Shown here one piece after another: positions 1 to 63,299 of a DNA stretch of 63,299 bases. Origin of the DNA: a virus. Taxonomy: Duplodnaviria; Caudoviricetes. The stretch lies in the IMG/VR virus record IMGVR_UViG_3300009678_000063, positions 1 to 63,299 of that record; one strand, given 5' to 3'. The position numbers and the translations under genes were made by a program. Below the pieces are notes generated by a model. The model was given only the letters and a program-made list of their open reading frames with translations. It ran no database searches and had not been told where the DNA came from. How positions within the stretch are numbered: the first letter of the stretch is position 1; every line of letters begins with the position of its first letter.

Positions 1-16
1 CATGAGCCGAAACAAC
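1..16 (+). repeat. Terminal direct repeat / circular assembly overlap (copy at 63284-63299)
   Basis: CATGAGCCGAAACAAC is identical at both ends. Confidence 0.95.
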
Positions 17-65
17 TTGCGGCTCAGTACAATCTTAGGGGTCTCCTCAACGGGAGCCGTAAAGG

Positions 66-395
66 TCATGGTATCGCTCCGCAGACTACACAGAGTACCG
101 CTTCTCCGCTGATGTGGGGACCGGTAAATGTCTGCCAGTTGTGGTCGTGGTTTGAGCGCTTACGGGCGTCCGATAGAGTGTCAAACAGCGCGAATAGGTG
201 CTTCCCCTGCTCATGCGCATCGTAGAGCAGGCCCTTGTCCACGGCCCTCACCAGCGAATCTAGCGACTCGCGGTACGGAGCGGCAGCCTGCTCTTCGATT
301 AGTGCGACCCACCCCTCCGCACGTTCCTTCGTCTCACCGCCGAACAGGCCCCGCAACCTCACGGCGTCCTTGCCAGCGTCAGTCTGCGGAAGCAT
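66..395 (-). CDS. Hypothetical protein
   Basis: 109-aa ORF in a tightly packed leftward run. Confidence 0.6.
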   Translation of the reverse strand: MLPQTDAGKDAVRLRGLFGGETKERAEGWVALIEEQAAAPYRESLDSLVRAVDKGLLYDAHEQGKHLFALFDTLSDARKRSNHDHNWQTFTGPHISGEAVLCVVCGAIP

Positions 396-397
396 GG

Positions 398-781
398 TTA
401 CTGAACGTCGATGTCGGGCAGGATGACCGAGGGCTTGAAGATGACACGGTAGTGAGCGCTACTGACATTCGCGTCGTCCAGTTGCTCAACGAAGTAGGTT
501 ACGTTATCGCTTAGGCCGAGGAAGTTTTTCTTGTAGTCGTCGGGTCCGGTCTTGCAGGTGACGGTCAACTCTCCCGTTGCGTCCCAGTTGCCTAGCGAAC
601 AGTAACCCTCGATGGTGAGCATGTATTCGCCCGTGATGCCGTTGTAGAACACGACCCGGCGCAATACCTCGAACTGGTCTGCTGCGGTGGAGATATTCTC
701 GGACACCACATCGGCGTCATTGCAGCCGGCGATAGATAGCGCCATCACGAGGCCTAGAACTAGGGTTGCGAGTTTCTTCAC
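398..781 (-). CDS. Conserved phage lipoprotein
   Basis: Signal peptide with lipobox IAG-C; RRVVFYNGIT...IEGYCS...KNFLGLSDNVTY pattern typical of a widespread phage lipoprotein family. Confidence 0.75.
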   Translation of the reverse strand: MKKLATLVLGLVMALSIAGCNDADVVSENISTAADQFEVLRRVVFYNGITGEYMLTIEGYCSLGNWDATGELTVTCKTGPDDYKKNFLGLSDNVTYFVEQLDDANVSSAHYRVIFKPSVILPDIDVQ

Positions 782-981
782 GTGTACTCCTTCTCCTGCG
801 GGTAGTCAACCGGCTCCGGGTGCTTGTCCTGCCAATGCCGGTCGGTGAGACAGGTCCTTGTGGCTCGTGCGCCGCACCCTCGGGCGCACTCGATGTTGTA
901 GTCCTGCCACAAACTCCACGGGTATTCGTGAGGCGGCCACGGAAATGCGTGTATGCCAATCCGGCACCGGAAGTCAAGCAT
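778..981 (-). CDS. Small Cys/His-rich hypothetical protein
   Basis: ATG at 981 in ORF 778..1173; overlaps neighbours. Confidence 0.5.
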   Translation of the reverse strand: MLDFRCRIGIHAFPWPPHEYPWSLWQDYNIECARGCGARATRTCLTDRHWQDKHPEPVDYPQEKEYT

Positions 982-1219
982 TCTCGACGATCCCGTGACG
1001 AGCATTGGCGTGTAGGACCCAACTGTCTCCGGGTCTAGCCTTCCAGCCGCACGTACAGCCCGTGACGACACCAGCAGAGATTCTCGGGCGGATAACGCCC
1101 GACAGCGCGTCCAAGGCCTCACCGTATCTCTCGATGAAGTCGTTCGTCGCCTGCTTGACAACCTCAGGGACATCGCTGTTCATGGGATCGTTCTCCGTTG
1201 TTGACATAAGGTCACTCAT
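974..1219 (-). CDS. Hypothetical protein
   Basis: ATGA-coupled start; CxC motif. Confidence 0.5.
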   Translation of the reverse strand: MSDLMSTTENDPMNSDVPEVVKQATNDFIERYGEALDALSGVIRPRISAGVVTGCTCGWKARPGDSWVLHANARHGIVENA

Positions 1220-1419
1220 GGCAGCGGCTCCCGCAGGGCGGCGAGGATGGCGCGGGAACATACTGAGGGATGACAGGTATGTGGTCCCCAACTGCGGTCT
1301 GCCCGATGCTTCAACCATGCCGCCGCCATCCGCTCCACGGTGGCCGGGTCGGAGAGGTCGAGGATGTCGCGCTCCCATTCCGGCTCAATGTGAATCCTGG
1401 GCTCAAACGGCTTGCTCAC
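1216..1419 (-). CDS. Hypothetical protein
   Basis: GTGA-coupled start with GGAGG RBS. Confidence 0.5.
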   Translation of the reverse strand: MSKPFEPRIHIEPEWERDILDLSDPATVERMAAAWLKHRADRSWGPHTCHPSVCSRAILAALREPLP

Positions 1420-1670
1420 GATCCCTCCACCAGTCGGCGGGCAGCGGCGAGAGCGTCGGCCATGCCTTCGGTGGCATCTTCCCATTCACCGCAGTTGTGG
1501 ACGCCTTCGATATGATCTTGCATACCGCCGGGTTCGTCCCACGCCGCCACCAGCGCCGCCAGCGCGTCGGCCTTGTCGAGCAGGGCGCGAATCTGCATGA
1601 CGGCAAAGGGACCGATATAGTCCAGATCATCGAAGTCGCGTAGCAGCGCCCGGAGTGCGGCGGTGTTCAT
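1416..1670 (-). CDS. Hypothetical protein
   Basis: 84 aa, 4-nt overlaps on both sides. Confidence 0.55.
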   Translation of the reverse strand: MNTAALRALLRDFDDLDYIGPFAVMQIRALLDKADALAALVAAWDEPGGMQDHIEGVHNCGEWEDATEGMADALAAARRLVEGS

Positions 1671-1897
1671 CCGACCAACACCGTGTAATCCTTCTCCGCG
1701 TCAGGCAACAGATACCACGCCGCTTGATCCGACTCGGCTTGTTCATGGGTTCGCTGGTCCCGACAGCAGCACAGCGGGTATGTCGAGTGGTCGCAGTCAA
1801 TCTCGCCGTTATCGTAGGCTACGGCGTCGTCATAGCACGATCCGCAGCACGGTCCTTCGTGACCGACAGGAGCCCGGAGTGCGGCGGTATCAGTCAT
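1667..1897 (-). CDS. Small Cys-rich hypothetical protein
   Basis: 76 aa, ATGA coupling. Confidence 0.55.
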   Translation of the reverse strand: MTDTAALRAPVGHEGPCCGSCYDDAVAYDNGEIDCDHSTYPLCCCRDQRTHEQAESDQAAWYLLPDAEKDYTVLVG

Positions 1898-2049
1898 CGG
1901 TCGGCCTGCGCGATGGCTGTCGGCGGGTGCCCGTAGCGGTCACATTGACAGCGCATGTAGTTGGTCCGCAGATAGACCCACCGCATCATCACGACGCACT
2001 TTCGGTGGTGTCCGTCGCGGCACGGTTCGCACTTGGGATCAGTGGTCAT
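1894..2049 (-). CDS. Small Cys-rich hypothetical protein (51 aa)
   Basis: MTTDPKCEPCRDGHH...AQADR; ATGA overlaps on both sides. Confidence 0.5.
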   Translation of the reverse strand: MTTDPKCEPCRDGHHRKCVVMMRWVYLRTNYMRCQCDRYGHPPTAIAQADR

Positions 2050-2375
2050 CGGTCGGCCTGCGCGTCGAGGATGGCGTCAATGGCGGACCTCGTTAGATGA
2101 CCAGAGTGCCCGTATCCCTCGTTGCGATCCAGCGCCGCCCGTATCCGCTCCACCGCCTCGCTCTGTCCGCGCTGGTAGGCGGCGGCGAGGGCGTCGTGGA
2201 CCGTTCCTCGGACGGCTTCCTCATAGGCAACGGGATCAGCCGCGTCTGCCTGAATCATGGGGCGCAAGAAAGCCAGCAGGTTCTCCGCCGGGTCGGTGGT
2301 GGGAGTCGTTATCAACCAATCACCGATACAGCGACCGCGGCACTCAGGCAGGTGCTCATGCCGGAGTTCACCCAT
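2046..2375 (-). CDS. Hypothetical protein
   Basis: 109-aa coupled ORF. Confidence 0.55.
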   Translation of the reverse strand: MGELRHEHLPECRGRCIGDWLITTPTTDPAENLLAFLRPMIQADAADPVAYEEAVRGTVHDALAAAYQRGQSEAVERIRAALDRNEGYGHSGHLTRSAIDAILDAQADR

Positions 2376-2740
2376 CAGTTGACGCCCTCACCGTCCGGGA
2401 GTTCCTCGAAAGACCGGGTTATCTCCGCTACAACCCGCTGTACCGCCTCGGGTGGAGCATCCTCGGTATGGATGGTGATGTACCCGTCGTACTCGGCCGT
2501 AAAGGCCGGCTCGTAGGTGCCGTCCTCGTGGGGCTCGCCCCACTCCCCCTTGATGGCCCATCCAGAGGCGTTACGTAGACCAAAGTTGTCCAACAAGTCC
2601 TCGGCGAAATGGATAACGCGCGCGTGGGGCTGTGTCTGGACGACGAGGACACCGAGCGCATTGAGCATGTCGAGGGCCTCCTGAGCAGTCTCGTCCGTCA
2701 GGCCGGGTACAGCGAGTCGAAGGGCTTCGATTGACCTCAT
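2375..2740 (-). CDS. Hypothetical protein
   Basis: 121-aa coupled ORF. Confidence 0.6.
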   Translation of the reverse strand: MRSIEALRLAVPGLTDETAQEALDMLNALGVLVVQTQPHARVIHFAEDLLDNFGLRNASGWAIKGEWGEPHEDGTYEPAFTAEYDGYITIHTEDAPPEAVQRVVAEITRSFEELPDGEGVN

Positions 2741-3363
2741 AGGTGGGTGGCTCCTAGATAGGATGATGGTTGGCTAAACACCGGCAACAGGCTCAGGTCG
2801 GGGTACTCGGGCCGGAGGTCCGGCGGATGGTCCGGCAGGGCCTCTAGCAGTTGCAGTCCGCGGGCCGCCTGTTCGGGCGTCATGTAGGCGTTCCAGCCCA
2901 TCTCCCGCACTTGGTCCTGCATGAAGGGGACCTTGCCTGTCCGACCGTCAAATCGGGCCCGCTGCAACCATTCTACCGCATTGCTGTCGTTAGTGACAAC
3001 CATGCCGCCCCGGCCGATGTTCAGAATCTTTCGGGCGTGGAAGGATAGGCACGTAAGGCCACCGTAGTGCATGCCCCGCCGGAACCTCAAGGCGCTGTCG
3101 ATGACCCGGGTTGGGAAGAGGGAGTACGAGCCCGACCACGCGTTGTCGCTCCACTTGACGGTTCCGCCGGCGCGGATGACCGACATCGGCACGGAGATGT
3201 ACGTACGCTTAGGTACCCACACTGGGAACCCGTCAACGCCGTCGTACACGAGGGACAGGAAGATGGCGCTGGTACCGGAGTCTACGGCCACGGCATACTC
3301 CGCGCCAGTGTACTCCGCTACGGCCCTCTCGAAGGAGGCTACCACGTCGAAGGCCCGGCTCAC
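2737..3363 (-). CDS. DegT/DnrJ/EryC1/StrS-family sugar aminotransferase (short, 208 aa)
   Basis: FE..VAEY.G..YAVAVDSGTSA, DSA, SFHARK (PLP lysine), GRGGMVVT. Confidence 0.85.
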   Translation of the reverse strand: MSRAFDVVASFERAVAEYTGAEYAVAVDSGTSAIFLSLVYDGVDGFPVWVPKRTYISVPMSVIRAGGTVKWSDNAWSGSYSLFPTRVIDSALRFRRGMHYGGLTCLSFHARKILNIGRGGMVVTNDSNAVEWLQRARFDGRTGKVPFMQDQVREMGWNAYMTPEQAARGLQLLEALPDHPPDLRPEYPDLSLLPVFSQPSSYLGATHL

Positions 3364-4223
3364 AGGAGTTCGGCCTTCTTCGCGAAGTCCACGAGGCCCT
3401 CAGCCAGACCAAACTCCGCCGTGAAGCCGAGGCCGCGCGCCGCCTTGGAGACGTCGTACACGAAGCGGCTCGCGTCCACCGAACGACTGTCGAGGTACTC
3501 GATGTCTGCCGTGGAGCCGAAGGCCTTCATCGCGACCTTGAGGGCTACGCTGGCGGAGATTTCCTCGCCGGTTCCGATGTTGTAGGCGTGGTTCCACGCG
3601 TCGAACTCAGCCTCAAGGGCGAGTCGGTTAGCCCGGGCGACGTCGTCGATGTAGGTGAAGTCGTTACTCTGACCGCCGCCGAACAGTTGCGGGCTCAATC
3701 CTCGCTCCATCCGATTGATGAGGTTACCGAACAGGCCGTGGTACCGCTTCTCAGGCCCATACAGGTGGGCGTAGCGCAGGATAATCCACGGCATGCTCCC
3801 GGCCATGACCAGTTCCTCGCCGAGCATCTTGGTGACGGCGTAGACGGAGTTCCCGGCCGTCGGGAAGTCCTCGGTGATGGGCGGCTCCATGGTGACGGGC
3901 ATGTACACCGAGCCGGTCGAGGCATAGACCATCGGGACATGGTGACGCTCCGCGGCCGCGACGATGTTCGCCGTGCCAACGACGTTCGTGGAATGGGCCC
4001 GCAGGGGGTCAAGGTCCGCCTCGTCAAAGCGGGCAATGGCCGCAAGGTGCAGAATCCGGTCGGGCTTCTGGACGAGAACGAAGTGCTCGACGTCCTCCTT
4101 GACGCGGATGTCATTCCCGTCGAGGATGTCGAAGTTGAGGACCGTATGGCCGTAGCCATGACCGAGGATTCTATCCGTGGCCCTTCCAACGAACCCGCGG
4201 GAACCGGTGACCATGATCCTCAC
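3360..4223 (-). CDS. NAD-dependent nucleotide-sugar epimerase/dehydratase
   Basis: TGSRGFVG Rossmann motif, HLAA, YAVTK (YxxxK), DFTYIDDVA. Confidence 0.9.
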   Translation of the reverse strand: MRIMVTGSRGFVGRATDRILGHGYGHTVLNFDILDGNDIRVKEDVEHFVLVQKPDRILHLAAIARFDEADLDPLRAHSTNVVGTANIVAAAERHHVPMVYASTGSVYMPVTMEPPITEDFPTAGNSVYAVTKMLGEELVMAGSMPWIILRYAHLYGPEKRYHGLFGNLINRMERGLSPQLFGGGQSNDFTYIDDVARANRLALEAEFDAWNHAYNIGTGEEISASVALKVAMKAFGSTADIEYLDSRSVDASRFVYDVSKAARGLGFTAEFGLAEGLVDFAKKAELL

Positions 4224-4285
4224 GAGATTCCCCCGGAGAGCACGAAGAGGCCCCCGGAAGGGCCCCTTCGGTAGTCAGTCGTCAT
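4220..4285 (-). CDS. 21-aa leader ORF over a GC hairpin, coupled to the epimerase
   Basis: GAGG RBS + ATG; stop overlaps the epimerase GTG (GTGA). Confidence 0.4.
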   Translation of the reverse strand: MTTDYRRGPSGGLFVLSGGIS

Positions 4286-4353
4286 ATGGTCGTCCTCTAG
4301 TGATTGAACCAGAGGAGTATAGCACAGGAGGACTCAGTCCTCCAACATCGTGC

Positions 4354-5037
4354 TCAGGGGAAGATGGAGTTGATGCCTGCCGTCGTATCGCTGTCCAGAG
4401 GACGGTGATAGCCGTCGTACGCATCGCCCGACATCACAGCCCTTCGACTGAGGGTCGTGCAGTACGTCGCGTTGACGGTGTACGGGCCACCGGTCAAGCA
4501 GTTAGATTCCGTCGAGTGGCCAAGGCCGAAGTAATGACCCAGTTCGTGCATAGCGATGGACCGGCCGGACGCCTTACAGTCCGTTCCGCCGAGCCACGAC
4601 CCACCGGTTGACTGTACGGTGCAGGTATGGCTAGACGTATCCCACCACGTATTCGCCATAGCGAGGCTGTTGGAGTTGACCGCGAGGCCGTAGGTGAACG
4701 GCAACCAGTTTCCGAGCGGGTCAGTGCCCGCGTGCTGGAACTGGGCGAACAACGTCGAGTCAGAGAAGTAGTCATAGTGGATGGGAATGTTCTCTGACGG
4801 AGAGCACCGCTCAACCAAGTCGAGGTCGGTACCCGATGTTAGGCTGGCGGCGACGTTTCGGAACACCGTCTTGACGCTCGCTGGAACATCGCTGTCGAAG
4901 CAATAACCATGCGTGCTATTGGCCGTGTTAGCGTGGCCGCTCAACAGGACGTAGGCCGAGGCCTGAGGAGGTCCGCCGAGAACGACGCCCACTACGAGGG
5001 CTACCGGCAGGAGTCGGGCTAGGAGTTTACGAAACAA
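4354..5037 (-). CDS. Secreted matrixin-like zinc metalloprotease
   Basis: Signal peptide ending ASA; HELGHYFGLGH (HExxHxxGxxH); AVM Met-turn. Confidence 0.8.
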   Translation of the reverse strand: MFRKLLARLLPVALVVGVVLGGPPQASAYVLLSGHANTANSTHGYCFDSDVPASVKTVFRNVAASLTSGTDLDLVERCSPSENIPIHYDYFSDSTLFAQFQHAGTDPLGNWLPFTYGLAVNSNSLAMANTWWDTSSHTCTVQSTGGSWLGGTDCKASGRSIAMHELGHYFGLGHSTESNCLTGGPYTVNATYCTTLSRRAVMSGDAYDGYHRPLDSDTTAGINSIFP

Positions 5038-5157
5038 GTTGTGTTCCCTTTCGAGGAGTGACTGACTCCGACCAGTGTACCACACGGAGGTCCTCTGCTG
5101 CAAGCACGGAAGGGTATCAGTTTCTTCACGTTTCGCCGGCGGCCCCCTTAGGGGCAC

Positions 5158-5410
5158 TTTACTTTCTAAAGCGCTCTGTTTTTCATACGTAGTATATATA
5201 CTAGTACTAGTATAAGAGTAGGAGTTCTACTCTAGGGGTACGTTCTACTATTCTACTAGACTCCCTAACCACGATTATGGTTCATTTTGAGTCTCATCTG
5301 AACCGCTAAGGGGTTCATTCTGACCAGAAGTAGGGATCAGTGATAGTAGCAAGTGGTTAGGTGTCCGGTTAGGGGGCTCAAGTCGAAGTTTGAAAATGCT
5401 TGTGTTTGGT
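5158..5410. other. AT-rich divergent intergenic region (candidate origin or genome end)
   Basis: Low GC, TACTAG/TAGTA palindromic repeats, located at the strand switch. Confidence 0.45.
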
Positions 5411-5821
5411 TTAGTGGCTAGGACCCCTCCCCGTGTTACAAGTGGGAGCGTTACAAAGGGGACCGGTGGCCACTAGTACATGATATCGGCGAGTGTGGAT
5501 TGTAACGGCCGGACGTTGTACCGCTAGCGGCCGGTTTGTAACGTCCGGCGGCCGTTGTATCGGTCCGGTCCCTGCACTCTGCGCGGCCGTTTGTAACGGT
5601 AGCGGTACCCTCGCGAGCACCTACCGCCAATGCCCCTACAACGTCACCAGACGGCCGCTACGGCCGAAGTACCCTGTCCCGGTACCATGACACTCCCGCG
5701 GGATTACGGCCGGTTTGAGCACGGATCGGCAGGGTACTTGACAAACGTCCGCCGGTGCCGATGATGGGTAGGTACACCGGTACAAACGTACAGGGTACAG
5801 GGTAGTTGAAAGGGTAGGATC

Positions 5822-6799
5822 ATGAACGTTGAAAGCGTCTTGAAGGTGACCGCGGCCGAAGGTGGCGGCACGTTTGAAAGGTCCGGCCGTTTGTATCGTC
5901 CGGCCGGTGGCTACATGGTCGGCGCTCATCCCGGCACGTACCGGATTGTCCCGGCCGATGACGTGGCCACTATGGCGGCCGCACTCGCCGATGTACTCCG
6001 GGATTATCCCGGCGCCATGGTAGGTACGTGGCTACAGGGTACGGCCGTGCACGTTGACCCGGTACTCCACGTGGCGGACCTTGTAACGGCCGTTACAATC
6101 GGCCGGCGCAATGGTCAACTCGCCATATGGGACGTGGCGGCCGGTACCGAACTCCCGCTCGATGGGTACGTGGCCAACCTTGTAACGGCCTACTCCGCCG
6201 CTACAACGGACGAACTCCGGACCGGCCGCGATTGGTACCCTTCGGCCGCGAGGATGGTCCGGACCATATCCCGGCGGACCGGCATCGGCCGCCGAAGGGT
6301 AGCGCTAGCGGTGGCGGCATTGTCGCCACGTAATCCGTGGCGGTGGAACATACAGGACACGGCCGCACTCGCCACGTTTGTAACGGCCGGTGCCGAAGGT
6401 ACTCCGCCATCCGTTACAACGTTCAACGGGAACCGGGACCTTGCACTCCGGTACTTGCAAGGTGCGGCCGATTGGTCATCTTCGGCGCCGAAGGTCCGGG
6501 CGTTCGTGGCCAACATTATGGGCGATACAACGGCCGTCACCGTTGACGTTCACGCTACAAGGTGCGCCACCGGCGGCACGTTGAACCATCCGCGGACCGA
6601 CCGGGAGTATGATGCAATCGCCGAAGCGTACCGGACCGTTGCGGCCGCGGTCGGCGAGACGCCGCGGGAACTGCAAGCGGTATTGTGGCTAGTGGCCATC
6701 CGGGAGCACGGCCGCATCGGCCGCGTGCAAGCGTGCAAGCGCGGCACGTTTGACTACATCCGCCGGGCGTTCGGCGAGACTGTTGAAGGTGCAAGGTGA
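5822..6799 (+). CDS. Two-domain early protein (N-term SAM-lyase-like? C-term helical DNA-binding/HhH-like)
   Basis: GTW...VD...GRRNGQLAIWD N-domain; G.DWY...AALSP...W.WN...VTVDVH...LQAVLW C-domain seen in phage early proteins. Confidence 0.55.
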   Translation: MNVESVLKVTAAEGGGTFERSGRLYRPAGGYMVGAHPGTYRIVPADDVATMAAALADVLRDYPGAMVGTWLQGTAVHVDPVLHVADLVTAVTIGRRNGQLAIWDVAAGTELPLDGYVANLVTAYSAATTDELRTGRDWYPSAARMVRTISRRTGIGRRRVALAVAALSPRNPWRWNIQDTAALATFVTAGAEGTPPSVTTFNGNRDLALRYLQGAADWSSSAPKVRAFVANIMGDTTAVTVDVHATRCATGGTLNHPRTDREYDAIAEAYRTVAAAVGETPRELQAVLWLVAIREHGRIGRVQACKRGTFDYIRRAFGETVEGAR

Positions 6800-7143
6800 C
6801 CGTTACAACGCGGCACGCGGTAGAACGGACGTTTGAACGGGTCGGTGCCGCCATCGGTACCGAACTCGCCGAACGTCTGGCGGCCGCGGTAGAATCCTAC
6901 GCCGCCACCTGCCGACCGTTTGAGTCGGTGGCGGTACTTGTAACGCGGACACCGTTCATCGGTACCGCGTGGTCGGACCAGTCCAACGGCGATTGCCTCG
7001 TGGCCATCGTCCGGGGCCGGTCCGTTGTAACCCTAATGTTCCGGCGCCGGAGTCAACCGTTCAACCGGCAAGCGCTGTCGGTGGACCGGGTGGCCACGCT
7101 CGACAATCCTCGCGACAGTCAACCTGTCGCGGGAGCACGGTAG
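6796..7143 (+). CDS. Hypothetical early protein
   Basis: GTGA-coupled; T.HAVER motif. Confidence 0.6.
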   Translation: MTVTTRHAVERTFERVGAAIGTELAERLAAAVESYAATCRPFESVAVLVTRTPFIGTAWSDQSNGDCLVAIVRGRSVVTLMFRRRSQPFNRQALSVDRVATLDNPRDSQPVAGAR

Positions 7144-7171
7144 ACTAGTGGAAATGTTGAAAGGAACTGAA

Positions 7172-7525
7172 ATGCTTACATCCCGAACCTACACCCTGAA
7201 CCACGCGAACCGGTACCACGGCCGCGAGGGTCATGAACTCCCGTTTGAACTCTGCCGCGACTACGATTGCAAGTGGGTGCGTGCCTACCTTGCCGACCGC
7301 GGGGACTGCACCTACGGCGACCTGTACATCCTCGCCGACGGGCCGTGCCACGAGGCCCCCGTTGAAACCCCGGAAGTTACAACTCCGGAAGTTGAAACCG
7401 AACCGGTCTGCGTTCACTGCTCGAACGGCATCCGCCGCACCATCTTCGGTGAGCACGAGTGGGACGATGACGATGGTTCAAACCCCTACCGCCGCCCCTG
7501 CACCACCCCGAAGGAGAACCGATGA
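7172..7525 (+). CDS. Cys/His-rich hypothetical protein
   Basis: AAGGA RBS + ATG. Confidence 0.55.
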   Translation: MLTSRTYTLNHANRYHGREGHELPFELCRDYDCKWVRAYLADRGDCTYGDLYILADGPCHEAPVETPEVTTPEVETEPVCVHCSNGIRRTIFGEHEWDDDDGSNPYRRPCTTPKENR

Positions 7526-7746
7526 CCACGGTTGTAACTCAGACCCTCACCTACTCCCGGCAGCGGCGCCGGTCCGCCATCCTCGTGGACGGCGTTCACC
7601 GGGTCGAGGTCGCCGACGGGCTCAGCGCGGAGACCGCGCACCGTATGGCCGTCCTGCTCACCGTAGCGGGCGCCACCATCACCGGCCCGGGCCGTCTCCG
7701 GATTGACGGCCACGGTTTCAACTTCACCGTTACAACGGAGGAATAG
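7522..7746 (+). CDS. Hypothetical protein
   Basis: AAGGAG RBS. Confidence 0.6.
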   Translation: MTTVVTQTLTYSRQRRRSAILVDGVHRVEVADGLSAETAHRMAVLLTVAGATITGPGRLRIDGHGFNFTVTTEE

Positions 7747-7751
7747 TTACA

Positions 7752-8165
7752 ATGCGACTGCAACACTTCACCTACCGCCGCACCTACCGGCCGACCACCG
7801 CGGGCATGGACTCGTGGGACGACGCCATGACGGACGCGTACCGGGCGGCCCGTTTCAACTTCCCCGATGACCGCATCCTCGTGACGCCGCACCACCAGAC
7901 GCCGACCGGGCGCCTCGTGGTCGAGGTCGAGGTCTGGCGGGTGACGCCGGAACTGGCCGGGTGCGAACTGTGCGCCGACCGGTACGCCTACCGTCGCGGC
8001 GCCGAAGCGCTCCGTGCTGACGCGCAGGGGATACCGTTCGCCGACCCCACCGGGGCATGGCGCCTCGACGCCGCGGCCCGCGACCTCGACTTCCACAAGC
8101 ACGCCGTTACAATCGGCGGCAGCCTCGTTGAAATGCCCGACGGCGAACTGCTGGTGACCCGATGA
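7752..8165 (+). CDS. Hypothetical protein
   Basis: GGAGG RBS. Confidence 0.6.
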   Translation: MRLQHFTYRRTYRPTTAGMDSWDDAMTDAYRAARFNFPDDRILVTPHHQTPTGRLVVEVEVWRVTPELAGCELCADRYAYRRGAEALRADAQGIPFADPTGAWRLDAAARDLDFHKHAVTIGGSLVEMPDGELLVTR

Positions 8166-8377
8166 CCCGTTACAACGACGAGCGTGCGGCGTGGTCCCGC
8201 ATGCGGGCTGAGGGCGACCGGGCCGACCGGATGTACCTGACCGCGACCGACCTCAGCGAGGCCGACCCGCGCGTACGGCCGGAGCCGTGGCTCGTGACCC
8301 TGAACCGGGAGCGGGACGGCGAGGACCCGGGCGTCATTCGGGAGTGGTTGACCGGTACGGTAGACTTCTCGTCATGA
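8162..8377 (+). CDS. Hypothetical protein
   Basis: ATGA coupling. Confidence 0.55.
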   Translation: MTRYNDERAAWSRMRAEGDRADRMYLTATDLSEADPRVRPEPWLVTLNRERDGEDPGVIREWLTGTVDFSS

Positions 8378-9204
8378 GTCACCTGTACCGCGTTACCACC
8401 CCGGGCGACCCGGTGTACGTGCACGCCGCCACGACCGACGAGGCCCTCGACCTCGTGCCGACTGGCACGCTGGCCGTGGACTCCCTGCCGTGGCTGGCCG
8501 ACTGCCTCGTGTGCGGGACCGACGACCTCGAACCTGAGGACGGGGCACCGCTGACCCCGGCCGACCGGGAGCAGCACCCCGGCGGCAGCCCGCACCCGCG
8601 GACCGCTGAGGTCCGGGCGTGGACCCTCAGTTACAACGGCCGCAACGCGTTCGTGCTCAACGTGCAGCATGGGCTCGTCCACGGTCGGGGCAAGGTCAAG
8701 AACCCCCGACTGAGTTACAAGCAGGTCGAGGCCCTCGCCGTGGTCAAGGACCGCGAGGCAGCGTGGGCCGACGAGAAGGTCAAGGCCCGGATGGGCACCG
8801 GCATTGACCTGTACTCCGCCCTGCCCGACGGCACCACCCGGGCCGCGGCGCTCAACGAGGACGGCGGGCTCTCGTTCGTCCGCCTCGACAAGGTTACAAC
8901 GGGACGGTGGGCCGGGTGGGTGTTCGTCCGGGCCATCCTTGGCGCCGACGAGGACCGCCGACTCGGTGCGCACCGACCGGGCGAGGCCGACTACGCCGGG
9001 GCGTGGCCGACCGTCATTCGCAACGTGCTCGCCGACGTGCCCGCTGCCGTGGCGCGCTACGGCCTCGAACTCGGGGTCTGCGGGGTCTGTAACCGGGCAC
9101 TGACCAACGAGGAATCCCGGCAGCAGGGCATCGGGCCGGTCTGCCGTGCTCGACTTGACAAGGGTGAGACACTCTATCCAGACACCAACGAAGTAGGAGA
9201 CTGA
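8374..9204 (+). CDS. DUF6011-like zinc-finger domain protein
   Basis: C-terminal CGVCNRALTNEESRQQGIGPVC. Confidence 0.7.
   Translation: MSHLYRVTTPGDPVYVHAATTDEALDLVPTGTLAVDSLPWLADCLVCGTDDLEPEDGAPLTPADREQHPGGSPHPRTAEVRAWTLSYNGRNAFVLNVQHGLVHGRGKVKNPRLSYKQVEALAVVKDREAAWADEKVKARMGTGIDLYSALPDGTTRAAALNEDGGLSFVRLDKVTTGRWAGWVFVRAILGADEDRRLGAHRPGEADYAGAWPTVIRNVLADVPAAVARYGLELGVCGVCNRALTNEESRQQGIGPVCRARLDKGETLYPDTNEVGD
9155..9173 (+). promoter_or_regulatory. Short-spacer promoter-like element
   Basis: TTGACA-agggtga-GACACT upstream of RBS/ATG 9211. Confidence 0.6.
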
Positions 9205-9210
9205 CCAGAC

Positions 9211-9441
9211 ATGATGGGATACACCGCCCCCTCGAAGAAGGCCATCAAGGACGCCCTCAAGGGCATCGGCGACACCGGCCTGCTCAACTACTGGGCCCAC
9301 GTGCAGGAGACCTCGTTCTTCGGCCCGGAGTCCAGCGTTCCGGGCGAGAACACGGTGGTCGGCCCGGACGCGTACACCAAGCGCGTCTGGTACGGCACCC
9401 TGACCGTGGACGCGGCCGGGATTGTGACGGGCATCCGATGA
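9211..9441 (+). CDS. Conserved small phage protein
   Basis: AGGAG RBS; ETSFFGPE...VVGPDAY.KRVWY. Confidence 0.65.
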   Translation: MMGYTAPSKKAIKDALKGIGDTGLLNYWAHVQETSFFGPESSVPGENTVVGPDAYTKRVWYGTLTVDAAGIVTGIR

Positions 9442-9761
9442 TGCAGCCCGACGTCTTCCTTGGACGCCGACAGCGCACCGCCGCGGGCAACACCCGGTTC
9501 CGCGTGTTCTTCAACCGGACCCTGCCGGACGGTACCCTCGTGCACGGGCACGGCACCTTCATCGCCCGCCGCAACGAGGCCGGGTTCCGCGGCCGCCAGT
9601 GGGAAGTCGTGGGGGCCACCGATGACATCGCCCCCCGGTCACTGGGGTTCCACCGGGACGACCTGAGCACCCGGACTGAGGCGATTGAACTCGCCGTCGG
9701 TTTCATCAAGGAGCAGTTGCAAATCCGGACCCTCATCGAGCAAATGGAGGCCTCCAAGTGA
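9438..9761 (+). CDS. Hypothetical protein
   Basis: Coupled 107-aa ORF. Confidence 0.6.
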   Translation: MMQPDVFLGRRQRTAAGNTRFRVFFNRTLPDGTLVHGHGTFIARRNEAGFRGRQWEVVGATDDIAPRSLGFHRDDLSTRTEAIELAVGFIKEQLQIRTLIEQMEASK

Positions 9762-10676
9762 GTTCAAACAAGGTCTACGCCATCATCACTGAGCGCATCG
9801 TGGCCATGCTCGACGCGGGCACCGTGCCGTGGCGCAAGGGGTGGGCCGGTGGCGACCGCTTCCCGGTCAGCATCCACGGCCGCACCTACCGGGGCATCAA
9901 CATTGTGGTTGCTGGCCGCGGTGGCCGCATCCACGGGCTACCGGTCCCACGTCTGGCTCACCTACAAGCAGGCCGTGGCCCTAGGTGGGGTGGTCCGCAA
10001 GGGTGAGAAGGGCACGCCGGTCGTGTTCTGGAAGCAACTACAGGTCGAGGACCGGGACGAGGCGGGCCAGAAGAAGACCATCCCGTTCCTGCGGTACTTC
10101 ACCGTCTTCAACACGGAGCAGACTGAGGGCTGCACCTTCGACGCGGCGACCATCAAGCGCCTCGCCCCGCCGGACGTGCCGACCGGGTTCGACCCGGTAG
10201 TCGAGGCGGAGACCGTCTTCGAGGGCATGCCGTCCCGCCCGTCCGTCACCTTCGACGGTGGCAACCGGGCGTTCTACCGGCCGGACAGCGACACCGTGCA
10301 CCTGCCGCCCCGTGAGACCTTCCACGATGCGGCTGGATTCTACGAGACCCTGTTCCACGAACTCGGCCACGCCACCGGGCACGCGTCCCGGGTGGGGCGC
10401 AAGGTCGAGGGCAACCCCTTCGGCAGCCACGACTACGGCCGTGAGGAACTCGTGGCCGAAATGACCTCAGCGTTCGTGCTCGCCACTGTCGGGCTAGAGC
10501 AGGAGACCCTCGTCAACGCGGCCGCCTACATCGCCTCGTGGAAGCGGGCCATTGCGGCCGACGAGTCCATGGTGGTGTGGGCTGCCAGCCAAGCGCAGAA
10601 GGCGGCCGACTTCATCCTTGGAGTGGCGCTTGACACCCGTGAGACACTGGTAGCAGACCAGAAGGAGACCAGATGA
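9758..10676 (+). pseudogene. ardC: ArdC-family antirestriction/ssDNA-binding protein, frameshifted near 9900
   Basis: VY..IT.RIV..L..GTVPWRKGW...YRGIN in one frame; WLTYKQA..LGG.VRKGEKG, VFN.EQ, HELGHATGH, EELVAE in the next frame. Confidence 0.85.
10630..10648 (+). promoter_or_regulatory. Short-spacer promoter-like element
   Basis: TTGACA-cccgtga-GACACT followed by AGACCAGAAGGAGA leader. Confidence 0.6.
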
Positions 10677-11266
10677 TTCCGATTCAGCCACCGTTCAATC
10701 CGGCACCCGGCCGCGAGGACTTCGCACGCATCAGCCACATCGTCAACCCGGCCATCGAGTACGACATCCTCGGGGTCTACGCCGGACCCGGCGGCATGTT
10801 CCTCGTGGCTGAGGGTAACGGCGACTACGTGACTGGTCAGCCAGTGGGCGTGACCGGACGGGGAACCGTGCTCGCCTCGGTCAACGCCTACGAGACCCTC
10901 AACGAGGCCATCGGCTACGCCATGAAGGCCAGCGGGTCCGGCTGTGACTGCGGCAAGGGCGCCCTCTGCCCCGAAGTCAGCCTCGCGTCACCCGTCATCG
11001 GGGTGAGCACCGAGTTCACCCTTCTCGGCACCGACCCGGCGCCGGTAGCGGGGGGCGACGAACTCCGGACCCTCAGCCTCCGCCAATCGGAAATCGAGAC
11101 CATCAAGCAGGCCCTCGACTACGCCCGTGAGGACTTGGAGTCACGGGCCCGGTACGAGGACCGCCTGTCCCGCTCATGGTCTGAGGGGCCGGAACTCCGG
11201 GCCTCGGCAGACCGTTACGCCAAGGTATTGGCCCTGTTCACCGGGCCGGAAGGATACGACCAGTGA
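10673..11266 (+). CDS. Hypothetical protein
   Basis: AAGGAG RBS. Confidence 0.6.
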   Translation: MIPIQPPFNPAPGREDFARISHIVNPAIEYDILGVYAGPGGMFLVAEGNGDYVTGQPVGVTGRGTVLASVNAYETLNEAIGYAMKASGSGCDCGKGALCPEVSLASPVIGVSTEFTLLGTDPAPVAGGDELRTLSLRQSEIETIKQALDYAREDLESRARYEDRLSRSWSEGPELRASADRYAKVLALFTGPEGYDQ

Positions 11267-11670
11267 GCCAGCCCTTCGCCGTCGTCGAGACCAGCACCGG
11301 CCGCCACCTAGACGGCCTGCCGACCCCCTTGCTCATCCAGACCGGCAGCGGCGAGGCGTGGCAGGAGGACCGGGGCATCTGGCGGCTGCGTGATGACCGT
11401 CACGACCCGCGAGGCACGGAGTACACCCGGGTCCGGGTGGTGCGCCAGTACGAGTACATCGTTGACCTCACCGTTGAGGTCGTGGACCCGAGCGGCGACG
11501 CGCTCGACGAGTACTCCTCCGAGCCGGACCACCGGTCCATCCATGTCGAGGCGACCTCGCCCCGTGAGGCCGACGACCTCGCCCGGGGCCGGGCTGCCGA
11601 CGAGGCCCGGGAGTGGGCCGGGGATGTCCCGCTCATCATTACCATCATCCGAGTTGAGGAGCAGTCATGA
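11263..11670 (+). CDS. Hypothetical protein
   Basis: GTGA coupling. Confidence 0.6.
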   Translation: MSQPFAVVETSTGRHLDGLPTPLLIQTGSGEAWQEDRGIWRLRDDRHDPRGTEYTRVRVVRQYEYIVDLTVEVVDPSGDALDEYSSEPDHRSIHVEATSPREADDLARGRAADEAREWAGDVPLIITIIRVEEQS

Positions 11671-11900
11671 AGGTTTATCTCGTCAGCGTCCATTCAACCG
11701 GCTACTACTCCGACTACTACGACGATGTGCTCGTCGTGGCCGAGACCGCCATCCAAGCGCAAGGTCTGGCCGAGAGGGACATGGCCGACGACTTCCACCT
11801 GCGCTCCATCACCGGGTCAGCCGCGTTCGAACTGAGCCTCGGCAATGCCCGGGCAGTGGGCCGACTCGTGAACCCCGACGAGGAGTACAGCCGAGACTGA
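11667..11900 (+). CDS. Hypothetical protein
   Basis: GAGGAG RBS. Confidence 0.6.
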   Translation: MKVYLVSVHSTGYYSDYYDDVLVVAETAIQAQGLAERDMADDFHLRSITGSAAFELSLGNARAVGRLVNPDEEYSRD

Positions 11901-11907
11901 GCACGAC

Positions 11908-11926
11908 TTGACAAGCATGAGACAAT
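11908..11926 (+). promoter_or_regulatory. Short-spacer promoter-like element
   Basis: TTGACA-agcatga-GACAAT followed by CTAGACCAGAAGGAGA. Confidence 0.6.
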
Positions 11927-11952
11927 GGTTCCCTAGACCAGAAGGAGACACC

Positions 11953-12222
11953 GTGAAGACCAGACAGTACTTCCACTGGGTCCGCATCAAGACCGGCAAC
12001 CCGTTCAGCAGCGACATGGGTGGCTTCCTCGACATGCTGCGCTACGACTACGGGCAGGTCGTCGAGTGGACCCGGACCAATGACGGGACGTTCGACATTC
12101 AACTGATGGTCACCGACCGGTTCCCCACCCGGGACCGCTGGTCGTCCTTCGGAATCCAGACCACCCCGGTCTCCGACTTCCGGACGCGCTCCTTCGAGGA
12201 CGCGCAGGTGGGACTCCGATGA
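11953..12222 (+). CDS. Hypothetical protein
   Basis: AAGGAG RBS + GTG; DMLRYD motif. Confidence 0.6.
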   Translation: MKTRQYFHWVRIKTGNPFSSDMGGFLDMLRYDYGQVVEWTRTNDGTFDIQLMVTDRFPTRDRWSSFGIQTTPVSDFRTRSFEDAQVGLR

Positions 12223-12419
12223 CGGTTCGCGAACTGGCGGACATGCTCCTCGCCTACCGGGGTGACATCGAGGTCGTGCTGACCTGCGAGCGCGACGCGT
12301 ACACCTTCCACCCGCTGCTCTTCACGCCCTCACTGGGGCGTGGTGAGCGGGACGGCAGGCTCGTGCTTCGACTCAACCCCGGTACCGACTACGAGACCAT
12401 CCAGACGGAGAACGACTGA
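12219..12419 (+). CDS. Hypothetical protein
   Basis: MTVREL... coupled ORF. Confidence 0.55.
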   Translation: MTVRELADMLLAYRGDIEVVLTCERDAYTFHPLLFTPSLGRGERDGRLVLRLNPGTDYETIQTEND

Positions 12420-12715
12420 TGCCTGCTAACCCCCTCGCCAACTTCCGACAGACCGTCACCATCGAACTGGCCGTGGACGTGACCGGCCGCCGCAACGACT
12501 TCGACATGCCGACCCGTGACCTGCGCTTCGCCATCGAGGAATGGGTCAAGGACTCCCTGCCCTACTTTCTGACCGGCGCACGGGTGACCGCTAATCGCGG
12601 GCCGTCCGGCGCCCGGTGGGACGAGGGCGACCAGCGCCCGAGCCCGCTGGCCGGGGGACTGACGAGTCACGTCAAGACGGTCATGGCCTTCCTGCCGGAA
12701 GAGGACGCGTCGTGA
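12419..12715 (+). CDS. Hypothetical protein
   Basis: TGATG coupling. Confidence 0.55.
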   Translation: MPANPLANFRQTVTIELAVDVTGRRNDFDMPTRDLRFAIEEWVKDSLPYFLTGARVTANRGPSGARWDEGDQRPSPLAGGLTSHVKTVMAFLPEEDAS

Positions 12716-12861
12716 AGGCCACCCTGTACGCTGCCGTCCTGTTCACCGGCATTGCGCTCGGCCACCTGCTGTTCGCCCCACCGCACTGCCCTCAGGAAGA
12801 CTCCTGCTACCCCGACTACCAGAACGGGGCGTGGACCATCATTCAGGGAGAACGACCATGA
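12712..12861 (+). CDS. Small membrane protein
   Basis: Hydrophobic N-terminus, CPQEDSC motif. Confidence 0.5.
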   Translation: MKATLYAAVLFTGIALGHLLFAPPHCPQEDSCYPDYQNGAWTIIQGERP

Positions 12862-13190
12862 AGACCGACTTCGGTTCCGCACTCGACGCCGTCATCCGCG
12901 ACGGGCTCGACGAGGCCTCGCGTCTCGGCTACGACCGAGCCCTCGCCCGGGTACGCTCGGCCCTGCACGGGCGACACGATGCCGCCCTGCTCTACGGTAG
13001 CCCGGCTCGGGCGGGAGCCTTCGCCACGGTTCTCGGAGACATCGAGATGATTGCGTCCCTGTCCCTGCGCTCCAACGTGCAGCAGCAGTGCTGCCTCAAC
13101 GCCGAGAGTGCAGGCCACACCGAGGACTGCCCGCTGTTCACCGGGTCGGTGCGCCCCGGTCACCGGGCAGACCGAGAGGGGCTCGACTGA
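12858..13190 (+). CDS. Hypothetical protein
   Basis: GGAG RBS, ATGA coupling. Confidence 0.55.
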   Translation: MKTDFGSALDAVIRDGLDEASRLGYDRALARVRSALHGRHDAALLYGSPARAGAFATVLGDIEMIASLSLRSNVQQQCCLNAESAGHTEDCPLFTGSVRPGHRADREGLD

Positions 13191-13194
13191 CCGC

Positions 13195-13213
13195 TTGACA
13201 CGGCTGGTACACT
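13195..13213 (+). promoter_or_regulatory. Short-spacer promoter-like element
   Basis: TTGACA-cggctgg-TACACT followed by CTAGACCAGAAGGAGA. Confidence 0.65.
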
Positions 13214-13241
13214 GATTACCTAGACCAGAAGGAGAGACCAG

Positions 13242-13529
13242 ATGGGTTCAATGCAAGCAATGGCCATGGCCGACGAGGTCGAGGCCGGGGGCACCAGCCT
13301 CCGGGCCGCCCTGACGTGGCACCTTCGCAGCAACCACTACCCGCCTCACCCCCTGTTCATGGTGGGCGTGGCACTGCGGGCCGTCCGCAAGGTCGAGGCC
13401 GGGGAGATTGACGCCCGGGTCCGCCTGCCCAAGGGCGCGAGTCACCGCCGGTTCGGCAGCCTCGTGCCAGCGTGGGCCATCGTGGACGACCTGCACCTTG
13501 ACGCGTTCATCAGCGAGGGGGCAGAGTGA
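13242..13529 (+). CDS. Conserved phage hypothetical protein
   Basis: WHLRSNHYPP...HLDAF. Confidence 0.65.
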   Translation: MGSMQAMAMADEVEAGGTSLRAALTWHLRSNHYPPHPLFMVGVALRAVRKVEAGEIDARVRLPKGASHRRFGSLVPAWAIVDDLHLDAFISEGAE

Positions 13530-13867
13530 GCGAGCACGTCAAGGTCATCGAGACCGCACGACACCGCAACGGCAGCGGGGGCGCCCCGTTCTACGTGTCC
13601 CTCGTCCAGTGGGGTGCCGAAGAGGTCGGCGACGACCTGTTCGTGGCCATCAGTTTCCCTCCGGATGACCCGTACGGGACGCCGGACGAGCAGCGTGAGT
13701 ACCTGCGTGAGCACACGGCCGTCCTCAATGTCCGCCTGCTTGGCGAGCGGAACATCGGGTTCGCCATGGGCAACTCGTGGCGAGGGGCCGACCACGTGGG
13801 GCCATCCGTTGTCGAGACAATCGCCGCGGCCCACGAGTACGAGTTCAATCAGGAGGACCCGGAATGA
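13526..13867 (+). CDS. Conserved phage hypothetical protein
   Basis: HRNG..G.PFYV...NSWRGAD. Confidence 0.65.
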   Translation: MSEHVKVIETARHRNGSGGAPFYVSLVQWGAEEVGDDLFVAISFPPDDPYGTPDEQREYLREHTAVLNVRLLGERNIGFAMGNSWRGADHVGPSVVETIAAAHEYEFNQEDPE

Positions 13868-14040
13868 CTGTCAAGGAACTACTTGCCCTGCTCGACGCGT
13901 CCATCAAACTCGGGCACCTGTCCCTCGGGGCCGACGTCCTCGTGTCGGACAACCACGGTGCGGCCGGGGTTGAGTGGGCCTCGCCGACCAGCCCATTCAC
14001 CTTCACCATCGTCCGGGTCACCCCGGGAAAGGAGTCCTAG
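13864..14040 (+). CDS. Hypothetical protein
   Basis: AGGAGG RBS; MTVKEL. Confidence 0.55.
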   Translation: MTVKELLALLDASIKLGHLSLGADVLVSDNHGAAGVEWASPTSPFTFTIVRVTPGKES

Positions 14041-14041
14041 A

Positions 14042-14272
14042 TTGTTCACCAACAAGGACAGCATCGCCACGGCCCTGTCACGGCTGGCCGATGCCGCAGT
14101 GGCAGCGCAACGGGCCCTTGCCGCCGACCAGTACCTCGACAGTGGCGTTCGGTACGTCACGTCCAGTGACGGCACCACGGTCTACCGCATTCAGCGCCAG
14201 TGGACCTGCGCCTGCCCCGGCTGGAAGTTCCGCGGGGAATGCCGCCACCTGCGGGAGGCGGGCGTCTCGTGA
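14042..14272 (+). CDS. SWIM zinc-finger protein
   Basis: CACPGWKFRGECRH. Confidence 0.7.
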   Translation: MFTNKDSIATALSRLADAAVAAQRALAADQYLDSGVRYVTSSDGTTVYRIQRQWTCACPGWKFRGECRHLREAGVS

Positions 14273-14475
14273 GACTAGGTAACTTCATCGAGCGCTTGGG
14301 TCGCATGAAGACCCTAACCGAGCACAACCCCGACGTACCCATCGTGGTTGAAACGTGGGTTGAGGGAGTTGGGTTTGTCAGTACGCCCGTCGAGGGTGTA
14401 TACTTCCAAGTGCAGCCCCGACGCATCATCATCGAGACTGGAACAACGATTAGGGAGGACGCCCCCCGTGATTGA
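14269..14475 (+). CDS. Hypothetical protein
   Basis: GTGA coupling. Confidence 0.5.
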   Translation: MRLGNFIERLGRMKTLTEHNPDVPIVVETWVEGVGFVSTPVEGVYFQVQPRRIIIETGTTIREDAPRD

Positions 14476-14638
14476 ACTCAATACCCTCATGCCGGGTCAT
14501 GAGTCCCACCTAAAGGTGGAGGACTACGACTTCGCCGATGGGTCCGTCGTCGTGACCTGCTCGTGCGGCGAGACGTTCGAGTTCGAGAACATTGACCCCG
14601 AGCCCGATGACGATGGCGACGGGGCGGGCGAGTGGTAG
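14468..14638 (+). CDS. Small acidic protein
   Basis: GGAGG RBS; H...CSCG. Confidence 0.5.
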   Translation: MIELNTLMPGHESHLKVEDYDFADGSVVVTCSCGETFEFENIDPEPDDDGDGAGEW

Positions 14639-15090
14639 CCCTCTCGCTGGACATCATCCGGTACATGGCCGACGAGGTCGAGCGCCAAGGGCGTGGGCCC
14701 GTGCAGGTCGCGTGGATGGCCGACGCATGGTCGCAGGCTATCGAGTGGCGCGACGCACACTCTCCGACGTGGCAGACCGACGGTCCGACACTAGAGCAGG
14801 TCGAGCGCCTCGGTGCGCTGGTCGAGCGGGACAAGAACCGGAACGGGTTCCGGGCCGTCCCTGTCTTCGTCGGCGGCAGCATGAAGATGCCTGCGCAGAA
14901 CGTCGAGCGCGCGCTGACCATGCTGCTCGACAACTGGGAGAACCTGACCCCCGACTCTCGGTATTACGAGTTCGAGACCATCCACCCATTCGCTGACGGT
15001 AACGGCAGGGTGGGGAAGATTCTCTACAACTGGCACCGTCTTGAGAGGCCTGAGATGCCGCCTAACTTTTGGGGTGGGAGCAACCCCTGA
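14632..15090 (+). CDS. Fic/Doc-family protein
   Basis: FETIHPFADGNGRVGK. Confidence 0.85.
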   Translation: MVALSLDIIRYMADEVERQGRGPVQVAWMADAWSQAIEWRDAHSPTWQTDGPTLEQVERLGALVERDKNRNGFRAVPVFVGGSMKMPAQNVERALTMLLDNWENLTPDSRYYEFETIHPFADGNGRVGKILYNWHRLERPEMPPNFWGGSNP

Positions 15091-15097
15091 GCACGAC

Positions 15098-15116
15098 TTG
15101 ACAGGGGTGGTACACT
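15098..15116 (+). promoter_or_regulatory. Short-spacer promoter-like element
   Basis: TTGACA-ggggtgg-TACACT. Confidence 0.65.
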
Positions 15117-15306
15117 GGTTAGGTACCAATGATCCCCGTACGGGCGGTGTGGAACGCCTCGCGGTCCCGGCACCGGACCTCTGGCCCTGAGGCCAAGTCA
15201 CCCTCTAGCGCGGAGGACAGGGAGCGTTTATAGACGGCTGATAGCGTCACGAGGAGGCGACCAGCGCCGGATAACCGTCACCGGCAACTAGATAGAAGGA
15301 GGACTC

Positions 15307-15507
15307 GTGACCAGCGAGACTACCGTCGTGAAGGAACGCAAGTGGTCGGTCAAGTTGACCCACCCGTCGTACCGGCTCAGTGCCGACCTCTGTCCCAACT
15401 GTCAGTACCCCGAAGCGGATGGCGGACGGTGCCCCGAGTGTGGGTGGCTGGCCCCGGACCCCCGGTGCCAGTGCAAGGACCACAAGCGACAGCGAGGAGA
15501 GTTGTAG
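15307..15507 (+). CDS. Small zinc-ribbon protein
   Basis: AAGGAGG RBS; CPNC...CPECG. Confidence 0.6.
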   Translation: MTSETTVVKERKWSVKLTHPSYRLSADLCPNCQYPEADGGRCPECGWLAPDPRCQCKDHKRQRGEL

Positions 15508-15699
15508 TTCGGGAGTACATGACACGATAGGCCCTGAGGCCCGCTGAGACGGCCATCTTGGCCGACTAACACCGGTCCGGGTGTCCCGACATGGGGACAG
15601 TCCGGGCCACGATCAGCAGGACCGTTTGAGGACTGCGATGGGCCCTGTGGGGCCACGAGAAGGCCAATAAGGTGCCTCTGAGCACGAAGAAAGGAACAC

Positions 15700-15909
15700 A
15701 TGTTGGGAGTAAAGGTCAGGGCCAAACGATTCAACTACGACGGCGTGCGCCTCGCTAGCCGTGAGGGCCGTGCGTGGAACGTCTTCGTTGAGCCGAAGAG
15801 GGGCATCACCGTGAACTTTGAGTCCCCGGATTCGGATTCCTTCGAGGAAATCCGCATCACTGAGGCCAAGTTGGCCGAGTTGGGGTTCGTCCCTGTCGTC
15901 ACTGACTAG
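15700..15909 (+). CDS. Hypothetical protein
   Basis: AAAGGA RBS. Confidence 0.6.
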   Translation: MLGVKVRAKRFNYDGVRLASREGRAWNVFVEPKRGITVNFESPDSDSFEEIRITEAKLAELGFVPVVTD

Positions 15910-15920
15910 GGGAGTAGAGC

Positions 15921-16097
15921 ATGGCAAGGATAGAGGACCTGACAGTTCACATCGGAGTGCACTGGTGCGCCCTAACGCCCGCCGCCTGTCTCGCCATTGG
16001 CATGCGCCAAGAACGCCGAGCCTCCCGGGCCATGCGCCTCAAGTTCCTTCGGGAGGACGCTCGGGAACTCGGGTTCCGCCTCTTGAAGAAGGAGTAA
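15921..16097 (+). CDS. Small basic hypothetical protein
   Basis: GGAG RBS + ATG, 58 aa. Confidence 0.5.
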   Translation: MARIEDLTVHIGVHWCALTPAACLAIGMRQERRASRAMRLKFLREDARELGFRLLKKE

Positions 16098-16098
16098 C

Positions 16099-16117
16099 TT
16101 GACATCGGTGGTACACT
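16099..16117 (+). promoter_or_regulatory. Short-spacer promoter-like element
   Basis: TTGACA-tcggtgg-TACACT. Confidence 0.65.
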
Positions 16118-16146
16118 GGTACCACTAGCATCGGAGGACAGGGGAC

Positions 16147-16317
16147 ATGCCTGCGAACTGGCAGGACAGGGATAGGAAACTGGGCAAGCGCCTAGGGAAA
16201 GGGATGGTGGTTGTTGGACGCTCAATCAAGACGACCCTCGCCCCTGCGGCGAGTAGCGACGAGCCTCGGCCTCGCCCTAAGAAGCGTCGGCCGCTCGCTC
16301 GGTCAACTGGGCGATGA
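16147..16317 (+). CDS. Small basic protein (56 aa)
   Basis: GGAGG/GGGG RBS downstream of the promoter-like element. Confidence 0.45.
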   Translation: MPANWQDRDRKLGKRLGKGMVVVGRSIKTTLAPAASSDEPRPRPKKRRPLARSTGR

Positions 16318-16327
16318 TGCGGTCAAG

Positions 16328-16540
16328 ATGTCGGGCCTGCCGGGCCCACAAGGGCTGCCGCCCTGCCTGTTCTGCGGTGAGTGGGACCAGTTCCTCATCT
16401 CGCCGGCACGGTACGGCGTCAACTGGTTCTACTCCGTGGACTTCTTGACACATCAGGTACGCTGTATGAACTGCGGCGTGAAACTGACGGCCTACCGCCG
16501 GGCCAACAAGAACAACTGGACATGGTTCGAGGACGTATGA
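16328..16540 (+). CDS. Small zinc-finger protein
   Basis: CLFCG...CMNCG. Confidence 0.5.
16445..16463 (+). promoter_or_regulatory. Short-spacer promoter-like element upstream of the recombinase
   Basis: TTGACA-catcagg-TACGCT. Confidence 0.45.
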
Positions 16541-17424
16541 CCAACCTATTCGAGCACGAGGCCGACGCCTTCTGTCGCTCTCAGCACAGCCCAAGGACTC
16601 AGGCCGAGTACCGTAAGGACCTCGACCGGTGGTTCACCAGCGGCTTCGACCTAACCGTGGACGGCGCCTCACGGTACCGTGAGCAACTGACCACGACTTA
16701 CAAGGCTAGCAGTGCGGGCCGTTTCTGGTCCACGGCCCGCACTTTCTACCGGTGGCTCGTCCAGCGGGGCCTGATGGTGTCGTCCCCATTCGACCTCGTC
16801 AAGGCCCCGCGACGGGTCACCAATCCTGTTCCCCGTGTCCCTAGTAGGGACGATGTCCGGGCCCTTGTAGCGGCCACGAAGACCCCACGTGAGCGTGTCG
16901 TGGTCGCCCTGCTCTGCAATGGCCTCCGCGCCAGCGAGGTCACGAACCTCGGGTGGGAGGACCTACACCCCGTCGAGGGGCGAGGGTACTACTTCATCGT
17001 TCGGGGGAAGGGTGAGAAGGAGCGCATCGTCCCGCTGCTCCGTGAAACCATTGAGGCCGTGCAGGCCCTTGGTCCGGAAGATTCAGGACCCATCACCCTC
17101 AACGTGGACGGTACCCGCCTGACCTACAACGCCGTCAATGGCATGGTAGACGAGTGCGCTCGACGGGCGAAGGTGGACATCCACCCTCACGCCCTCCGGC
17201 ACTACTACGCCACCGCACTGGTTCGCTCGGGCGCCAACCTGTTGTCGGTTCAGAAGTTGCTCGGTCACTCATCGGTGGCCACCACTCAAATCTATGTAAC
17301 CCTCGTCGTCGAGGACCTCTTCGACGCTACCGGTATGCACCCGGACCAGACAACGGGCCTGAGCCTGATTGAGAACAAGGAGGAATATGCCGCAAGTCGG
17401 TTGGCTGACATCGTCGCGCTCTAA
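16537..17424 (+). CDS. XerC/D-like tyrosine recombinase
   Basis: GLRASE, GKG.KER, HALRH, LLGHSS, TQIY catalytic residues. Confidence 0.92.
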
Positions 17425-18211
17425 GGTACTGTTCGACGAAGCCCTAGAACTGGCCGCCAAGGATGGCCAATGGGAGGGCATGCCTTACGAAATCCTTACC
17501 GGTATCCGGGCGCAGGTGACCTCGTGGCGGCCGAGTGAGTTCAGCGCCACGCAGACCCTCTCCTGCCCACGCAAGGTGTACCTTGAGGCCGAAGAGGACT
17601 ACTACGTGGCACCGGCGGACAACTTCGCAACCTTCCGCGGCACGGTCATTCACACCATCCTCGACCAGAACAAGACTGATGATGCGATTACCGAAGAGCG
17701 GGTCCAACGCGATCATCGCGGCATCATCATCACTGGGGCTCCGGACAGTTTGCGACTACGCTTCCGCGGAAGGACTGGCGAGCGCCACCTACTTCGCGAC
17801 TGGAAGTCGGCGAAGTCACTGCCTAAGTGGGACAACCCCTATACCAACCACCAGCAGCAGGTCAACCTCTACCGATGGCTCCTGAAACTAGAGCCCGAAG
17901 AGACGGACATGGAGGTCGTGTACGTCTCCATGGAAGGCGTCAAGATTCTCAAGGTCAAGCCCTCGCAGGTATGGACCGACGCGGACGTCGAGGCATTCCT
18001 CGACCGGCGCCTGCTGGTCCTGAACAGCCAGCGTGAGTCCGGCCGTCCTGTAGCCTACTACAGCGTGGACGAGGACGACCTGTGGCAGTGCGAGTACTGC
18101 CCGGTCCGGCAGGTATGCTACCGGAAGGCCGCCGGGGAGATTCAGGTCGGGCTGGTAACCGAGCCCGAGGCCGTGCAGCGGGTCGTACCGCGGACTAGGA
18201 AGAAGAAGTGA
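17387..18211 (+). CDS. Cas4/RecB-like PD-(D/E)XK exonuclease
   Basis: CPRK, GT.IH, G.PD, DWKS, QVNLY, CEYCP.RQVC (Fe-S cysteines). Confidence 0.85.
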
Positions 18212-18275
18212 CCGACCACCTGATCGTCACGATCTGCGCCATACTCGGACACCGTGTCCGTCACGGCGCCTGCCT

Positions 18276-18497
18276 ATGCGGCCTGAGGAGGGCCTAGCCT
18301 TGTCGAACTCGAACCGGTGCGCGGTCTGCAAGACCCTGCTCAACTTCCACGGTATCTCCCACCGTCCTCGTTTGGGCTGGTGGGCCCGCTGGTCGCACTG
18401 CCCCGGCTGTGGGCTGTACTACGAGCAGACCGAGGTCAGCGTCGGCTACATCGGCAAGAAGGCCCCGGACCCGAGCAACTTCCGGTCCATCCAATGA
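18276..18497 (+). CDS. Small zinc-finger protein
   Basis: CAVC...CPGC; start uncertain. Confidence 0.45.
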   Translation: MRPEEGLALSNSNRCAVCKTLLNFHGISHRPRLGWWARWSHCPGCGLYYEQTEVSVGYIGKKAPDPSNFRSIQ

Positions 18498-18664
18498 TTG
18501 AGGTAGAGGACTACGCCTGCCCATCGTGCGGCAAAGACACCCTGAGCGTATCGCTCGACGTCATCCTGTCCGGGGTGGACGAGGTAATGGTCGAGTGTAC
18601 GTCATGCGGGTCCACCTACGAGACTGACCTAGTGTTCAGAGAGGAACCAGATGCCGAGGAATGA
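18494..18664 (+). CDS. Zinc-ribbon protein
   Basis: CPSCG...CTSCG. Confidence 0.55.
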   Translation: MIEVEDYACPSCGKDTLSVSLDVILSGVDEVMVECTSCGSTYETDLVFREEPDAEE

Positions 18665-19232
18665 CCGCGCCGTCATCCTAGACCTAGAGACCACCGGCAA
18701 CAAGATTGAACTGGACGAGGTCGTCGAGGTCGGCTGTGTCTTGGTGACCCTGCCGGACATCTCAACCGTCTCGGAGAGGACCATCCTCATCCAGCCCTCA
18801 GTCGCCGGCATGCACCGCATCGAGCGCAACGACACCGTCCGCAAGATGCACGAGGCCAACGGGTTGCTGAATGACTTGGCAATCGAGAACGGTTCTGTCA
18901 CGGCGAGCGAGGCCGATTACGACCTGTCCACGTGGCTCCTAGCCATCAACAATGGCGACCCAATGCACACGCCCTACGGTGGCTCTGGCGTATCTCACTT
19001 CGACCGCCAGTTCATCCGGAAGTTCTTGCCAAGGTTCGACGCCCTCCTGTCCTTTTGGGCGTACGACGTTGGCGTTACACGCCGCATGAGCGCGCTCGTC
19101 GGAGCGTCCACCTACCCCATCACCGGCAAGACCCACCGTGCGCTCGACGACGCTCGGGTCCACGCCGCCGAGTTCCGGTTCTACCTTGAGCGGCTCAAGT
19201 TTGCCGACCGGTACTGGGGTCTGGTAGAGTAG
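18651..19232 (+). CDS. DEDDh 3'-5' exonuclease (oligoribonuclease-like)
   Basis: LDLETTG, FDRQF, HRALDD. Confidence 0.85.
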   Translation: MPRNDRAVILDLETTGNKIELDEVVEVGCVLVTLPDISTVSERTILIQPSVAGMHRIERNDTVRKMHEANGLLNDLAIENGSVTASEADYDLSTWLLAINNGDPMHTPYGGSGVSHFDRQFIRKFLPRFDALLSFWAYDVGVTRRMSALVGASTYPITGKTHRALDDARVHAAEFRFYLERLKFADRYWGLVE

Positions 19233-19236
19233 TGCG

Positions 19237-20511
19237 GTGACCGAAGCCCTTCTCAATACCGAGGCCGAGACCACGGCACTCGCCGGCATCCTCTCGAACC
19301 CGACGGACTTCTGGTCCATCAACGACGTTGGCCTGCTGTCTGATGACTTCATCTCGCTCGGCCACCGGGCGGTTATGCGGGCCGTACTTGATGTAGCCGG
19401 TGACCGGAAGGTGCCCGAGGTACCGTCGGTCATCGAGCACCTGCGCGGTGGTGACACTCACGCCGACGAACTAGCCGTCAAGTTGTCATTGACCGGTGTG
19501 ACCGTGCCGCAAGCCGTCGAGGCCGCGCGCATCGTCAAGGGCCTTGCCACTTCGCGGCGACTACAGTCGGTCGGCGCGCGCATCATTGAGATAGCCCGCG
19601 AGCACCGGTCCGACAGCGCCTCAGCCATCAGCGAGTCCGACTCCCTGCTCCGTGGCGTACGCGCTACCCTGCCGGCCGAGGACCGCAGCCCTGACCCGTC
19701 CGACATCCTCGACCGGCTCGCCTCGTACGAGACTGTACCGGGCATTCAGATTCGATTCAGCCCACGGCTCAACGGCCTACTGGGCGGCATGATGCCGGGC
19801 CACCTGTGGGTACTGGGCGGATTCTCGTCCACCGGTAAGAGCGCCGCCCTGACCAACCTCGTCAAGGACGCCCTCCGAGCCCGCAAGTGGGTCGGCGTGT
19901 TCAGCCTAGAGATGACGCAGGAACAGTACCTTATCCGGCTACTATCTCTCCTGTCGGGCGTACCGCAGGGCGACATCAAGAGCCGCTCGTACATCGGGCT
20001 CGACGTGGTGGAGAACGTTCGAGCGGCCGAAGCGTACCTTCGCCGGGCGCCGCTGCGGGTCTACGATACCGTATACCGATTGAACGACATCCGCAGCAAG
20101 GCTATTCAGATGAAGGAGACCATGGGCCTCGACCTGATGGCCGTGGACTTCATCCAGAACGTGCACGTTGAGGGCGACGAGGTCAAGGATGCTCGGACCA
20201 CCATCCTGACGTTGCAGAACCTTGCCAAGGAACTGGACTGCACCGTGCTAGCCCTGTCTCAGGTGTCCAACGAGATGGCCAAGTGGGAGGGCGACAAGAA
20301 CTACTACTCCTTCAAGGGCCATGGTGCCATCAGGGACGCCGCGGACGTGGCCATCATGCTCAAGCGCGACCGCGTCGCCTCGCCGGGGGTGATGGACTTC
20401 AACGTCGTCAAGAACCGGCACGGTGAGTTCTCCAACATCCCAATGAACTTCGACATGAGGACCGGGCGGCTAGTAGAGGCCGACGAACTAGTAAACGAGG
20501 GAGACGACTGA
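19237..20511 (+). CDS. dnaB: Replicative DNA helicase
   Basis: GFSSTGKS Walker A, FSLEM, VDFIQ, LAKELDC.VLALSQ, DADV, KNRHG. Confidence 0.93.
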   Translation: MTEALLNTEAETTALAGILSNPTDFWSINDVGLLSDDFISLGHRAVMRAVLDVAGDRKVPEVPSVIEHLRGGDTHADELAVKLSLTGVTVPQAVEAARIVKGLATSRRLQSVGARIIEIAREHRSDSASAISESDSLLRGVRATLPAEDRSPDPSDILDRLASYETVPGIQIRFSPRLNGLLGGMMPGHLWVLGGFSSTGKSAALTNLVKDALRARKWVGVFSLEMTQEQYLIRLLSLLSGVPQGDIKSRSYIGLDVVENVRAAEAYLRRAPLRVYDTVYRLNDIRSKAIQMKETMGLDLMAVDFIQNVHVEGDEVKDARTTILTLQNLAKELDCTVLALSQVSNEMAKWEGDKNYYSFKGHGAIRDAADVAIMLKRDRVASPGVMDFNVVKNRHGEFSNIPMNFDMRTGRLVEADELVNEGDD

Positions 20512-20693
20512 TGGAGTACGACGCCGAGACGATTGAGACCGTTGCCCGGGTATCGGCCATGATGCAGGGCCGACGCGCTTCGTTCAACACCCACCAGTTC
20601 TACCGTAAGAGCATGCTCGACACGGCCGAAGAGTTCCTTCGGAGAATGAACGACCTAGGGTATCATCTTGTGCGGGAGACCGATGAGGGTTAG
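20511..20693 (+). CDS. Hypothetical protein
   Basis: GAGGAG RBS, TGATG coupling. Confidence 0.55.
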   Translation: MEYDAETIETVARVSAMMQGRRASFNTHQFYRKSMLDTAEEFLRRMNDLGYHLVRETDEG

Positions 20694-21219
20694 GCGTGCG
20701 CTCGCGGCGGCGGTAGCAGCACTCGTCCTCCTGTCCGCCCCGGCATCGGGCGGTACCTACGCAGGCTGCTACGCCTACCCGGTGGGACCCAATACCCCAA
20801 CTGGCATCGCTGGTTGCGAAGTGTGGGGTGACGGGATAGCCTCGTGGTACTCGTCCTCGGGCTCAGGGGTGGCCATGAACTTCTGCACGTGGGTCCGACG
20901 CCACGACACCGGCTGCGGCTCCGTCAGCATCTACTCGTATGACACTGGCGTCGAGGTCATCGCCCGGGTGGTGGACTTCTGTGACTGCTACACCGGTACC
21001 TCGAAGCAGCGAATAGTTGACCTACAGGGTGGCGTGGTATCCGCCCTTGGTCTGTCACGGTCGGCCGGGCTCTACAGTGTACGTGTCCTGCCGTCCGCCG
21101 GGAGCCCCACGGTCGTGATACCGGCTGCCACACCGGCGCCTACTCCGGCACCGACGCCGGTTGAGGAGCCCAAGCCCATCCTGTTGCACTGGTTGAGGTA
21201 CGATGATTTCGTTCGCTGA
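20683..21219 (+). CDS. Secreted RlpA/expansin-like (DPBB) protein
   Basis: Signal peptide, GIASWY, RIVDL, PT-rich linker. Confidence 0.6.
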   Translation: MRVRRALAAAVAALVLLSAPASGGTYAGCYAYPVGPNTPTGIAGCEVWGDGIASWYSSSGSGVAMNFCTWVRRHDTGCGSVSIYSYDTGVEVIARVVDFCDCYTGTSKQRIVDLQGGVVSALGLSRSAGLYSVRVLPSAGSPTVVIPAATPAPTPAPTPVEEPKPILLHWLRYDDFVR

Positions 21220-22276
21220 GGCCCGAGAGATTGGCGAGGTACTAGGCCGGACGGCCAGCATCCGTGAGAAGGCGCCCTCACCGGAGAACGTCATCCTCGC
21301 GCAGTCGGCCGGTGGCATTCTCAAGTTGGTCGCCGGCGCCGATACGCGGACCGTAATCGCCAGCGTAGGGCCCAGTGAGGTCGGTGTGGCGGTGCCGCTA
21401 CCGGCGCGGGACGTACTACAGATGTTCAAGACCCTCAAGGGTAAGGGGACCGCTGAACTCTCGCTCGATGGGCAGGGTCTTCTGGTGTCAACCGGCTCCG
21501 GTGGCTCGCTGAGAATCGGTCCCGCTGATGGGCCCGCGCCAAAGTTCCTCCGGCCAGTCCCTCCCGAGACGGAGTGGACGGCGGAGGTACGCCTAGGTCC
21601 GGGCGTGGTCGAGAGGATGGCCGCTATCGTGGGCATCATGACCAACGCGGTTCCGCTGGTGCTAGAGTACGTCGAGTGGACTAGCCACAAGGGTGGTCGC
21701 TTCATGGCCACCGACAACATGTACGCCGCCGCCTTCGGTCCATTCGAGCACACGTCCGTTGGCGGTGCTCACCACCTAGAGAAGACCTACCTACACGCCC
21801 TCAGGGGGCTCGACGGCGAGGCACTCATGCGATTCCTCCCGGGCCCGGCTAAGCAGGTCGCTAGGGTGCAGACTACCATAGGCCGTTACCACTTCATCGG
21901 TGTCCAGTTGCCCGGCGCCCCGCGCCTACCGGCCATGCCGGCGGCAACCACGGATGTTTCCATACGGACCAACCGGCTAGCGCTGGTCGGCTTGCTACGG
22001 TCACTGGGGGGTGCAAGCCCCATGGTGGCGCTGCGTTCGGACGGGCAGACGGCAACCGTCCTCGCCGCCAATGGTGGTGAGGGCTCGCTGGTCGCCGATG
22101 TAGACGGTGTGGGCGTCGTACGGTTCAGCCCGTCCGCCCTAAACAAGGCCCTCAATGTTGTCAAGGGGGACAGTGTTACGGTAACATACTTGTCGGGGGC
22201 CGCGTCCCCGATACGTGTGGTGGGAGACGATGCAGGGTGGCCGATACTCATGGCGCCAGCAATAGTGCCCCGATAG
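21203..22276 (+). CDS. Beta-sliding-clamp-like protein
   Basis: About 357 aa, ATD motif, C-terminal LMAP, replication context; weak similarity. Confidence 0.5.
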   Translation: MISFAEAREIGEVLGRTASIREKAPSPENVILAQSAGGILKLVAGADTRTVIASVGPSEVGVAVPLPARDVLQMFKTLKGKGTAELSLDGQGLLVSTGSGGSLRIGPADGPAPKFLRPVPPETEWTAEVRLGPGVVERMAAIVGIMTNAVPLVLEYVEWTSHKGGRFMATDNMYAAAFGPFEHTSVGGAHHLEKTYLHALRGLDGEALMRFLPGPAKQVARVQTTIGRYHFIGVQLPGAPRLPAMPAATTDVSIRTNRLALVGLLRSLGGASPMVALRSDGQTATVLAANGGEGSLVADVDGVGVVRFSPSALNKALNVVKGDSVTVTYLSGAASPIRVVGDDAGWPILMAPAIVPR

Positions 22277-22662
22277 GGGAACCACTCGACCCGTCCTACG
22301 ACTTGGCGAAGTACGTCAAGCGCCTGATGGTCGAACGACACGCGATCAGGGCGGCCTTGGAGTCGCCGGGCGGTAGCATTATCCTAGCGGGTACGTCTAC
22401 TGACCTAGATGCACTGAGGACGTACAGTTCTGTGATCGGCAACGACAGCCACTTGGACCTCATCGAGGCCGAGTCCGCCGTCAACCAGTTGTCGGTCGAA
22501 CAACGGATGGCCCTCCTCGCATGGTGCGATGGGATGTCACCGCAACAGGCGGCCCTCTACGTGTCACGTAAGACGGGCTCAAGGAAGTCAACAGAGGGCC
22601 ATGCGGCCTACAAGCGGATTGATCGAGCAGCCAGACGTGCTGCCGAGGGTATGGCGCAATGA
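22237..22662 (+). CDS. Sigma-region-4-like HTH protein
   Basis: AVNQLSVEQR.ALL....GMS..QAA...YKRIDRA pattern; start uncertain. Confidence 0.5.
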   Translation: MADTHGASNSAPIGEPLDPSYDLAKYVKRLMVERHAIRAALESPGGSIILAGTSTDLDALRTYSSVIGNDSHLDLIEAESAVNQLSVEQRMALLAWCDGMSPQQAALYVSRKTGSRKSTEGHAAYKRIDRAARRAAEGMAQ

Positions 22663-22832
22663 GCCCTACTCTAGAGGATGAGGCGAGTGAGATTCTGGCC
22701 CGGGACGCGAAGGCGTCAGGTCGGCCTCTCAGACGAATCGGCATCCTGAATGCCCGACGGCTTCGTCGGGTGGCAAGGAAGGAGATTCCGATGTCGGAAC
22801 TCCGGAGCCGACGCATAGTGGAGGACACCTAA
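22659..22832 (+). CDS. Small basic protein
   Basis: ATGA coupling, 57 aa. Confidence 0.45.
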   Translation: MSPTLEDEASEILARDAKASGRPLRRIGILNARRLRRVARKEIPMSELRSRRIVEDT

Positions 22833-22835
22833 CTA

Positions 22836-23567
22836 GTGCCAAACACGAACCATTTCTGGACCAAGGACGAGGAGTCCGCGGTCGTGTCGATGGACTGGGC
22901 AGACTTTAGTGAGTCGTACCCGGACATCTCGTACAACGCCTTCCGGTTCAAGCGGAAGAGCATCGTAGAGGGACCCATCGGTCCCGCAAGGAAGCCGATT
23001 CCCAAGGCCGGCGGCAACGCCCGCACCTTCTCCGGGTTCACCATGGGATTCTTCGACATCGAGACAACGTTCTCGACGCAACCCCGAGTCCTGTACGCGG
23101 CCATCGCGGACGCGTGGGGCAACGTGGAGCGGTTCAGCCGCGACCAGTTCCCCGGCGAGCACCCCCTGTACGACGACAGCGAACTTGTGAACGCCATCGT
23201 CGAGGGCTGCAAGAAGTACGACATCATCGTGACGTGGAACGGCAAGATGTTCGACGTCCCTGTCATCAACGGACGACAGGCGTACCACGGGAACATCAAC
23301 CGGCTAGAGCCCAAGTTCCACCTTGACCTGATGTACTACGCTCGCGGACAGTCCATGCGGATTGGTCGCAGCAGCCTAGAGTCGGTCTCAAGGTACTTCG
23401 ATGCCCCTCACGCGAAGACCCCGCTGAGCGTGAAGACGTGGGACCGGGCAGTGGCGGGCGACGACAAGGCCTACGCCGAGATTGCGACGCACTGCGACGC
23501 GGACGTTCTCGTCCTGCGGGACGTGTTCAACAGTCTCAAGGGGAGCGTAGCCAAACTCCACCGATGA
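22836..23567 (+). CDS. RNase H-fold 3'-5' exonuclease (DnaQ/YprB-like)
   Basis: FFDIET, TWNGKMFDVP, HLDL, HCDADV. Confidence 0.8.
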   Translation: MPNTNHFWTKDEESAVVSMDWADFSESYPDISYNAFRFKRKSIVEGPIGPARKPIPKAGGNARTFSGFTMGFFDIETTFSTQPRVLYAAIADAWGNVERFSRDQFPGEHPLYDDSELVNAIVEGCKKYDIIVTWNGKMFDVPVINGRQAYHGNINRLEPKFHLDLMYYARGQSMRIGRSSLESVSRYFDAPHAKTPLSVKTWDRAVAGDDKAYAEIATHCDADVLVLRDVFNSLKGSVAKLHR

Positions 23568-23767
23568 TGTTTCTGGTCCTGCCGGACGTCGATTGCGCGC
23601 TCTGCATGGACCCGAAGCACGAAACCGACGGCCGGCCCTGTGGGTACCCGACGGTCAGGGTCATGAATGGACACCTGTCCACGATGTCCTGCGGGTGCCG
23701 GACGTACATCTACTTGAAGTCCCGTTGGGGCTTCAACCTTTACGCAACTGAGGCGGTACATGACTAA
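23564..23767 (+). CDS. Cys-rich hypothetical protein
   Basis: ATGA coupling. Confidence 0.45.
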   Translation: MMFLVLPDVDCALCMDPKHETDGRPCGYPTVRVMNGHLSTMSCGCRTYIYLKSRWGFNLYATEAVHD

Positions 23768-23987
23768 CACCATCGGTGTAATCGCGGCGGCACTGGCGGC
23801 CGTGGTTGCCATCCTTCTTTTCACTTCCTTCGTCCTCATGCTAGCGTGGAATGCGTCCATCGCGACCATCTTCGACATCTCGGAGATAGACCTAGGTCAG
23901 GCACTCGGCCTGAACTTTGTGGCATGGACCCTATTCGGTTCCTCGAAGGCAGGCGCCTCCTTTGCCGCGAATCCTAGTCAGAAGTGA
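23760..23987 (+). CDS. Membrane protein
   Basis: Two hydrophobic segments. Confidence 0.6.
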   Translation: MTNTIGVIAAALAAVVAILLFTSFVLMLAWNASIATIFDISEIDLGQALGLNFVAWTLFGSSKAGASFAANPSQK

Positions 23988-24387
23988 GGCGCAGCGCCGG
24001 CTAGACCGGGCCAAGGCCTCCGAGCGGAGGCTGGCCCGCTGGTTGGTGGAGCACGACGGACCTGACCCGTCAATGATGCCGGGCGCCGGCGTTGCTACTC
24101 CCACCGGTAGGGTGGGTCACCTGTTCCGGTACGACGTACCGAGCCTGCACTACCGTGCGGAGAACAAGCACATCAAGATAGGGTCCCTCTGGCGGGTATG
24201 GAAGCAGGTAGCGGACATCGCCAAGTTGGCGGACAAGCACCCGCTCGTCCGCATTGAGCCGACGAACCCTGACGCCCGTCAGTACCCGAAACTCCACATC
24301 ATCAGCGAGCAGCGGCATCAGGAACTCCTAGCCGCGGAGCAGTGGATGTTGTCGTACCGTCCCAAGGATGGTATACTTGATGACTGA
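23962..24387 (+). CDS. Holliday-junction-resolvase-like PD-(D/E)XK nuclease
   Basis: K..ERRLA...D...AENK...W.Q. Confidence 0.5.
   Translation: MPRILVRSEAQRRLDRAKASERRLARWLVEHDGPDPSMMPGAGVATPTGRVGHLFRYDVPSLHYRAENKHIKIGSLWRVWKQVADIAKLADKHPLVRIEPTNPDARQYPKLHIISEQRHQELLAAEQWMLSYRPKDGILDD
24349..24377 (+). promoter_or_regulatory. Canonical sigma70-type promoter for the SSB operon
   Basis: TTGTCG-N17-TATACT with extended TG. Confidence 0.55.
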
Positions 24388-24459
24388 GTTATTCACTAGA
24401 AGTGGCATATTCACCGAATGAGTGAATATAGCCTTAGCAGCATATAAGGAGCACCTAGG

Positions 24460-25029
24460 TTGACCTACATCTTTGAATCCAAGGACGAGTTCGAGGCCCG
24501 CCGCGGGTCTGACTTTACCCTTCTCCCCGAGGACGATTACATCGTCGAAGTGAAGGAGATTGAGGTCAAGCACGACGTCCCCAACCAGTTCAAGCCCGAC
24601 GAGAAGCCCGGCGACCGCTGGAACGTTCGCCTCAGGGTAATCTCCTTCTCCAACGGGGACGACCTCGTTGACGTGGACGGCAACCCGCCCGATGGCGAGC
24701 GCCTGTTCTTCGCCTTCCTCGACCCTGCCCGACGTGGCCTCGTTCCGCGCCCTTCCAAGACGCGCAAGTTCCTCGCGGCCGCCCTTGGCGTCAACGTCGA
24801 GGACCGCATCGAGTTGAACTCACTTGAGGACCTCATCGGCAAGCGGATGAACGTCACCATCATCCACAAGAACGGGTGGGCCCGGCCGGACGACTTCCGT
24901 CCGATTCGGAAGCGCCTCGCAGCGGCCCCTAAGGTCACTGACGAGACCGTGAAGGCCGAGGCTGAGGCCAAGTTGGCACCGGCAGCACCGGTGGCGGCCG
25001 AGGAAATCTTTGCCGAGGTCCCCTTCTAG
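24460..25029 (+). CDS. Phage single-stranded DNA-binding protein (DUF669-like)
   Basis: F.LLPEDDY.VEV, acidic C-terminus ending EVPF. Confidence 0.65.
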   Translation: MTYIFESKDEFEARRGSDFTLLPEDDYIVEVKEIEVKHDVPNQFKPDEKPGDRWNVRLRVISFSNGDDLVDVDGNPPDGERLFFAFLDPARRGLVPRPSKTRKFLAAALGVNVEDRIELNSLEDLIGKRMNVTIIHKNGWARPDDFRPIRKRLAAAPKVTDETVKAEAEAKLAPAAPVAAEEIFAEVPF

Positions 25030-25033
25030 GCCC

Positions 25034-25336
25034 GTGGAAATCACTACGCTCGACCGGTACCAGATGGAGGCCCTTCGCACGGCATCGAGCCATGCGACGC
25101 CCGAGGAACGGTTCTCCGTCCTCGCGCTCGGGCTCTCCGAAGGTGCCGGCGGCGTAGCACACCGGGTCCGCCTTGCCCTACAGGGTGAGGAACTGGACGA
25201 GAACCGGGTGTTCTACGAGTTGGGGGACATCCTGTGGTACGTGGCCAACATGGCCGACTACCTAGGGGTGAGCATGTCGGAAGTGGCTACCGCCAACATC
25301 GACAAGTTGAAGGCGCGCTACTCAATCAACGACTAG
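25034..25336 (+). CDS. MazG-like nucleotide pyrophosphohydrolase
   Basis: YQ..A.RT, ELGDILWYVA, NIDKL.ARY. Confidence 0.8.
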   Translation: MEITTLDRYQMEALRTASSHATPEERFSVLALGLSEGAGGVAHRVRLALQGEELDENRVFYELGDILWYVANMADYLGVSMSEVATANIDKLKARYSIND

Positions 25337-25346
25337 GGGCATTCCC

Positions 25347-26249
25347 GTGTACACCTTTGCGGAAGCGGTTGAGTCGATTGTGGGGTCCCGTCCGGCTGGA
25401 CGTGGCAAGAACGTAATGGTTCGTTGCCCGGTCCACGAGGACCGGGACCCCTCGTTGTCTGTCAACCTCGACAACGGGCTCTGGATTTGCTTCGGTTGCG
25501 GAGCGAAGGGCAACATCATCGGGCTGGCTGAGCGGTTCGGCGTTACCCTCGACGACGACGCCATTGCCCTGTCGAGGGCCCGGTCCTTGGACCTCCCCGA
25601 GCCGTCAGTGGACTTCGCCGACAGGGGCAAGGAACTGGCCGCCAGCCTGTTCCTCCATCGCCCGCAGGTAATCGTGGACTACATCAACGGCCGGTCACTG
25701 TCACCGCTCACTGTTCGTCACTTCTCGATGGGGTACGACCACGGCAAGAACGCCGTCGCGATGCCCTACTGGGACGGCGACGTTGTAACCGGCATCAAGT
25801 ACCGGACCGGGGACGGGAAGAAGTTTAGCGAGCCCGGTAGCCACTACGGCATCTACAACGTGGACAACGTTCGCCAGAAGCCCATCGTGGTCCTCTGCGA
25901 GGGCGAGTCCGACACTCACGCGGCGTGGTCCGCCTTGACATCCATGGGGATTAGTGGTACAATCGTTAGAGAGGTTGGGGTAGGTGGCCTATCAGGCGCC
26001 TCAATCTCCCCGGAGCGATGGGAAGTCCTATCAGTGGACCTCCTGTGGGCCAAGAAGGTCATTGTCATCTTCGACAATGACGAGGCCGGCCACCGTGGCG
26101 CCAGCATCGCCGTTCAGGCGATTGGACAGCGCGCCACCACCCTCACTCCCACTCGTGGAACCGACCTGTCCGACCATCTGATGTCGGGCGGCACCCTCAA
26201 GGAGATTGGATTGCTCGATGAACTCGCCAAGTACCCTGTCGCTGAGTGA
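25347..26249 (+). CDS. DNA primase (CHC2 zinc finger + TOPRIM)
   Basis: CPVHEDRDPS...CFGCG; CEGESD; FDNDEAG. Confidence 0.9.
   Translation: MYTFAEAVESIVGSRPAGRGKNVMVRCPVHEDRDPSLSVNLDNGLWICFGCGAKGNIIGLAERFGVTLDDDAIALSRARSLDLPEPSVDFADRGKELAASLFLHRPQVIVDYINGRSLSPLTVRHFSMGYDHGKNAVAMPYWDGDVVTGIKYRTGDGKKFSEPGSHYGIYNVDNVRQKPIVVLCEGESDTHAAWSALTSMGISGTIVREVGVGGLSGASISPERWEVLSVDLLWAKKVIVIFDNDEAGHRGASIAVQAIGQRATTLTPTRGTDLSDHLMSGGTLKEIGLLDELAKYPVAE
25935..25963 (+). promoter_or_regulatory. Consensus sigma70 promoter inside the primase gene
   Basis: TTGACA-N17-TACAAT with extended TG. Confidence 0.6.
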
Positions 26250-26538
26250 CCTACGGGCGCAGGCCGACAAGTGGCCCGGCGGACGTACGGTCATCTTCAA
26301 GTGGCTCGTAAACCACGACCTCATTCCACCGATGATGGAACCGCCCTCAAAGCGGGTCGTTGTCCGGCTCGGCGGTGACCCCGACGCCATCGCGACAGAC
26401 TACATCGCCGCATCGGCGGCCGAGTGGGACTCATGGGGTAAGACAGACCCTCGTGACTTCGTCAGCGCCCTAGAGACCGAGTACGGTCAGCGGTATGACG
26501 CAGTGTCAGAGGTCCTGTCCTCCCTAGGGAGGGAGTAG
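26218..26538 (+). CDS. Hypothetical protein
   Basis: In-operon ORF. Confidence 0.55.
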   Translation: MNSPSTLSLSDLRAQADKWPGGRTVIFKWLVNHDLIPPMMEPPSKRVVVRLGGDPDAIATDYIAASAAEWDSWGKTDPRDFVSALETEYGQRYDAVSEVLSSLGRE

Positions 26539-26540
26539 GC

Positions 26541-26918
26541 GTGGACGTACAGGTAATCGAGGCCGGTAATCGCAGCACGGTAACCTCAAAGGCCCGTCGT
26601 TTCGCCCCCCAAGGGGTGATCGTACTGGGGCAACTCCTAGAGCGGATGGAGTTCGCCGACAACGCGTTCGTAGCCCTCGACTGGTCCAACGAACTGGGCC
26701 TCAACCCCTCGGGCGACACAAAGCCAATCGTGTACGTCAGGGTGGCCAAGCGGACCTTCTTCGATAAGAAGCCCGTCATTACCACGGAGGTCAGGCTAGA
26801 CGTCGAGGACCTGTTCGGAACGGACAGCATGACGGCGGAGAACCTACTGATGGTGGTACAACAGATTGCGGACAAGATGCAACTAGAGATTTTCCGGAGG
26901 AAGTCGGACGATGGATGA
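26541..26918 (+). CDS. Hypothetical protein
   Basis: GGAG RBS. Confidence 0.6.
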   Translation: MDVQVIEAGNRSTVTSKARRFAPQGVIVLGQLLERMEFADNAFVALDWSNELGLNPSGDTKPIVYVRVAKRTFFDKKPVITTEVRLDVEDLFGTDSMTAENLLMVVQQIADKMQLEIFRRKSDDG

Positions 26919-27075
26919 CACGGATAACATCTGGATTCGGTTGCCATCAGCGCGCGTTCTATCGCCCGCTGAGATGGACCTGCTCCGGGCGGCGGTTGAT
27001 GTCATCTGCGCTAGTCCGACAGACGTGTGGGTGGGCGAGAACGTAGCCAATCCGGCGGTAGAGTACCGTGGGTAA
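26911..27075 (+). CDS. Small hypothetical protein
   Basis: 54-aa ORF filling the gap with overlaps. Confidence 0.4.
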   Translation: MDDTDNIWIRLPSARVLSPAEMDLLRAAVDVICASPTDVWVGENVANPAVEYRG

Positions 27076-27766
27076 CGCGTTCATCGACGAGACGTGGCGT
27101 CCTACCACGTTCGAGGGGGCCACACCGCTAAGCACCGTCTTCGTAGGCGATGGAGCGTTCATCTTCCCGGGAGCGGTCATCGGGCGCCCCCCGATGGGCG
27201 TGAAGTCCATGCGCATACAGCCGAGCGCTAGGTACTCTGATGTCACCATCGGTCGCGGTTCCGTTATCGGCGCTAACGTCGTCATCTACGCCGGTGTGGA
27301 CATCGGCGACAGGGTACTCATCGGCGATGGGGTCACCATCCGCGAAGACACCGTAATCGCTGACGATGCCGTTATCGGCAGCAACTCTACCATTCAGAAT
27401 GACGTCAGCATCGGCGAGAGGTCTCGGATTGCGGACTTGAGCCACGTCACGGCGGGCGTCGTCATCGGCGACGATGTCTTCTGGTCCGTCGGAGTACTGT
27501 CCATGAACGACAACTCCATGAGCGTCAAGGGCGACCTTGAGCCCCCATCAGTCGGCAACAGCGCCAAGATAGGCGGCGGCGCACTACTCCTGCCCGGGGT
27601 TAGCATCGGCGCTGACTCAACCGTAGCGGCCGGCTCCGTGGTTACCCACGACGTACCCAATGGTGAGAGAGTACGCGGCATTCCCGCTAAGTCATGGCCC
27701 AAGGAGGTAGGGTTGTCCGCTAGGGCAGCGGCCGAGGACTACCACCGGTACCTCGAAGAGGTCTGA
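27068..27766 (+). CDS. Left-handed beta-helix (hexapeptide) acetyltransferase, sugar N-acetyltransferase-like
   Basis: Many [IV]G hexapeptide repeats; AGSVVTHDVP...GIPAK. Confidence 0.88.
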   Translation: MGNAFIDETWRPTTFEGATPLSTVFVGDGAFIFPGAVIGRPPMGVKSMRIQPSARYSDVTIGRGSVIGANVVIYAGVDIGDRVLIGDGVTIREDTVIADDAVIGSNSTIQNDVSIGERSRIADLSHVTAGVVIGDDVFWSVGVLSMNDNSMSVKGDLEPPSVGNSAKIGGGALLLPGVSIGADSTVAAGSVVTHDVPNGERVRGIPAKSWPKEVGLSARAAAEDYHRYLEEV

Positions 27767-28404
27767 TGGAGCCCGGTATCTCCGTTCACTTCATGGTGAA
27801 GGACCCGCCACTGGACCGTATGGCGGCCCTTGTCGCGCTATTGCGGCCCATTGTTAGCGAGTTCGTTATCGTGGACACCGGCTCACCCCAGTCGTCCATC
27901 GACACGATGGCCTCGTGGTCTAAGCCTGAGAACGTCCCGGTCACCGTCATTTCGGAGTACTTTGAGGACTTCTCCACCACCCGCAACAAGGGTCTAGCCC
28001 TGCACAAGCACGAGTGGACACTGGGCATAGACCCCGACGAGATTCCATCGCTCGCTATGTTGCAGCATATCGTGTACGTCACGAGCCCTGAGGGCGTGAA
28101 GTACACGCCAGAGGCGAACGGTTGGACATACTTCACCTACAACTGGTGGGCCGGCGTGCTCGGCCCTGAGATGGGCTATCACTGGCACACACGCCTCTGG
28201 AAGACGGAGGGTAGTTACCTGTACCGTCCCATTCACGAACTCGTAGTCGTCTGCGGGGAGCCTGAGTTGACCATCCGGAATCAGAACAAGTTGCCGCAGG
28301 CGCCTAAGAGCGCCTACCTCATCCATAGCAAGGGGGCGGACGACATCGTCAAGGCTGACGAACTCTACGACCGCATGGACGCCGTACAAGGAGCCAGTAG
28401 GTGA
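27766..28404 (+). CDS. Glycosyltransferase family 2
   Basis: IVDTGS, DFS..RN, IDPDE (DxD), IHE. Confidence 0.8.
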   Translation: MEPGISVHFMVKDPPLDRMAALVALLRPIVSEFVIVDTGSPQSSIDTMASWSKPENVPVTVISEYFEDFSTTRNKGLALHKHEWTLGIDPDEIPSLAMLQHIVYVTSPEGVKYTPEANGWTYFTYNWWAGVLGPEMGYHWHTRLWKTEGSYLYRPIHELVVVCGEPELTIRNQNKLPQAPKSAYLIHSKGADDIVKADELYDRMDAVQGASR

Positions 28405-28787
28405 CAGAGACATTGCCGACCTCGGCGAAGGGCGTTGTATGCGTTGACTTCGATGGGACATTGAGGCCATGGGGCGGGCTATTCGACGACCCTGACCCGC
28501 TTCCCGGGGCTAAGGGGTTCATGGATAAGTTGCGGGAACGCGACTTCCAGATAGTCGTGTTCACGTCGCGCCTGTCACCGCAGTGGCATAGGGATGAGGA
28601 GCGTGTCCCGGCCATCGGGGCATACGAACAGTTGGACTACATCGAGTGGTGGCTCAATCGGCACGGGATTCCGTTCGACGACATCACGGCCGAGAAGGTT
28701 CCGGCCGAGGCCTACATCGACGATAGGGCCTTCCGGTTTGAGAACTGGGAAGCAACGTCGAAAGAGTTCTTCGGGGAGACTCCATGA
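28401..28787 (+). CDS. HAD-superfamily phosphatase
   Basis: DFDGTL, FTSR, YIDDRA. Confidence 0.8.
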   Translation: MTETLPTSAKGVVCVDFDGTLRPWGGLFDDPDPLPGAKGFMDKLRERDFQIVVFTSRLSPQWHRDEERVPAIGAYEQLDYIEWWLNRHGIPFDDITAEKVPAEAYIDDRAFRFENWEATSKEFFGETP

Positions 28788-29359
28788 GAAACGTCGCACT
28801 GGTTGGTGGATTCGGGTCCGGCAAGACCACGGCCGCGGACCTACTAGAGAAGGTGTACGGATACACCCGAGTGAGCCTCGCAAGGAACTTGAAGGACGTC
28901 GCGGCCGACGCCATCAATAGCGGTAGGCCAATCGAGAAGACATCGACCTACGGCGTGACGGACCTCTACGGAGCGGAGCGGAGAATCTCCGGCCGTCAGG
29001 TCCTACAGGAACTCGGCCAGTCCGTCAAGGCCCTTGACCGGAACCTGTGGGTACGTTGGCTCGTCTCGGACATCCGCTCCGGACGATACGGGCCCGGACC
29101 GTACGTCGTAGACGACTGCCGGTTCTACTACGAGGCCCTCGCCCTCTCGGGTGGTGTCCAGTTCCTCATTGGCCGGCTAGAGGTACCTGAGGAGGTCCGC
29201 GCAGAGCGGTACTACCGGACCTACGGTCTGCGACCTACCGCCGCGGAACTTTCTCACCCGTCCGAGACCGAAATGAACCTCATTGAGGCCGACTTCACGG
29301 TCAACGGGGAGATGTCGCCCGTAGACGTGGCCACTACTCTCGCTAGGCTACTGCAATGA
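28784..29359 (+). CDS. Deoxynucleoside monophosphate kinase
   Basis: GGFGSGKTT, R..LQ.LG, DCRF..E, HPSE. Confidence 0.85.
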   Translation: MRNVALVGGFGSGKTTAADLLEKVYGYTRVSLARNLKDVAADAINSGRPIEKTSTYGVTDLYGAERRISGRQVLQELGQSVKALDRNLWVRWLVSDIRSGRYGPGPYVVDDCRFYYEALALSGGVQFLIGRLEVPEEVRAERYYRTYGLRPTAAELSHPSETEMNLIEADFTVNGEMSPVDVATTLARLLQ

Positions 29360-29496
29360 TTCTCCCAATCGACAGCACGACCGCGCTTATGCTGCTCGTG
29401 CTAGACATACTGGTCCTACTGGCTGTTCTGTTCTGGCCCGACGACCCGCCATCCATGGGCGGTGGCGGGGACCCGCCAGAGCCCGCCACGTAGCAC

Positions 29497-29538
29497 AAAA
29501 GAGCCCCACCCGGACGGACCGGAGTGGGGCTCTTCTTG
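29497..29538. terminator. Bidirectional terminator at the convergence point
   Basis: AAGAGCCCCAC...GTGGGGCTCTT stem flanked by A/T tracts. Confidence 0.75.
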
Positions 29539-29559
29539 TACAATGATGGGTTGGAAGTG

Positions 29560-29895
29560 TTACAATCCGCCCTCGATGTAACTGTCGATGCTGACGTAGT
29601 GCGTGATCTTCCTCGATCCCGCGATGCCGGTCCACTTGATGTGGTATGCGCCGGCGAGCGCTAGATTGAAGATGAGCCGGAAGCGGCCCTGAGAGTCGCG
29701 CGTCAGGGCGGCGTCGGTCAGGTACGTATACGTGACCGTAGCGCCGCTCGGCGGCTTGACCTCGGCGGTGACGGTGGTTGGGTCAACCAGCGTGCGCCCG
29801 GTCACGGAGTCTAGCGGGGGCGTAGTGTCCTCCGGATCGGTGAAGACGCACTTCACGGCCGGACTAGTACCCTTCGCGAGGCGATACTTAGCCAT
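29560..29895 (-). CDS. Virion Ig-like/BppU-like adaptor protein
   Basis: LVDPTTV...KPPSG...RDSQG.F...G.Y...W pattern. Confidence 0.55.
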   Translation of the reverse strand: MAKYRLAKGTSPAVKCVFTDPEDTTPPLDSVTGRTLVDPTTVTAEVKPPSGATVTYTYLTDAALTRDSQGRFRLIFNLALAGAYHIKWTGIAGSRKITHYVSIDSYIEGGL

Positions 29896-31738
29896 TGGGT
29901 GATACCTCTATTCTGGCCACGATGGTCGGTATGACGGTGTGTGCCGCTACGATGGTCGGGACGACGGTTGCGCTGGCCTTGAGGGCCATGACGGATTCAT
30001 TCGTAATCTCCGCGTCAGCGGTAAACGAGTTAGAGAAGGTCCGCTGGACGTAGGCGTCGGCGGTCAATGCCGATAGGACGGTCGCGCTAAGATGCGCGTC
30101 GGCCGTAAACGACCCGAGGACTACCTGCGCGAGGTACGCGTCCGCCGTAAACGATCCGAAGACGGTGCTCTGGATATGCGCATCAGCGGTGAAGGACCCC
30201 GGTAGGGTGGCCTGTAGGAACGCATCAGCGGTGAGCGAGCCCGCTACTGTCCCCTGTAGGTGGGCATCAGCGGTGAAGGACGCGGCAAGGGTCTGCTGGA
30301 CGTACGCATCCGCCGTAAGCGACTGCTCGAAGGTCCGTTGGATGTACGCATCGGCCGTAAACGACTGGCTGAATGTCCGCTGGATGTAGGCGTCGCCAGT
30401 GAATGAACCGGTGATGTCATTCCGTGCGATGTTTGCATCGGCAGTAAGGGTGCCCGCGATGTCGAGTCGGCTGATGTGGGCGTTGGCGGTAAACGACCCC
30501 TCGACCGTTGTGCTACCGCCAGCCGCAATCTCGGCATCCGCGGTAAACGAGCCACCGACGGTCGCCGATAGATGGGCGTCAGCCGTGAAGGAGCCGGCTA
30601 TCGTAGCCTGTAGATGGGCGTCGGCAGTAAACGAGCCGGGGATAGTCGCCTGTAGATGAGCGTCTGCCGTGAATGACTGCTCGAACGTATTCGCGATATA
30701 CGCGTCCGCAGTGAACGATCCGGGCTGATCGGACCTCTGGATATACGCGTCCGCGGTGACTGATCCCGGTATACCGTTTACAGCGATGTGGGCGTCGGCG
30801 GTTAGCGACCCCGCTATGTCGTTCCGCGAGATGTTCGCATCCGCGGTGAATGACCCGGCGGCAGTGACAGCGATGTACGAGTCAGCGGTAAACGAGCCGG
30901 GGATGTCGTTCTTCGCGATGTTGGAGTCGGCGGTGAACGAGCCGGCAATGTCATTCTTCGAGATGTGAGCATCGGCCGTAACAGAACCGGCGATGTCGTT
31001 CTTCGCGATGTTGGAGTCGGCGGTGAAGGACGCTTCGACGGTGGTGATCGCGGCCGGTCGGACGGCGATGAGAATAGAAGCGCCACGGGCGTTGGACGTG
31101 TCCATCGACCACGTGCCGGGGTCCTCACTAGAGGCGTTGAGTTGACGGAAGGCGACTGAGCCCTCTACGCCACCGACAGCGTCAGCGCTGATGCCGGAGT
31201 CGGCCTGATTACCGTAGTTTGTTGGTGCGGTGCCTATACCGGTGTACGAGCCGGTGGTCGCGTCCTCGCCCGACGCGCCGACGCTAATCCAGAGCGTGTC
31301 TTCCGCATCCCATCCGGTTGGATTGAGCGAACCGGAGTCGGGCGCCGTACCGACGGCCATCGTGCCCGCTTCCGGCGGGGTGGTGAGATGGGCACCGGGG
31401 ATAGAGAGTAGTATGAAGCACGAGTCGTTGGCGGAGGTATCCGCGGTGGTGACGGTGAACGTCCCCGTCTCAGTACCGTCGGAGAACTTATAGGCAAGAC
31501 CGATACCCATGGTCGCGGTGCCGGCCTGATCCTTGAACTCGGTGAAGCCGCCGCCCCACGCGCTGAACTCGGCGTTCGTCGAGTTGCCGTCGTAGAGGAT
31601 GACGATGGCAAGCAGCAAGTCGCCGTTGTTATTGGCGAGGGTCGTTAGGCTAGGTGAGGTATGGGTCCCGGCAGGGTTGGTGTTCAGGTTGAACAGAACA
31701 CGGTTGGCTGCGACTGTCGGGATCGTCGGGAACGACAC
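29888..31738 (-). CDS. Virion fibre protein with 24 SFTADA repeats
   Basis: Globular N-domain then 14-15-aa tandem repeats. Confidence 0.7.
   Translation of the reverse strand: MSFPTIPTVAANRVLFNLNTNPAGTHTSPSLTTLANNNGDLLLAIVILYDGNSTNAEFSAWGGGFTEFKDQAGTATMGIGLAYKFSDGTETGTFTVTTADTSANDSCFILLSIPGAHLTTPPEAGTMAVGTAPDSGSLNPTGWDAEDTLWISVGASGEDATTGSYTGIGTAPTNYGNQADSGISADAVGGVEGSVAFRQLNASSEDPGTWSMDTSNARGASILIAVRPAAITTVEASFTADSNIAKNDIAGSVTADAHISKNDIAGSFTADSNIAKNDIPGSFTADSYIAVTAAGSFTADANISRNDIAGSLTADAHIAVNGIPGSVTADAYIQRSDQPGSFTADAYIANTFEQSFTADAHLQATIPGSFTADAHLQATIAGSFTADAHLSATVGGSFTADAEIAAGGSTTVEGSFTANAHISRLDIAGTLTADANIARNDITGSFTGDAYIQRTFSQSFTADAYIQRTFEQSLTADAYVQQTLAASFTADAHLQGTVAGSLTADAFLQATLPGSFTADAHIQSTVFGSFTADAYLAQVVLGSFTADAHLSATVLSALTADAYVQRTFSNSFTADAEITNESVMALKASATVVPTIVAAHTVIPTIVARIEVSPNG
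30001..31050 (-). repeat. Coding tandem repeat S(F/L/V)TADA(H/Y/N)(I/L), 2 blocks of 12
   Basis: Counted from the translation. Confidence 0.85.
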
Positions 31739-31816
31739 TAGCGCACCGGCCTAACTATTCGATTGAGTTCACCGTTGAGTACAGACATTGAGTTGCCTTA
31801 GCCCTGTTGAGTCAGG

Positions 31817-32206
31817 TTAGCCCTTCGGGAAAAGGGCCTTCATGTGGAGGTCGGCCAGCCAACTATCATCTGAGGTACCGGACTCTATCGAGCCATTCGG
31901 TAGGACCCACGTCCAGTGGTGGACGGAGCCCTGCTTGTAGCCGATGCGGTATACCCGGAACTTACCGAGGTCCTCACCGCCAGCGAGCCCGATCTTCCCG
32001 TAGACCCGGGAGTTGAAGATTGGCTTGGCGCCCTTGGGAATGTTGACTACCACGATGGGCAGTCCGGGGTTGGTCTTCGGGAGAAGGCTCCACCGGACGA
32101 CGCGCGCTAGCATCGCCTTATCGGCCCAACCGGGGGCCTCAAGATCGAGGACCTTGGAGGTCCCGTCGTCCAGTAGAACTTCCGAGAAGTAAGCGTATTC
32201 TGACAT
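31817..32206 (-). CDS. Hypothetical protein
   Basis: 129-aa ORF. Confidence 0.6.
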   Translation of the reverse strand: MSEYAYFSEVLLDDGTSKVLDLEAPGWADKAMLARVVRWSLLPKTNPGLPIVVVNIPKGAKPIFNSRVYGKIGLAGGEDLGKFRVYRIGYKQGSVHHWTWVLPNGSIESGTSDDSWLADLHMKALFPKG

Positions 32207-32302
32207 TGACTTGTCACGTACCCCTATCCAGATACCCTCAGAGGGTTAGAAAGGCCTTCCTGCCCGTCTCACGGGCTCCTAGGCCTATTTGTGTGCCCTG
32301 TC

Positions 32303-32812
32303 CTAGACCTCGTCGTACGAGTAGTTCAGGGTTTCCTGCGTCCACGCGCCCGGCGAAGCCGATCCTGTGGGCTGCAACTGTAGCAGGGCCGCCTTGGTGA
32401 CGTGGTTCTGCGTCACGTACGACGCTGCGTCCCACGTGCCCTTTGCGCCAGACGTGTACGTGTACGCGTCCACGTCGCCGGTCATCGCGGTTGCGGTCGG
32501 GGTGGTGTCACCCGTGCCCGGAGTCGCGCCGCCGGTTCCGACCGCCAACTTCGCGCGGAGGTTGACGTTCGCCTGACCCGCACCATCAGTCCAGAACTTG
32601 AAGTTCGTGACGGACACTGCCGGTGATGTATCGACCTTGAGTCGCACGTGCTTCTCGAAGGACGCTGTACCCGCTACAACGGGGTTGTTCTGCCGAGTCG
32701 TCGCGTCGGTCGCCGCTGAGTCGGTGGACAGGAACGATATTCCCGTCTGTGCTGCCGACTCAGTGCCGGCGCTCGCACCGGTGTAGACGCGGGGCGTTAG
32801 TACTGCTGCCAT
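32303..32812 (-). CDS. Virion structural protein (fibre subunit candidate)
   Basis: T/A/G-rich beta-type sequence ending YSYDEV. Confidence 0.6.
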   Translation of the reverse strand: MAAVLTPRVYTGASAGTESAAQTGISFLSTDSAATDATTRQNNPVVAGTASFEKHVRLKVDTSPAVSVTNFKFWTDGAGQANVNLRAKLAVGTGGATPGTGDTTPTATAMTGDVDAYTYTSGAKGTWDAASYVTQNHVTKAALLQLQPTGSASPGAWTQETLNYSYDEV

Positions 32813-32814
32813 CC

Positions 32815-32976
32815 CTAGTCCTTTTCCTTACCCGTGCCCTCTGGCACGGCTGATTCGGTTCCATCGTTGGAACCGATTAGAGCGGCCGTCAAGGCCGCGA
32901 CCTCTTCACGCAGGGCATCGTTCTCTACTACGAGAACACCGATCTTGTGGAATAGGTCACTGACCTTGATTTCCAT
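32815..32976 (-). CDS. Small coiled-coil protein
   Basis: MEIKVSDL...IG.L.VEN. Confidence 0.45.
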   Translation of the reverse strand: MEIKVSDLFHKIGVLVVENDALREEVAALTAALIGSNDGTESAVPEGTGKEKD

Positions 32977-32978
32977 AG

Positions 32979-33170
32979 TTAGACCTCTTCGCCCCCGAAC
33001 CACGTTACGGCAACGCCCGCAATGAAGGCCAGAAGGGCCGGCTCGAACTCATTGGCCGCCATGCCGAATGGGGCCAGTTGTAGGCTCTCCGAAGCGACCA
33101 GCGCAGTTACGAACGCAACCACCGTGGCCACCGTGAGGGATATGCGTGAGAATGAGAAGTACTGCTTCAT
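32979..33170 (-). CDS. Holin-like membrane protein
   Basis: Two TM segments, AGGAGG RBS, near the endolysin. Confidence 0.6.
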   Translation of the reverse strand: MKQYFSFSRISLTVATVVAFVTALVASESLQLAPFGMAANEFEPALLAFIAGVAVTWFGGEEV

Positions 33171-33178
33171 GGTTCCTC

Positions 33179-33427
33179 CTAAGCAGGTAGATTGGTCGAT
33201 AGACGAGCAAGAAGATCAAAGGCCAACAACGCGAGACCTAGAATCAGGCCGACGGCGATGCGCCATTGAAATGATTGGATGTCCTCAAGGGCGGTCTCGA
33301 TCCTCGTGAACCGCTCGTCGAGTAGTTCGTCGGCCCGGCGACGGTAGTAGCCGCTCGTCTGTAGAGTACCGTAGTCCATCGGACCCCCTATACCGGTTAC
33401 GGGTGGGTCGTAACCCATGATTCCCAC
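33179..33427 (-). CDS. Membrane protein of the lysis cassette
   Basis: Coiled coil + C-terminal TM; start uncertain. Confidence 0.55.
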   Translation of the reverse strand: MGIMGYDPPVTGIGGPMDYGTLQTSGYYRRRADELLDERFTRIETALEDIQSFQWRIAVGLILGLALLAFDLLARLSTNLPA

Positions 33428-34233
33428 TTGGCTTCGTTAGCGGCGGTAGCATCCGCCTTGGCCTTGGCTACGGCCGCGTCCACCTGCGCCTGCGTGTAGC
33501 CAAACGACTCAATCGGCGAGAGGGCCGAAAGGGTCGAACTGTGCAGGTAGCCGAGCGTGTCGGGGGTGGAGTTAGCGTCCGCGGTATCCATGATGGCCGC
33601 GTACCACAGCGTAGAGCCGTTGACGGCCACACTGTTGACTGACGCTACCGGTAGGACCACCGCCCCGGCCGGGAGCGTAGCGAGGACCGTCGATGTCAGG
33701 GTCGGCTTGTCCCTGAACCGTGCTCCGGCAACGGCCGTAGCCTTCTTGTTACTGATGTGGCTTACCCACGTGCCTTGGATCATGTCCGCTCCATTCTGGT
33801 CTAGCAGTGGCCACAAGTCCTGAGCCACGTTGTTGAGTTTCGCGTCGGTGTGTAGGTGTGGTCCAGTGATGCCGTAGCCGGTGGCACCGAGGACACCGAT
33901 CTGTTGCCCGCGCGTAACGATGGCCCCTAGGGCCACGCTGAACGCCTGTAGGTGGGCGTATCCGGTGGACCAGCCGTCGGCGTGCGTGACCCGGATGATT
34001 AGGGCACCGTGCCCGATCAGTCCCGGCGTGTTCTGGATGTACCGGCTCGTGACCTTGCCAGCGGCCATGGAGTACACTGGGGCTCCGGTTTGCTTGTTGC
34101 CGATGTCAAGGGCGCAACCGACGCCCGCAGCAACATGCTCCTTGCAGCCGCGGTTGATCTTCATTTCGATGTTTCCGGTGGGCCTCACCCAATCCATCGG
34201 GTGAATGTAGCCGGGTACTGGATTAGCGAACAT
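33397..34233 (-). CDS. Endolysin, M23 peptidase + SH3-like domain
   Basis: ALDI...G.PVYS, YAHL, V.RGQ.IG..G.TG..TGPHLH. Confidence 0.85.
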   Translation of the reverse strand: MFANPVPGYIHPMDWVRPTGNIEMKINRGCKEHVAAGVGCALDIGNKQTGAPVYSMAAGKVTSRYIQNTPGLIGHGALIIRVTHADGWSTGYAHLQAFSVALGAIVTRGQQIGVLGATGYGITGPHLHTDAKLNNVAQDLWPLLDQNGADMIQGTWVSHISNKKATAVAGARFRDKPTLTSTVLATLPAGAVVLPVASVNSVAVNGSTLWYAAIMDTADANSTPDTLGYLHSSTLSALSPIESFGYTQAQVDAAVAKAKADATAANEAKWESWVTTHP

Positions 34234-34267
34234 TGTCTCTCCTGACTAGGCGAAGATGCCTAGAAGT

Positions 34268-35743
34268 TTATCCCAACAATCCAAGTGTACGCAGGTCGGC
34301 GATCAACGTTCCGACGCGTTGAGCCAACTCACCAAGCGTTACGGAGTCGCTGAAAGTGGCCCGGTCCACAGTCGTCGTCGGCGCGCCGTAGGTCGTTCGT
34401 GCCGCAGCGGAGTTCCCGAAGAACCCGAGTTTCGGTCCACTCTGACCGTCGATGATGATTCCGATTCGGAATGTCCCGCCGCTATCGAACTGCCCGATAC
34501 GGAAGATGCCGCTGCCGCCCGTGTCGTGGTCGATGAAACCACGCTGCCCGGTTTCAGGTCCGACCGTGAGCGACGCGTAGTTCGAACCGACGATCTTCAT
34601 GCCTGAAGTCGCATGGAAGTTATCGTCGGTCTTCAGAACATCGGCAGCCGAGCGGTACAGGGTCACATCGCCGCCGATGGTCATGCCAGCGCCCGAAGTA
34701 CCCGATACAATCTGAATCTGGTCCTTACCGCCTCCCGACTTGCCCGCTATGAAGGCGTCGTCGGTCTTGAGGGAATCCGCCGCCGAGCGGTACAGGTTGG
34801 TGTCAGCAGCACCGCTACCCGGACCTAGTTCTAGGCCGGTGATAGTCGCGTCTCCGGACAGGACTGCTCGCGCGACAGTGTCACCCGTAATCCAAACCTT
34901 TAGTCCAGCCCTTTGACCGGAGGGAGACTCGATAAGGACGCGACTCTCTGTCGCTGCCGGCGCGAGAACACGAAGAAGGCCCGAGGCTGAACTGTCAACG
35001 ATGGTGTTAGCACCAAACTGCAACTCACCGCTGACTATCCGGAGACTATCCCCACTCGCTAGGTCCAGACGATTCGCCGCACCACGACTAAGGACCGCGT
35101 CCCCGCCGAATACCAGTGCTGACGTAACCGGCAACGCGACAGTTATAGCGCCACCTGCACCGTCGTCAATCGTCAGAGTCTTGGTACCCGTTCGTGACAA
35201 CTTGATGTCGGGCGTCGAGCCGATGGTTACGTCAACGGGTGCGATAGTGTTGTCATCTGAGGCACTTGAGTGGTCGTGGGCCTGAGCGTGGTGCTGGTCA
35301 GCAGTAACGCCGGTCAGGGCCGAATGGGCCAGCGACACACCCGCCGCGGTTACGCGCGCCGTAGGCGGTGCGGTCCCGTCCCCAGTGAGGATGTCACCGG
35401 TGGCCATGTCGATTTCCACCTTGCGGTAGGCGGTGGTCGAATACCGCTCAGTGACCCACCGGTCTCCGCGGGCGTCCGTAGACACCATAACCTTGTCACC
35501 GATGGACAGTTTGTCCGTCAGCCGGACGCGGAATCCCTCAGAAGCATTCGTGTCCTCACCGTACAGGTAGACACTGGCGAGCATTCCGTTGCCGCTTAGG
35601 CCGGCCACCGTGCCCCATGTCTGCTCGACGCGAGCGCCGGAGCGGACATCCCGCTCGATGCGACCGTCGATGACGGTAACGATCCTCTGTGCGTATGAGT
35701 CGGCAAAGGGCTGCCGTCGGTTGGACTCGGTCTCATTGACCAT
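34268..35743 (-). CDS. Minor tail protein / tail fibre
   Basis: DTNLYRSAADSLKTDD repeats, G-rich, position. Confidence 0.7.
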   Translation of the reverse strand: MVNETESNRRQPFADSYAQRIVTVIDGRIERDVRSGARVEQTWGTVAGLSGNGMLASVYLYGEDTNASEGFRVRLTDKLSIGDKVMVSTDARGDRWVTERYSTTAYRKVEIDMATGDILTGDGTAPPTARVTAAGVSLAHSALTGVTADQHHAQAHDHSSASDDNTIAPVDVTIGSTPDIKLSRTGTKTLTIDDGAGGAITVALPVTSALVFGGDAVLSRGAANRLDLASGDSLRIVSGELQFGANTIVDSSASGLLRVLAPAATESRVLIESPSGQRAGLKVWITGDTVARAVLSGDATITGLELGPGSGAADTNLYRSAADSLKTDDAFIAGKSGGGKDQIQIVSGTSGAGMTIGGDVTLYRSAADVLKTDDNFHATSGMKIVGSNYASLTVGPETGQRGFIDHDTGGSGIFRIGQFDSGGTFRIGIIIDGQSGPKLGFFGNSAAARTTYGAPTTTVDRATFSDSVTLGELAQRVGTLIADLRTLGLLG

Positions 35744-36918
35744 TAGGAGGTCACCAGTTGGATGTTCGCCTGTAGGCGGAGGGTCTGCTTAGAGGTTGAC
35801 ATGGGTACCGTGAAGGCCTTGAGCCTGTAGGCGCCGGATAGTTTCGTGAACTCTGGCTCGGTGACGCGGATAACATCGTTGCCCTCGTAGGCCGGATTGC
35901 AGAGGACCTCTAGGGTGATGTCATCGCTCACGACCACGTTGTCGTAGAACAACTTCTGAGCGGCGGCATCCGCGGCCACTTGAGTTCCGATTGTGTCACT
36001 CTCGAACTTCAAGGTCCGCTCCCCGAGTCGGGTGATGTTCGTTTGCGACGTCGGGTCGGTGTTCCGCATCCGCGAGACGACCGTGAGGTCCTTGTTGGCG
36101 GTACCGACCACCAACACTGCATTGTACAGTTTCTCGTCCGTGAAGGCAGACTGCGCGGTAATGAGGTTATTGCTGTGGTCGGAGTCATACTCCCACACCA
36201 CCGACCGATCCTCCGGCGTATTGAAGTCCTGCGTCGTGAAGACGCCGAGCGGATCAAAGTACACGTCGATCCCGTACGACGTGCAGAGGCGACGGATTGC
36301 CTCTCCGCGGATGTCGCCCCGCTCAACGTAAAAGGCGGACCAGAGTTCCTTGCCGGTGGTTACGCGTTCCGTGAGCGGGTCTAGGTTGTATCGAGTAACC
36401 CCCGCCGCATCGGCGATGGCCTTGATGACCGTGTTGACCGGCGTGCCGGCCACCCACTTGAACGGTGCGGTGAACTGGGCCTTGGCTAGTTTCTTCCAGA
36501 GGTCCGACCCCGACAGGATGACGACGGACATGCCCCGCTCCGCGCTCACGTCCGCGTGGTCAATCATGAAGGTACCGATGGGCACGAGTTCTAGGCTGTC
36601 GCCGAAGTCAAGGCCGCGGTACAGGCGAATGAGTCTGTTGACGTAGAAGGTGCCGGCCCAGTCCGTCCCGGGTGAGTACCGTCCGTCCGGATTCAACAGG
36701 TTCGCGGTGAACGTCCTCCGTCCGGCACGGGTGACATCAACGTCAACGTTCCCGTCAATGATGAGGTCCTCGTCCTCGGCGAAGTGCGATCCGGGATCGC
36801 CGATGTCGTGGAACTCCTGAATGGTGTTGAAGTCCGTGTCGAGCACGTGCATGTGGGCCCGGAAGGTGTGGACCTCCTTGGCCAGTTCGTTCTTGAACCT
36901 ACCGGATATGGGCCACAT
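35743..36918 (-). CDS. Baseplate hub/Tal-like minor tail protein (DUF5047-like)
   Basis: G.V.VD.TR..RRT, VPIGTF, YFDPLG, YNAV.V.G. Confidence 0.75.
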   Translation of the reverse strand: MWPISGRFKNELAKEVHTFRAHMHVLDTDFNTIQEFHDIGDPGSHFAEDEDLIIDGNVDVDVTRAGRRTFTANLLNPDGRYSPGTDWAGTFYVNRLIRLYRGLDFGDSLELVPIGTFMIDHADVSAERGMSVVILSGSDLWKKLAKAQFTAPFKWVAGTPVNTVIKAIADAAGVTRYNLDPLTERVTTGKELWSAFYVERGDIRGEAIRRLCTSYGIDVYFDPLGVFTTQDFNTPEDRSVVWEYDSDHSNNLITAQSAFTDEKLYNAVLVVGTANKDLTVVSRMRNTDPTSQTNITRLGERTLKFESDTIGTQVAADAAAQKLFYDNVVVSDDITLEVLCNPAYEGNDVIRVTEPEFTKLSGAYRLKAFTVPMSTSKQTLRLQANIQLVTS

Positions 36919-36923
36919 CGGGC

Positions 36924-39900
36924 CTACGTTACCTCAATCCATGTCAGGGAGACGGTCATGTGACCGCCGCCCTCGTAGTCCTTGGTCGGTCCGCCGAACT
37001 CGACTTCCCAAATGTCCCCGAACGGGGACTTGAGTACGTGAGGGCCGGCGTTGGACTTGATGTAGTCCACCTGATCCTTAGCGGTAGCAACCTCGTCGTC
37101 CTTCCACTTGCACTGCAAGGTTCCCTCAGCGCCGAGCACCTTGCCGCGGACCACAACCTTGCGGGACGTGCCGAGTGGCTCGAAGACTTCCTGCTGTACA
37201 GGCTCTAGGAACGGAGCGCTCACAACGGGCAACTCGAAGATGTGCGCGTCCGCGCGGTCAGCGCCGACGATCTGCCACGAGTCGGTGTCCAGAAGGGTGG
37301 ACGAGATGTCGGAATCGGCGCTCTCAAGGTCAACGTCGCCCGGTACGATCTTGAACTGAGTGATCTTGTAGTCGTACGAGACGTTGTTGGCCGCTAGGTA
37401 GTCACGGTATGAGACTGTAGCGATGTTCGCTAGGTCTACCAGCGTTGACCACGTGGAGTCCGAGGCCTCCTTGCGGTAGATGCGGTAGAAGTCGAACACG
37501 CTCGGGCTCAAGTTGGATTGGTCCCATGTCGCAAGCACACTCGCGTTGGAGACGTCGTCCGTGACGTTGAATCCGGTAATCGCCGACGGTGCGACCCACG
37601 AGGTTGTCACGCTGTTAGAGTCGAAGGCCGAGGGCAGATCGTCGGTGTCCCACAACTGGACCTGAACGAGATACACCGTGCTGTTGACAAGGTAGCCCGA
37701 CGGGAATGCGAACAGCGTGGCCGATGAGTAAACGCGGCCGCTGTCGTATATGGTAAGTGAGTCGGAGTTGCGAACAATGCGGACCCGGTATGAGTTCTGC
37801 GCCTTGCCGCCCGGAGAGGACATGGACCACGTGATGTTGAACGATGGCGATGTAACGGTACCGGCGTCAGACGGTGACGTGATGGTCGTCGTCGGTGACT
37901 GGCTGGCATTGAACTGGACGTAACTGGTCCACGGTCCGATGGCGCCCTTAGAGTCGTAGTACCGCTGGCGATGGTTGTACAGGACGTCGTATGCCAGCGG
38001 GTTCGCCGCACCGGTGGTCTTGAGTACACCACCCTCGCCGTCGTAGGCCGTGTTCTCACCGCCCGTAAGGGAGGCGTCCTTGAGCAGGCTGTAGACGATG
38101 GCCGAGTCGGAGTTACGGGTGACCTCGACCTCGAACGTACGCGGGACGTCACCGAGCGCGTCCTTATCCGTGTCCTCAAACGTACCCTTGAAGGTGACGA
38201 TCAGTGAGTCCGGGTTCGTGAAGCCGCTCACGGGCTCCAAGTTGCTCGGAGCGGAGGGGCTGGCGTTCAGCCGGAACGGGATGAGGGCCGAGTAGTTACC
38301 CACTGGGCCGGTGCTCTTGGTGTACCGGGCCTGCCAGTAGTACACGACGCCCTTGGAGAGGGCTGATCCAGTGTACAGTTTCGTGAAGGTCGTGCTCGAA
38401 CCGCCTATGTCCCCCGAGTCCCAAACGAGCGAGGTTCCGCCCGGATCGGAGTAGACTCGGATTCGGAAGTTCGTGATCGTCTCACCGCCGAAGGAGGTAC
38501 CGTCGAACGACGGAGCCACAGCGTCGAAGAGTAGGTTGTCTACGTTGACGTTGGTGGTGACCGAGCCACCCGACGCGTTGGTTCGGATACCGATTCGCGT
38601 GACGTTCGCCCAGTTACGGGTACCGCCAGAAGCGACCGGAGTGTCCAGCGTGAGGGTCTTGGTCTCCCACACGTTGATCGTGGACGGCTCGATGTCGTAC
38701 TCGTCGAAGTCCGACGCAGTCGCGAAGGTGAATCGAAGCCGGATGTAGTTGACGTTGGTAGCGGACGAGTACCGAATCTGAATCTTGATCGGCGTCTTCT
38801 TGCCGTACTTCGACAGGTTGAGCGCAACCGTACGGTAGGAGTCCGACGTCGAGCCGTTCGAGAGGGTGGTGATCGTCAACTTCATTGACGCGCGTCCGAC
38901 CTGCTTGACGGCCGTGTCCTGCGAGGCCGAGGATGATGTACCGTTGGTGACGCTGGTGATGTTCTCGAAGCCGTCTACCTCGTCCGGAGCACCAAGCCAC
39001 GCGTCAGAGGGTGGTGCGCTCGGCGTCGGGATGCCGGCCGAGTCCGTGGTGAAGGAGGTCAATCCGGTGAACGGCTGCCAGACGCTATCGGAGTTCTTCT
39101 GGACGCTGATCTTCCACCAGTACTGCGTGTTCCATTCGAGGGCTGAGCCGGCGTAGGTGACGTTGTAGGACGTCCCAGTCGTCTCGACCGTCTGACCCTG
39201 ATCCCACTTGACCGACGTGCCCGCGGCGTCGTTGTAGACGATGACCTGCGTACCCTTGAGCGTGTCGCTCCACGTTCCGGTGAAGTCCGGCGTTAGGTCC
39301 GTGATCGGCGAGCCGACTGGCGTAACCTGAGTAGGCGTCGTCGCGGAGGGGGTCACGAAGGACTGTAGGGCCGACCATGCGGACGTCCCGCCGACCGAAC
39401 TGGTTACCTTGGCGCGCCACTTGTAGGTCGTCGAGTAGGACAGGGCGGTACCGGAGTAAATCTTCGAGAAGGCGGAGGAGGTAACGCCGGACGAGAACGA
39501 TCCCGATGACCACTTGAGGGTCGTACCGTCGTTCTCGTAGACCTCGATTTCAGCGCTCGTAAGAAGGTCGTCAGAGGTAGCACGTGAGCCAGACAGTGTC
39601 GGCGTCAGGCCACCGACTGTCTCACCGCCCGTCGGGCTGAGGCTGATCGGGATGCCGGTCGTGTGGGTCGTGAAGGTCGCGTTGGAGGAGTACCCACCCC
39701 ATGCGGAGTTGGAGTCCTTGGTGCGGGCGCGCCAGCGGTAGCCGGTCTGCCACGACAGGGCAGGGCTACCCGGGTAGACGACTGACTTCGAGGTCGTCGC
39801 AGTGACGGCCACGTCGCCGGAGTCCCACACGGCCGTACCGTTCGCCAGTTCGAGGATGATTCGGTACCCGAGCATCTGACTGTCGGTCGTGTCAGGGTCG

Positions 39901-40892
39901 GAGTGGGTGATGTTGAAGGTCGGCGTCAGAGTCTTGACGTCGGTAGTCGGGGATTCCTGTAGGCTGATGCTAGGTGCGTTCGGGACGCTGTTAGCCTTGA
40001 ATCTCTGCTGCGAGGAGTACGCTCCCCACACACCGTCGTTGTCCTTGCAGCGGGCCTTCCACTTGTAGAAGGTGTTGCCCGTGAGGGCCGGGCCGTTGTA
40101 CGTCTTGGAGAAGGACGTTCCCGATCCGGCAAGCGTTCCGGAGTCCCACTTGACCGTTGTTCCGTTATCCTCGTAGAGGATGATCTGGAATCCAGTTAGC
40201 GTGTCGCCGACATCAGGATCGCTGAACGTACCGGTAAGTGAGGGGGTGAGCGTGTTCTGAATAGCATCCGCGGTCGGGCTCAGGCCCGTCGGGGCATTCG
40301 GCGCCGTGTTGGTCGTGTAGTCTACGACGATGTAGGCATCGTTCGACGCGCCGGCCTCGCGAGAGTAGAACTCAACGCGCTCGTTGGACGACGGCTCGTC
40401 CGAGGACGTCAGACGGATACCGTAGAAGGTCCCGGCCGCCTTCGCTGCCTGAATGATCCCGGTGATGTCTACGCTGTAGAAGGTGCTGTCGGCCGGGGCA
40501 CCGCCACCGCCGACGTCCCACGAAGCCCGCTCGGCCGTCGTCACGGACGGCATGTTCGACCACTCTAGTGCGTTGGTAGAGGACCACGCCTCGTCGGAGC
40601 CCGCGCTACCCTCGGACCATGAGGCCGTTACGCGGTCAACGTAGATGTCCGGGTCGGAAGCGTGCGTCAAGTGAGAGCCAGTTGAAGTCTTGAGGTACAG
40701 CGTCGCGCCAGTGACGGCCACCATGCCGGAGAAACTGTACGAGAAGCCTAGGAACGAGCGGACGTAGCCCGGTAGCCACGAGACGTAACCGACGGGCAGG
40801 TGGTCATCGACCCCCGCCCCGTAACTCGATCCATCGGAAGATTTGTAGGCCGCCAAGGCGTCCTTGTTGACATTCCACGTGGTCTGTGCCAT
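36924..40892 (-). CDS. Large minor tail protein with FN3/Ig-like repeats and C-terminal Dit-like domain
   Basis: Repeated LTP.F...WDSG...Y.W.AR modules; directly follows the tape measure. Confidence 0.75.
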   Translation of the reverse strand: MAQTTWNVNKDALAAYKSSDGSSYGAGVDDHLPVGYVSWLPGYVRSFLGFSYSFSGMVAVTGATLYLKTSTGSHLTHASDPDIYVDRVTASWSEGSAGSDEAWSSTNALEWSNMPSVTTAERASWDVGGGGAPADSTFYSVDITGIIQAAKAAGTFYGIRLTSSDEPSSNERVEFYSREAGASNDAYIVVDYTTNTAPNAPTGLSPTADAIQNTLTPSLTGTFSDPDVGDTLTGFQIILYEDNGTTVKWDSGTLAGSGTSFSKTYNGPALTGNTFYKWKARCKDNDGVWGAYSSQQRFKANSVPNAPSISLQESPTTDVKTLTPTFNITHSDPDTTDSQMLGYRIILELANGTAVWDSGDVAVTATTSKSVVYPGSPALSWQTGYRWRARTKDSNSAWGGYSSNATFTTHTTGIPISLSPTGGETVGGLTPTLSGSRATSDDLLTSAEIEVYENDGTTLKWSSGSFSSGVTSSAFSKIYSGTALSYSTTYKWRAKVTSSVGGTSAWSALQSFVTPSATTPTQVTPVGSPITDLTPDFTGTWSDTLKGTQVIVYNDAAGTSVKWDQGQTVETTGTSYNVTYAGSALEWNTQYWWKISVQKNSDSVWQPFTGLTSFTTDSAGIPTPSAPPSDAWLGAPDEVDGFENITSVTNGTSSSASQDTAVKQVGRASMKLTITTLSNGSTSDSYRTVALNLSKYGKKTPIKIQIRYSSATNVNYIRLRFTFATASDFDEYDIEPSTINVWETKTLTLDTPVASGGTRNWANVTRIGIRTNASGGSVTTNVNVDNLLFDAVAPSFDGTSFGGETITNFRIRVYSDPGGTSLVWDSGDIGGSSTTFTKLYTGSALSKGVVYYWQARYTKSTGPVGNYSALIPFRLNASPSAPSNLEPVSGFTNPDSLIVTFKGTFEDTDKDALGDVPRTFEVEVTRNSDSAIVYSLLKDASLTGGENTAYDGEGGVLKTTGAANPLAYDVLYNHRQRYYDSKGAIGPWTSYVQFNASQSPTTTITSPSDAGTVTSPSFNITWSMSSPGGKAQNSYRVRIVRNSDSLTIYDSGRVYSSATLFAFPSGYLVNSTVYLVQVQLWDTDDLPSAFDSNSVTTSWVAPSAITGFNVTDDVSNASVLATWDQSNLSPSVFDFYRIYRKEASDSTWSTLVDLANIATVSYRDYLAANNVSYDYKITQFKIVPGDVDLESADSDISSTLLDTDSWQIVGADRADAHIFELPVVSAPFLEPVQQEVFEPLGTSRKVVVRGKVLGAEGTLQCKWKDDEVATAKDQVDYIKSNAGPHVLKSPFGDIWEVEFGGPTKDYEGGGHMTVSLTWIEVT

Positions 40893-40894
40893 AG

Positions 40895-43800
40895 TTAGGC
40901 TACTGTGCTCATGTGCTCTAGGGCCCTGACCATGTCAGAGCCGGTGATGAGGTCCTTGAGGGATGAGAGGTCTACGTCGCTTACCGAGCCGTCAGGCGAC
41001 TCAACGGTCACCTTGAGTTCGATAACCCGGGTAGCGGAGGAGGTTGTTGACGAGGAGAAGGCGCCCGGGGACAGGGCGATGTCTGACGTGCCGGCGATAG
41101 CCATGTCGGTCAACTGGCTCGTGATCGTTGCCATGGCGCGACGAGCATCGTCCGCACTAAGAAGACCCCTAGCGAGACCCTGAACGACATTGACACCAAC
41201 GGCAGCCATCACCTTGGACGGGGACGCGATGCCTAGGGCGGCCTTGATACCGTCGATGAATCCGCCGGCGAAGTCCATGATCTTGTCAATGATCCAGTTC
41301 TTGAGGGAGATGATGCCTCCCCAAATGCCGCGGACGAAGTCCTTGCCTACATTGAGTAGGTTCTGCCAAATCTTCGGAACGATGTCTACGATGAAGTCGC
41401 GAAGGAGCCCGGGCAGGCCAATGACCGCGTCAATGATCTTCCCCGGCAGGTCAATGAAGAACTGCACGATCTTCGGAATCATGTCGGCGACGAACTGAAT
41501 GATCTTCGGTACGTTCGTGATGAACCACGTCGAGATGGTGTTCCATAGCCCGACGAGTGCGTCAAGGACACGGCCCGGCAACTTGAGGAACCAGTCCACG
41601 ATGCCAGTGACAAGGTCCGTGACCCATCCGACAACGGCCTCAATCAGGTCCCCGAACCACCCGGCTAGGAGGTTCCAGAGGACGACGAGCCAGTCGAGAA
41701 TCATGCCCGGAAGTTTAGCGATCCAGCCGATGACCCCGGTGACGATGTTGATAATGGTCGTGATTATGAACTTCCAGAGGTTGATCCACCAGCCGACGAC
41801 GAAGCCGAGGATGAATCCGAGGTAGTAGGCCCAGTTCTCGCCCAAGTCGGCGAGAAAGTCACCGATAAACGTCAGGACGGAGTCGATGAAGGACTGAATC
41901 CCCTCTACGATGGACGTCCAGATGGCGGCGATGTTCTCCGGCAGGTTGGAGAAGAAGTCGATGACGCCCTCTACGGCCTCTACGACCCACGTGACCGCGC
42001 CAATGATGCCTTCGATGACACCAGAGACGAATCCGGCCACCGCCTCGATGAAGCCCATGAGCGGCGGGATGACGTTCTCACTGATCCACGCGACCACGCC
42101 ATCGACAAAGTCCTTGAATCCCATGAAGTTGGTCTGGTAGGCGGCGACGGCCAGAGCGATAGCGGCGATGATAGCGACGATAGCGAGCACCACCGGGTTA
42201 GTCGCGAGGGCGATTAGGGCGGGGATCAGGCTGGCAGTGATAGCCAGACCGATGGCCCGGATGGCGCCAACGAGGACGCCGCCCTTGAGCGCAGTCGTGA
42301 GACCGACAATGGCCGTCTTGATGAGGCTGATCGCCGCTACAGCCTTCGTCAGGTTGAGCAGGCGCGTCAGTAGTAGGAGGATTGAGGACGATCCGCGGGC
42401 GATGCCGAACAGGCCGCCTAGGGTCGTAACGAGTCCGAGAAGGACCGATCCTAGCAGGCCAAGACCTACGCGGAGTGCGAGGAACCCTGCGATAGCCAGC
42501 ACGATGTCCCGGATCGTATCGACCTGCTCCGGCGTCAGTCGGTCGATAGCGTCGGCCAGAGACTCGATGAACTCGGCTAGGACCTTGATCCCGGAGTCTA
42601 CCAAATCCTCAAGCACGTTGACGAGCGGCTGAACGCTGTCGAAGAAGCGACCGAAACTGTCAGCCAACTTGCCGATGAGGTCTCGGATCGCCTCGCCGGC
42701 GTGCACGAAGGCGTCACGGATACCGAACGCATTGTCGGCCACGGACTTACCAAACCGGCCAACGATGGAGGCGAGCAGGGAGAACATGCCGATGAGCGGA
42801 AGGACGGTCGAGACAAACATGACGAACGCGGTGGCTAGGCCAAGCACGTTGCCGAGGATGAGGAACATCGCGCCACCGACGGCGAACACGCCGGCCGTCA
42901 TGGCCGCCATCTTCACGATGAAGTCTACGAAGGCGGGATTGTCCTTGAGGTACTCCGTCAACTTGTCGAGCGCGACAAGGATGACGTTCATCACCGGCTG
43001 AGCCAGTTCCATGATCTTGAGGGCAACCATCTGTAGGATCGGGAAGAACGAGTTCTTGAACGACCCGACGATGGCCTTGATGCTGCCGAGCATCTGGACC
43101 TTCATGTTCTCGAAGAAGGCACCGGCGTTCTCTAGGGAGTACTTCTGCTTGTCAACGGCCACCTGACCGCGGGCCATAGCGTCGGCATCCCGGTTCCAAA
43201 GGTCGATGGTTGAGTTCACCAGCGGGAGTAGGGCCCGGATAGCGTTGTTCGATGCCGCACGGGCGTTGAACCACGCCTTCTCCGAGTCGGTCATGCCCAT
43301 GTAGGTCTTTGACAGGTCGCGAACGATGCTGTCGAGCCCGGCGAACTTGTCGTTCGGGAAGGCGATTTCCTCCCACGTCTTGCCTACGCCCTTGGTACGC
43401 AGCGTCAACTCGCTGAGTTTAGCGGTGATTGCGTCGGTCGGGGCCAACAGACCCTCAATCATCATGGACAGTCCGCGACCGGCGCGGCTACCGCGCTGGC
43501 CGGCATCCGCTAGGACACCAAGCATCTGCGCGACGTCGTCGAACTCGATGCCCATGGACCTAGCCTGAGGACCAATGTAGGTGAAGGCGCTAATGAGGTC
43601 GCCGAAGTCCGCCTGCGTACGCTCGGTCATGAGCGCTAGGACCTCAGTTACACGTCCAGCGTCCTCGATGCCGAGGTTGAAGATGCCAAGGATACCCGAC
43701 ACACCCTTGAGGTTCGTTTCGAGCGTGCCACCCGCGCCAGCGGTGGCAATCATGATCTTCTCTACGGTAGCCGTAACGGCGGCGAGTGTCTTCTGGTTAT

Positions 43801-44296
43801 CGACAACGACACCGGTGGCGGCACCCCAAATGTTGTACGCCTCAGCGGCCTCTTCCGGACTGAACAGACCAACAGCCTTTGCGGTGCCCTGAATAGCGTC
43901 GTCAAGTCTCTGCTGCCAGACAACATTCGTGTTGAGTGCGACACCGGCGCGGCGTAGCCAGTAGTCGTAGTCGGCGTAAGTGCTGACGATGTTCATGCCG
44001 AGGTCTACGATCTGGCGGGCCACGTCGATGAGCCGACGGCCTACCTGCTCGTAGTGGGAAGCGGCACGCCAAACGGCGTCCATGGCCTTCTCTGTTCGGG
44101 TGAGGTTATCGGTCAGGTCACGGTACGCGGCCGCTAGCGGGTGCAGCGCGTTATTCGTCTGGCCTTGGAAGGCCCGCGTCGCGCCCTGCGTGGACCCCTG
44201 CACGCTTTGTAGCGAACTGGATAGGGTCCGGAGGGCCGGCAGGTTCTTTACGTCAATGACGATTTGAAGGTGAATGTTCCTAAGGGTGGCGGTCAT
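40895..44296 (-). CDS. Tape measure protein
   Basis: About 1130 aa, LADAGQRGSRAG motif, W/F periodic repeats, GIASPSKV. Confidence 0.93.
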   Translation of the reverse strand: MTATLRNIHLQIVIDVKNLPALRTLSSSLQSVQGSTQGATRAFQGQTNNALHPLAAAYRDLTDNLTRTEKAMDAVWRAASHYEQVGRRLIDVARQIVDLGMNIVSTYADYDYWLRRAGVALNTNVVWQQRLDDAIQGTAKAVGLFSPEEAAEAYNIWGAATGVVVDNQKTLAAVTATVEKIMIATAGAGGTLETNLKGVSGILGIFNLGIEDAGRVTEVLALMTERTQADFGDLISAFTYIGPQARSMGIEFDDVAQMLGVLADAGQRGSRAGRGLSMMIEGLLAPTDAITAKLSELTLRTKGVGKTWEEIAFPNDKFAGLDSIVRDLSKTYMGMTDSEKAWFNARAASNNAIRALLPLVNSTIDLWNRDADAMARGQVAVDKQKYSLENAGAFFENMKVQMLGSIKAIVGSFKNSFFPILQMVALKIMELAQPVMNVILVALDKLTEYLKDNPAFVDFIVKMAAMTAGVFAVGGAMFLILGNVLGLATAFVMFVSTVLPLIGMFSLLASIVGRFGKSVADNAFGIRDAFVHAGEAIRDLIGKLADSFGRFFDSVQPLVNVLEDLVDSGIKVLAEFIESLADAIDRLTPEQVDTIRDIVLAIAGFLALRVGLGLLGSVLLGLVTTLGGLFGIARGSSSILLLLTRLLNLTKAVAAISLIKTAIVGLTTALKGGVLVGAIRAIGLAITASLIPALIALATNPVVLAIVAIIAAIALAVAAYQTNFMGFKDFVDGVVAWISENVIPPLMGFIEAVAGFVSGVIEGIIGAVTWVVEAVEGVIDFFSNLPENIAAIWTSIVEGIQSFIDSVLTFIGDFLADLGENWAYYLGFILGFVVGWWINLWKFIITTIINIVTGVIGWIAKLPGMILDWLVVLWNLLAGWFGDLIEAVVGWVTDLVTGIVDWFLKLPGRVLDALVGLWNTISTWFITNVPKIIQFVADMIPKIVQFFIDLPGKIIDAVIGLPGLLRDFIVDIVPKIWQNLLNVGKDFVRGIWGGIISLKNWIIDKIMDFAGGFIDGIKAALGIASPSKVMAAVGVNVVQGLARGLLSADDARRAMATITSQLTDMAIAGTSDIALSPGAFSSSTTSSATRVIELKVTVESPDGSVSDVDLSSLKDLITGSDMVRALEHMSTVA

Positions 44297-44370
44297 CAAT
44301 CAAAAAGGGGCCACGCGAGCACTGTGGTGATTACCCGTCTATGAGTATCCACTGTGTTCGCGTGGCCCAT
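44296..44370 (-). CDS. 24-aa leader ORF across a terminator-like hairpin, coupled to TMP
   Basis: AAGGGG RBS + ATG; TGA overlaps the TMP ATG (TGATG). Confidence 0.45.
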   Translation of the reverse strand: MGHANTVDTHRRVITTVLAWPLFD

Positions 44371-44378
44371 TGGTCCCC

Positions 44379-45022
44379 TTACTTCAACTTCTTAGACGCA
44401 CTAGTGTTCTCGCCGTTGCGGAACTGCTCGAACATGGACATTAGCCAGACCCCCTGATCGAGCAACCCACCCTCATCCGGCAACTGGGCGAACCCCACCA
44501 CTACGGAGGCGGACTTATGCTCGACCTTGCGACCCCTATCCTTCCGCAACTCGACGTTCACCACCTGAACGAGGCGGCACATCAAGTACAGGTCGAAGGC
44601 CCGCGCGATCCTTGGATTGCGGCGGGCCAGCGCGTCTACGCGGTAGCCGTCGGCGCTTTGGCGCGCGAGGTCGAAGGCGATTTTGACTCGGCCGCACCCG
44701 GGTTGAGGTTGGAGAAGTGGTCGGCTAGGGCGGCGTCGATGGCGTTGGCCGCGTCCGCCGATAGGTCGAGGTAGGCGTCCTCAGTAGGTTCCTCGTCGAG
44801 GGACCATCCGGTCACCAGCGCCACGAATAGGTCGTGCTGGAACTGGGTCGCCTGCTGGACGGACATAGACGTGACGTCGTCACCGATCTTGCCCGGAATG
44901 GATGAAACGATGGCATTGAACTGGCGCTTGCTCAGGTCACTCAGGACCTCCACCCAATCCTCTTTCGAGTCTCCGATGAAGAGACGCTTTGTCTCTGTAG
45001 ACGCCTTGCGGAAAATACCCAT
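44379..45022 (-). CDS. Tail assembly chaperone pair (G: 44636-45022; GT via -1 frameshift to 44379)
   Basis: LVTGWSLD motif; -1 frame is open from TCAAAAT (~44680-44687) into ORF 44379..44585. Confidence 0.75.
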
Positions 45023-45090
45023 GGTTCTCCTATCCTCTAGGGACTATACGGGGTGGCCGGACGGGACACTAGCCCGCCCGGCCGGGGACA

Positions 45091-46044
45091 CTAATCGACG
45101 GTTGGCTCGTTGTTGACGAGAATGGCCGTGAAGATGTCTGACGCGAGTGGCTTGACGATCAAGGCCTCGACAGACTGCTCAAGGTAATCGCCAGCCGCTA
45201 GGGGGACGCCCACCTTGTTCCATCGAACGTTCGGAATCTGTAGGCGGAGCAGAGGCTTGTTAGAGCCCATGCCCGACAGGGCCGACGAGCCCTCCATGTG
45301 GAGGTCAACATCGAAGATCGTCTCGTTCAGGAACCGGTCGTACTCCGACGTGTCCGTGAAGTCAATCGTCATCATGAGGGTCACTTCCCGCATGCCGAGG
45401 GCCAGACGCTTCCACGCCCGCGTCTTGCGCAAAGTACCGATCCGCTCGATGTTGTTGTTCACACCGAAGGTGAAGTCCTTGACCGTTGACAGGAAGGTGC
45501 CGGAGGCGACCTTGATGTCTACGCCGGTGAAGTGGAGAGGCGTTACGTCCGAGTAGGACGGGCTAGCAGGACTACCCTGCTTGGTTCGGTTGACTCCCTC
45601 GATACCGAAGGAGGCCGTTACAATCTCGCCGAAGGCCGCCTTGATTTCGATGGTATTGATCCGGCAACCGCCGTACCTCATGACGAGGATGTCGGCCGCG
45701 CTGGACTCAAACGAGAACGTCGGCTCCGCAGAGGCCGGCGTGTACGTGTGCTGGTAACCACCGCCAGCGTAGGCGGAGGAAATGACCGTCGCGGCGAAGG
45801 CCGAACGGAGAATGGACGCGATGTCCAGCGGGATCAACTCCATCTCCATGGTGCCGCCCACTTGGAACGGCGCCGGCATGGCGATGAACTTGTCCCGCGA
45901 GTGCCTGATCTGCTCAGGCACAATGTAGTCGTTGCTGTCCTCAATCGAGAACGAGGATACCGGGAGGTACTTAGTCGGAGCGACCTGAGTTCCCTCAGTC
46001 GTTTCCTTACCGTACCCGACGTAACCAAGCGCACCTAGGCTCAT
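45091..46044 (-). CDS. Major tail tube protein
   Basis: YVGYGKETT.GT, YGGC.IN, position. Confidence 0.85.
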   Translation of the reverse strand: MSLGALGYVGYGKETTEGTQVAPTKYLPVSSFSIEDSNDYIVPEQIRHSRDKFIAMPAPFQVGGTMEMELIPLDIASILRSAFAATVISSAYAGGGYQHTYTPASAEPTFSFESSAADILVMRYGGCRINTIEIKAAFGEIVTASFGIEGVNRTKQGSPASPSYSDVTPLHFTGVDIKVASGTFLSTVKDFTFGVNNNIERIGTLRKTRAWKRLALGMREVTLMMTIDFTDTSEYDRFLNETIFDVDLHMEGSSALSGMGSNKPLLRLQIPNVRWNKVGVPLAAGDYLEQSVEALIVKPLASDIFTAILVNNEPTVD

Positions 46045-46056
46045 ATTTGCTTCCTT

Positions 46057-46542
46057 TTACGACTGCCGCTGGAACTGCTGGTTGACAGTTAGCGTGATTT
46101 GTGCAGACTTAGCGACAACCGAGCCTCGCACCTGAACTAGATAATCGGTCGTCGTCGTCTTGACCTCCCGAATGCCGGCCATGCCGTCGAGACTGCGGTT
46201 AGAGTCCTTTCGGAACCACTTCCTCAGTCGGCCCATGACCTGCGTCATCATCCTGTCCCCCGAGGCATCCAGAACGGAGGCCTCGAAGTAGTCGCGGGAG
46301 TCGATCAGGAACGTGACGAGTACCTCGAAGTCGAGGACTTCGTAGCCCGTCGTCTCAATGTCCTCAAGTTGCTGAACGGGCTGGACGATGAATGCGGGGT
46401 ACGCGTTGACCGGAAGGATTCCCGGGTCACCCCAGTAGATCGCCGCAATGGACACCAGATCGGAGCACCCACCGTTGTCACTAGGCGTCTCGGTGAACAG
46501 GGTAACCTCAGCGGCTATCTTGTCGATTACGTCTTCCATCAC
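46057..46542 (-). CDS. Tail terminator protein
   Basis: YPAF motif, position. Confidence 0.6.
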   Translation of the reverse strand: MMEDVIDKIAAEVTLFTETPSDNGGCSDLVSIAAIYWGDPGILPVNAYPAFIVQPVQQLEDIETTGYEVLDFEVLVTFLIDSRDYFEASVLDASGDRMMTQVMGRLRKWFRKDSNRSLDGMAGIREVKTTTTDYLVQVRGSVVAKSAQITLTVNQQFQRQS

Positions 46543-47063
46543 GGCAGGATCACCCCTAGTCTACGGCTAATCCACGGGACGAGGGCGCCGTGCGCGGAAC
46601 GAATCACCGATTCGTCCACGAACCAGTACGGTCTCGGGGCGCGGTTCTTGCCGCGGAACTGGTTCATGGCCTTGTTGCCGTGCGCGGAGACATCCAGCGT
46701 GCCGTTCTTGGTGCTGACGCGGACTTCGATTTCGCCGCCGCGGTCCATCCGCCTCGTCTCGTTCGGATTGACGTTGAGAAGGTGACGAGTGGTCAGTAGA
46801 CGAAGATCGCCGTACCGCACAAGAATCGGGTGCCTGCCCGGGAAGCCGGCGCGCTCGCGCTCTTCAACCGTACGCTCAGCGAGTTCACGCCACCCACCCA
46901 CGCGAGAGCCCTCGCTGATGAAGTTGCGATCCCAAACCTTCGCGACGCCGTGTAGCGACTCGACAGCCATGTCGTCACGCTCGTACTTGAGGAATCGTTC
47001 GATCTTGCCAACCGACTTGATGACCGAGTCCATGTCCTTGACATTCAGACGGAGAAGTGACAT
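46539..47063 (-). CDS. Neck/virion morphogenesis protein
   Basis: NF.SEG...W..L...T, L.R.GDL, PRPY. Confidence 0.65.
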   Translation of the reverse strand: MSLLRLNVKDMDSVIKSVGKIERFLKYERDDMAVESLHGVAKVWDRNFISEGSRVGGWRELAERTVEERERAGFPGRHPILVRYGDLRLLTTRHLLNVNPNETRRMDRGGEIEVRVSTKNGTLDVSAHGNKAMNQFRGKNRAPRPYWFVDESVIRSAHGALVPWISRRLGVILP

Positions 47064-47064
47064 A

Positions 47065-47613
47065 CTACCCGAGCCGTTCCCGACGGTAGTGCTCTAGCAG
47101 GTCAATGATCTTCTCTTCGATGTCGGAGACCATGTTGACCTCGCGATCCTGAGGACCGCGGTACTGGGGACTCATTAGGTCCGCCACCTTGAGGGCGGTA
47201 GCGCGCTTCACGGCAGACGGAACAGTCGCGTAGCCCGCGTTGTACGTAACCGTGTACGTGTAGTCACTACGCCACGGACCGTTTACGGGGTTCTTGAACT
47301 CGGCGATCCCGCCGGTCAGGACCCGGACCTTGGTGATGTCCACTGAACCAGTAGCGCCGGCGTCGGACTCGTACGTGATGGTGGTCAGAGAGTTGACCGG
47401 GAACTGGTCTAGGATGAGGCGGTGGTACCCTCGACCGCGAAGAACCTCAACCACCGGACCGGCGACGAAGGCGCGGTCGCAGTAGTTCTGGACCCAGTCG
47501 GACGCATCCCCGATCAGGACAGTCAGCGCATCGGGGAGTGGCGTGAAGGCGGCCTTGAGGCCGAGTTGCGTCATGTTGTCGTTGAAGTAGTCAACGTCGA
47601 TTAGGTTAGGCAT
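47065..47613 (-). CDS. Head-tail adaptor
   Basis: AS..V.NYC.R.F, VTY.AGY..VP..VK.A. Confidence 0.8.
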   Translation of the reverse strand: MPNLIDVDYFNDNMTQLGLKAAFTPLPDALTVLIGDASDWVQNYCDRAFVAGPVVEVLRGRGYHRLILDQFPVNSLTTITYESDAGATGSVDITKVRVLTGGIAEFKNPVNGPWRSDYTYTVTYNAGYATVPSAVKRATALKVADLMSPQYRGPQDREVNMVSDIEEKIIDLLEHYRRERLG

Positions 47614-47743
47614 TTCTCAACAACTTGCTCCGACGAACTCGCTTGCGCCGTAGGAGCGACTTAGCCCGCAACTGCGAACGCCTCTCGCCGGCGATAACCT
47701 TGGCCTTACTGCGGATCGGTAGTTCCCGGCGCTTCTGCGCCAT
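47606..47743 (-). CDS. Very basic 45-aa peptide
   Basis: MAQKRRELPIRSKAK...RRKRVRRSK; overlaps both neighbours. Confidence 0.4.
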   Translation of the reverse strand: MAQKRRELPIRSKAKVIAGERRSQLRAKSLLRRKRVRRSKLLRNA

Positions 47744-49031
47744 CACCAGCCGCAACTTCTCGAAGAACCCCGGACGACGTCCCGGCTTCCGTCCCCCCGT
47801 CACCCGCCTCTGGCGTGGGTCCACCCCCTGCCGCTGCCCGGGAGACGACCTCCTCAATCTTGCCACAGACCTTCTCCTCAAACAGGGACCAGTCGAAGGC
47901 CTTGGAGGCCTCGATACCGCGAGCGGCCATCTTCGCCAACTGGCGAGGGTTCCGCTTGAGCGCGAGGATTTCCTTGGCCAACGTCTCGGGTAGAATGTTC
48001 GCGTAACGCGTGCCGCTCTTGTGAATCTCCCAGTCGTGGGCGGGGATGCCGATTCCGCCGCCGGCCCGTGCTACTTCCCAACCGGCGCCATAGCGGGTCA
48101 CTATCACCGGAGTACCGCACGCCATCGCTTCCGCTATGGGAAGGCCGAAGCCCTCAACCTGAGAAGGGAGGACGAATAGGTCCGCGGCGCCAAGCAGTTC
48201 CCGGACTCCGGGAACGTCGATGTCCCCCACGTCGGGGACGGACTTGCCGCGCTCACTGAGCAGCGGGTTGAAGATCACCTTGTCGGTGAGACCGAAGGCC
48301 TCAGCGATGTCAAAGAGTTTCCAGCCCTCAAGCCAGTACTTCTGGAAGGGGACCGTGTGCAGGTAGAGCAGCACGTCATCCTGATGGTACTTCCTGCCTA
48401 GGACCGCTACCGCCTCGATCAGGCGCGGCAGTTGCTTTCGACGGACGTTCTGCGCTACACTGATGACGACAAACTTGTTGGACCACCCTAGCCGTTCGCG
48501 GTACTCGTCGCGCTCAGCGGGCTCCATTGGGAAGAATCTGGTACGGTCAACACCGTGGTACACCCAGTCAACCTCGCGCCCGAGGCTACTGCGCACAACG
48601 CCGGCCCCGTACTCAGAGCAGGTCATGAACTCAATGTTGCTCAAGATGCTCCGCCAGTCGCTCTCCACGATGGGCTCACCCTCGATGGGAACGTACGCGA
48701 AGAAGGGAACGGTGGCGGGGATGACCATGGCCATCGCGGATACCGTGCCGGGATCGCCGGTCATGAAGATGACATCCGGCGTGTAGTCCTCTTCGTCCGA
48801 CAAGACGCGGAGAACCTCTAGGAACCCTAGTTCGTCACCGACTGTTCTTGGTACGAACTGCCTTATTGGCAGGTCGCTTTCGAGTTCCTCGTGCTGTAGG
48901 CCCGTTACTGACGCTACTTGCCAGCCCTTCCTCAGGAAGGCTTGGGCTGCCATCAGGTTCACTCGACCGAACCCCGTCGGCATCAAGGGGCTGTCCCCCA
49001 CTGTCAGGACCTTTAGACTCGTCTGCGACAT
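47706..49031 (-). CDS. Glycosyltransferase family 4 (GT-B)
   Basis: DSP..TGFG, HGVD...F.P, RK, EGFGLPIAEAMACGTPV. Confidence 0.92.
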   Translation of the reverse strand: MSQTSLKVLTVGDSPLMPTGFGRVNLMAAQAFLRKGWQVASVTGLQHEELESDLPIRQFVPRTVGDELGFLEVLRVLSDEEDYTPDVIFMTGDPGTVSAMAMVIPATVPFFAYVPIEGEPIVESDWRSILSNIEFMTCSEYGAGVVRSSLGREVDWVYHGVDRTRFFPMEPAERDEYRERLGWSNKFVVISVAQNVRRKQLPRLIEAVAVLGRKYHQDDVLLYLHTVPFQKYWLEGWKLFDIAEAFGLTDKVIFNPLLSERGKSVPDVGDIDVPGVRELLGAADLFVLPSQVEGFGLPIAEAMACGTPVIVTRYGAGWEVARAGGGIGIPAHDWEIHKSGTRYANILPETLAKEILALKRNPRQLAKMAARGIEASKAFDWSLFEEKVCGKIEEVVSRAAAGGGPTPEAGDGGTEAGTSSGVLREVAAGDGAEAPGTTDPQ

Positions 49032-49278
49032 CGGTGTCGTCTCCCTCGCTCTCAGCGCTCTTGACTGCGTACAGGGCGAGAATCTCGTCCAGTGACCGCA
49101 GTTCCCCGGTCTCGGGGTCTTGTCGGAATCCCTTGAGGAAGGCCCGTTGGGCCCACACTACCTTGTCGGGATCAAGTGGAAGGGTAATCACGCCGTCATC
49201 GACGGGCGCCTCGCCCTCGTAGAAGTACATCACGGACGCCACGTGGCGGCCGATGGTCCTCAGTCTTAGTACACTCAT
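48835..49278 (-). CDS. Hypothetical protein (tail overlaps GT4)
   Basis: AGGAG RBS; follows the capsid gene. Confidence 0.55.
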   Translation of the reverse strand: MSVLRLRTIGRHVASVMYFYEGEAPVDDGVITLPLDPDKVVWAQRAFLKGFRQDPETGELRSLDEILALYAVKSAESEGDDTDVADESKGPDSGGQPLDADGVRSSEPDGSPSLPEEGLASSVSNGPTARGTRKRPANKAVRTKNSR

Positions 49279-49348
49279 GGTGTCTCCTGAGTGTGGAGGG
49301 GCTGGCCGGACTGACCAGCCCCCACCATCACAGTTGAGCCAACCTCGC

Positions 49349-50230
49349 CTATAGGGTGAAGTTGTTCAGGTGAGCCGGACGACCCTCAAGCGAGAAGCCG
49401 AAGTAGCCCTTTATCATGAAGTCCACCGAGTCCTTGGTCTTGGCCAACTCCTCAAAGGTGAAGTCCTTGTGCACGAGCAACTTCGCGTCAGCGCGACGGA
49501 AGAAGAGGATGTCCGTACCGGTCTCCCAGTGGAGGTCCGTTACGATAGGAATGCCGTCGTACGAGAGCACGCGGAATCCTGCACCCACTTCAACGGTGTC
49601 GTTGAACTGCTGCGTCGCCTGCAAGAGCGAGTTGATCTTTCGACGGACCTGTCGGCTGGTGACCATGATGTCAGCCTCGCCGCGGGTCATGTCGATAGCC
49701 TCGTCGATCTTGGCTAGCGTCAGGGTGGTTGCGCCACCTGAGACCACGCCGGAACCGGTGCCACCCCAGTTGATTGCATCGTTGGTGTCGATCTGGTGAA
49801 GGATACCCTCGATGTCATTGGAGCCACCGGTTGCCACAGCGATGTCGGAGGACAACTGCTCGACTAGCGAGCGCTGGTGTGCCTCGACCTCAAGTGACAT
49901 GGCGTTGTACAGCGAGCCTGCCGCTGCCTGCATCGGTCCAGTGACCTCTCCACGGGTGTAGAGGTACTTGACCGCCTTGCTGACCTTCTCGAAGGTGGAC
50001 TGGGATGCTGCCGGAAGGGCCGCACCGTCAGTAGACCACGAGGAGGTCGGGAGCGCGGTTCGACGACGTACGAAGTACGTGTTCGTCGCCCACGGTACCC
50101 GAGCCACGATGTTGGCTAGAACAGGTTCCTTCGACGCGTAGTCGCGGATAGCCTCGTTCACCAACTCCGGGATCAGGTAAGAGCCGCTTGACGCTAGGTC
50201 AAGGGCCTTGCGGATGGTTGTCTGCTCCAT
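49349..50230 (-). CDS. Major capsid protein (HK97 fold)
   Basis: GSYLIPE, position after the protease, YDGIPIV. Confidence 0.88.
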   Translation of the reverse strand: MEQTTIRKALDLASSGSYLIPELVNEAIRDYASKEPVLANIVARVPWATNTYFVRRRTALPTSSWSTDGAALPAASQSTFEKVSKAVKYLYTRGEVTGPMQAAAGSLYNAMSLEVEAHQRSLVEQLSSDIAVATGGSNDIEGILHQIDTNDAINWGGTGSGVVSGGATTLTLAKIDEAIDMTRGEADIMVTSRQVRRKINSLLQATQQFNDTVEVGAGFRVLSYDGIPIVTDLHWETGTDILFFRRADAKLLVHKDFTFEELAKTKDSVDFMIKGYFGFSLEGRPAHLNNFTL

Positions 50231-50237
50231 CTTACCC

Positions 50238-51359
50238 TCAGTTTGCTACGCCCGTGCCGTGCATGCCGGCAAGGGCAATCCTCAACTTCTCGGACGGGCT
50301 GGCCTTGTCGAACTCAGCCCTGAACTCTTCCTCAGCGGACTTGGTAGCCGCGTCGGTGATTGCCCCCGGAAGTTGCGTACGGGGTGCGTTCTCTAGTGCC
50401 TCGATGCGCTCGGTTGCCTCGGCGACCAGCGTGATGAGTTCCTCGTTCTCGGCGACTTGCGCTGCAACGGCGGCCTTTACGGCCTCGTCTACCGCCTTCG
50501 CGAGGGTCTCTGCCTCATCGCTGTCCTGAGCCGACTTGTCGGGCTCAACCTCGACGGCGTCGCTCTCGATGACCCCAAGGGCCACTAGAGTCTCCGTCAT
50601 GTCGTGATATAGAGCGCCCAAGCGCTCACGGTTCGCTGCGCTGATTGACCGACCGGCCTTCTCAACGTCGTCATCGGCCGCCGCACCGGCGTCATCAGCC
50701 CCTTCGGACTGCGCCTCGGTGCCGTCACCCTCAACGGGCTCCGTCACTGCTACCGATTCCTCAACGGCGTCTTCGCCGCTGTGGAGTTCCTCATCATCCA
50801 TAGATGTGCTCTCTCCCATTGTTGCCGCGCCGTCATCAGCGTCGGATACGCTCTTCGCTAGCACGGTACCCAAGGACGGGTACCACGCCGGACGAGTGGT
50901 GTTGCTAATCTCATCAAGTACTACGTGCTTGAAGGTCCTGATTGATCGGCCAAGTTCGGCCACGAACTCGCTGGCCCAGTCCAGCACGGTCCCGGAGACT
51001 GACATTCCGAACTGCTTGCCCTTGCTGACCTGATTGAACAGGTACACCGAGGCAGGGTTGTCGGAATCTAGTCGAACCTCCACACCTAGGTGGAAGTGCT
51101 CGTTGATCCACGCCTTCGTCAAGACACCTAGGTCCCTTAGGACGCCGTCGGGCGCGTGTGCGTCCCGGTAGGGCAGCGGGTCACCCATCGCCTGACGCTC
51201 TTCGATCTGCTTGGCGAATCGCTCGATGGCCTCAGGCGCAATGCGCTCGTCGTCAGTATCGACCTCCGGTCCGGAGGCGAATCCTAGGATGTACAGGCCG
51301 TCCTCGCGACTCTCCGCCTTGAGAACGGGGAACGTGAACTTGAAGGAAGTGTTAGCCAT
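50238..51359 (-). CDS. Prohead protease with scaffold-like acidic C-terminus
   Basis: G.AS...D...E, H, MSVSG, EIS..RPA.P. Confidence 0.85.
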   Translation of the reverse strand: MANTSFKFTFPVLKAESREDGLYILGFASGPEVDTDDERIAPEAIERFAKQIEERQAMGDPLPYRDAHAPDGVLRDLGVLTKAWINEHFHLGVEVRLDSDNPASVYLFNQVSKGKQFGMSVSGTVLDWASEFVAELGRSIRTFKHVVLDEISNTTRPAWYPSLGTVLAKSVSDADDGAATMGESTSMDDEELHSGEDAVEESVAVTEPVEGDGTEAQSEGADDAGAAADDDVEKAGRSISAANRERLGALYHDMTETLVALGVIESDAVEVEPDKSAQDSDEAETLAKAVDEAVKAAVAAQVAENEELITLVAEATERIEALENAPRTQLPGAITDAATKSAEEEFRAEFDKASPSEKLRIALAGMHGTGVAN

Positions 51360-52695
51360 CTACTTGGTCCTCGCCGCCAGTCTCCTCGCTCGGAGGAACC
51401 TCTGGTACGCTACTGTCTGGTATTCGCGGAACTAGCCCGGCAACGGGCGGTATCAGCCGTGATGCGACATCGTCGAGCCACTCGACAGGGATAGCCCCCG
51501 CGGCCGTCTGGATGAAGTGAACGTCGCCGCCCTTGATGTGCGGCAGCCCAATCTCTGACCCGATCTGGTTGATTGAGAAGACACCCATCTTCTCACCCTC
51601 GGCGTAGAGTTTCATCATGTCGAGCATGTCTCGACGGGATGAGTCGTTCTGTCGGAACAGGACGTCGTCCCACCCAAACATCCGAAGGATCAGGTGGTTA
51701 TTGACCTCTTCCTCGACGACGAGTTGGAGCGGAGCGATGTTCTCCTGTCGGAAGGTGTTATCCGCTTCCTTACTGGTCGAACGGTTCGAGTCCTCGTTGA
51801 CACCGATCTTGGTCGGGTCAATGTCGAGCACCGATAGAATCTCTTGACGAGAGAACTCACGCAGTTCGATGAACTGCATCTCCTGACGGGTACTCACCGA
51901 ACGCTGGACGTCGATGTCACCCTCTAGGATGACCGGACGGTGGGCGTTGTCGGTACCGACGTAGTTCTGCTCCATCCACTCTCGGTTGCGCTGAACCTCC
52001 TCGGTACTCGCGTTCTTCATGTTGAAGATCGTACCGGTATGGGCGGCGTTCTCGAAGTACTTCTCGTTGAACTTCATGGAGAACAGATCGCCGGCAACGG
52101 ACAGTTCGAGGCTCGCCAGCAATGACAATCCGCGGATGTCGTTATCCGGATCGTCGAACTTGAACTGAACGACCTCATCGGCCGAGTACTTGATGACCTG
52201 ATCCTCGTTGTACACCGGACCGTAGTCCCAACCGCCGAGTAGGGCGCCGTTCATGCGCTCATTGATGTAGCGCGGGTGGAGTCGGACGGCCTTGTTGGGC
52301 ATATCATTGCCGGTGGTCACTATGAGCCAGAAGGACTCACCGAATATCAGAAGGTCCTTGTAGGTCAATCGAAGCAACTGACTACCGTTCGACGTGCGGA
52401 AGAACGTCCGCAACGACGACACTTTGGAATCCTCGACCTCATCGTCGGCAACCGACGGCACGAAGCGGTATCCGTTAGCGACGGCTACCTTAGCGATCTT
52501 CTCGATGCCCGCACGTAGCGTCGGGTGCTGTCGGTACATCGCGTAGTACACCGCGTACCGTTCCTTACGTGGCAGGTCGCGCACCGTAGTGGTGGCCTGA
52601 CCGGACGGGACCAGCGCGGAGATTCTGCCGACGACATCGCCCTTTGGCGTAACGGCGACCTGAGCCTTTGAGGTTCTAGTTCTTGTCGTTGCCAT
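51352..52695 (-). CDS. Portal protein
   Basis: DLLIFGES, GLS.L, YFENAA, MQF.E.R..R.EI. Confidence 0.9.
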   Translation of the reverse strand: MATTRTRTSKAQVAVTPKGDVVGRISALVPSGQATTTVRDLPRKERYAVYYAMYRQHPTLRAGIEKIAKVAVANGYRFVPSVADDEVEDSKVSSLRTFFRTSNGSQLLRLTYKDLLIFGESFWLIVTTGNDMPNKAVRLHPRYINERMNGALLGGWDYGPVYNEDQVIKYSADEVVQFKFDDPDNDIRGLSLLASLELSVAGDLFSMKFNEKYFENAAHTGTIFNMKNASTEEVQRNREWMEQNYVGTDNAHRPVILEGDIDVQRSVSTRQEMQFIELREFSRQEILSVLDIDPTKIGVNEDSNRSTSKEADNTFRQENIAPLQLVVEEEVNNHLILRMFGWDDVLFRQNDSSRRDMLDMMKLYAEGEKMGVFSINQIGSEIGLPHIKGGDVHFIQTAAGAIPVEWLDDVASRLIPPVAGLVPRIPDSSVPEVPPSEETGGEDQVDG

Positions 52696-52894
52696 TCTCT
52701 TTCCTAAGTGCGAACACGTACGTGCAGCAGAAGCCGGTTGTATCCATCACGGAGACGGACCACGCTGACTTGGTAATAGTGAACCCCTCAACGTCCCCGC
52801 GATCAATCGCGCGCCGAACTCTTCGTAGGAAGAGTTTGACGAGGGGACTAAGTTCGGTCCGGGACACCGCCCGGTCGAGGTCGCGAACGTCCAC
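52676..52894 (-). CDS. Hypothetical protein
   Basis: 72 aa between TerL and portal. Confidence 0.45.
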   Translation of the reverse strand: MDVRDLDRAVSRTELSPLVKLFLRRVRRAIDRGDVEGFTITKSAWSVSVMDTTGFCCTYVFALRKENGNDKN

Positions 52895-52897
52895 GGA

Positions 52898-53095
52898 TCA
52901 GGCCTTCTGGATGGTCTTGGGGTCATTGGGCCACTTGACGGTAGAGCCACACCTGCGGCACGGTCCCTCAACGGAGCCGACCACTAGACGGTACAGGTCA
53001 CGGTGCTTGATGGCTAGGCGCGCTGTACCGTCCGAGGAGACTTCCACGTAACCGAACAGGGACCCACACTGGCACCTAACTGGTTCCGGTTTCAT
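52898..53095 (-). CDS. Small zinc-ribbon protein
   Basis: RCQCG...CRRCG. Confidence 0.55.
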   Translation of the reverse strand: MKPEPVRCQCGSLFGYVEVSSDGTARLAIKHRDLYRLVVGSVEGPCRRCGSTVKWPNDPKTIQKA

Positions 53096-54566
53096 GGCTC
53101 CAAGGCCCTCCCAAGAATCCCATGCGCACCGGGCGCCGAGAGTCTCCGTACAGTGCTAGGACGAGACTCCAAAAGTAGTCGTCCTTGTTGCCCGCAAACT
53201 TGTAGAAGTTCGCTTCGGTCTTCGTCCGGCGTATGCCGTGAATCTGTCTCGTCAAGTCCTGATGGTTGGGCCACGTTACGAGGCCCATTTGCATGTCACC
53301 CTTGAGGGTGGTAGCCCATCGCTCCTTGCGCTGGTTAGTGAAGACAACGCCCTCGATGTTTCCGCTTATCTCGCGCTTGGCGTCCTCAACGAACTTCTGG
53401 CCGACGCCGGTCTGGTCGATGGTGACACGTGCTGGATTCGTAGCGGCGATCAAGCGACGAAGGTACTCGAACTGCTCGTTGTACGGGTCCTGCGTGGCCT
53501 TCGTGAAGAGGACACGACGAGTAGACGAATCGTCAGGACCGGGTAGGGTCTCGACCACCGTAAACACGGTCTGGTCTCGGTCACGGGCCAAGTCCACCCC
53601 GATAGACAGTGAGCCTTCGGAACGGAAGAGGCCATTCCAGTCTCGCCAAATCTTCTGGTCGTGGTCCGTGCAGGACTGGATCAGGTCCCACGTGTAGTAG
53701 GCCGACATCTCATCCTCGAACTCGCACTCGTACTCAGTGCGGAATCCGACGGTGTCGTTACCGAACTCCTCGAAGATCGAGATGAGTTTGTCCGTGCCGT
53801 ACTGGCGGACGCGTTCCTCGGTGGTGAGTCCAGAGGCAAGTGCTAGTGCGTCGGGAAGCGCACCTTCGCGGACCATCGCGGAACACTCCCACCACGGGAC
53901 AAGGTGCCGCGAGTAGTTCGCGTAGGTCTGCTCTCCGGACCAGATGTCGAAGAACATGCCGGACTGCGCTAGCGGAGTAGAGACGATAGTGATTCGTGCG
54001 CCGCCCCGGGTGATGGCGGGAAGTGCGGCCCGGTACAACTTCTTCGCATCGCGAACGTGCGCGAACTCATCGAAGTAGATGTCCTTGCGGCCACCGCGGA
54101 TGGCGGAGGAGGCCGGCTGAGAGATGATGGCGCTCGTGTCGGGGGGGCGGTGGAACGAAATCTCGTTGTCCGCGTCGGTCCAAAGGATCGGCTTGAGGAC
54201 TGGGTCGGTCTCACGGAACTCGTCGCCGATGCTGTGGTACAGCGCTCGGGCGATGTCAACCTTGTCGCCCGCCTCCTTCTGGTTGATGGAGACGATGTTA
54301 GCCCGGTAGTTCCTCTGCGTCGCCGCTCGGAAGGTCGCTTCCGCCGACAGGACCGTCGAGAACCCGATCTGCCTCGACTTGTCCACTATCCGGTACGCTG
54401 ACTTGTCGTTCAGGAACCGAATCTGGTAGGTCTCCAACTTGGTCGGCTCGCCCTCCAAGGAGGTCAGTGTCTCCAACCAGACTGCCGGGTTGGTCGCCAA
54501 CAAGTACAGCAAGTCGTCCTCGGAGGTCTCGACTTGCCCAAACTTTGAGAAGCGGTTCTGGACCAT
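53076..54566 (-). CDS. terL: Terminase large subunit
   Basis: KSRQIGFS Walker A, YFDEFAH Walker B, VSTP, IGVDLAR, DQTGVG, DDYFWS. Confidence 0.95.
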   Translation of the reverse strand: MVQNRFSKFGQVETSEDDLLYLLATNPAVWLETLTSLEGEPTKLETYQIRFLNDKSAYRIVDKSRQIGFSTVLSAEATFRAATQRNYRANIVSINQKEAGDKVDIARALYHSIGDEFRETDPVLKPILWTDADNEISFHRPPDTSAIISQPASSAIRGGRKDIYFDEFAHVRDAKKLYRAALPAITRGGARITIVSTPLAQSGMFFDIWSGEQTYANYSRHLVPWWECSAMVREGALPDALALASGLTTEERVRQYGTDKLISIFEEFGNDTVGFRTEYECEFEDEMSAYYTWDLIQSCTDHDQKIWRDWNGLFRSEGSLSIGVDLARDRDQTVFTVVETLPGPDDSSTRRVLFTKATQDPYNEQFEYLRRLIAATNPARVTIDQTGVGQKFVEDAKREISGNIEGVVFTNQRKERWATTLKGDMQMGLVTWPNHQDLTRQIHGIRRTKTEANFYKFAGNKDDYFWSLVLALYGDSRRPVRMGFLGGPWSHETGTS

Positions 54567-55029
54567 CTGCCTTATCTTCCTCCCGCTTCTCGACCTGATG
54601 TCGGAGCGCAAGTAGGGAGTTGAGGACCTTGATGCGGTCAGTTACGTCCCTGCGGAAGTAAGACTCAACGTTGATTTCGCCATCGTCGCCGACGGCCGAG
54701 GTCATCTCGCCGATCATTGCCGGCATGAGGTTGCGCGATAGAATGAGGATCAGGGCGTCCAACTCGCGCTTGGTCGAGATTGCCTTGCCGTCTCGAATGA
54801 CACCACGAAGGTACGTGAAGTGCTCCGGCGGAACGGTGCCCTCCATCTTGAGGAGCATGGCGTCGGCCAGTTCAGTGGGGACCAGCGACTTCGGCTTGTT
54901 CTTCGAGCCCGGTGGGCGACCGCCACGACGGGTGGTCAGCGACTTCTCCCCGGCCTGATGAGTAGTGCGTGAAGCGCTCTCCGACCGACCCTCGGTGTCT
55001 CTAACGGCGGCAGCGGCTCTTGGCATCAT
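54298..55029 (-). CDS. Terminase small subunit candidate
   Basis: GGRPPGSKNK motif, directly upstream of and overlapping terL. Confidence 0.55.
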   Translation of the reverse strand: MMPRAAAAVRDTEGRSESASRTTHQAGEKSLTTRRGGRPPGSKNKPKSLVPTELADAMLLKMEGTVPPEHFTYLRGVIRDGKAISTKRELDALILILSRNLMPAMIGEMTSAVGDDGEINVESYFRRDVTDRIKVLNSLLALRHQVEKREEDKADGPEPLLKVWASRDLRGRLAVLVGDQPGSLVGDTDLLGGRADQVGDLPDSVPERQVSVPDSGQVEADRVLDGPVGGSDLPSGDAEELPG

Positions 55030-55044
55030 TTCTCCGGACATAGT

Positions 55045-55436
55045 GGGACCCCCTGCACCCGCGAGGGGAGGGGGTCCGATGGAGCGGTTGATCCGCGCGC
55101 TCAGGCGGTGAACGGCTGGACTTTCGTGTACCAGCACTCGGCGTACGAAGTACGGTAACAGTCCTTGTCAGGACTCCGAGACCCACGGTTGGGTTCCACC
55201 CACAGGTTCAGGCTCGTTAGGCCCTCCGCCGCGGTCCGTACTGTCAGCCCGGTGCCGCGTCGTTTACTGCTGCCCACGGTGCGATCCCTCCCTTCGTGAG
55301 GAGGGGTTCCGCCACGCTCCACGTCCTTTCGAGGGGACGCTTATCAAATGCAGCGGGCCATTTACGGGCTACTCACCCGAAGTGAGTTCCGTGGGGTGAC
55401 CCGCCAGTCACCCGAATATATCGGACCTTTCGGCCC
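55045..55436 (-). ncRNA. Unassigned ~390-nt structured RNA
   Basis: Serial hairpins with GAAA and cUUCGg loops immediately 3' of the last tRNA. Confidence 0.55.
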
Positions 55437-55437
55437 A

Positions 55438-55513
55438 TGGCTGCGTCTCAAGGGATCGAACCTTGGAATCTGCTGGTTCAAGGCCAGCCGCCTTACCGCT
55501 TGGCTAAGACGCA
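55438..55513 (-). tRNA. tRNA-Gln(UUG), C33
   Basis: Cloverleaf, loop CC-TTG-AA, CCA. Confidence 0.85.
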
Positions 55514-55514
55514 T

Positions 55515-55589
55515 TGGCGAGTCATCTCAGGCTCGAACTGAGAACCGGAAGGGTAAGAACCTTCTGCACCACCGTTGTGCTAATGACCC
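55515..55589 (-). tRNA. tRNA-Lys(CUU)
   Basis: Cloverleaf, TT-CTT-AC, CCA. Confidence 0.85.
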
Positions 55590-55590
55590 A

Positions 55591-55665
55591 TGGCTGCGAT
55601 GGCAGGACTCGAACCTGCAACAAGACGGGTAACAACCGCCGGCTCTGCCGTTGAACTACACCGCA
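55591..55665 (-). tRNA. tRNA-Asn(GUU)
   Basis: Cloverleaf, CCA. Confidence 0.9.
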
Positions 55666-55666
55666 A

Positions 55667-55740
55667 TGGACAGCGTGACGAGACTCGAACTCGCATACGT
55701 GGGGGTAAAAGCCCCGTGGCAACCGTTTGCCCACACGCCG
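55667..55740 (-). tRNA. tRNA-Lys(UUU)
   Basis: CT-TTT-AC, CCA. Confidence 0.8.
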
Positions 55741-55741
55741 A

Positions 55742-55816
55742 TGGAAGCGGAGAAAGGAATCGAACCTTCGACTTGGCGCGTATGAAGCGCCTGTTCTGCC
55801 ACTGAACTACTCAGCC
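55742..55816 (-). tRNA. tRNA-Met(CAU), elongator (Ile2 not excluded)
   Basis: TT-CAT-AC, CCA. Confidence 0.8.
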
Positions 55817-55818
55817 AT

Positions 55819-55896
55819 TGGTAGACGTATTAGGAGTTGAACCTACTCTTGTTCGGGATATAAGCCCGACGGCCACTACCGGCGACCACTACGTCC
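55819..55896 (-). tRNA. tRNA-Ile(UAU)
   Basis: CT-TAT-AT, A73, CCA. Confidence 0.8.
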
Positions 55897-55897
55897 A

Positions 55898-55973
55898 TGG
55901 TGCTATCCAAGGGACTCGAACCCCCGACGCGCAGTGCTTCAAACTGCCGTTCTACCTACTGAACTAAGATAGC
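55898..55973 (-). tRNA. tRNA-Phe(GAA)
   Basis: Cloverleaf, CCA. Confidence 0.9.
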
Positions 55974-55974
55974 G

Positions 55975-56238
55975 TGTAAGGCGTGTAGGAGAGTTACGCC
56001 GTCGCTTCCGCTTTCCGGAACGACCCAACCTGCCGGACAGGTCCCCTCCACCATCGCTAGGGAGTCCGAGTTTCTACACCTAGCGTACAGGCTTGTAAGT
56101 ACGCGACTGCCCACACTTACCGCCACCAGCCCCGCGAAGGGCGGGTGGTCCCTCTTCCCCGCGGGACAAGCCCTCGGTTTACAGACGGTCCACCATCAAG
56201 GCCGAGCAATCTCAGCGCTGCTTGGCAGTCGCGAATCA
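55975..56238 (-). ncRNA. Unassigned structured RNA(s), two closed domains
   Basis: CGCGACTGCC/GGCAGTCGCG and GTGTAG/CTACAC closing stems between tRNAs. Confidence 0.55.
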
Positions 56239-56239
56239 T

Positions 56240-56313
56240 TGGAGCACCTGCTAGGAATCAAACCTAGACCTCCACCCTTACAAGGGGCGTGTCCTGTCTT
56301 AGACGACAGGTGC
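56240..56313 (-). tRNA. tRNA-Thr(UGU)
   Basis: Cloverleaf, CCA. Confidence 0.85.
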
Positions 56314-56314
56314 A

Positions 56315-56391
56315 TGGCGGGGACCACGAGACTCGAACTCGCTGCCTCCGGCTTGACAAGCCGGTATCAATACCACTTAGACCTCATCCCC
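56315..56391 (-). tRNA. tRNA-Asp(GUC)
   Basis: Cloverleaf, CCA. Confidence 0.88.
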
Positions 56392-56392
56392 G

Positions 56393-56471
56393 TGGTGAAT
56401 GTTGTTGGACTCGAACCAACGGCCTTCTCCTTATCAGAGAGATGCACGCATACCAACCGTGCTCAACATCC
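56393..56471 (-). tRNA. tRNA-Ile(GAU)
   Basis: Cloverleaf, CCA. Confidence 0.88.
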
Positions 56472-56472
56472 T

Positions 56473-56548
56473 TGGAGCAGTAAACGAGACTCGAACTCGC
56501 GACCTCCTCCTTGGCAAGGAGGAACACTTCCAACTGTGCTTCTACTGC
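56473..56548 (-). tRNA. tRNA-Gly(GCC)
   Basis: Cloverleaf, CCA. Confidence 0.9.
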
Positions 56549-56549
56549 G

Positions 56550-56636
56550 TGGTACTCATGGTGGGAGTCGAACCCACAATCCCGCTAGGGCGCTTGCTTC
56601 TAAGGCAAGTCCGTATACCAGTTCCGGCACACGAGC
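56550..56636 (-). tRNA. tRNA-Leu(UAG)
   Basis: Long variable arm, CCA. Confidence 0.9.
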
Positions 56637-56638
56637 AT

Positions 56639-56716
56639 TGGTGCAATCCCCCGGACTCGAACCGGGACATAACTAGGTTCTCGACCTAGTCCCTCTACCA
56701 TTTGGGGTAGGACAGC
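56639..56716 (-). tRNA. tRNA-Leu(GAG), short variable loop, C33
   Basis: TC-GAG-AA, A73, CCA. Confidence 0.8.
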
Positions 56717-56718
56717 GT

Positions 56719-56794
56719 TGGCAGCGACCGCGGGACTTGGACCCGCTAGGACCGCCTTGAAAGGACGGCCGCTCGACCCTTTGCATTGGTCGCC
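56719..56794 (-). tRNA. tRNA-Glu(UUC), divergent T-loop
   Basis: CT-TTC-AA, T-loop TCCAAGT, CCA. Confidence 0.75.
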
Positions 56795-56795
56795 T

Positions 56796-56871
56796 TGGCT
56801 GGAACGGTAGGGCTCGAACCTACGATTACCGGGTTCAGAGCCCGGAGCCTTGCCAACTTGGCCACATTCCA
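56796..56871 (-). tRNA. tRNA-Gln(CUG)
   Basis: Cloverleaf, CCA. Confidence 0.92.
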
Positions 56872-56879
56872 ATGTGTAA

Positions 56880-56980
56880 TGGCGGGCTCGGCAACCGCAC
56901 TATCCCGGGCCCTCGCGCTAGCAGCATCCCCGGTTTCATGAGGCCGGTTTCCCCGTCGAGAAACATAGACCTCCGCTTCA
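56880..56980 (-). ncRNA. Unassigned CCA-ended structured RNA
   Basis: GCGG/CCGC terminal pairing + CCA, internal hairpins, no T-loop. Confidence 0.45.
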
Positions 56981-56984
56981 TTGA

Positions 56985-57317
56985 GCAGATAGGCTATAAG
57001 CCCCGTCCTGTGGACCTTGGTTCAAGCGCCTTGCGGCTCCCAACTGAACGACTGCCATCCACCTTGCTGTTCGATTGCTCGAACAATCCTTGCGTGCTTC
57101 TCCACCCCACCGAGCCTCGTCATAGGGCACTCGCACTTGCAACGCCTAGAGTTTACCCGTTTCACCCGAGCACTACCTCGGTTCGTCACTGTTGCACTAG
57201 TCCTACCCTCGCGGGCGCCGGCCGTTAGCCGGTAGGCTGGCTCTGGTTGCGGGGACTTTCCTCACTCACCGCGGGACAAGTCACCGAACGGATATGCGCG
57301 ACAGTCCACCTATCTAC
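56985..57317 (-). ncRNA. rnpB: RNase P RNA (reduced bacterial type A-like)
   Basis: GAGGAAAGTCCCC, AGTGCAACAG, GGGTGAAACGGGTAAAC, GGATGGCAGTC, ACAGGACGGGGCTTA; P1, P4, P5, P6 and P18 pair. Confidence 0.93.
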
Positions 57318-57323
57318 TGCTAC

Positions 57324-57343
57324 AGTATAGCACACCCTGTCAA
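57324..57343 (-). promoter_or_regulatory. Short-spacer promoter of rnpB
   Basis: TTGACA-gggtgtgc-TATACT ending 6 nt before P1. Confidence 0.7.
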
Positions 57344-57357
57344 GGACTGCAAACTGG

Positions 57358-57435
57358 TGGTCAACCTCGCGAGACTCGAACTCGCACGTGCTCCGGGTTT
57401 GAGCCGGAGGCCTCTGCCATTTGGGCTACAGGTTG
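57358..57435 (-). tRNA. tRNA-Leu(CAA), short variable loop
   Basis: CT-CAA-AC, A73, CCA. Confidence 0.82.
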
Positions 57436-57436
57436 G

Positions 57437-57512
57437 TGGTACCCGATGACGGACTCGAACCGCCGACACCTAGTATGTAACACTAGTGTTCTGGCCGCTG
57501 AACTAAACGGGC
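57437..57512 (-). tRNA. tRNA-Val(UAC)
   Basis: GT-TAC-AT, CCA. Confidence 0.88.
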
Positions 57513-57513
57513 T

Positions 57514-57589
57514 TGGTGCATCCTGCTGGACTCGAACCAGCGACCCCCACCATGTCAAGGTGGTGCGCTAACCGCTGCGCTAAGGAAGC
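57514..57589 (-). tRNA. tRNA-Val(GAC)
   Basis: Cloverleaf, CCA. Confidence 0.92.
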
Positions 57590-57590
57590 G

Positions 57591-57665
57591 TGGGGTGGAA
57601 CCAGAGAGTCGAACTCTGCTATCCGGGCTCACAACCCGGTGCCTCGCCACAAGGCTTGTAACACC
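57591..57665 (-). tRNA. tRNA-His(GUG)
   Basis: G-1/C73, CCA. Confidence 0.85.
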
Positions 57666-57667
57666 AT

Positions 57668-57743
57668 TGGCCCCAACGGTCAGACTCGAACTGACGGCCT
57701 AGTGTTTAGGAAACACTCGCGCTGTCCACTGCGCTACATCGGG
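57668..57743 (-). tRNA. tRNA-Arg(CCU)
   Basis: Cloverleaf, CCA. Confidence 0.9.
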
Positions 57744-57744
57744 A

Positions 57745-57819
57745 TGGCACCCTCGACTGGACTCGAACCAGTATCGTGCGGCTTAGAAGACCGTTGTTCA
57801 TCCGTTGAACTACGAAGGT
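57745..57819 (-). tRNA. tRNA-Arg(UCU)
   Basis: Cloverleaf, CCA. Confidence 0.9.
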
Positions 57820-57820
57820 A

Positions 57821-57877
57821 TGAATCGGCAGACGGAGTCGAACCGTCCGTGTCGCGAACACTCCCCAGTAACCGACC
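57821..57877 (-). ncRNA. 57-nt mini tRNA-like RNA
   Basis: Acceptor-like stem + perfect T-arm GACGG-TTCGACT-CCGTC, no D-stem, stunted anticodon arm. Confidence 0.6.
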
Positions 57878-57878
57878 A

Positions 57879-57952
57879 TGGAGACCACTACCGGACTCGA
57901 ACCGGTGTCCGCGGGTTTGCAAGCCGCTCCCTTGCCTCTCGGGCAAATGGTC
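57879..57952 (-). tRNA. tRNA-Cys(GCA)
   Basis: U73, CCA. Confidence 0.88.
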
Positions 57953-57953
57953 A

Positions 57954-58037
57954 TGTTGCAAGTGTGGTGGACCGCGGGTTCCACCCCCGGCCGCTCAGCG
58001 CGTGGAAAACGCAGACGGTAATGCCCACACACTCGCA
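57954..58037 (-). ncRNA. 84-nt three-way-junction RNA with complementary loops
   Basis: TGCGAGTGTG/CACACTTGCA stem; loops TTCCAC and GTGGAA. Confidence 0.55.
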
Positions 58038-58113
58038 TGGAGCGTCATACAGGATTTGAACCCGCGCGTTCTGCTTGGAAGGCAGACATGCTACCATTGA
58101 ACATCAATGACGC
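58038..58113 (-). tRNA. tRNA-Gly(UCC)
   Basis: Cloverleaf, CCA. Confidence 0.9.
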
Positions 58114-58114
58114 T

Positions 58115-58190
58115 TGGCACCGATGACAGGACTCGAACCCGCATGCTCCCTGCTTCGAAGGCAGGAGTTCATCCATTGAACTACATCGGT
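58115..58190 (-). tRNA. tRNA-Arg(UCG)
   Basis: Cloverleaf, CCA. Confidence 0.88.
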
Positions 58191-58191
58191 A

Positions 58192-58268
58192 TGGCTCGCC
58201 TCGTGAGACTCGAACTCACGGCCTCAGCCTTCGCAGGGCTGCGCTCTATCCACTGATGCTAGAGGCGA
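58192..58268 (-). tRNA. tRNA-Arg(GCG)
   Basis: CT-GCG-AA; D-stem TAGC-a-TCAG; CCA. Confidence 0.88.
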
Positions 58269-58269
58269 A

Positions 58270-58346
58270 TGGTGACGCCTACGGGGCTCGAACCCGTAAT
58301 CTCCTGACTGAGAATCAGGGGCCTTGACCGATTTGGCTAAGGCGCC
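58270..58346 (-). tRNA. tRNA-Glu(CUC)
   Basis: Cloverleaf, CCA. Confidence 0.9.
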
Positions 58347-58347
58347 A

Positions 58348-58423
58348 TGGAGCCGAAGGAGGGACTCGAACCCTCGACCTCATCCTTACCAAGGATGTGC
58401 ACTGCCGACTGTGCTACTTAGGC
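58348..58423 (-). tRNA. tRNA-Thr(GGU)
   Basis: Cloverleaf, CCA. Confidence 0.92.
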
Positions 58424-58424
58424 G

Positions 58425-58499
58425 TGGAGCCAACCCTCGGACTCGAACCGAGAACCTACTGCTTACGAAGCAGTTGCGCTGCCATTGCGCTAGGAAGGC
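58425..58499 (-). tRNA. tRNA-Thr(CGU)
   Basis: Cloverleaf, CCA. Confidence 0.9.
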
Positions 58500-58501
58500 G
58501 T

Positions 58502-58587
58502 TGGTGTTGCCAGTGAGAGTCGAACTCACTCACCCCGTAGGGGCCAGTTTTACAGACTGGCTTGGGAACCGTCCCGCTGTCGTCAAC
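58502..58587 (-). tRNA. tRNA-Tyr(GUA)
   Basis: Long variable arm, CCA. Confidence 0.85.
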
Positions 58588-58588
58588 A

Positions 58589-58664
58589 TGGTGGAGATAC
58601 AGGGAATCGAACCCTGACTTTCTGCTTGCAAGGCAGTTGTGCAGCCCACTATCACTACACCCCC
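58589..58664 (-). tRNA. tRNA-Ala(UGC)
   Basis: G3:U70, CCA. Confidence 0.9.
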
Positions 58665-58665
58665 A

Positions 58666-58741
58666 TGGTCAGACTGGAAGGACTCGAACCTTCGACTTCC
58701 CACTCCCGAAGCGGGCACGCTACCTACTGCGCTACAATCTG
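58666..58741 (-). tRNA. tRNA-Pro(CGG)
   Basis: Cloverleaf, CCA. Confidence 0.92.
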
Positions 58742-58742
58742 A

Positions 58743-58818
58743 TGGTCAGAAAGACAGGCCTCGAACCTGCGACCTCCGCACCCCCAGTGCGGGACTCTAC
58801 CAACTGAGTTACTTTCTG
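58743..58818 (-). tRNA. tRNA-Pro(GGG)
   Basis: Cloverleaf, CCA. Confidence 0.92.
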
Positions 58819-58819
58819 A

Positions 58820-58895
58820 TGGTCAGAGCAGTGAGACTCGAACTCACGACCTCCCGATCCCAAATCGGGTGGACTACCTACTGTCCTACACTCTG
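58820..58895 (-). tRNA. tRNA-Pro(UGG)
   Basis: Cloverleaf, CCA. Confidence 0.92.
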
Positions 58896-58896
58896 A

Positions 58897-58981
58897 TGGC
58901 GGATGCTAGAGGACTCGAACCCCTACGGGTGTAACCCCATCACGGCTTTCAAGGCCGATAAGTGCTCCTATACGAGCATCC
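58897..58981 (-). tRNA. tRNA-Ser(UGA)
   Basis: Long variable arm, reduced D-arm, G73, CCA. Confidence 0.82.
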
Positions 58982-58982
58982 A

Positions 58983-59067
58983 TGGCGGATAGTAAGGGAC
59001 TCGAACCCCTACACCTGTAACGGCCTCACCGCTTTCGAGGCGGAGTAGCACACCAATGCGACTATCC
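58983..59067 (-). tRNA. tRNA-Ser(CGA)
   Basis: Long variable arm, reduced D-arm, CCA. Confidence 0.82.
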
Positions 59068-59068
59068 A

Positions 59069-59153
59069 TGGCGGAAGGTACAGGACTCGAACCTGTACGA
59101 CTTTGAGGTCATCACCGCTTTCCAAGCGACTTAGTACGCCAATACGACCTTCC
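59069..59153 (-). tRNA. tRNA-Ser(GGA)
   Basis: Long variable arm, reduced D-arm, CCA. Confidence 0.82.
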
Positions 59154-59154
59154 G

Positions 59155-59239
59155 TGGCGGAAGCGACAGGACTCGAACCTGTACGGGTGTTACCCCATCA
59201 CCCCTTAGCAGGGGGCTTACTGCGCCAGTAGGCGCTTCC
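59155..59239 (-). tRNA. tRNA-Ser(GCU)
   Basis: Long variable arm, reduced D-arm, CCA. Confidence 0.82.
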
Positions 59240-59240
59240 G

Positions 59241-59418
59241 TGGAGCGGTAGGCCGTCTCTGACCACGCCTATCCGCCTAGTCCCCCGCGCGCTATAGTCA
59301 GAATCGACCGGGGACACTCCGCCACCCGAAGACGGCGGAGGGGCAGGGACTCGGCCTGAGGCACACCCCGGGCACAACGCCCTGCGCGCGTACTCGGGAA
59401 ACCAAAGGCCAATCATTA
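59241..59418 (-). ncRNA. Unassigned ~178-nt CCA-ended structured RNA
   Basis: CGCGCGC/GCGCGCG and CCGGGG/CCCCGG stems, cUUCGg hairpin, terminal hairpin + TCCA. Confidence 0.5.
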
Positions 59419-59419
59419 T

Positions 59420-59496
59420 TGGGTGCGCCAGCGGGACTCGAACCACGCTTCTCCGGGTTATGAGCCCAGTGAGGAAACCTTTCCTCCCATAGCACA
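59420..59496 (-). tRNA. Initiator-type tRNA-fMet(CAU)
   Basis: GGG-CT-CAT-AA-CCC anticodon arm, CCA. Confidence 0.82.
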
Positions 59497-59569
59497 TGGC
59501 AGGCCCGGCGAGACTCGAACTCGCGGCTAAGCGTTTTGGAGACGCCCGCAGCACCGTTGCCTCGAACCT
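59497..59569 (-). tRNA. tRNA-Trp(CCA)
   Basis: CT-CCA-AA, G73, CCA. Confidence 0.85.
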
Positions 59570-59574
59570 GTAGT

Positions 59575-59672
59575 TAGCACCGGCCCACACATCCATCCGG
59601 ACCGAGGAGCGACCCCAATCGTGATGGAAACCTACCGCCGTTCGGGTTGCGAACCCACCCTGACCGGTGCTG
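59575..59672 (-). ncRNA. Unassigned structured RNA at the head of the array
   Basis: AGCACCGG/CCGGTGCT closing stem with internal hairpins. Confidence 0.45.
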
Positions 59673-59763
59673 TAATACCGCTTACCGAATGCGGTGCTCT
59701 TCGACGGGATACATTTCATAGGCCCCAGTTGGCCAACCGGTTATCTCTCAGAGCGGAGCCGCT

Positions 59764-59783
59764 AGTGTACCACACGATGTCAA
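59764..59783 (-). promoter_or_regulatory. Short-spacer promoter of the tRNA array
   Basis: TTGACA-tcgtgtgg-TACACT. Confidence 0.65.
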
Positions 59784-59859
59784 ATCCTGCAACATCGAAA
59801 GGCAGAAAACGTAAAGTGCCCCTACTTACTAGCCAACTTGGGGACCAAATCCTCCCGTT

Positions 59860-60513
59860 TTACCTCGAACTTCGCTGATTGGCGTCAACTTGAGCACGAA
59901 CATCCGCGAAGATCGTCGGGAACCGAGACTCTAGGGTTTCGAGGACTTCCATCATGATCGAGCGCATTTCGGGCTGCGCCGACGTGTGACAGCGGAGTCT
60001 GAGGACGTGCCGCCACTCACGGAGGTTCATCTTCGCGATAATGCGGGTACGGGTGGCGTTAGGCAAGACATATCGAGCGATCTGCGACTTGACCCCTAGA
60101 CGCTTCAACTCTAGGTAGGCCGCGTGAGCCCCAACCATCGCGGATCGGTAGGCGACCAGCGCGTCCTCTCCGGCCGCGGAGACTTCCGGTGGCAGGTACG
60201 TCAGGTCGATGGGGTCCTCGTCGTCGTACTTGACGTACCGCTGGCTCTCCTGCTGGTAGGATGCAATCCGGTGTCGAACGAGTTCGTGACTCACGACCCG
60301 GCTACACTCGATCAGGAAGACGACATCCACCATCTCAAGCATAGACTCTTCGCCGGCCGCGATCCAGCGACCGATAATGGCCGAGTCACCCATCTTGGCT
60401 ATGGACTTTGGACCGTAATCCCAACGGCCCGAGTACTCGATGATGTCCTCCGGTGAGGTCAAGTCGGGCAATAGCGGGGTCGTCAGCGCTATCAGGGTAA
60501 CGCGAGGCTGCAC
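59860..60513 (-). CDS. thyX: Flavin-dependent thymidylate synthase
   Basis: SR..SHELVRHRIASYQQESQRY, ARYVLPNA, NLREW.H...LR, AQPEMR. Confidence 0.93.
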   Translation of the reverse strand: MQPRVTLIALTTPLLPDLTSPEDIIEYSGRWDYGPKSIAKMGDSAIIGRWIAAGEESMLEMVDVVFLIECSRVVSHELVRHRIASYQQESQRYVKYDDEDPIDLTYLPPEVSAAGEDALVAYRSAMVGAHAAYLELKRLGVKSQIARYVLPNATRTRIIAKMNLREWRHVLRLRCHTSAQPEMRSIMMEVLETLESRFPTIFADVRAQVDANQRSSR

Positions 60514-60660
60514 TACAGTAGCAGGAACGCGAAGACCAGAACAAACCACGCTATCGCCAGCAGGGCGACCATGGTCATCACTAGTGCCACGATAAGGAAC
60601 CACGCCGCGCGGGCGAGGAACAGCAGCGTGTTCTCTATGGCCAACCATAGGCCTGATTGA

Positions 60661-60864
60661 CTAGACAACATCACGAACTACCTCGTACATGTAGGCCATC
60701 TCGCTCTCACAGTTCTCGCACAGCGGCTTACGCAACCACTCCCGCTCGGAGTAGGCCTTCGCGAAGTAGCGGGACATCCTGTCACCGGGAGAGCGAACGG
60801 TGCAGGACGGGCACTTCGCGAAGATGACCGGGTCACTGGGCAGAAGTCGGACGGGGTTACCCAC
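60661..60864 (-). CDS. Small zinc-finger protein
   Basis: CPSC...CENC. Confidence 0.5.
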   Translation of the reverse strand: MGNPVRLLPSDPVIFAKCPSCTVRSPGDRMSRYFAKAYSEREWLRKPLCENCESEMAYMYEVVRDVV

Positions 60865-63180
60865 CTAGCACCGACTGTAGTCGCACGACACGCACTTCTC
60901 ACACCCCTCTTCGTACTTTAGCGATGCCTGATGGCAAGACGGACAGATGTCGTAGGTCGCGCGATTGACCGGCGACGAGCCCTCGATGACCGGCGACGTA
61001 CCGGCGTTGAGGGCCGTGAGGGCGACACCTATGGCATGGGGTACGGCGCGGTTGAGGTTGCCGTTACCGCCGACACCCTCCAACTGATTAGCCACACCGC
61101 CAACTGTCGCACCGTGACGGAGTGCCAATGAGGCCAGACGACCGAGGGCCTCGGTCATGGATGAGAGGTCGGAGCCCGACCTGCCGACATTGACGAACAG
61201 TTCAACTGGGCGACCCGAGGCGTCATGGTTCAGGGTGATAAAGGCGGAACCAGCGCGTGTTGCGGCCTCGACCGTCACGCCGGCCAATGACGCTGGACGA
61301 AGGAAGTTGTACTCATCCGGTTCGGGGGCGGGCTCTGGCTCACGCGAGAGCACCTGAGCGCGGCCGCTCCCGTCCCGGAAGTACGCCACACCCTTGAGGC
61401 CTGAGTCGTAGGCCAGCCTGTAGGCCTTGTCCACGTCCTCGACAGTATGCGAGTTCGGACCATTGATGGTCTTCGATACGGATGAGTCGATGTTGCGCTG
61501 CACGGCAGCCTGCATCTTGATGTGCTGCTCGACGGTGACCTCATTAGCGGTAACCGCGTAGGCGCTCCCGTACTTCGAGACGGCCGGCGAGAACACCTTA
61601 TGGGTGCCCGTACGGTCCGTCCTAATGTACTCGGTATCGAACAGCGGTTCAATGCCGGAGTTCACGCCGGCTAGGAGGCTCGTCGTGCCGGTGGGCGCCT
61701 GCGTGAGCAGGAAGATGTTCCGAAGACCATTCTTGCGAATCTGGTCATCGAGGAACGGGTCATCGAGGCCGCTGAGGAATGGTCGTCCCGCCATGTCCTC
61801 CGACCAGTCCGGAGCCGGTCCGTACCGCCTAGCGAGGTCAATGGAGGACTCCACGGCCGCGGTGCGCATGTCGGAGAACACGGTATCCACGAAGTTCACC
61901 GCCTCATCGGACCCATACTTGATACCGAGCCCCATCAGGGCATCGGCTAGGCCCATGACGCCGAGACCGACACGGCGCAGGCGCTTCTGAATCCGTTCGT
62001 TCTCAGGGATGAAGTAGTGATTCTCGTCAACGACGCGGTCAAGGAATCGAATAGCGGACCCGACATCTTCCTTGAATCGCTGCCAGTCGAACCACGGGGG
62101 CTCGTAGTCCTCAGCCGTAACGTAGGCGTCGAGGTTCATCGCCCCAAGATTGCAGACAGAGTAGGCCCCAAGGCCCTGCTCACCGCATGGGTTGACCGAG
62201 ATAATCCGCTCTACGCCTCGACCAGTTGATTGAGCATTGTAGCGGCCGAGGAATACAACTCCGGGCTCTCCACTAGCCCACGCAGCCTCGACGATTGCTC
62301 GCCATACTTCTCGTGCGGGACGGGAACCGTGAGAGACAACGAGACCTCCACCCGCCTTCCATCCTGCAAGGTCACCGTCCCACCGACTGTTGTACTGAGG
62401 GTCACTTGTTTCGGGGAACTCGAAAACCCAGTTGCCGCCCTCTCGGACAGCATCCATGAACTCATCTGAAATCGCGATAGAGACGTTGGCATTCGTGATG
62501 GCCTCGTAGTTGCGCTTGGCATCAATGAACTCTAGCAGGTCCGGGTGCCAATCGTCCAGCATGAACATGGCCGCCCCGCGGCGTGAACCCCCCTGCTCGA
62601 CCACGCCGACTGCGCGGGAAGCGACGTCCATCCACGATACCGGTCCGGAGGTCGTCCCGTTCACGCGCTTGAGGTAGGTTCCCTTCGGACGCAGCACGGA
62701 CCAGTTGATTCCCACTCCGCCGCCACGGGACATGATGTCCACCATCAGGCCGATGGTGTCAAAGATGGCCTCACGCGAGTCGGAGCCACTGTCATCGCCG
62801 GTGAGGTCGCGCACATCGGCGCGCATGGACTCAACCTCGTCGGGGGTGGCGTCATCGGGGAACGTGAGAAGCACCACGTCATTTCGCATGCCACGCTTAG
62901 AGCGACGAAGTCGCGTCTCCACCGGTATGACGTAGCAGTTGTAGTAGGTGACCTCGGCGTCCACGCCGGCGCCGGACAGGATACGTCCGCCGGGAACGAA
63001 CTTGAATCGGTCAAGGAGGTCACGGAACTCTGCCCGTTCAGCGGAACCGCGGCCGATTGCCGCGGATACGCGATCCCACATCTCTTCAACAGTGGATTCG
63101 ACGGGCTGGCCGTCGGCGCCCTTACGGGCGTAGCGGTCAAGGAACACCGTCCTCTGATGGTCAGTTAGCGGAGTCGTCAA
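60865..63180 (-). CDS. nrdJ: Class II (B12-dependent) ribonucleotide reductase
   Basis: PGGRIL, NCYV, GGGVG, GGSRRGA, NPCGEQ, CNLG, APTGT, SVSKTIN, YFRDG, TSCPD-like domain + Zn ribbon; no nrdB seen. Confidence 0.92.
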   Translation of the reverse strand: MTTPLTDHQRTVFLDRYARKGADGQPVESTVEEMWDRVSAAIGRGSAERAEFRDLLDRFKFVPGGRILSGAGVDAEVTYYNCYVIPVETRLRRSKRGMRNDVVLLTFPDDATPDEVESMRADVRDLTGDDSGSDSREAIFDTIGLMVDIMSRGGGVGINWSVLRPKGTYLKRVNGTTSGPVSWMDVASRAVGVVEQGGSRRGAAMFMLDDWHPDLLEFIDAKRNYEAITNANVSIAISDEFMDAVREGGNWVFEFPETSDPQYNSRWDGDLAGWKAGGGLVVSHGSRPAREVWRAIVEAAWASGEPGVVFLGRYNAQSTGRGVERIISVNPCGEQGLGAYSVCNLGAMNLDAYVTAEDYEPPWFDWQRFKEDVGSAIRFLDRVVDENHYFIPENERIQKRLRRVGLGVMGLADALMGLGIKYGSDEAVNFVDTVFSDMRTAAVESSIDLARRYGPAPDWSEDMAGRPFLSGLDDPFLDDQIRKNGLRNIFLLTQAPTGTTSLLAGVNSGIEPLFDTEYIRTDRTGTHKVFSPAVSKYGSAYAVTANEVTVEQHIKMQAAVQRNIDSSVSKTINGPNSHTVEDVDKAYRLAYDSGLKGVAYFRDGSGRAQVLSREPEPAPEPDEYNFLRPASLAGVTVEAATRAGSAFITLNHDASGRPVELFVNVGRSGSDLSSMTEALGRLASLALRHGATVGGVANQLEGVGGNGNLNRAVPHAIGVALTALNAGTSPVIEGSSPVNRATYDICPSCHQASLKYEEGCEKCVSCDYSRC

Positions 63181-63299
63181 TGGGTCCCTTCTCAGGCGAT
63201 ACGTGGCTCATCCAGAGTCGTGGTCGGCCATCGGGGCCGATGAATCCGGTACGGAATACCGGGTGCTTGGGCCCCCTGAGGCCCATGAGCCGAAACAAC
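63161..63299 (-). CDS. 3' part of a 64-aa ORF starting at position 69 and crossing the circular junction
   Basis: MTFTAPVEETPKIVLSRKLFRLMGLRGPK...DDSAN* reads through the 16-nt overlap. Confidence 0.5.
   Translation of the reverse strand, partial: LFRLMGLRGPKHPVFRTGFIGPDGRPRLWMSHVSPEKGPIDDSAN

Follow-up and report, generated by a model that had tools for sequence, protein, structure and literature searches.

The siphophage genome analysed here contains nine sites at which a perfect TTGACA lies only 7 or 8 bp from a −10-like hexamer, and we tentatively read these sites as genuine hybrid extended −10 phage promoters, whose proximal TTGACA may be recognised by an adaptor or by sigma region 4 in a shifted position. 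The window, that is to say the whole stretch of DNA that was analysed (63,299 nucleotides), is a complete 63.3-kb siphophage genome, which encodes 36 tRNAs as well as RNase P RNA (rnpB). Exactly nine matches to the pattern TTGACA-N7/8-KAYRMT were found in the window, at the coordinates that a preliminary description of this DNA had given: seven on the plus strand (9155, 10630, 11908, 13195, 15098, 16099, and 16445) and 2 on the minus strand (57324–57343 and 59764–59783). Shuffled sequences yielded 0.09 matches on average, and none of 100 shuffles reached nine. A scan of spacer lengths from 3 to 23 bp across the window returned seven matches with a 7-bp spacer and two with an 8-bp spacer; no other length gave more than one.

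Sequence features of the short-spaced and canonical promoters

Five plus-strand sites are followed by a Shine–Dalgarno (SD) sequence and a start codon 18–32 nt past the predicted +1: (i) TTGACA-AGGGTGA-GACACT (9155–9173; predicted +1 near 9180, then the SD sequence and ATG 9211); (ii) TTGACA-CCCGTGA-GACACT (10630–10648; predicted +1 near 10655, ATG 10673), which lies within the last codons of an ArdC-like gene; (iii) TTGACA-AGCATGA-GACAAT (11908–11926; predicted +1 near 11933, GTG 11953); (iv) TTGACA-CGGCTGG-TACACT (13195–13213; predicted +1 near 13220, ATG 13242); and (v) TTGACA-TCGGTGG-TACACT (16099–16117; predicted +1 near 16124, ATG 16147). The plus-strand site TTGACA-GGGGTGG-TACACT (15098–15116) precedes a 184-nt leader and a zinc-ribbon gene (GTG 15307). 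The remaining plus-strand site, TTGACA-CATCAGG-TACGCT (16445–16463), is a doubtful member of the class. It is located inside overlapping ORFs and is the only one of the nine sites without the extended −10 TG at −15/−14; that eight sites carry this TG had been described previously. All nine sites are oriented toward a downstream start or RNA, in agreement with the earlier statement that they face downstream genes, but at 16445 no credible start codon follows.

Across the aligned sites, information content peaks at TTGACA, the TG, and the −10 hexamer, and the intervening 4–5 nt and the flanks are variable. Three of the sites have a G at −12. Sigma-54 (−24/−12) promoters have an invariant GG at −24 and GC at −12, and neither dinucleotide is present in the aligned sites. 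No conserved second copy of an upstream repeat was revealed by the information content; TTGCAG occurs 9 bp upstream at 2 sites only (described below). In the short-site sequences, read directly, no usable −10 is located 16–19 bp downstream of TTGACA.

Promoters of normal geometry occur in the same genome. The two 17-bp promoters noted previously are present on the plus strand as stated, namely TTGTCG-17-TATACT (24349–24377) and TTGACA-17-TACAAT (25935–25963), which lies inside the primase gene. Two 18-bp promoters on the minus strand were found in addition: TTGCAG-18-TACACT (5074–5103), which points leftward out of a divergent control region, and TTGGAG-18-TATACT (4316–4345), which has a palindromic spacer. 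All 4 canonical promoters carry the extended −10 TG. Their −35 words are TTGTCG, TTGACA, TTGCAG, and TTGGAG, that is to say, a perfect TTGACA is found in 1 of the 4, compared with 9 of 9 short-class sites. Palindromic spacers are frequent in the canonical promoters of this phage group.

Promoter register at rnpB and occurrence in relatives

The RNase P RNA model (bacterial class A, 140.5 bits) matches 56981–57317 on the minus strand, and its end at the first paired base of P1 (57317) gives the register for the rnpB promoter, TTGCAG-tcc-TTGACA-GGGTGTGC-TATACT (57324–57352, minus strand). Six bases separate the TATACT (57329–57324) from 57317, which confirms the spacing proposed earlier; with +1 at 57317, the hexamer occupies −12 to −7 and TTGACA occupies −26 to −21. 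In relatives, rnpB is preceded by canonical TTGACA-17/18-TACACT/TATACT promoters whose hexamer ends 6–7 nt from the first base of the RNA, and the −10 register is thereby set by rnpB in this phage and in five relatives. These data support the view that the rnpB hexamer, of the form (T/G)AYRMT, behaves as a true −10, here and in the relatives. Therefore, by the known spacer rules (PMC2613000), sigma region 4 of the standard holoenzyme cannot reach the proximal TTGACA. Canonical sigma70/sigma-A promoters have the −35 hexamer 16–18 bp from the −10.

The promoter of the tRNA array, TTGCAG-gat-TTGACA-TCGTGTGG-TACACT (59764–59792, minus strand), is located 187 nt before tRNA-Trp and repeats the dual layout of the rnpB promoter: the distance to the −10 is 17 bp from a distal hexamer and 8 bp from the proximal TTGACA. 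At these 2 promoters only, TTGACA is preceded by TTGCAG with 3 nt in between, so that the starts of the two hexamers are 9 bp apart. TTGCAG matches TTGACA at 3 of 6 positions, and an overlapping TTTGCA at 18 bp matches at 4 of 6 positions at rnpB. The gap between tRNA-Leu and rnpB is 40 nt here, compared with 42–44 nt in the relatives L005 and L003. Because TTGCAG lies at 17 bp and the gap length is as in the relatives, the TTGACA at rnpB and the tRNA array is an additional hexamer within a spacer of normal length. The preliminary description regarded the spacer as shortened by about one helical turn; this does not hold for these 2 promoters. At the seven plus-strand sites, the sequence 16–18 bp from the −10 matches TTGACA at 1–3 of 6 positions (background level) and no distal −35 better than 3/6 was found.

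An independent metagenome strain (Logan contigs, run X2) is ~97% identical to the window, and one of its contigs (16.5 kb) covers 9000–17000 with 207 substitutions and 20 gap letters. Among the 12 indels listed, sizes range from 1 to 3 nt (14 gap letters) and none falls inside a spacer; six further indels share the remaining 6 gap letters, each thus being at most 1 nt. Since all indels of this strain across the seven plus-strand sites are 3 nt or shorter, the 7/8-bp spacing is not an assembly artefact.

Among related phages, the collinear relative L153 (DnaB 62% identical) has TTGACA-8-TACAAT with the TG at 568–587, directly before the homologue of window gene 15307, and this site is the positional counterpart of the site at 15098. 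The short form has been retained in L153 across about 45–60% protein identity. In the relative G001, the dual layout recurs as TTGACT-gcc-TAGACA-N8-TACGCT. G001, L151, and L158 have canonical TTGACA-17 sites in or next to their primase homologues, not at one aligned position, and the other relatives have canonical promoters only, in the parts examined. The usual geometry in related phages is thus 17/18 bp, at rnpB as well, and in these sequences the short class is nearly private to this phage.

Possible readers of the proximal TTGACA

In the tentative reading that we favour, the TGn and the (T/G)AYRMT hexamer would constitute an ordinary sigma-A extended −10 element that docks sigma regions 2 and 3. 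The start would be set about 7 nt downstream of the hexamer, as given by the RNA 5′ end at rnpB and predicted from the spacing of SD sequences and start codons at the other sites. TTGACA, at −26/−25 to −21/−20, would be a separate, selected, promoter-proximal element, because sigma region 4 at its normal position on the β-flap cannot touch −26 to −20. The most likely reader would be an adaptor, in one of 2 forms: (i) a small phage protein may swing the flap and sigma-4 module toward sigma-2, a movement that has a structural precedent in gp39 of phage P23-45, and sigma-4 would then read TTGACA; or (ii) a phage or host helix-turn-helix (HTH) protein may be placed between the DNA and sigma-4, as in the “sigma adaptation” or “sigma appropriation” of PafBC, SARP, and MotA/AsiA. 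In both forms, the proximal element would set the early small-gene, tRNA, and rnpB operons apart from the canonical 17/18-bp promoters, as a single class under common regulation. We infer both the identity of the reader and the sign of the TTGACA effect; TTGACA might not act positively, because TGn/−10 promoters may work without a −35 or any upstream element (PMC2613000).

A search for the reader among the phage ORFs by PHROGs (71 and 28 ORFs) and Pfam (52 and 7 ORFs) revealed no homologue of gp39, AsiA, MotA, PafBC, SARP, sigma factor, or HTH families in either scan. Among the ORFs scanned, there was likewise no RNA polymerase homologue, no PafB/PafC (HTH-WYL) activator, and no SARP or OmpR-type protein. 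None of the small early ORFs matched a PHROGs or Pfam family, and an Atlas lookup of one early ORF returned nothing; gp39-like flap-binding proteins diverge fast. A phage factor for the early genes would need an earlier transcription unit, and a canonical-like promoter at 5738 could perhaps supply one. The earlier suggestion of a non-standard RNA polymerase geometry or a −35-recognising regulator is reasonable as far as a non-standard reader is concerned, but the scanned ORFs offer no candidate factor and the sequence does not choose between the two.

It is rather unlikely that TTGACA, alone or with the TG, is instead an asymmetric site at −27 to −15 for a phage repressor, which would block RNA polymerase and shut off the early, tRNA, and rnpB units jointly in the lysogen. 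The repressor of mycobacteriophage L5 recognises an asymmetric 13-bp site containing TTGACA, and cluster A mycobacteriophages carry many stand-alone asymmetric operators (stoperators) away from promoters. The present phage encodes a tyrosine integrase, its sites are uniformly oriented relative to transcription, and one element spans functionally unrelated units, all of which would suit an operator; moreover, a major-groove binder at −23 should face and clash with the polymerase, to judge from the geometry in PMC3950348. However, the PHROGs and Pfam scans found no repressor-like or HTH gene among the ORFs, and the 26 other TTGACA copies in the window share no extended motif and thus include no stand-alone operator or stoperator-like sites. 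In addition, the rigid 7/8-bp register would be unneeded for simple occlusion, and the conserved block consists of two parts that flank a variable middle.

Also unlikely is a reading in which TTGACA is recognised by sigma-A region 4 itself, one helical turn nearer the −10 than in any known promoter. The inward swing of the flap tip and sigma-4 would then be either spontaneous, on a perfect hexamer anchored by the extended −10, or driven by a gp39-like phage protein. If sigma region 4 did read the proximal TTGACA, the housekeeping holoenzyme would have a second, compact promoter geometry, and the gp39-type “inhibitor” mechanism would become a positive specificity switch.

Two further explanations are improbable, to a similar degree. 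According to one, the unmodified holoenzyme docks sigma-4 non-productively on the proximal hexamer, in competition with the extended −10, and this self-inhibition is relieved once the phage disables sigma-4. TTGACA is a perfect sigma-4 target without a usable −10 at the normal distance downstream, and extended −10 promoters are resistant to inhibitors that act on sigma-4, AsiA and gp39 among them (PMC2613000; PMC3950348), but no anti-sigma-4 gene was detected among the ORFs scanned with PHROGs and Pfam, and there is no clear reason for self-inhibition of the tRNA and rnpB units, given that these are under strong canonical promoters in relatives. According to the other, the sites are plain extended −10 promoters, which can function without a −35 (PMC2613000), and TTGACA is a functionless leftover −35 moved close by spacer deletions; the canonical versions in relatives and the palindromic spacers of the phage group, which could favour deletions, agree with such a history. 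A relic would hardly explain why the hexamer is perfect at every short site and at only one of the TG-extended canonical promoters, why the spacing is fixed, or why the short form is kept in the diverged L153, and at rnpB no deletion has occurred, because the gap is close to that of the relatives and the distal TTGCAG is present.

It is very improbable that the entire ~20-bp block is read by a different enzyme, either a sigma-like factor of the phage or a non-canonical RNA polymerase whose footprint is compact. In size the block is close to a site recognised by one protein, and many early ORFs belong to no known family, but each half is an exact sigma-A consensus word, the −10 register agrees with that of the canonical promoters of relatives, no RNA polymerase or sigma signature was found among the ORFs scanned, and the family-less ORFs are too small, except for one tail-region protein. 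That the sites are not promoters but repeats serving another purpose, such as recombination or packaging, is scarcely credible: the placement before rnpB is exact to the base, SD sequences and start codons follow five of them, and the TG and −10 consensus are present.

Comparison with known promoter systems

In T4 middle promoters, a MotA box is combined with TAnnnT in the presence of AsiA, and this box, centred near −30 and 11–13 bp from the −10, is read through a remodelled sigma-4 from a position closer than the −35. The phage sites resemble this arrangement in pairing the −10 with an upstream box nearer than the −35, whereas the word and spacing of the MotA box are unlike those of the phage TTGACA. 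Plain TGn/−10 promoters share with the phage sites the TG and a TAnnnT-type hexamer, but that class has no conserved element at −26 to −21. In B. subtilis, the xpt-pbuX promoter has TGTGGTACACT as its extended −10, according to a construct sequence (PMC3664795), a point in favour of the extended −10 reading.

The PafBC promoters of mycobacteria, for which “sigma adaptation” has been described, have a −26 element and a canonical −10 but no −35 (PMC8635444). The phage sites are similar in that a TAnnnT −10 is combined with a short upstream element centred near −24/−26, there is no −35 at 7 of the 9 sites, and both systems are presumed to depend on the housekeeping sigma-A holoenzyme. By contrast, the PafBC element as given in that source is tGTCgg with an invariant GTC, 10 bp from the −10, whereas the phage element is TTGACA at 7–8 bp. 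The pattern GTCGG-N10-TAnnnT matched the window twice (4825, plus strand; 38847, minus strand) and none of the nine sites. In Streptomyces SARP promoters, the 3′ repeat lies 8 bp from the −10, similar to the phage TTGACA, which ends 7 bp from it at seven sites and 8 bp from it at two; the site bound by the activator overlaps the −35 or stands in its place, and the bound protein touches sigma region 4, the tip of the flap, and the β′ zinc-binding domain (PMC10936776). The sites described there are 11-bp direct repeats with a periodicity of 11 or 22 bp, whereas the phage conserves a single hexamer.

Thermus phage P23-45 likewise uses the host sigma-A polymerase on extended −10 promoters. Its gp39 shifts sigma-4, together with the flap tip, by ~45 Å and reduces the sigma2–sigma4 distance, and the relocated sigma-4 would clash with DNA at −19 to −26 (PMC3950348; PMC4124052), which brings sigma-4 beside the very location of TTGACA in the present phage. 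However, in the portions of these 2 sources used here, gp39 is described only as abolishing −35 use, with no sigma-4 contact with a proximal element. Compared with the gp39 system, the −35-like word at −26 to −21 is a new feature of this phage.

Short-spaced sites and their register

The pattern TTGACA-N7/8-KAYRMT matched the window nine times, exactly at the places claimed in the preliminary description: 9155, 10630, 11908, 13195, 15098, 16099, and 16445 on the plus strand, and 57324–57343 (the rnpB promoter) and 59764–59783 (the tRNA-array promoter) on the minus strand. Dinucleotide-preserving shuffles contained a mean of 0.09 matches, and 0 of 100 shuffles reached nine. Variation of the spacer from 3 to 23 bp yielded 7 matches at 7 bp, 2 at 8 bp, and no more than 1 at any other length. 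The extended −10 described earlier was recovered as well, with TG at −15/−14 in 8 of the 9 sites; site 16445, which has no TG and lies within ORFs, is a doubtful member of the class. Alignment on the hexamer revealed that (i) information is concentrated in C-TTGACA, TG, and the hexamer; and (ii) the 4–5 bases between the conserved blocks are variable, as are the flanks. The short sites are thus not recent copies of one cassette.

An SD sequence and a start codon follow 18–32 nt past the predicted +1 at five sites (start codons at 9211, 10673, 11953, 13242, and 16147). Site 15098 has a 184-nt leader, and site 59783 lies 187 nt upstream of tRNA-Trp; the fold z-scores of these long leaders (+1.11 and −0.29, respectively) do not support a structured RNA. 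A standard −35/−10 scan of 5000–18000 recognized none of the nine short sites. An alternative −10 was rejected, as direct reading of the sequences revealed no TAnnnT-like word 16–19 bp past TTGACA. The TTGACA is perfect in 9 of 9 short sites versus 1 of the 4 TG-extended canonical promoters (17- or 18-bp spacer) of the window. The other 26 TTGACA copies in the genome share no extended motif, and stand-alone operator sites are thus absent. Two weaker look-alikes, each with one hexamer mismatch, fall outside the class count: TTGACT-N7-GACATT with TG at 28444–28462 (plus strand), just within the gene 28401–28787, and CTGACA-N8-TACCGT at 55171 (minus strand).

The class A RNase P RNA (56981–57317, minus strand; Rfam, 140.5 bits) is embedded between tRNA-Leu(CAA) and tRNA-Gln(CTG), and its Rfam alignment begins at 57317, the first paired base of helix P1. 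The TATACT of the rnpB promoter (57329–57324) occupies −12 to −7, and the TTGACA (57343–57338) occupies −26 to −21. In five IMG/VR relatives (L003, L004, L005, L008, and L009), the portal proteins of which are 62–66% identical to that of the window, the rnpB promoter is TTGACA-17-TACACT (L003, L004, and L005), TTGACA-18-TACACT (L009), or TTGACA-17-TATACT (L008), and the RNase P RNA starts 7 nt past the hexamer in L003 and 6 nt past it in L008. The TATACT had been proposed to be a true −10, and its register agrees with both the RNA start and these textbook promoters. The −10 assignment is therefore secure, and the TTGACA cannot serve as a normal −35 here. That the short sites are not promoters at all is hardly credible. 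According to excerpts of the review by Hook-Barnard and Hinton (PMC2613000), the spacer is set by the β-flap holding region 4, and sigma fragments with regions 2–4 lose recognition upon a one-base spacer change.

Both minus-strand short promoters have a dual layout: TTGCAG-tcc-TTGACA-N8-TATACT at rnpB and TTGCAG-gat-TTGACA-N8-TACACT at the tRNA array, with TTGCAG 17 bp from the −10. TTGCAG likewise serves as the −35 word in the canonical promoter at 5074–5103 and in an L003/L004 tRNA promoter. In the window, tRNA-Leu(CAA) and the RNase P RNA are separated by 40 nt, compared with 42 nt for L005, 44 nt for L003, and 55 nt for L008. The distal TTGCAG and these intergenic lengths indicate that no deletion occurred at the two minus-strand promoters, where TTGACA is an extra hexamer within a spacer of normal length. 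Thus, the earlier notion of a shortened spacer does not hold at these two promoters, but its other part, that TTGACA is not a normal −35, does. The idea that rnpB lost 9–10 bp of a hairpin spacer was dropped, as the length comparison and the distal TTGCAG both speak against it. A weaker dual layout, TTGACT-gcc-TAGACA-N8-TACGCT, is present in the related contig G001. The seven plus-strand sites are without a distal −35: their best match at 16–18 bp is 1–3 of 6, and a score of at most 2 of 6 is seen at 61% of random positions and one of 3 of 6 at 30%. Taken together, the dual and single layouts define the common denominator of the class as TTGACA at about −24 beside an extended −10, with the distal −35 being optional.

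Genome context and canonical promoters

The window is one contig of 63,299 bases covering an entire virus record. The same 16 bases occur at 1–16 and 63284–63299, as expected for a circular assembly opened at an arbitrary point. PHROG and Pfam scans revealed (i) a minus-strand module of structural genes of the siphovirus type (large terminase, portal, major head, tape measure, and tail proteins); (ii) a plus-strand block encoding a tyrosine integrase, a PD-(D/E)XK nuclease, a DnaB-type helicase, a primase, MazG, and a dNMP kinase; (iii) a B12-type ribonucleotide reductase; and (iv) numerous small ORFs without a family. ARAGORN located 36 tRNA genes on the minus strand (55438–59569), a near-complete set compared with 28–35 in the relatives; the tRNA array and the class A RNase P RNA are kept in 5 of 5 relatives covering the region (L003, L004, L005, L008, and L009). 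The GC content is approximately 61%, and GC3 analysis placed all real genes from 5822 to approximately 29500 on the plus strand, so that two genome arms diverge from a 665-bp control region (5157–5822). This region includes an AT-rich stretch with TACTAGTA and TTCTACT repeats (5160–5270), and many TTGTAACG-like iterons occur in 5160–5810 and 6064–6945, extending into the DUF7178 gene (5822–6799). The stretch and the iterons may represent an origin of replication together with its initiator; a regulator array is the alternative.

The window has no close relative in the phage collection: megablast of 9000–17000 gave no match, the tRNA region gave only 37-nt matches to Listeria phages, and the terminase matched at no more than 29% identity. 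A blastn search with one 61-nt promoter cassette returned only noise (E ≥ 2), and queries with the ArdC-like protein and the DnaB or integrase alignment revealed no early-region relatives in viral contigs. As for the host, a scan of genome contigs with the portal alignment found nothing, a DnaB-alignment scan returned one 487-bp contig from an Anabaena MAG, and the Atlas taxa for the ribonucleotide reductase were mixed. The name of a Gemmatimonadales MAG on one DnaB homologue is only a hint.

Four TG-extended canonical promoters were found in the window: TTGCAG-18-TACACT (5074–5103, minus strand), TTGGAG-18-TATACT (4316–4345, minus strand; palindromic spacer GGAGGAC-tga-GTCCTCC), TTGTCG-17-TATACT (24349–24377, plus strand), and TTGACA-17-TACAAT (25935–25963, plus strand), a strong promoter within the primase gene; the normal 17-bp promoters noted previously at 24349 and 25935 are thus both present. 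To judge from examples, palindromic canonical spacers of unrelated sequence appear frequent in the phage group: besides 4316–4345, they occur at 24349–24377 in the window, 1585–1613 in L003, and 5176–5204 in L008, the palindromes being CCGTCC-caa-GGATGG, CCACGG-tcat-CCGTGG, and CAGGTG-gttcag-CACCTG. Canonical TTGACA-17 sites near primase homologues (G001 45571, minus strand; L151 5970; L158 7418) share no single aligned position; those of G001 and L158 are inside the primase gene, and that of L151 is located some 2.6 kb upstream of the gene. Relatives carry a conserved inverted repeat, CCACCCG ... CGGGTGG, over the −10 and the start of the canonical promoter that precedes their homologue of window gene 24460 (L153 11555–11620, L149 14030–14095, L151 6590–6660, and L159 3715–3785); the window promoter at 24349 does not have this repeat.

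A fifth canonical-type site, TTGACA-16-GATGAT without TG, is located at 5738. GGTAC borders it on both sides, four GGTACA/GTACA copies at close spacing come after it (5731–5800), and the word GGTACA is the core of TGGTACACT −10 regions. GGTACA is mildly enriched genome-wide, with 38 copies versus 24.8 expected, a count reached in 3 of 100 shuffles.

Authenticity and conservation

Two public DNA runs contain 9000–17000. X1 is possibly the run from which the window derives; X2, from a separate study and year, carries the region within a single 16.5-kb Logan contig. X2 differs from the window over this region by 207 substitutions and 20 gap letters. Its 12 listed indels, on which the spacer result rests, are 1–3 nt long and account for 14 gap letters, with none between TTGACA and the hexamer; six more, single-base each, share the remaining 6 gap letters. 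An added A lies directly behind 13213. An assembly artefact was rejected, as the indels of X2 in the stretch with the seven plus-strand sites do not exceed 3 nt, and collapse of a hairpin in assembly is excluded because canonical promoters with perfect palindromic spacers persist in the window (4316–4345). X2 is also one base shorter at 9903, within the ArdC-like antirestriction gene (ArdcN and zincin peptidase; 9758–10676), which in the window is split over the overlapping frames 9758–10006 and 9849–10676. The missing base would join the two frames, and the window gene therefore either is frameshifted or reflects an error in sequencing.

Within their fetched parts, the relatives have canonical promoters only. 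The 51-kb G001 is collinear with 21.2–63.3 kb and 5.8–7.1 kb of the window and breaks exactly at the early region. A DnaB profile search returned 28 metagenome loci. Among them, the collinear L149 carries TTGCAC-17-TACAAT as a canonical early promoter. Collinearity also holds for L153, whose DnaB and integrase are 62% and 55% identical to those of the window; it includes TTGACA-GCCCGTGC-TACAAT (568–587), a short site with an 8-bp spacer and TG that is followed by an SD sequence and ATG. The C-terminus of the protein starting there is homologous to window gene 15307–15507 (43% over 51 residues, E 3e-10), the gene served by site 15098. Despite deep divergence, L153 thus retains the short layout at an equivalent position.

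A scan of viral contigs with TTGACA-N4-TGGTACACT matched at least 119 stretches. Among the 119 matches listed, 102 belonged to loci of less than 50% GC, and an SD sequence and an ORF came after only 4, which is about chance level. A stricter SD-linked pattern found 4 loci, with a single site per contig. Judged from these scans, the short-class motif is not widespread among viruses. The unrelated IMG/VR contig L107 has TTGACA-N5-TTGACA-N7-TACACT at approximately 289–319, followed by an SD sequence and ATG, with the distal hexamer at 18 bp and the proximal one at 7 bp; it is one among the at least 119 mostly chance matches.

Readings of the proximal hexamer and known systems

We tentatively favor a reading based on the promoter sequences, in which the extended −10 would recruit the host sigma-A holoenzyme and the proximal TTGACA would be a second element under selection, read through an adaptor. 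This adaptor may be a small phage protein that relocates sigma-4 or a helix-turn-helix protein wedged beneath sigma-4, and the early small-gene, tRNA, and rnpB units would then form a single regulatory class. Co-recognition within one complex is favored over mere occupancy because the 7/8-bp register is rigid and the hexamer is always perfect. As 3.4 kb of genes (5822–9204) lie between the canonical-type promoter at 5738 and the first short-class site, the layout permits a cascade in which 5738-driven genes precede the short class; this link is conjecture.

That TTGACA is instead the operator of a repressor is unlikely. The phage integrase and the coordinated coverage of units fit an operator, but neither a repressor gene nor stand-alone sites were detected, and a fixed register would have no reason. 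It is improbable that the hexamer is a decoy for sigma-4, relieved when sigma-4 is disabled, and a functionless relic has an equally poor standing, being contradicted by the perfection of the hexamer, the L153 short site, and the unchanged spacer length at rnpB. Recognition by a different sigma factor or polymerase is more improbable still. Scans of 71 + 28 ORFs against PHROGs and 52 + 7 ORFs against Pfam detected no sigma factor, RNA polymerase, HTH family, gp39, AsiA, MotA, or WYL protein; for the early ORF 7752–8162, an Atlas search gave no usable match and the model had a pLDDT of 0.55.

The spacing of sigma-70-family promoters is thought to be fixed at 16–18 bp by the placement of sigma region 4 on the β-flap. 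In the exceptions known to us (PafBC, SARP, and MotA), the −35 is replaced by a different word that is read by an adaptor. In the window phage, nine sites carry the −35 word itself, placed at about −24, beside normal promoters of the same genome, and no account of a −35 word at −26 to −21 used as a promoter class turned up among open-access papers and preprints. Hybrid promoters with a −10 and a proximal element are already known; sigma-4 as the reader, if true, would be categorically new. If a relocated sigma-4 reads TTGACA, the core transcription machine would have a new geometry, and the short sites would be a sequence signature by which phage proteins that relocate sigma-4 could be found; should the reader be a new adaptor, sigma adaptation would be extended to phages. 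The short sites could also supply very compact promoter parts of approximately 20 bp.

Three systems were compared, as described in passages of the respective papers. The gp39 protein of Thermus phage P23-45 rotates the flap tip together with the attached sigma-4, displacing sigma-4 by approximately 45 Å; it "decreases the distance between sigma2 and sigma4", sigma-4 would clash with DNA at −19 to −26, and extended −10 promoters remain active with gp39 (PMC3950348, PMC4124052). PafBC contacts −23 to −28 at a "−26 element" (consensus tGTCgg-N10-tAnnnT) in promoters with a canonical −10 and no −35, a mode named "sigma adaptation" (PMC8635444). SARP activators bind direct repeats, the 3′ copy of which is 8 bp from the −10, and contact sigma-4, the flap tip, and the β′ zinc-binding domain (PMC10936776). 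The recognition words of PafBC and SARP differ from the TTGACA of the window, the distance from the PafBC element to the −10 differs from that of the short class, and none of the nine short sites has the PafBC pattern; the short class is therefore outside both families. By analogy, it appears most like the PafBC and SARP systems in its working mode.

What the first reader, a model, noticed from the sequence alone, without database searches (positions are those of the whole stretch)
55045..59783. Candidate new system: RNase P-punctuated polycistron releasing tRNAs and about seven unknown ncRNAs
Seen: 39 tRNAs all with encoded CCA, nearly all separated by only 1-2 nt. Structured non-tRNA units are slotted in with similarly tight spacing (55045-55436, 55975-56238, 56880-56980, 57821-57877, 57954-58037, 59241-59418, 59575-59672). 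Two end in CCA and two in TCA/ACA. Inference: one RNase P cut before each tRNA also defines the 3' end of the preceding unit, so the tRNAs act as punctuation that frees a set of novel RNAs. They could be decoys for tRNA-targeting defences or ribosome/RNAP modulators.
Basis: partly seen in the sequence, partly recalled or inferred. Interest (0 to 1): 0.88.

Follow-up and report, generated by a model that had tools for sequence, protein, structure and literature searches.

The report
Phage tRNA operon with embedded RNAs
An uncultured phage's 39-gene tRNA operon also carries its own RNase P ribozyme gene, one newly recognised conserved folded RNA and a stripped-down tRNA look-alike, packed so that tRNA-trimming cuts should free them as in phage T4, while most of the other proposed RNAs lack support.

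Summary
The array is real: 39 of 39 minus-strand tRNA genes (59569-55438) encode CCA, and all 33 direct tRNA-tRNA junctions are 0-3 nt.

The gaps are a mixed set, not seven unknown ncRNAs.
- 56981-57317 is a class A RNase P RNA (140.5 bits, cut-off 100) with its own promoter.
- 55977-56096, inside unit 55975-56238, is a new five-helix RNA. It occurs in 13 related arrays with strong covariation and has no Rfam match.
- 57821-57877 is an anticodon-less tRNA-like RNA with one clear homologue and compensatory changes.
- 59570-59760 is the operon leader.
- 55042-55437 is the trailer and terminase 5' UTR, with a sub-threshold manA match.
- Units 59241-59418, 57954-58037 and 56872-56980 have no homologue or other support.

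A metatranscriptome holds contigs identical to the leader, the 56046-56343 stretch, RNase P RNA and the trailer.

Across 11 arrays, 55 of 68 non-tRNA units end in NCA plus 1-2 nt, against an 11% background. This fits release by RNase P cuts, but no cut is shown.

The closest precedent is the T4 tRNA cluster with RNAC and RNAD. The scan has noted similar arrays on other DNA.

The parts
59764..59792 (-). Promoter-like site of the array: TTGCAG, 17 nt, TACACT
   Evidence: Read from the sequence. It has the same design as the site before RNase P RNA. The scan tool did not list it because its first hexamer matches only 3 of 6.
59570..59760 (-).
   Evidence: Fold z-score is -2.0. There is no homologue in relatives, which go from promoter almost straight to tRNA-Ser. 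An RNA-library contig identical to 59579-59745 has depth 19.3.
59420..59569 (-). tRNA-Trp(CCA) and a CAT-anticodon tRNA that abuts it with 0 nt between
59240..59419 (-). Unit of 180 nt that ends in a hairpin plus CCA; unsupported as a conserved RNA
   Evidence: Fold z-score is -1.65. No homologue was found. In a near-identical DNA variant, 2 of 3 changes at paired sites break the predicted long-range helix.
58038..59239 (-). 15 tRNA genes (Ser x4, Pro x3, Ala, Tyr, Thr x2, Glu, Arg x2, Gly)
57953..58037 (-). Unit of 85 nt: long closing stem, two small hairpins, ACA tail; lineage-specific
   Evidence: Fold z-score is -2.7. It gives no tRNA hit at E<=1 or with ARAGORN down to 80% thresholds. No homologue was found.
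57879..57952 (-). tRNA-Cys(GCA)
57821..57877 (-). 57-nt anticodon-less tRNA-like RNA: 6-bp acceptor-like stem, small hairpin, canonical T-arm, TCA tail
   Evidence: The homologue is L053:5647-5701, with local score 40 against a shuffle maximum of 25 and nhmmer E=2e-15. One compensatory pair was counted by the tool and one more in the acceptor stem by eye.
57358..57819 (-). 6 tRNA genes (Arg x2, His, Val x2, Leu CAA)
57324..57352 (-). Promoter-like site for RNase P RNA: TTGCAG, 17 nt, TATACT; the RNA's first base is 7 nt after the -10 box
   Evidence: The scan tool lists it (as TTTGCA, 18 nt, TATACT; 9 of 12 matches, TG before the -10). Sequence read.
56981..57317 (-). Phage-encoded bacterial class A RNase P RNA lacking a 43-position stretch of the family model
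   Evidence: RF00010 scores 140.5 bits against a gathering score of 100, covering model positions 1-367. The syntenic copy in relatives reaches the cut-off in 6 of 9 loci searched. An RNA-library contig is identical to 57000-57282.
56872..56980 (-). 109-nt insertion between RNase P RNA and tRNA-Gln(CTG), ending in ACA; unsupported
   Evidence: Fold z-score is 0.26. In relatives RNase P RNA runs almost straight into tRNA-Gln. No homologue was found.
56240..56871 (-). 8 tRNA genes (Gln CTG, Glu TTC, Leu x2, Gly, Ile, Asp, Thr TGT)
56097..56239 (-). Stem-closed domain upstream of the core RNA; lineage-specific
   Evidence: Fold z-score is -2.7. No significant homologue was found. An RNA-library contig identical to 56046-56343 spans it together with tRNA-Thr.
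55977..56096 (-). Conserved ~120-nt five-helix RNA ('array core RNA'), a new family
   Evidence: There are 13 distinct sequences, always after tRNA-Thr(TGT). Covariation: 89.7% of cells paired against 68.3% in shuffles, and 19 of 27 pairs changed on both sides. No Rfam match at E<=1.
55438..55973 (-). 7 tRNA genes (Phe, Ile TAT, Met, Lys x2, Asn, Gln TTG)
55042..55437 (-). 3' trailer of the array and 5' UTR of the next ORF (ATG at 55041). It contains a manA-like fold at 55105-55339 and a terminal G+C hairpin at about 55048-55084.
   Evidence: RF01745 scores 29.6 bits against a gathering score of 55.2, E=6.6e-6 on 441 bases. Fold z-score is -2.4. An RNA-library contig identical to 55121-55423 has depth 21.3. 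In a variant, 3 of 3 changes at paired sites keep or improve the pair.

Best explanation
This is the tRNA operon of an uncultured tailed phage whose record is about 57% complete. It lies between the nucleotide-metabolism genes (RNR, ThyX) and the terminase and portal genes.

Transcription probably starts at two similar promoter-like sites. One lies before the leader. The other lies directly before the phage's own class A RNase P RNA, whose first base would be the transcript start.

All 39 tRNAs carry an encoded CCA and sit 0-3 nt apart. A single RNase P cut at each tRNA 5' end would therefore mature that tRNA and free whatever lies upstream with only 1-2 extra bases. 3' exonucleases would then trim these back to an NCA end.

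Besides tRNAs, the cargo released this way has three tiers.
1. Two conserved RNAs: a ~120-nt five-helix RNA kept in 13 related arrays, and a 57-nt tRNA-like RNA without an anticodon arm.
2. The structured leader, and a structured trailer that is also the 5' UTR of the terminase operon and weakly resembles the phage-associated manA motif.
3. Three lineage-specific fillers with no evidence of function.

Shown: the genes, the spacing, the NCA ends, conservation and covariation, and the presence of four stretches in an RNA library.

Inferred: co-transcription, RNase P cleavage, exonuclease trimming, and any function of the RNAs.
For: Array and spacing.

RNase P RNA.
- RF00010 scores 140.5 bits (cut-off 100) over the full model.
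- A promoter-like site ends 6 nt before the RNA's first base.
- Syntenic copies between tRNA-Leu(CAA) and tRNA-Gln(CTG) reach the cut-off in 6 of 9 relatives searched. They are found at lower scores or by nhmmer in L002, L013, L020 and L053.

Core RNA.
- It has 13 distinct sequences in the same position.
- RNAalifold on an unfitted MAFFT alignment of 10 sequences predicts 21 pairs, 14 of them with changes on both sides.
- On the model-fitted alignment of 13 sequences, 89.7% of 331 cells pair, against 68.3 +/- 1.7% in shuffles. 19 of 27 pairs change on both sides against 11.9 +/- 1.5. The covariation score is 0.511 against 0.180. 0 of 500 shuffles reach any of these values.
- Slid controls give 28-42% pairing and covariation scores of 0.04-0.08.
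- Frequent G-U pairs (9 and 10 sequences at two positions) place the fold on the tRNA strand.

tRNA-like mini-RNA: the L053 homologue and its compensatory changes. Other anticodon-less minis with a T-arm occur in L011 and L020, and a similar unit with a less canonical T-loop in L002, read by eye.

NCA rule: 55 of 68 non-tRNA units in 11 arrays end in CA plus 1-2 nt (ACA 27, TCA 12, CCA 12, GCA 4). The figure at internal positions is 11.3%.

RNA library X3 holds contigs with 0 differences to 59579-59745, 57000-57282, 56046-56343 and 55121-55423.

Literature.
- RNase P alone separates some E. coli polycistronic tRNA transcripts (PMC2190699 and PMC7049720; search listing and abstract openings).
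- T4 has rnaD 1 nt after tRNA-Arg and rnaC 6 nt further on, annotated as small stable RNAs. Their function is still unknown (PMC9697503, passages).
Against: - No RNA end, cut site or strand is shown. All runs laid were assembled contigs, which cannot show ends. The tool warns that DNA can be present in an RNA library, and I could not lay a silent control stretch because the cap is one call.
- One RNA-library contig (56046-56343) runs unbroken through tRNA-Thr into tRNA-Asp. Processing at those junctions is therefore not complete, or that contig comes from DNA.
- RNase P RNA has its own promoter-like site, and in L020 the core RNA follows a TTGACA-17-TACAAT site. At least some units may be separate transcripts rather than pieces of one polycistron.
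- The leader unit does not end in NCA.
- Six of the eight non-tRNA stretches have no homologue in relatives.
- The covariation alignment was fitted to a structure derived from the same sequences, which favours that structure.
- The tRNA-like mini family has only two clear members. A pattern scan of IMG/VR found no more.
Confidence: 0.7

Rival explanations
1. Most of the non-tRNA intervals are evolutionary debris: decayed tRNA genes, insertion scars and spacers. They are transcribed and cut out only as by-products and have no function of their own. NCA ends and acceptor-like closing stems are leftovers of tRNA ancestry.
For: - Units 59241-59418, 57954-58037, 56872-56980, the leader, domain 56097-56239 and the trailer have no homologue among 132 non-tRNA segments of related arrays.
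- Related arrays have no unit at the positions of 56872-56980 and 57821-57877.
- Fold z-scores are 0.26 for 56872-56980 and -1.65 for 59241-59418.
- A near-identical variant breaks 2 of 3 changed paired sites of the predicted 59241-59418 helix.
- 57954-58037 reads by eye as a 7-bp acceptor stem, one unpaired base and ACA, like a worn tRNA.
Against: - It cannot hold for the core RNA, where 19 of 27 pairs covary.
- It fits poorly for the 57-nt mini-RNA, which is kept at about three quarters identity with compensatory changes across phages whose terminases are 62% identical.
- RNase P RNA gaps also end in ACA or TCA, and they are not tRNA remnants.
- In the trailer, 3 of 3 variant changes at paired sites keep the pair.
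Confidence: 0.4
2. The core RNA and the leader are cis-acting structured 5' leaders of tRNA sub-operons. Each follows its own promoter and controls or stabilises transcription of the tRNAs downstream. They are not free-standing trans-acting RNAs.
For: - A -10-like hexamer lies directly 5' of the core RNA in every relative examined. L020 has a full TTGACA-17-TACAAT site there.
- In 5 of the 11 arrays listed (window, L004, L010, L011, L020) the core runs straight into tRNA-Phe. In L002, L003, L007, L009, L012 and L013 about 110-125 nt lie between.
- The window's leader follows a promoter-like site and runs into tRNA-Trp.
- Relatives carry further promoter-like modules inside their arrays.
Against: - The 3-bp helix P1, whose middle pair covaries (G-C in 9, C-G in 3, A-U in 1), starts only 2-4 nt after the -10-like hexamer. 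A transcript started there would lack its 5' strand.
- The window itself has no -35-like hexamer before the core.
- Six arrays have a second conserved module between the core and the next tRNA.
Confidence: 0.2
3. The units, above all the tRNA-like minis, are decoys or sponges for host tRNA-targeting defences or for tRNA-binding enzymes.
For: - Anticodon-less tRNA look-alikes with acceptor stem and T-arm recur in the window, L053, L011 and L020. L002 has a similar unit with a less canonical T-loop.
- They keep the parts that tRNA-processing enzymes read, and lack the anticodon loop that anticodon nucleases cut. This is an inference.
Against: No test here bears on it. A mimic without an anticodon arm would not be expected to engage anticodon nucleases (inference).
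Confidence: 0.1

Closest known systems
Phage T4 tRNA region with the small stable RNAs RNAC (species 1) and RNAD (species 2)
   Same: Non-tRNA stable RNAs sit in the same orientation directly after tRNA genes. rnaD starts 1 nt after tRNA-Arg and rnaC 6 nt after rnaD. rnaC carries a T-arm-like hairpin near its 3' end, and a CA lies at or just past each annotated 3' end. Their function is still unknown (PMC9697503, passages read).
   Different: T4 has 8 tRNAs and 2 such RNAs and no RNase P RNA gene in that stretch. Here there are 39 tRNAs, a phage RNase P RNA and different RNAs. The core-RNA model finds nothing in the T4 region; the best match scores 4.9 bits at E=0.52 with filters off.
RNase P-dependent separation of E. 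coli polycistronic tRNA transcripts (valV-valW, leuQ-leuP-leuV and others)
   Same: Closely spaced tRNAs with encoded CCA are separated by RNase P cuts, followed by 3' exonuclease trimming (PMC2190699 and PMC7049720; search listing and abstract openings only).
   Different: Those operons are host-encoded, short, and do not carry non-tRNA cargo or an RNase P RNA gene. Cleavage here is inferred, not shown.
Plant-mitochondrial t-elements and the tRNA-punctuation idea
   Same: tRNA-like structures act as cutting signals for RNase P and/or RNase Z and define the ends of neighbouring RNAs (PMC1920247, abstract read). The 57-nt mini-RNA has that kind of shape.
   Different: t-elements flank mRNAs in an organelle. 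Here the neighbours are tRNAs and small RNAs in a phage. No processing data exist for this locus.
manA RNA motif (Rfam RF01745)
   Same: It is a phage-associated multi-stem RNA usually found in 5' UTRs (PMC2864571, passages read). The trailer at 55105-55339 matches the whole model and lies in the 5' UTR of the next ORF.
   Different: The score is 29.6 bits against a gathering score of 55.2. No match was found at E<=0.5 in the seven related loci searched whole, which include their regions after the last tRNA. The known hosts (marine cyanophages, gamma-proteobacteria) are unlike this G+C-rich groundwater and sediment phage.
Bacterial class A RNase P RNA (Rfam RF00010)
   Same: A full-length match above the curated cut-off, placed among its own substrates.
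   Different: It is encoded by a phage and lacks a 43-position stretch of the model. No RNase P protein gene (PF00825) was found in the window or in the complete 111-kb relative. No match was found in 50,697 GenBank phage records by blastn.

Membership tests
Bacterial RNase P RNA class A (RF00010), for 56981-57317 | Score at or above Rfam's gathering score over the whole model | tested here: met
   140.5 bits against 100, model positions 1-367 of 367, E=4.7e-44.
Bacterial RNase P RNA class A (RF00010), for 56981-57317 | Catalytic activity on pre-tRNA, alone or with a host RNase P protein | not testable with these tools
   It needs an in vitro cleavage assay. No phage rnpA gene was found.
manA RNA (RF01745), for 55105-55339 | Score at or above Rfam's gathering score | tested here: not met
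   29.6 bits against 55.2, although E=6.6e-6 on the 441 bases searched and the whole model is aligned.
manA RNA (RF01745), for 55105-55339 | Position in a 5' UTR of a phage or bacterial gene | tested here: met
   It lies between the last tRNA (55438) and the ATG at 55041 of the ORF before the large terminase.
tRNA (RF00005), for units 57954-58037 and 57821-57877 | Cloverleaf with anticodon arm recognised by tRNA models | tested here: not met
   Neither unit gives an RF00005 match at E<=1. ARAGORN lowered to 80% thresholds finds nothing in 57954-58037. For 57821-57877 it finds only an aberrant call with a 4-letter anticodon, at 57822-57895, overlapping that unit.
Small stable RNAs of phage tRNA clusters (T4 RNAC/RNAD kind) | A non-tRNA gene in the same orientation abutting tRNA genes within a few bases | tested here: met
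   Window units are 1 nt from the next tRNA. T4 rnaD is 1 nt from tRNA-Arg.
Small stable RNAs of phage tRNA clusters (T4 RNAC/RNAD kind) | Accumulates as a discrete stable RNA during infection | tested here: inconclusive
   Identical contigs occur in one RNA library for four stretches, but contigs show no ends and DNA carry-over is not excluded.
Small stable RNAs of phage tRNA clusters (T4 RNAC/RNAD kind) | Sequence or structure homology to T4 RNAC or RNAD | tested here: not met
   The core-RNA model run against the T4 tRNA region gives a best match of 4.9 bits at E=0.52. The other units were not compared.
New 'array core RNA' family (model R1), for 55977-56096 | Five helices supported by covariation, with conserved loops | tested here: met
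   The window scores 70.2 bits against R1, but it is one of the training sequences. The same five helices form in 13 of 13 sequences under constrained folding.

The most novel reading that the evidence does not exclude
The ~120-nt core RNA is a trans-acting partner of the phage's own tRNA-maturation system rather than passive cargo.

It is inherited together with the phage RNase P RNA in 11 of 11 arrays that cover both positions. Both are absent from the two more distant arrays, L023 and L025.

Its most conserved loop (ACUCGA, five invariant bases) is the exact complement of the T-loop UCGAGU. The 7-mer UUCGAGU is the T-loop of 24 of 36 tRNAs in the window and of 28 of 31 in L003.

The RNA might pair with unfolded or nascent pre-tRNAs or with tRNA fragments. 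It might also occupy a host factor that reads T-arms, tuning how the 39 tRNAs are processed or protected.

Together with the NCA-end rule, this would make the array a self-contained RNA-processing module carried by a virus.
Probability: 0.1. Interest if true: 0.8.

Novelty: new variant of a known kind. Interest (0 to 1): 0.55.

Why it matters
Phage tRNA clusters are usually read only as codon-usage or anti-defence aids. This one shows a whole clade of ~110-kb environmental phages carrying, in one tightly packed operon, a near-complete tRNA set, the ribozyme that processes it, and at least one further conserved folded RNA of unknown role.

The T4 RNAs of the same kind, RNAC and RNAD, are still called RNAs 'of yet unknown functions' in a 2022 study (PMC9697503). 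A second, well-covarying family with a clear structural model gives a new handle on what such cargo does. So does a simple sequence rule: every element ends in NCA just before the next tRNA.

It also shows that only part of a first-glance list of 'structured units' in such arrays survives comparison.

Tried and rejected
- Megablast of the whole array against 50,697 GenBank phage records gave only a 37-base tRNA-like match in Listeria phage contigs. The terminase has no relative above 29% identity there. There is therefore no cultured relative to borrow annotation from.
- Blastn of the RNase P RNA against the same records gave no match.
- Blastn and nhmmer of each window unit against the 26 related IMG/VR loci gave hits only for RNase P RNA and the 3' half of unit 55975-56238.
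- Terminase-based scans of JGI metagenome contigs and of GTDB genomes gave no relative closer than 67%. Closer terminases (77%, 77%, 73%, 69%) exist in other assemblies, but their contigs could not be fetched.
- Two IMG/VR pattern scans for the core RNA returned, beyond the terminase clade, only chance or protein-coding matches. None of the 15 new loci of the second scan matched model R1 at E<=0.001.
- An IMG/VR pattern scan for the 57-nt mini-RNA gave 0 stretches.
- I considered 5S rRNA, tmRNA, SRP RNA, 6S RNA and T-box leaders for the units. None matched at E<=1 in Rfam, ARAGORN found no tmRNA, and the helices do not fit those families.
- PHROGs found nothing for the 247-aa ORF after the array or for the 73-aa ORF inside the trailer.
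- Runs: the RNA library X3 gave no identical contig over 59241-59418, 57954-58037, 57821-57877 or 56872-56980. X7 and X4 gave mostly short, diverged tRNA matches from other organisms. I draw no conclusion from missing cover.
- Literature searches for a phage-encoded RNase P RNA found no paper describing one. One search used the terms 'RNase P RNA', phage, 'tRNA array' and rnpB. One search used the phrase 'phage-encoded RNase P' and gave 0 papers. One search used RNaseP_bact_a with phage and gave 6 papers, none on phage genes judging by title and abstract opening. PMC6582537 (passages read) describes horizontally acquired tRNA clusters with GOLLD RNA in mycobacteria, not a phage RNase P RNA.
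- Supplementary files were not opened. Additional file 3 of PMC2864571, which lists manA contexts, could show whether manA RNAs commonly lie next to tRNAs.

Full report
**What the window is.** The window is a whole IMG/VR virus record of 63,299 bases with no terminal repeats, estimated 57% complete.
- All genes around the finding run on the minus strand. Ribonucleotide reductase (60865-63180) and ThyX (59860-60648) lie upstream. An unknown 247-aa ORF starting at 55041, the large terminase (53076-54611 as listed) and the portal (51352-52695) lie downstream.
- There is no cultured relative. The best GenBank phage terminase is 29% identical, and the array DNA matches nothing but a 37-base tRNA-like stretch.
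- One related record (L020's) is a complete 111,050-base genome with direct terminal repeats.

**Check of the observation.**
- ARAGORN finds 36 minus-strand tRNAs. Three more are recovered at relaxed thresholds: CAT at 59420-59496, Tyr at 58502-58587 and Glu TTC at 56719-56794. Rfam also hits the CAT tRNA as tRNA and the Tyr as a weak tRNA-Sec match.
- All 39 end in CCA. The script gave 37 of 39. The other two were one-base boundary slips of mine, and both read CCA in the printed sequence.
- The 33 direct tRNA-tRNA junctions are 0 nt (1), 1 nt (27), 2 nt (4) and 3 nt (1).
- By folding energy they are only modestly unusual, with z-scores from -2.7 to +0.26.
- The ends read CCA once, ACA three times and TCA once, not two and two.

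**RNase P RNA and promoters.**
- The 486-nt gap between tRNA-Leu(CAA) and tRNA-Gln(CTG) holds a class A RNase P RNA at 56981-57317. It scores 140.5 bits against a cut-off of 100 over the full model, with one 43-position stretch of the model missing.
- A promoter-like site lies at 57352-57324. The scan tool lists it as TTTGCA-18-TATACT, and I read TTGCAG-17-TATACT. It ends 6 nt before the RNA's first base.
- The same design, TTGCAG-17-TACACT, stands at 59792-59764 before the leader. I read that one by eye, and it falls below the tool's threshold.
- No RNase P protein gene (PF00825) was found in the window or in the complete relative. The ribozyme would therefore have to work with a host protein; this is an inference.

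**Relatives.**
- Terminase-based scans gave 26 IMG/VR loci and 19 metagenome loci at 45-67% identity.
- Among the 14 loci examined, eleven hold syntenic tRNA arrays. L008 is a short contig fragment with only the last four tRNAs, and L023 and L025 hold non-syntenic arrays.
- Two gaps recur. Leu(CAA) to Gln(CTG) is 356-451 nt, and longer in L020. Thr(TGT) to Phe or Met is 169-331 nt.
- The first gap is RNase P RNA. It is above cut-off in 6 of 9 loci searched. It is found at lower score or by nhmmer in L002, L013 (cut by the contig end), L020 and L053.

**The conserved core RNA.**
- Only the 3' half of unit 55975-56238 is conserved. A profile finds it in 19 loci, which collapse to 13 distinct sequences. 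It always lies after tRNA-Thr(TGT).
- All 13 sequences can form the same five helices.
  - P1 is a 3-bp helix that encloses hairpin P2, whose loop holds the invariant ACUCG.
  - A purine-rich joiner follows (CAAGGGG or GGAGG).
  - P3 is a hairpin of variable length.
  - P4 is a hairpin with a GAAA loop.
  - P5 is a hairpin whose 11-13-nt loop holds (A)ACUCUCCUA.
- RNAalifold on an unfitted MAFFT alignment of the first 10 sequences predicts 21 pairs, 14 of them with changes on both sides.
- I built a covariance model and re-aligned the 13 sequences to it. The pair count then gives:
  - 89.7% of 331 cells paired, against 68.3 +/- 1.7% in shuffles;
  - 19 of 27 pairs changed on both sides, against 11.9 +/- 1.5;
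  - a covariation score of 0.511 against 0.180;
  - 0 of 500 shuffles reaching any of the observed values;
  - slid controls at 28-42% paired and 0.04-0.08.
- That alignment was fitted to a structure drawn from the same sequences, which favours it. Even so, single pairs show three or four standard pair types. Frequent G-U pairs put the fold on the tRNA strand.
- Rfam has no match at E<=1.
- Two IMG/VR pattern scans found no member outside the terminase clade.
- The model finds nothing in the T4 tRNA region.
- The joiner could pair with the P5 loop (for example AGGGG with CUCCU). Both are nearly invariant, so covariation cannot test this.

**The 57-nt tRNA-like RNA.**
- Unit 57821-57877 has a 6-bp acceptor-like stem, a small hairpin, a canonical T-arm and a TCA tail, but no anticodon arm.
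- L053 carries a homologue between tRNA-Arg(CCT) and tRNA-His. Its local score is 40 against a shuffle maximum of 25, and nhmmer gives E=2e-15.
- The two are identical in about three quarters of the aligned columns. They differ by a U-A to C-G swap in the small hairpin, counted by the tool. By eye there is a second U-A to C-G swap in the acceptor stem.
- Other anticodon-less minis with a T-arm occur in L011 (56 nt, with an ACCA end) and L020. L002 has a similar unit whose T-loop is less canonical, read by eye. None of these has detectable sequence similarity.
- A pattern scan of IMG/VR found no further member.

**The other units.**
- Local alignment against 132 non-tRNA segments of the related arrays gave nothing above shuffled queries for the leader, 59240-59419, 57953-58037, 56872-56980, 56100-56239 or the trailer.
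- In relatives the array promoter sits almost directly before tRNA-Ser, so the leader and 59240-59419 have no positional counterpart. RNase P RNA runs almost straight into tRNA-Gln there, so 56872-56980 is an insertion.
- The trailer matches the manA model over its full length at 29.6 bits against a cut-off of 55.2 (E=6.6e-6 on 441 bases). None of seven related loci searched whole shows this match at E<=0.5.
- manA is a phage-associated candidate cis-regulator of 5' UTRs (PMC2864571, passages; PMC9964418, passages). That suits a position just before the terminase operon.

**Public runs.**
- A DNA run, X2, holds a near-identical phage with 0.87 of the sampled words.
- Its listed differences fall in the trailer (4), in 56100-56239 (3), in 59241-59418 (5) and in several tRNAs. 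None is listed in the core RNA, RNase P RNA, the leader, 57954-58037, 57821-57877 or 56872-56980. Nine further differences were not shown.
- I mapped the differences on the minimum-energy folds.
  - In the trailer, 3 of 3 changes at paired sites turn G-U into G-C or A-U.
  - In 56100-56239, the one paired change gives G-U.
  - In 59241-59418, 2 of 3 paired changes break the long-range helix.
- The metatranscriptome X3 holds contigs with no difference to four stretches:
  - 59579-59745 (167 nt, depth 19.3);
  - 57000-57282 (283 nt, depth 7.7);
  - 56046-56343 (298 nt, depth 6.5);
  - 55121-55423 (303 nt, depth 21.3).
- The first of these reaches from 19 nt after the -10 box to 10 nt before tRNA-Trp. 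The last begins 15 nt after the last tRNA.
- Contigs show no ends, strand or level, and DNA may be present in such a library. I could not lay a control stretch.
- The 56046-56343 contig crosses tRNA-Thr and enters tRNA-Asp. Those junctions are therefore not always cut, or that contig is DNA.

**A rule for the 3' ends.** In 11 arrays, 55 of 68 distinct non-tRNA units of 35 nt or more end in CA followed by 1-2 bases and then the next tRNA.
- My crude filter had already removed evident unrecognised tRNAs.
- The ends are ACA 27, TCA 12, CCA 12 and GCA 4. Some of the 12 CCA cases are probably tRNAs that ARAGORN missed.
- The same test at 13,674 internal positions gives 11.3%.
- The gaps that hold RNase P RNA obey the rule too.
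- The spacer is 1 nt in the window and mostly 2 nt (AT) in relatives. The CA therefore keeps its place relative to the upstream unit, not relative to the cut site.
- I read it as a tRNA-like 3' end at which exonuclease trimming would stop. That reading rests on recalled knowledge of RNase T and RNase PH, not on a call.

**A loop complementary to the T-loop.** The T-loop 7-mer is TTCGAGT in 24 of 36 window tRNAs, 28 of 31 in L003, 28 of 34 in L004 and 26 of 38 in L053. The invariant P2 loop of the core RNA is its exact complement. This may be chance or ancestry, and I did not test it further.

**How it most likely works.** See Best explanation. The steps shown and the steps inferred are marked there.
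- RNase P alone can separate closely packed tRNAs in E. coli operons (PMC2190699, PMC7049720; listing and abstract openings).
- T4 has the same layout on a small scale, with tRNA-Arg, then rnaD after 1 nt, then rnaC after 6 nt.
- tRNA-like t-elements are thought to direct RNase P/Z cuts in plant mitochondria (PMC1920247, abstract).

**Novelty.**
- The kind of system is known from T4, so the claim of a 'candidate new system' is too strong.
- Three things are new here: the core RNA family, the NCA-end rule across a phage clade, and the joint carriage with a phage RNase P RNA.
- My three searches found no paper on phage RNase P RNA genes.
- Earlier notes of this scan, unchecked by me, report phage RNase P RNAs in tRNA arrays (192 notes) and tRNA-punctuated RNA arrays (53 notes) on other DNA. 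Within this project the theme is therefore not new.

**Limits.**
- All run evidence is from contigs.
- The host is unknown.
- The two-member mini-RNA family and the manA likeness are weak points.

Noticed in passing
L003:3132-3249, L012:3523-3641, L013:1248-1372, L020:7390-7505 (also L007, L009): A second conserved module of about 115 nt lies between the core RNA and tRNA-Phe in six related arrays. It starts ATGAGCGTCGATGCGG and ends GCAGCGC. It is absent from the window at this place.
   Followed up: no
L003:2968-3015, L010:8679-8731, L056:770-825, L060:217-256: A small conserved hairpin (GTCCG...CGGAC) followed by AAACC lies just upstream of the core RNA in several relatives, and downstream of it in L060. 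The window's domain 56097-56239 has a similar GGAC...GTAAACCGA stretch.
   Followed up: partly
L020:636-734, L004:5386-5479, L002:1966-2065, L053:4379-4443: Related arrays carry internal promoter-like modules between tRNAs (TTGACA or TTGCAG, 17 nt, TACGAT or TATGCT). These arrays are therefore probably not single transcription units.
   Followed up: no
window 56471-56473: The near-identical phage in DNA run X2 has 82 extra letters between tRNA-Ile(GAT) and tRNA-Gly(GCC), the size of one more tRNA or unit. Array content therefore varies between strains.
   Followed up: no
L020:1979-2052: The complete 111-kb relative carries a tRNA with anticodon CTA (ARAGORN calls it Pyl), a possible amber suppressor. 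L010:6522-6608 is called tRNA-Phe(AAA) at 87 nt, which looks aberrant.
   Followed up: no
L004:6415-6753: The 339-nt gap between tRNA-Arg(TCT) and tRNA-Arg(CCT) starts with a hairpin and a GGGAGG, and then reads like a small ORF inserted in the array. Not analysed.
   Followed up: no
window 59240-59419, 56872-56980, 56097-56239; L085:2172 (T4 rnaD): Many non-tRNA units begin, right after the preceding CCA or CA, with (A)ATGA(G/T/A). In the window this holds for 59419, 56980 and 56239, and it holds for several units in relatives. T4 rnaD also begins ATGAG one base after tRNA-Arg. It may be a processing or start signal, or chance.
   Followed up: no
window 59420-59496: The CAT-anticodon tRNA follows tRNA-Trp with no spacer. 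Read by eye, it starts with a U1-A72 pair and has two G-U pairs in the acceptor stem. Its identity (initiator, elongator Met or Ile2) is open.
   Followed up: no
window 54298-55041 and 53076-54611: The 247-aa ORF after the array overlaps the listed large-terminase ORF. The collection's own version of the terminase is 496 aa (P0001), which still leaves an overlap of roughly 270 nt. One of the two gene models is probably wrong.
   Followed up: no
window 57341-57336 and 59781-59776: Both promoter-like sites also contain a perfect TTGACA only 6 nt (7 nt at the leader site) before the -10 box, as another first-stage note says. Relatives (L002, L004) have ordinary 17-nt spacing to TTGCAA or TTGACA. 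I therefore read TTGCAG at 17 nt as the -35 element.
   Followed up: partly

Follow-up and report, generated by a model that had tools for sequence, protein, structure and literature searches.

The window analyzed here is the whole 63,299-bp stretch of IMG/VR record IMGVR_UViG_3300009678_000063, a viral genome estimated to be 57% complete. Its minus strand carries an array of 36 tRNA genes as called by ARAGORN (36 to 37 with an extra one found by Rfam only), followed in order by the stretch that an earlier note had flagged as a structured RNA, an ORF in the terS position, the TerL gene (53076-54611), and a portal gene. The flagged stretch extends on the minus strand from the 3′ end of tRNA-Gln(UUG) to the start of the next ORF. 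The Rfam-only tRNA (59423-59496, minus strand, 37.6 bits) is absent from the ARAGORN list, and the array may therefore comprise 37 tRNAs. A full-length bacterial class A RNase P RNA (56981-57317, minus strand, 140.5 bits with Rfam) lies within the array, flanked by tRNA-Leu(CAA) and tRNA-Gln(CUG). Among relatives, RNase P RNA was present at five of seven loci in one set, and it scored above the cut-off in two of five relatives' records, with one more at 90.5 bits. A second conserved non-tRNA element occupies the 266-nt gap between tRNA-Thr(UGU) and tRNA-Phe (55974-56239, minus strand). It is common to the window and eight relatives, contains the motifs GGAACUCGA, CUGGAAACGG, and AACUCUCCUACAC, displays visible compensatory changes (GGC/GCC versus GCC/GGU), has no match in Rfam, and is partly within an RNA-library contig spanning 56046-56343.

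On the packaging side of the flagged stretch, the terS-position ORF is conserved in relatives and was assigned to no family by Pfam or PHROGs, and the best match of TerL among cultured phages has 29% identity. For the terS-position gene, the probable start is not 55041 but the ATG ATG at 55029-55024, which follows a GGAG at 55035-55032. The hairpin-CACUAUGUCCGGAG..AUG module of the window (55024-55041, minus strand) resembles that of the related locus L053 and of other relatives. The terS-position ORF overlaps the TerL ORF in another frame by 314 nt (54298-54611, minus strand). Relatives preserve the protein sequence of its C-terminal extension (..PLLKVWASRDL..GRLAVLVG..), and they also match the TerL N terminus, from residue 2-5; the overlap is either dual-coding or the product of a mis-set TerL start.

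Reading the letters alone, the earlier note had named seven hairpins within 55045-55436, all of which were located on the minus strand at the positions given below, and had placed the start of the stretch 1 nt after a CCA. The stretch indeed adjoins the CCA encoded by tRNA-Gln(UUG) (55440-55438), the end of which is 1 nt from the flagged stretch (55437), but the GGGCC hairpin itself begins 2 nt after the CCA. The tRNA and the seven hairpins, the latter identified from sequence, are as follows.

55438-55513, minus strand: tRNA-Gln(UUG), the last tRNA of the array (ARAGORN; Rfam tRNA, 57.1 bits)
55436-55423, minus strand: hairpin GGGCC-GAAA-GGTCC
55413-55407 with 55400-55394, minus strand: hairpin GGGTGAC/GTCACCC
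~55387-55372, minus strand: hairpin CTCAC..GTGAG
55339-55335 with 55326-55322, minus strand: hairpin CGTCC/GGACG
55305-55299 with 55292-55286, minus strand: hairpin CCCTCCT/GGGAGGG
inside 55180-55137, minus strand: hairpin GTCC/GGAC
55077-55046, minus strand: hairpin GGACCCCCT/AGGGGGTCC

Relatives of the phage were collected by a TerL search, which returned 26 viral loci and 19 metagenome loci (designated L). None exceeds 67% identity, and the sub-lineage of the window is therefore without a covariation partner, save one strain that is 98.6% identical. In 8 of the 11 viral contigs that have the junction in view (L003, L004, L007, L009, L010, L011, L012, and L020), a conserved element of ~300 nt comes after the last tRNA-Gln(UUG); it is absent from L002, L008, and L013. 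Among the metagenome contigs, it is found in L050, L057, L060, and partially in L061, and it is absent from L043, L049, L052, and L053; L045 and L046 are the contigs of L010 and L012. The tRNA preceding the element is thus tRNA-Gln(UUG) in the relatives as well as in the window. The order of the relatives' element is a leader ACUAnAUAAU, a hairpin P0, a P1 junction with stems A to D, a 3′ hairpin, a GC-rich terminal hairpin, a ribosome-binding site of the UCCGGAG type, and the next ORF. The module of terminal hairpin and UCCGGAG is present in the relatives with the RNA, and the 5′ spacers that separate the tRNA from the leader range from 0 to ~270 nt with no common sequence. An extra ORF of ~150 aa (MSAGDEVIIGGVYYPNG...) separates the tRNA array from the terS-position gene in L012 (3082-3531), L013, L049, and L050; that of L012 has no family in PHROGs or Pfam.

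The leader motif is kept in eight of eight relatives. The possibility that the leader ACTATATAAT is a phage promoter was rejected because it occurs at this locus only: the records of L004 and L010 contain no further copy with up to one mismatch, and the two further copies in G004, the record of L020, are both within the tRNA locus (43564 and 45030). In G004, a complete 111-kb relative, the leader occurs three times near the locus (43564, 45030, and 45123), and the copy at 45030 precedes an apparent partial duplicate of the 5′ end of the element.

No primary-sequence similarity is detectable between the window element and the relatives' element: blastn of the window stretch against the related loci gave no match, and an nhmmer profile of the relatives matched the window with E values of 6.3 or more. 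A 521-nt stretch had no sequence match in the cultured-phage collection. A pattern search of viral contigs recovered none beyond the eight known ones. A scan of 185,579 species genomes, which used one exact pattern and says nothing on absence from cellular genomes, gave one match in a MAG contig; having neither a tRNA nor an R1 or R2 hit (see below), it was dismissed as chance.

Covariation was assessed with eight distinct relatives, the window being left out. In the 5′ domain (21 pairs), 95.2% of cells are paired and 11 pairs are changed on both sides; none of 500 shuffles reached any of five measures, and controls slid along the alignment were 34 to 60% paired. In the 3′ domain (24 pairs), 88.5% of cells are paired and 10 pairs have changes on both sides; 14 of 500 shuffles reached that number, and none of 500 reached the covariation score of 0.421; the slid controls were 33 to 49% paired. 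P0 exhibits both-sided changes at seven of nine pairs, stem A covaries, the outer helix of stem C has pairs 48-93 and 50-91 changed on both sides in four of eight sequences each, and the 3′ hairpin helix (286-302 of alignment A1) displays compensatory changes. The weakest helix is the inner helix of stem C, with 68.8% paired. P1 and stem B join the two half-models, and their support comes from the Rfam alignment and direct reading of the sequences only. P1 is GAACG/CGUUC in five relatives, GGAUG/CGUCC in L020, GAGCG/CACUC with one mismatch in L004, and GAGCG/CGUUC in L050. Stem B is CUACG/CGUAG in four, CUGCG/CGCAG in L004, CUGCG/CGUAG in L060, and CCAAG/CUUGG in L050, with one mismatch in L057. 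An RNAalifold model of the first alignment, with another stem C and another register of stem B, was rejected; the manA-type helices are those that covary in the wider set.

Two covariance models, R1 and R2, were built from the relatives only and searched against the whole window, on both strands and with filters off. The top R1 hit was 55349-55272 on the minus strand (27.3 bits, with a rough E value of 3.6e-6; runner-up 13.3 bits), and the top R2 hit was 55226-55105 on the minus strand (29.1 bits, with a rough E value of 1.5e-5; runner-up 10.9 bits). Both lie on the correct strand and are colinear with each other, and the window preserves standard pairing at 18 of the 21 R1 pairs and 21 of the 24 R2 pairs. 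Since both models rank this stretch first, the window carries a divergent member of the relatives' element. Homolog covariation had been proposed as a check on the flagged RNA, and it came out strongly: covariation is marked in the eight relatives, and models made from them find the window.

The alignments allow a layout to be proposed for the window, consisting of an 88-nt spacer with hairpins, a core (P0, then P1 around stems A to D), a small hairpin, and a GC-rich terminal hairpin. The core at 55349-55105 (minus strand, 245 nt) is a conserved structured RNA with a manA-type junction. In the fold model of the window all helices are made of standard pairs. The parts are listed below.

55350-55437, minus strand: variable 5′ spacer (fold z of −2.25), starting with GGGCC-GAAA-GGUCC at 55436-55423
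55340-55349, minus strand: leader AUUUGAUAAG, corresponding to the relatives' ACUAnAUAAU in the R1 alignment
55322-55339, minus strand: P0 hairpin CGUCC-CCUCGAAA-GGACG, aligned with the first hairpin of manA and with P0 of R1
55110-55319, minus strand: multi-helix junction closed by P1, from the manA covariance model alignment
55281-55312, minus strand: stem A, GC/GC and CCCUCCU (55305-55299) with GGGAGGG (55292-55286)
55184-55278, minus strand: stem B, CGUGG (55278-55274) with CCGUG (55188-55184), from the covariance model alignments
55137-55180, minus strand: stem C, CUCGG/CCGAG, with two inner hairpins including GUCC/GGAC
55115-55135, minus strand: stem D, GCUGG-UACACGAAAGU-CCAGC, with an 11-nt loop, the length found in canonical manA
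55093-55108, minus strand: 3′ hairpin CCGC-CUGAGCGC-GCGG, the counterpart of the relatives' CCAC-(8 nt)-GUGG
55046-55077, minus strand: GC-rich terminal hairpin, then CACUAUGUCCGGAGAAAUG (fold z of −2.65)

P1 of the window pairs GAGCG (55319-55315) with CGUUC (55114-55110). The remainder of the spacer folds as GGGUGAC/GUCACCC or, alternatively, as a longer hairpin with CUCAC-UUCGG-GUGAG inside it. Within stem B lie hairpins Y (55224-55210) and X (55202-55190) along with a variable central domain, an arrangement shared by stem B of the relatives. The window element therefore resembles the relatives' element (L003, L004, L007, L010, L020, L050, L057, and L060; not in Rfam) in its position after tRNA-Gln(UUG) and in its helices P0, P1, A, B, Y, X, C, and D, 3′ hairpin, terminal hairpin, and ribosome-binding module. 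It differs in its shorter central domain, two-hairpin interior of stem C, 88-nt 5′ spacer, and loops. The loops UUAGCG (P0), GCCA (Y), and UAGGCAAU (D) are invariant among the relatives, and the window letters differ at each. Reading of these invariant letters suggests that in the relatives the Y loop UGCC may pair with GGCA of the D loop and the P0 loop UUAG with CUAA of the junction; these candidate pairings are not kept in the window.

The folding energy of the flagged stretch gives a different picture of its parts. The whole 393 nt folds with a z of −2.29, and 1 of 100 shuffles is as good. This signal is due to the 5′ spacer (88 nt), for which 4 of 200 shuffles are as good, and the 3′ tail (63 nt), for which 3 of 200 are; the 245-nt core has a z of −0.02, with 87 of 200 dinucleotide shuffles as stable or more stable. 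The homology-derived fold, at −120.2 kcal/mol, is 14 kcal/mol above the minimum free energy fold of −134.5 kcal/mol, which swaps GGGTGAC/GTCACCC for the longer alternative hairpin. The earlier note held that folding no better than that of shuffled sequences would refute a structured RNA, and this is what was found for the core, but not for the stretch taken whole. The shuffle-level folding of the core is outweighed by the covariation and homology that support its structure; the evidence for a real structure is comparative, from covariation and covariance models, and not thermodynamic.

The only non-tRNA match in a sensitive Rfam scan of 54900-55600 was manA (RF01745). It covers 55339-55105 and model positions 1-192 of 192, with 29.6 bits and an E value of 1.1e-5 (701 nt against all families); a single-family search over the record gave an E value of 2.3e-7. 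The match is far below the Rfam gathering threshold of 55.2 bits. Of six element types compared with manA, the L004 type scored 41.2 bits, the window 29.6 bits, and the L010 type 24.4 bits, and the L003, L020, and L009 types had no manA match at E ≤ 10. The architecture of the window follows the manA order of a 5′ hairpin, a P1 junction of four stems, and conserved junction letters: as in manA, there is a GUG..GAA after P1, a GGU before stem C, a C-ACC tail, and a stem D that combines a loop of 11 nt with a GGUA...A.UCC frame. When R1 and R2 were searched against a 6-kb locus of Synechococcus phage S-CREM1, they ranked its annotated manA first, although weakly (15.4 bits, E value 0.0019, and 11.9 bits, E value 0.022). 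That manA (10215-10429, 215 nt) starts 1 nt after tRNA-Leu and abuts tRNA-Asn, and is given 100.6 bits in the published paper's table. Like it, the window element is phage-encoded and abuts a tRNA gene.

The window element is unlike manA in size, having a core of 245 nt and ~390 nt in all, as compared with 215 nt in S-CREM1 and the <200 nt given for the RNAs of a July 2026 preprint (10.64898/2026.07.01.735769). The extra length is found in the central domain of stem B, the two-hairpin stem C, the leader, the 3′ hairpin, and the 5′ spacer. The setting also differs. The phage of the window is GC-rich, uncultured, and not a T4-like cyanophage, and its element is the last in the array, before packaging genes, rather than between tRNAs as in S-CREM1. 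On the evidence of the Rfam alignment, the flagged stretch is best described as an enlarged, sub-threshold, and uncatalogued relative of manA; it is manA-like, and not a member by the Rfam criterion. The proposal of a large structured noncoding RNA beside phage tRNAs is thus borne out by covariation, covariance model hits, and adjacency to a tRNA, whereas its supposed novelty is not, manA being the only Rfam match: the RNA is a diverged and larger version of a motif already known, rather than an entirely new class.

Contigs of metatranscriptome run X3 are identical to 55121-55423 of the window (303 nt, depth 21.3), to 57000-57282, which is inside the RNase P RNA (depth 7.7), and to 56046-56343 (depth 6.5). 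These are assembled contigs, from which RNA ends, strand, and level are not readable. No X3 contigs lie over the terS and TerL genes, and contigs are uninformative on absence. Small shares in runs X4 and X5 have no bearing on habitat. In DNA run X2, a strain 98.6% identical to the window has 42 differences over 53500-56471. Among the 40 differences listed, 31 are in TerL, one is in the part that is terS only, and four are in the flagged stretch; none of those listed is in the tRNAs of 55438-55973. Two of the four, at 55078 and 55091, are in linkers. In RNA sense, the change at 55224 is G>A, converting a G-U pair that closes hairpin Y to A-U, and the change at 55405 is also G>A, converting a G-U pair of the minimum free energy alternative hairpin to A-U.

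Small stable non-tRNA RNAs within a phage tRNA operon are represented by species 1 and 2 (rnaC and rnaD) of phage T4, which are presumably freed by tRNA-processing enzymes; they are much shorter than the window RNA. We favor, at a probability of about 0.65, a stand-alone stable RNA that is made with the tRNAs and is not a switch for the terminase genes. The RNA would be the last unit of a minus-strand operon of 36 to 37 tRNAs plus RNase P RNA, and would be co-transcribed with the tRNAs. Its 5′ end may be freed by the trimming of tRNA-Gln(UUG) 1 nt upstream, and the terminal hairpin, which immediately precedes the ribosome-binding site of the first packaging gene, would define where its 3′ end lies. 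The terminal hairpin at 55046-55077 likely represents the 3′ end of the RNA operon, in front of the next gene's ribosome-binding site; a simple terminator scan did not call it, the U tract being absent.

The main alternative is that the RNA is a cis-regulatory leader, i.e., a riboswitch, an attenuator, or a processive-antitermination RNA, that gates read-through into the terS-like and terminase genes via the terminal hairpin. We regard this as unlikely, although it is the strongest of the competing explanations. manA was first put forward as a cis-regulatory element or riboswitch candidate in marine phages and γ-proteobacteria in the description by Weinberg et al. (2010, PMC2864571), and in the window the first packaging gene comes immediately after the RNA, the GC-rich hairpin lying between the two. 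That hairpin has a U tract in L020 and L057 and in L057 is only 9 nt after P1, and the promoter scan found no sigma-70-like promoter between the RNA and the packaging gene, which may thus depend on read-through. A riboswitch would be expected to have its platform only together with the aptamer and to precede a consistent downstream gene. Instead, of six relatives without the RNA (L013 being the sixth), all five inspected (L002, L008, L049, L052, and L053) keep the hairpin and UCCGGAG module right after the last tRNA, from which we infer that the module belongs to the operon boundary and not to an aptamer, and in L012 and L050 the ORF downstream of the element differs from that of the other relatives. 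In S-CREM1, manA is between two tRNAs with no ORF behind it, and the window element abuts a tRNA 3′ end. The preprint cited above reports that manA RNAs assemble in vitro, via kissing loops, into closed octamers, decamers, and a 60-mer cage, and in its account these defined multimers form without a ligand (10.64898/2026.07.01.735769). By analogy, the window element is probably a free, possibly multimeric RNA particle rather than a riboswitch.

Protein coding or DNA packaging, the first through the ORF at 55101-55322 (73 aa) and the second as a pac or cos site, is highly improbable as an explanation of the stretch. The 73-aa frame is open in the window, and the strain change at 55224 within it is synonymous by codon reading. 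Each frame of all six contains at least one stop in nine of nine core elements; the ORF is therefore not conserved as a protein, a finding that goes the way of the noncoding RNA proposed earlier. Its product has no Pfam family, and its single match, of 32 residues with an E value of 0.008 in a 2.3-kb database, is explained by nucleotide homology. Packaging sites are often near terS, but in the complete 111-kb relative, which has direct terminal repeats, the element is near 45 kb, far from the ends. The compensatory base-pair changes indicate selection on the RNA fold and argue against both a coding and a pac function. Even less credible is the suggestion of a ribozyme (a remnant of a group I intron or some other kind) or of an RNA like GOLLD, ROOL, or tmRNA, which drew on loose echoes of the P, Q, R, and S elements and on the phage-tRNA setting shared with GOLLD and ROOL, because none of these families, group I included, has a match at E ≤ 10 in 54900-55600 or at gathering level window-wide, ARAGORN finds no tmRNA, and the covariation-backed fold is a manA-type junction.

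The stand-alone RNA considered most probable has an unusual setting, in a phage RNA operon where 36 to 37 tRNAs are accompanied by an RNase P RNA of the phage's own and by one or more further conserved non-tRNA RNAs. A more speculative extension, which we consider doubtful, is that these RNAs form a distinct manA-related family of 300 to 400 nt, whose RNA-only particles are larger than manA cages or differently shaped, and whose folding or assembly state, given their place between the operon of tRNAs and RNase P RNA and the packaging genes, also gates terminase read-through. If true, the formation of RNA particles would be coupled with late gene expression.

manA has been an orphan riboswitch candidate for 16 years, and RNA-only cages were described in 2026, as the preprint reports (10.64898/2026.07.01.735769). 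The existence of a larger relative in GC-rich, uncultured phages outside the cyanophages widens the range of the manA family, and the window element favors free RNAs made with phage tRNAs over gene switches. The natural size variants may provide a test of how peripheral helices set the geometry of assembly.
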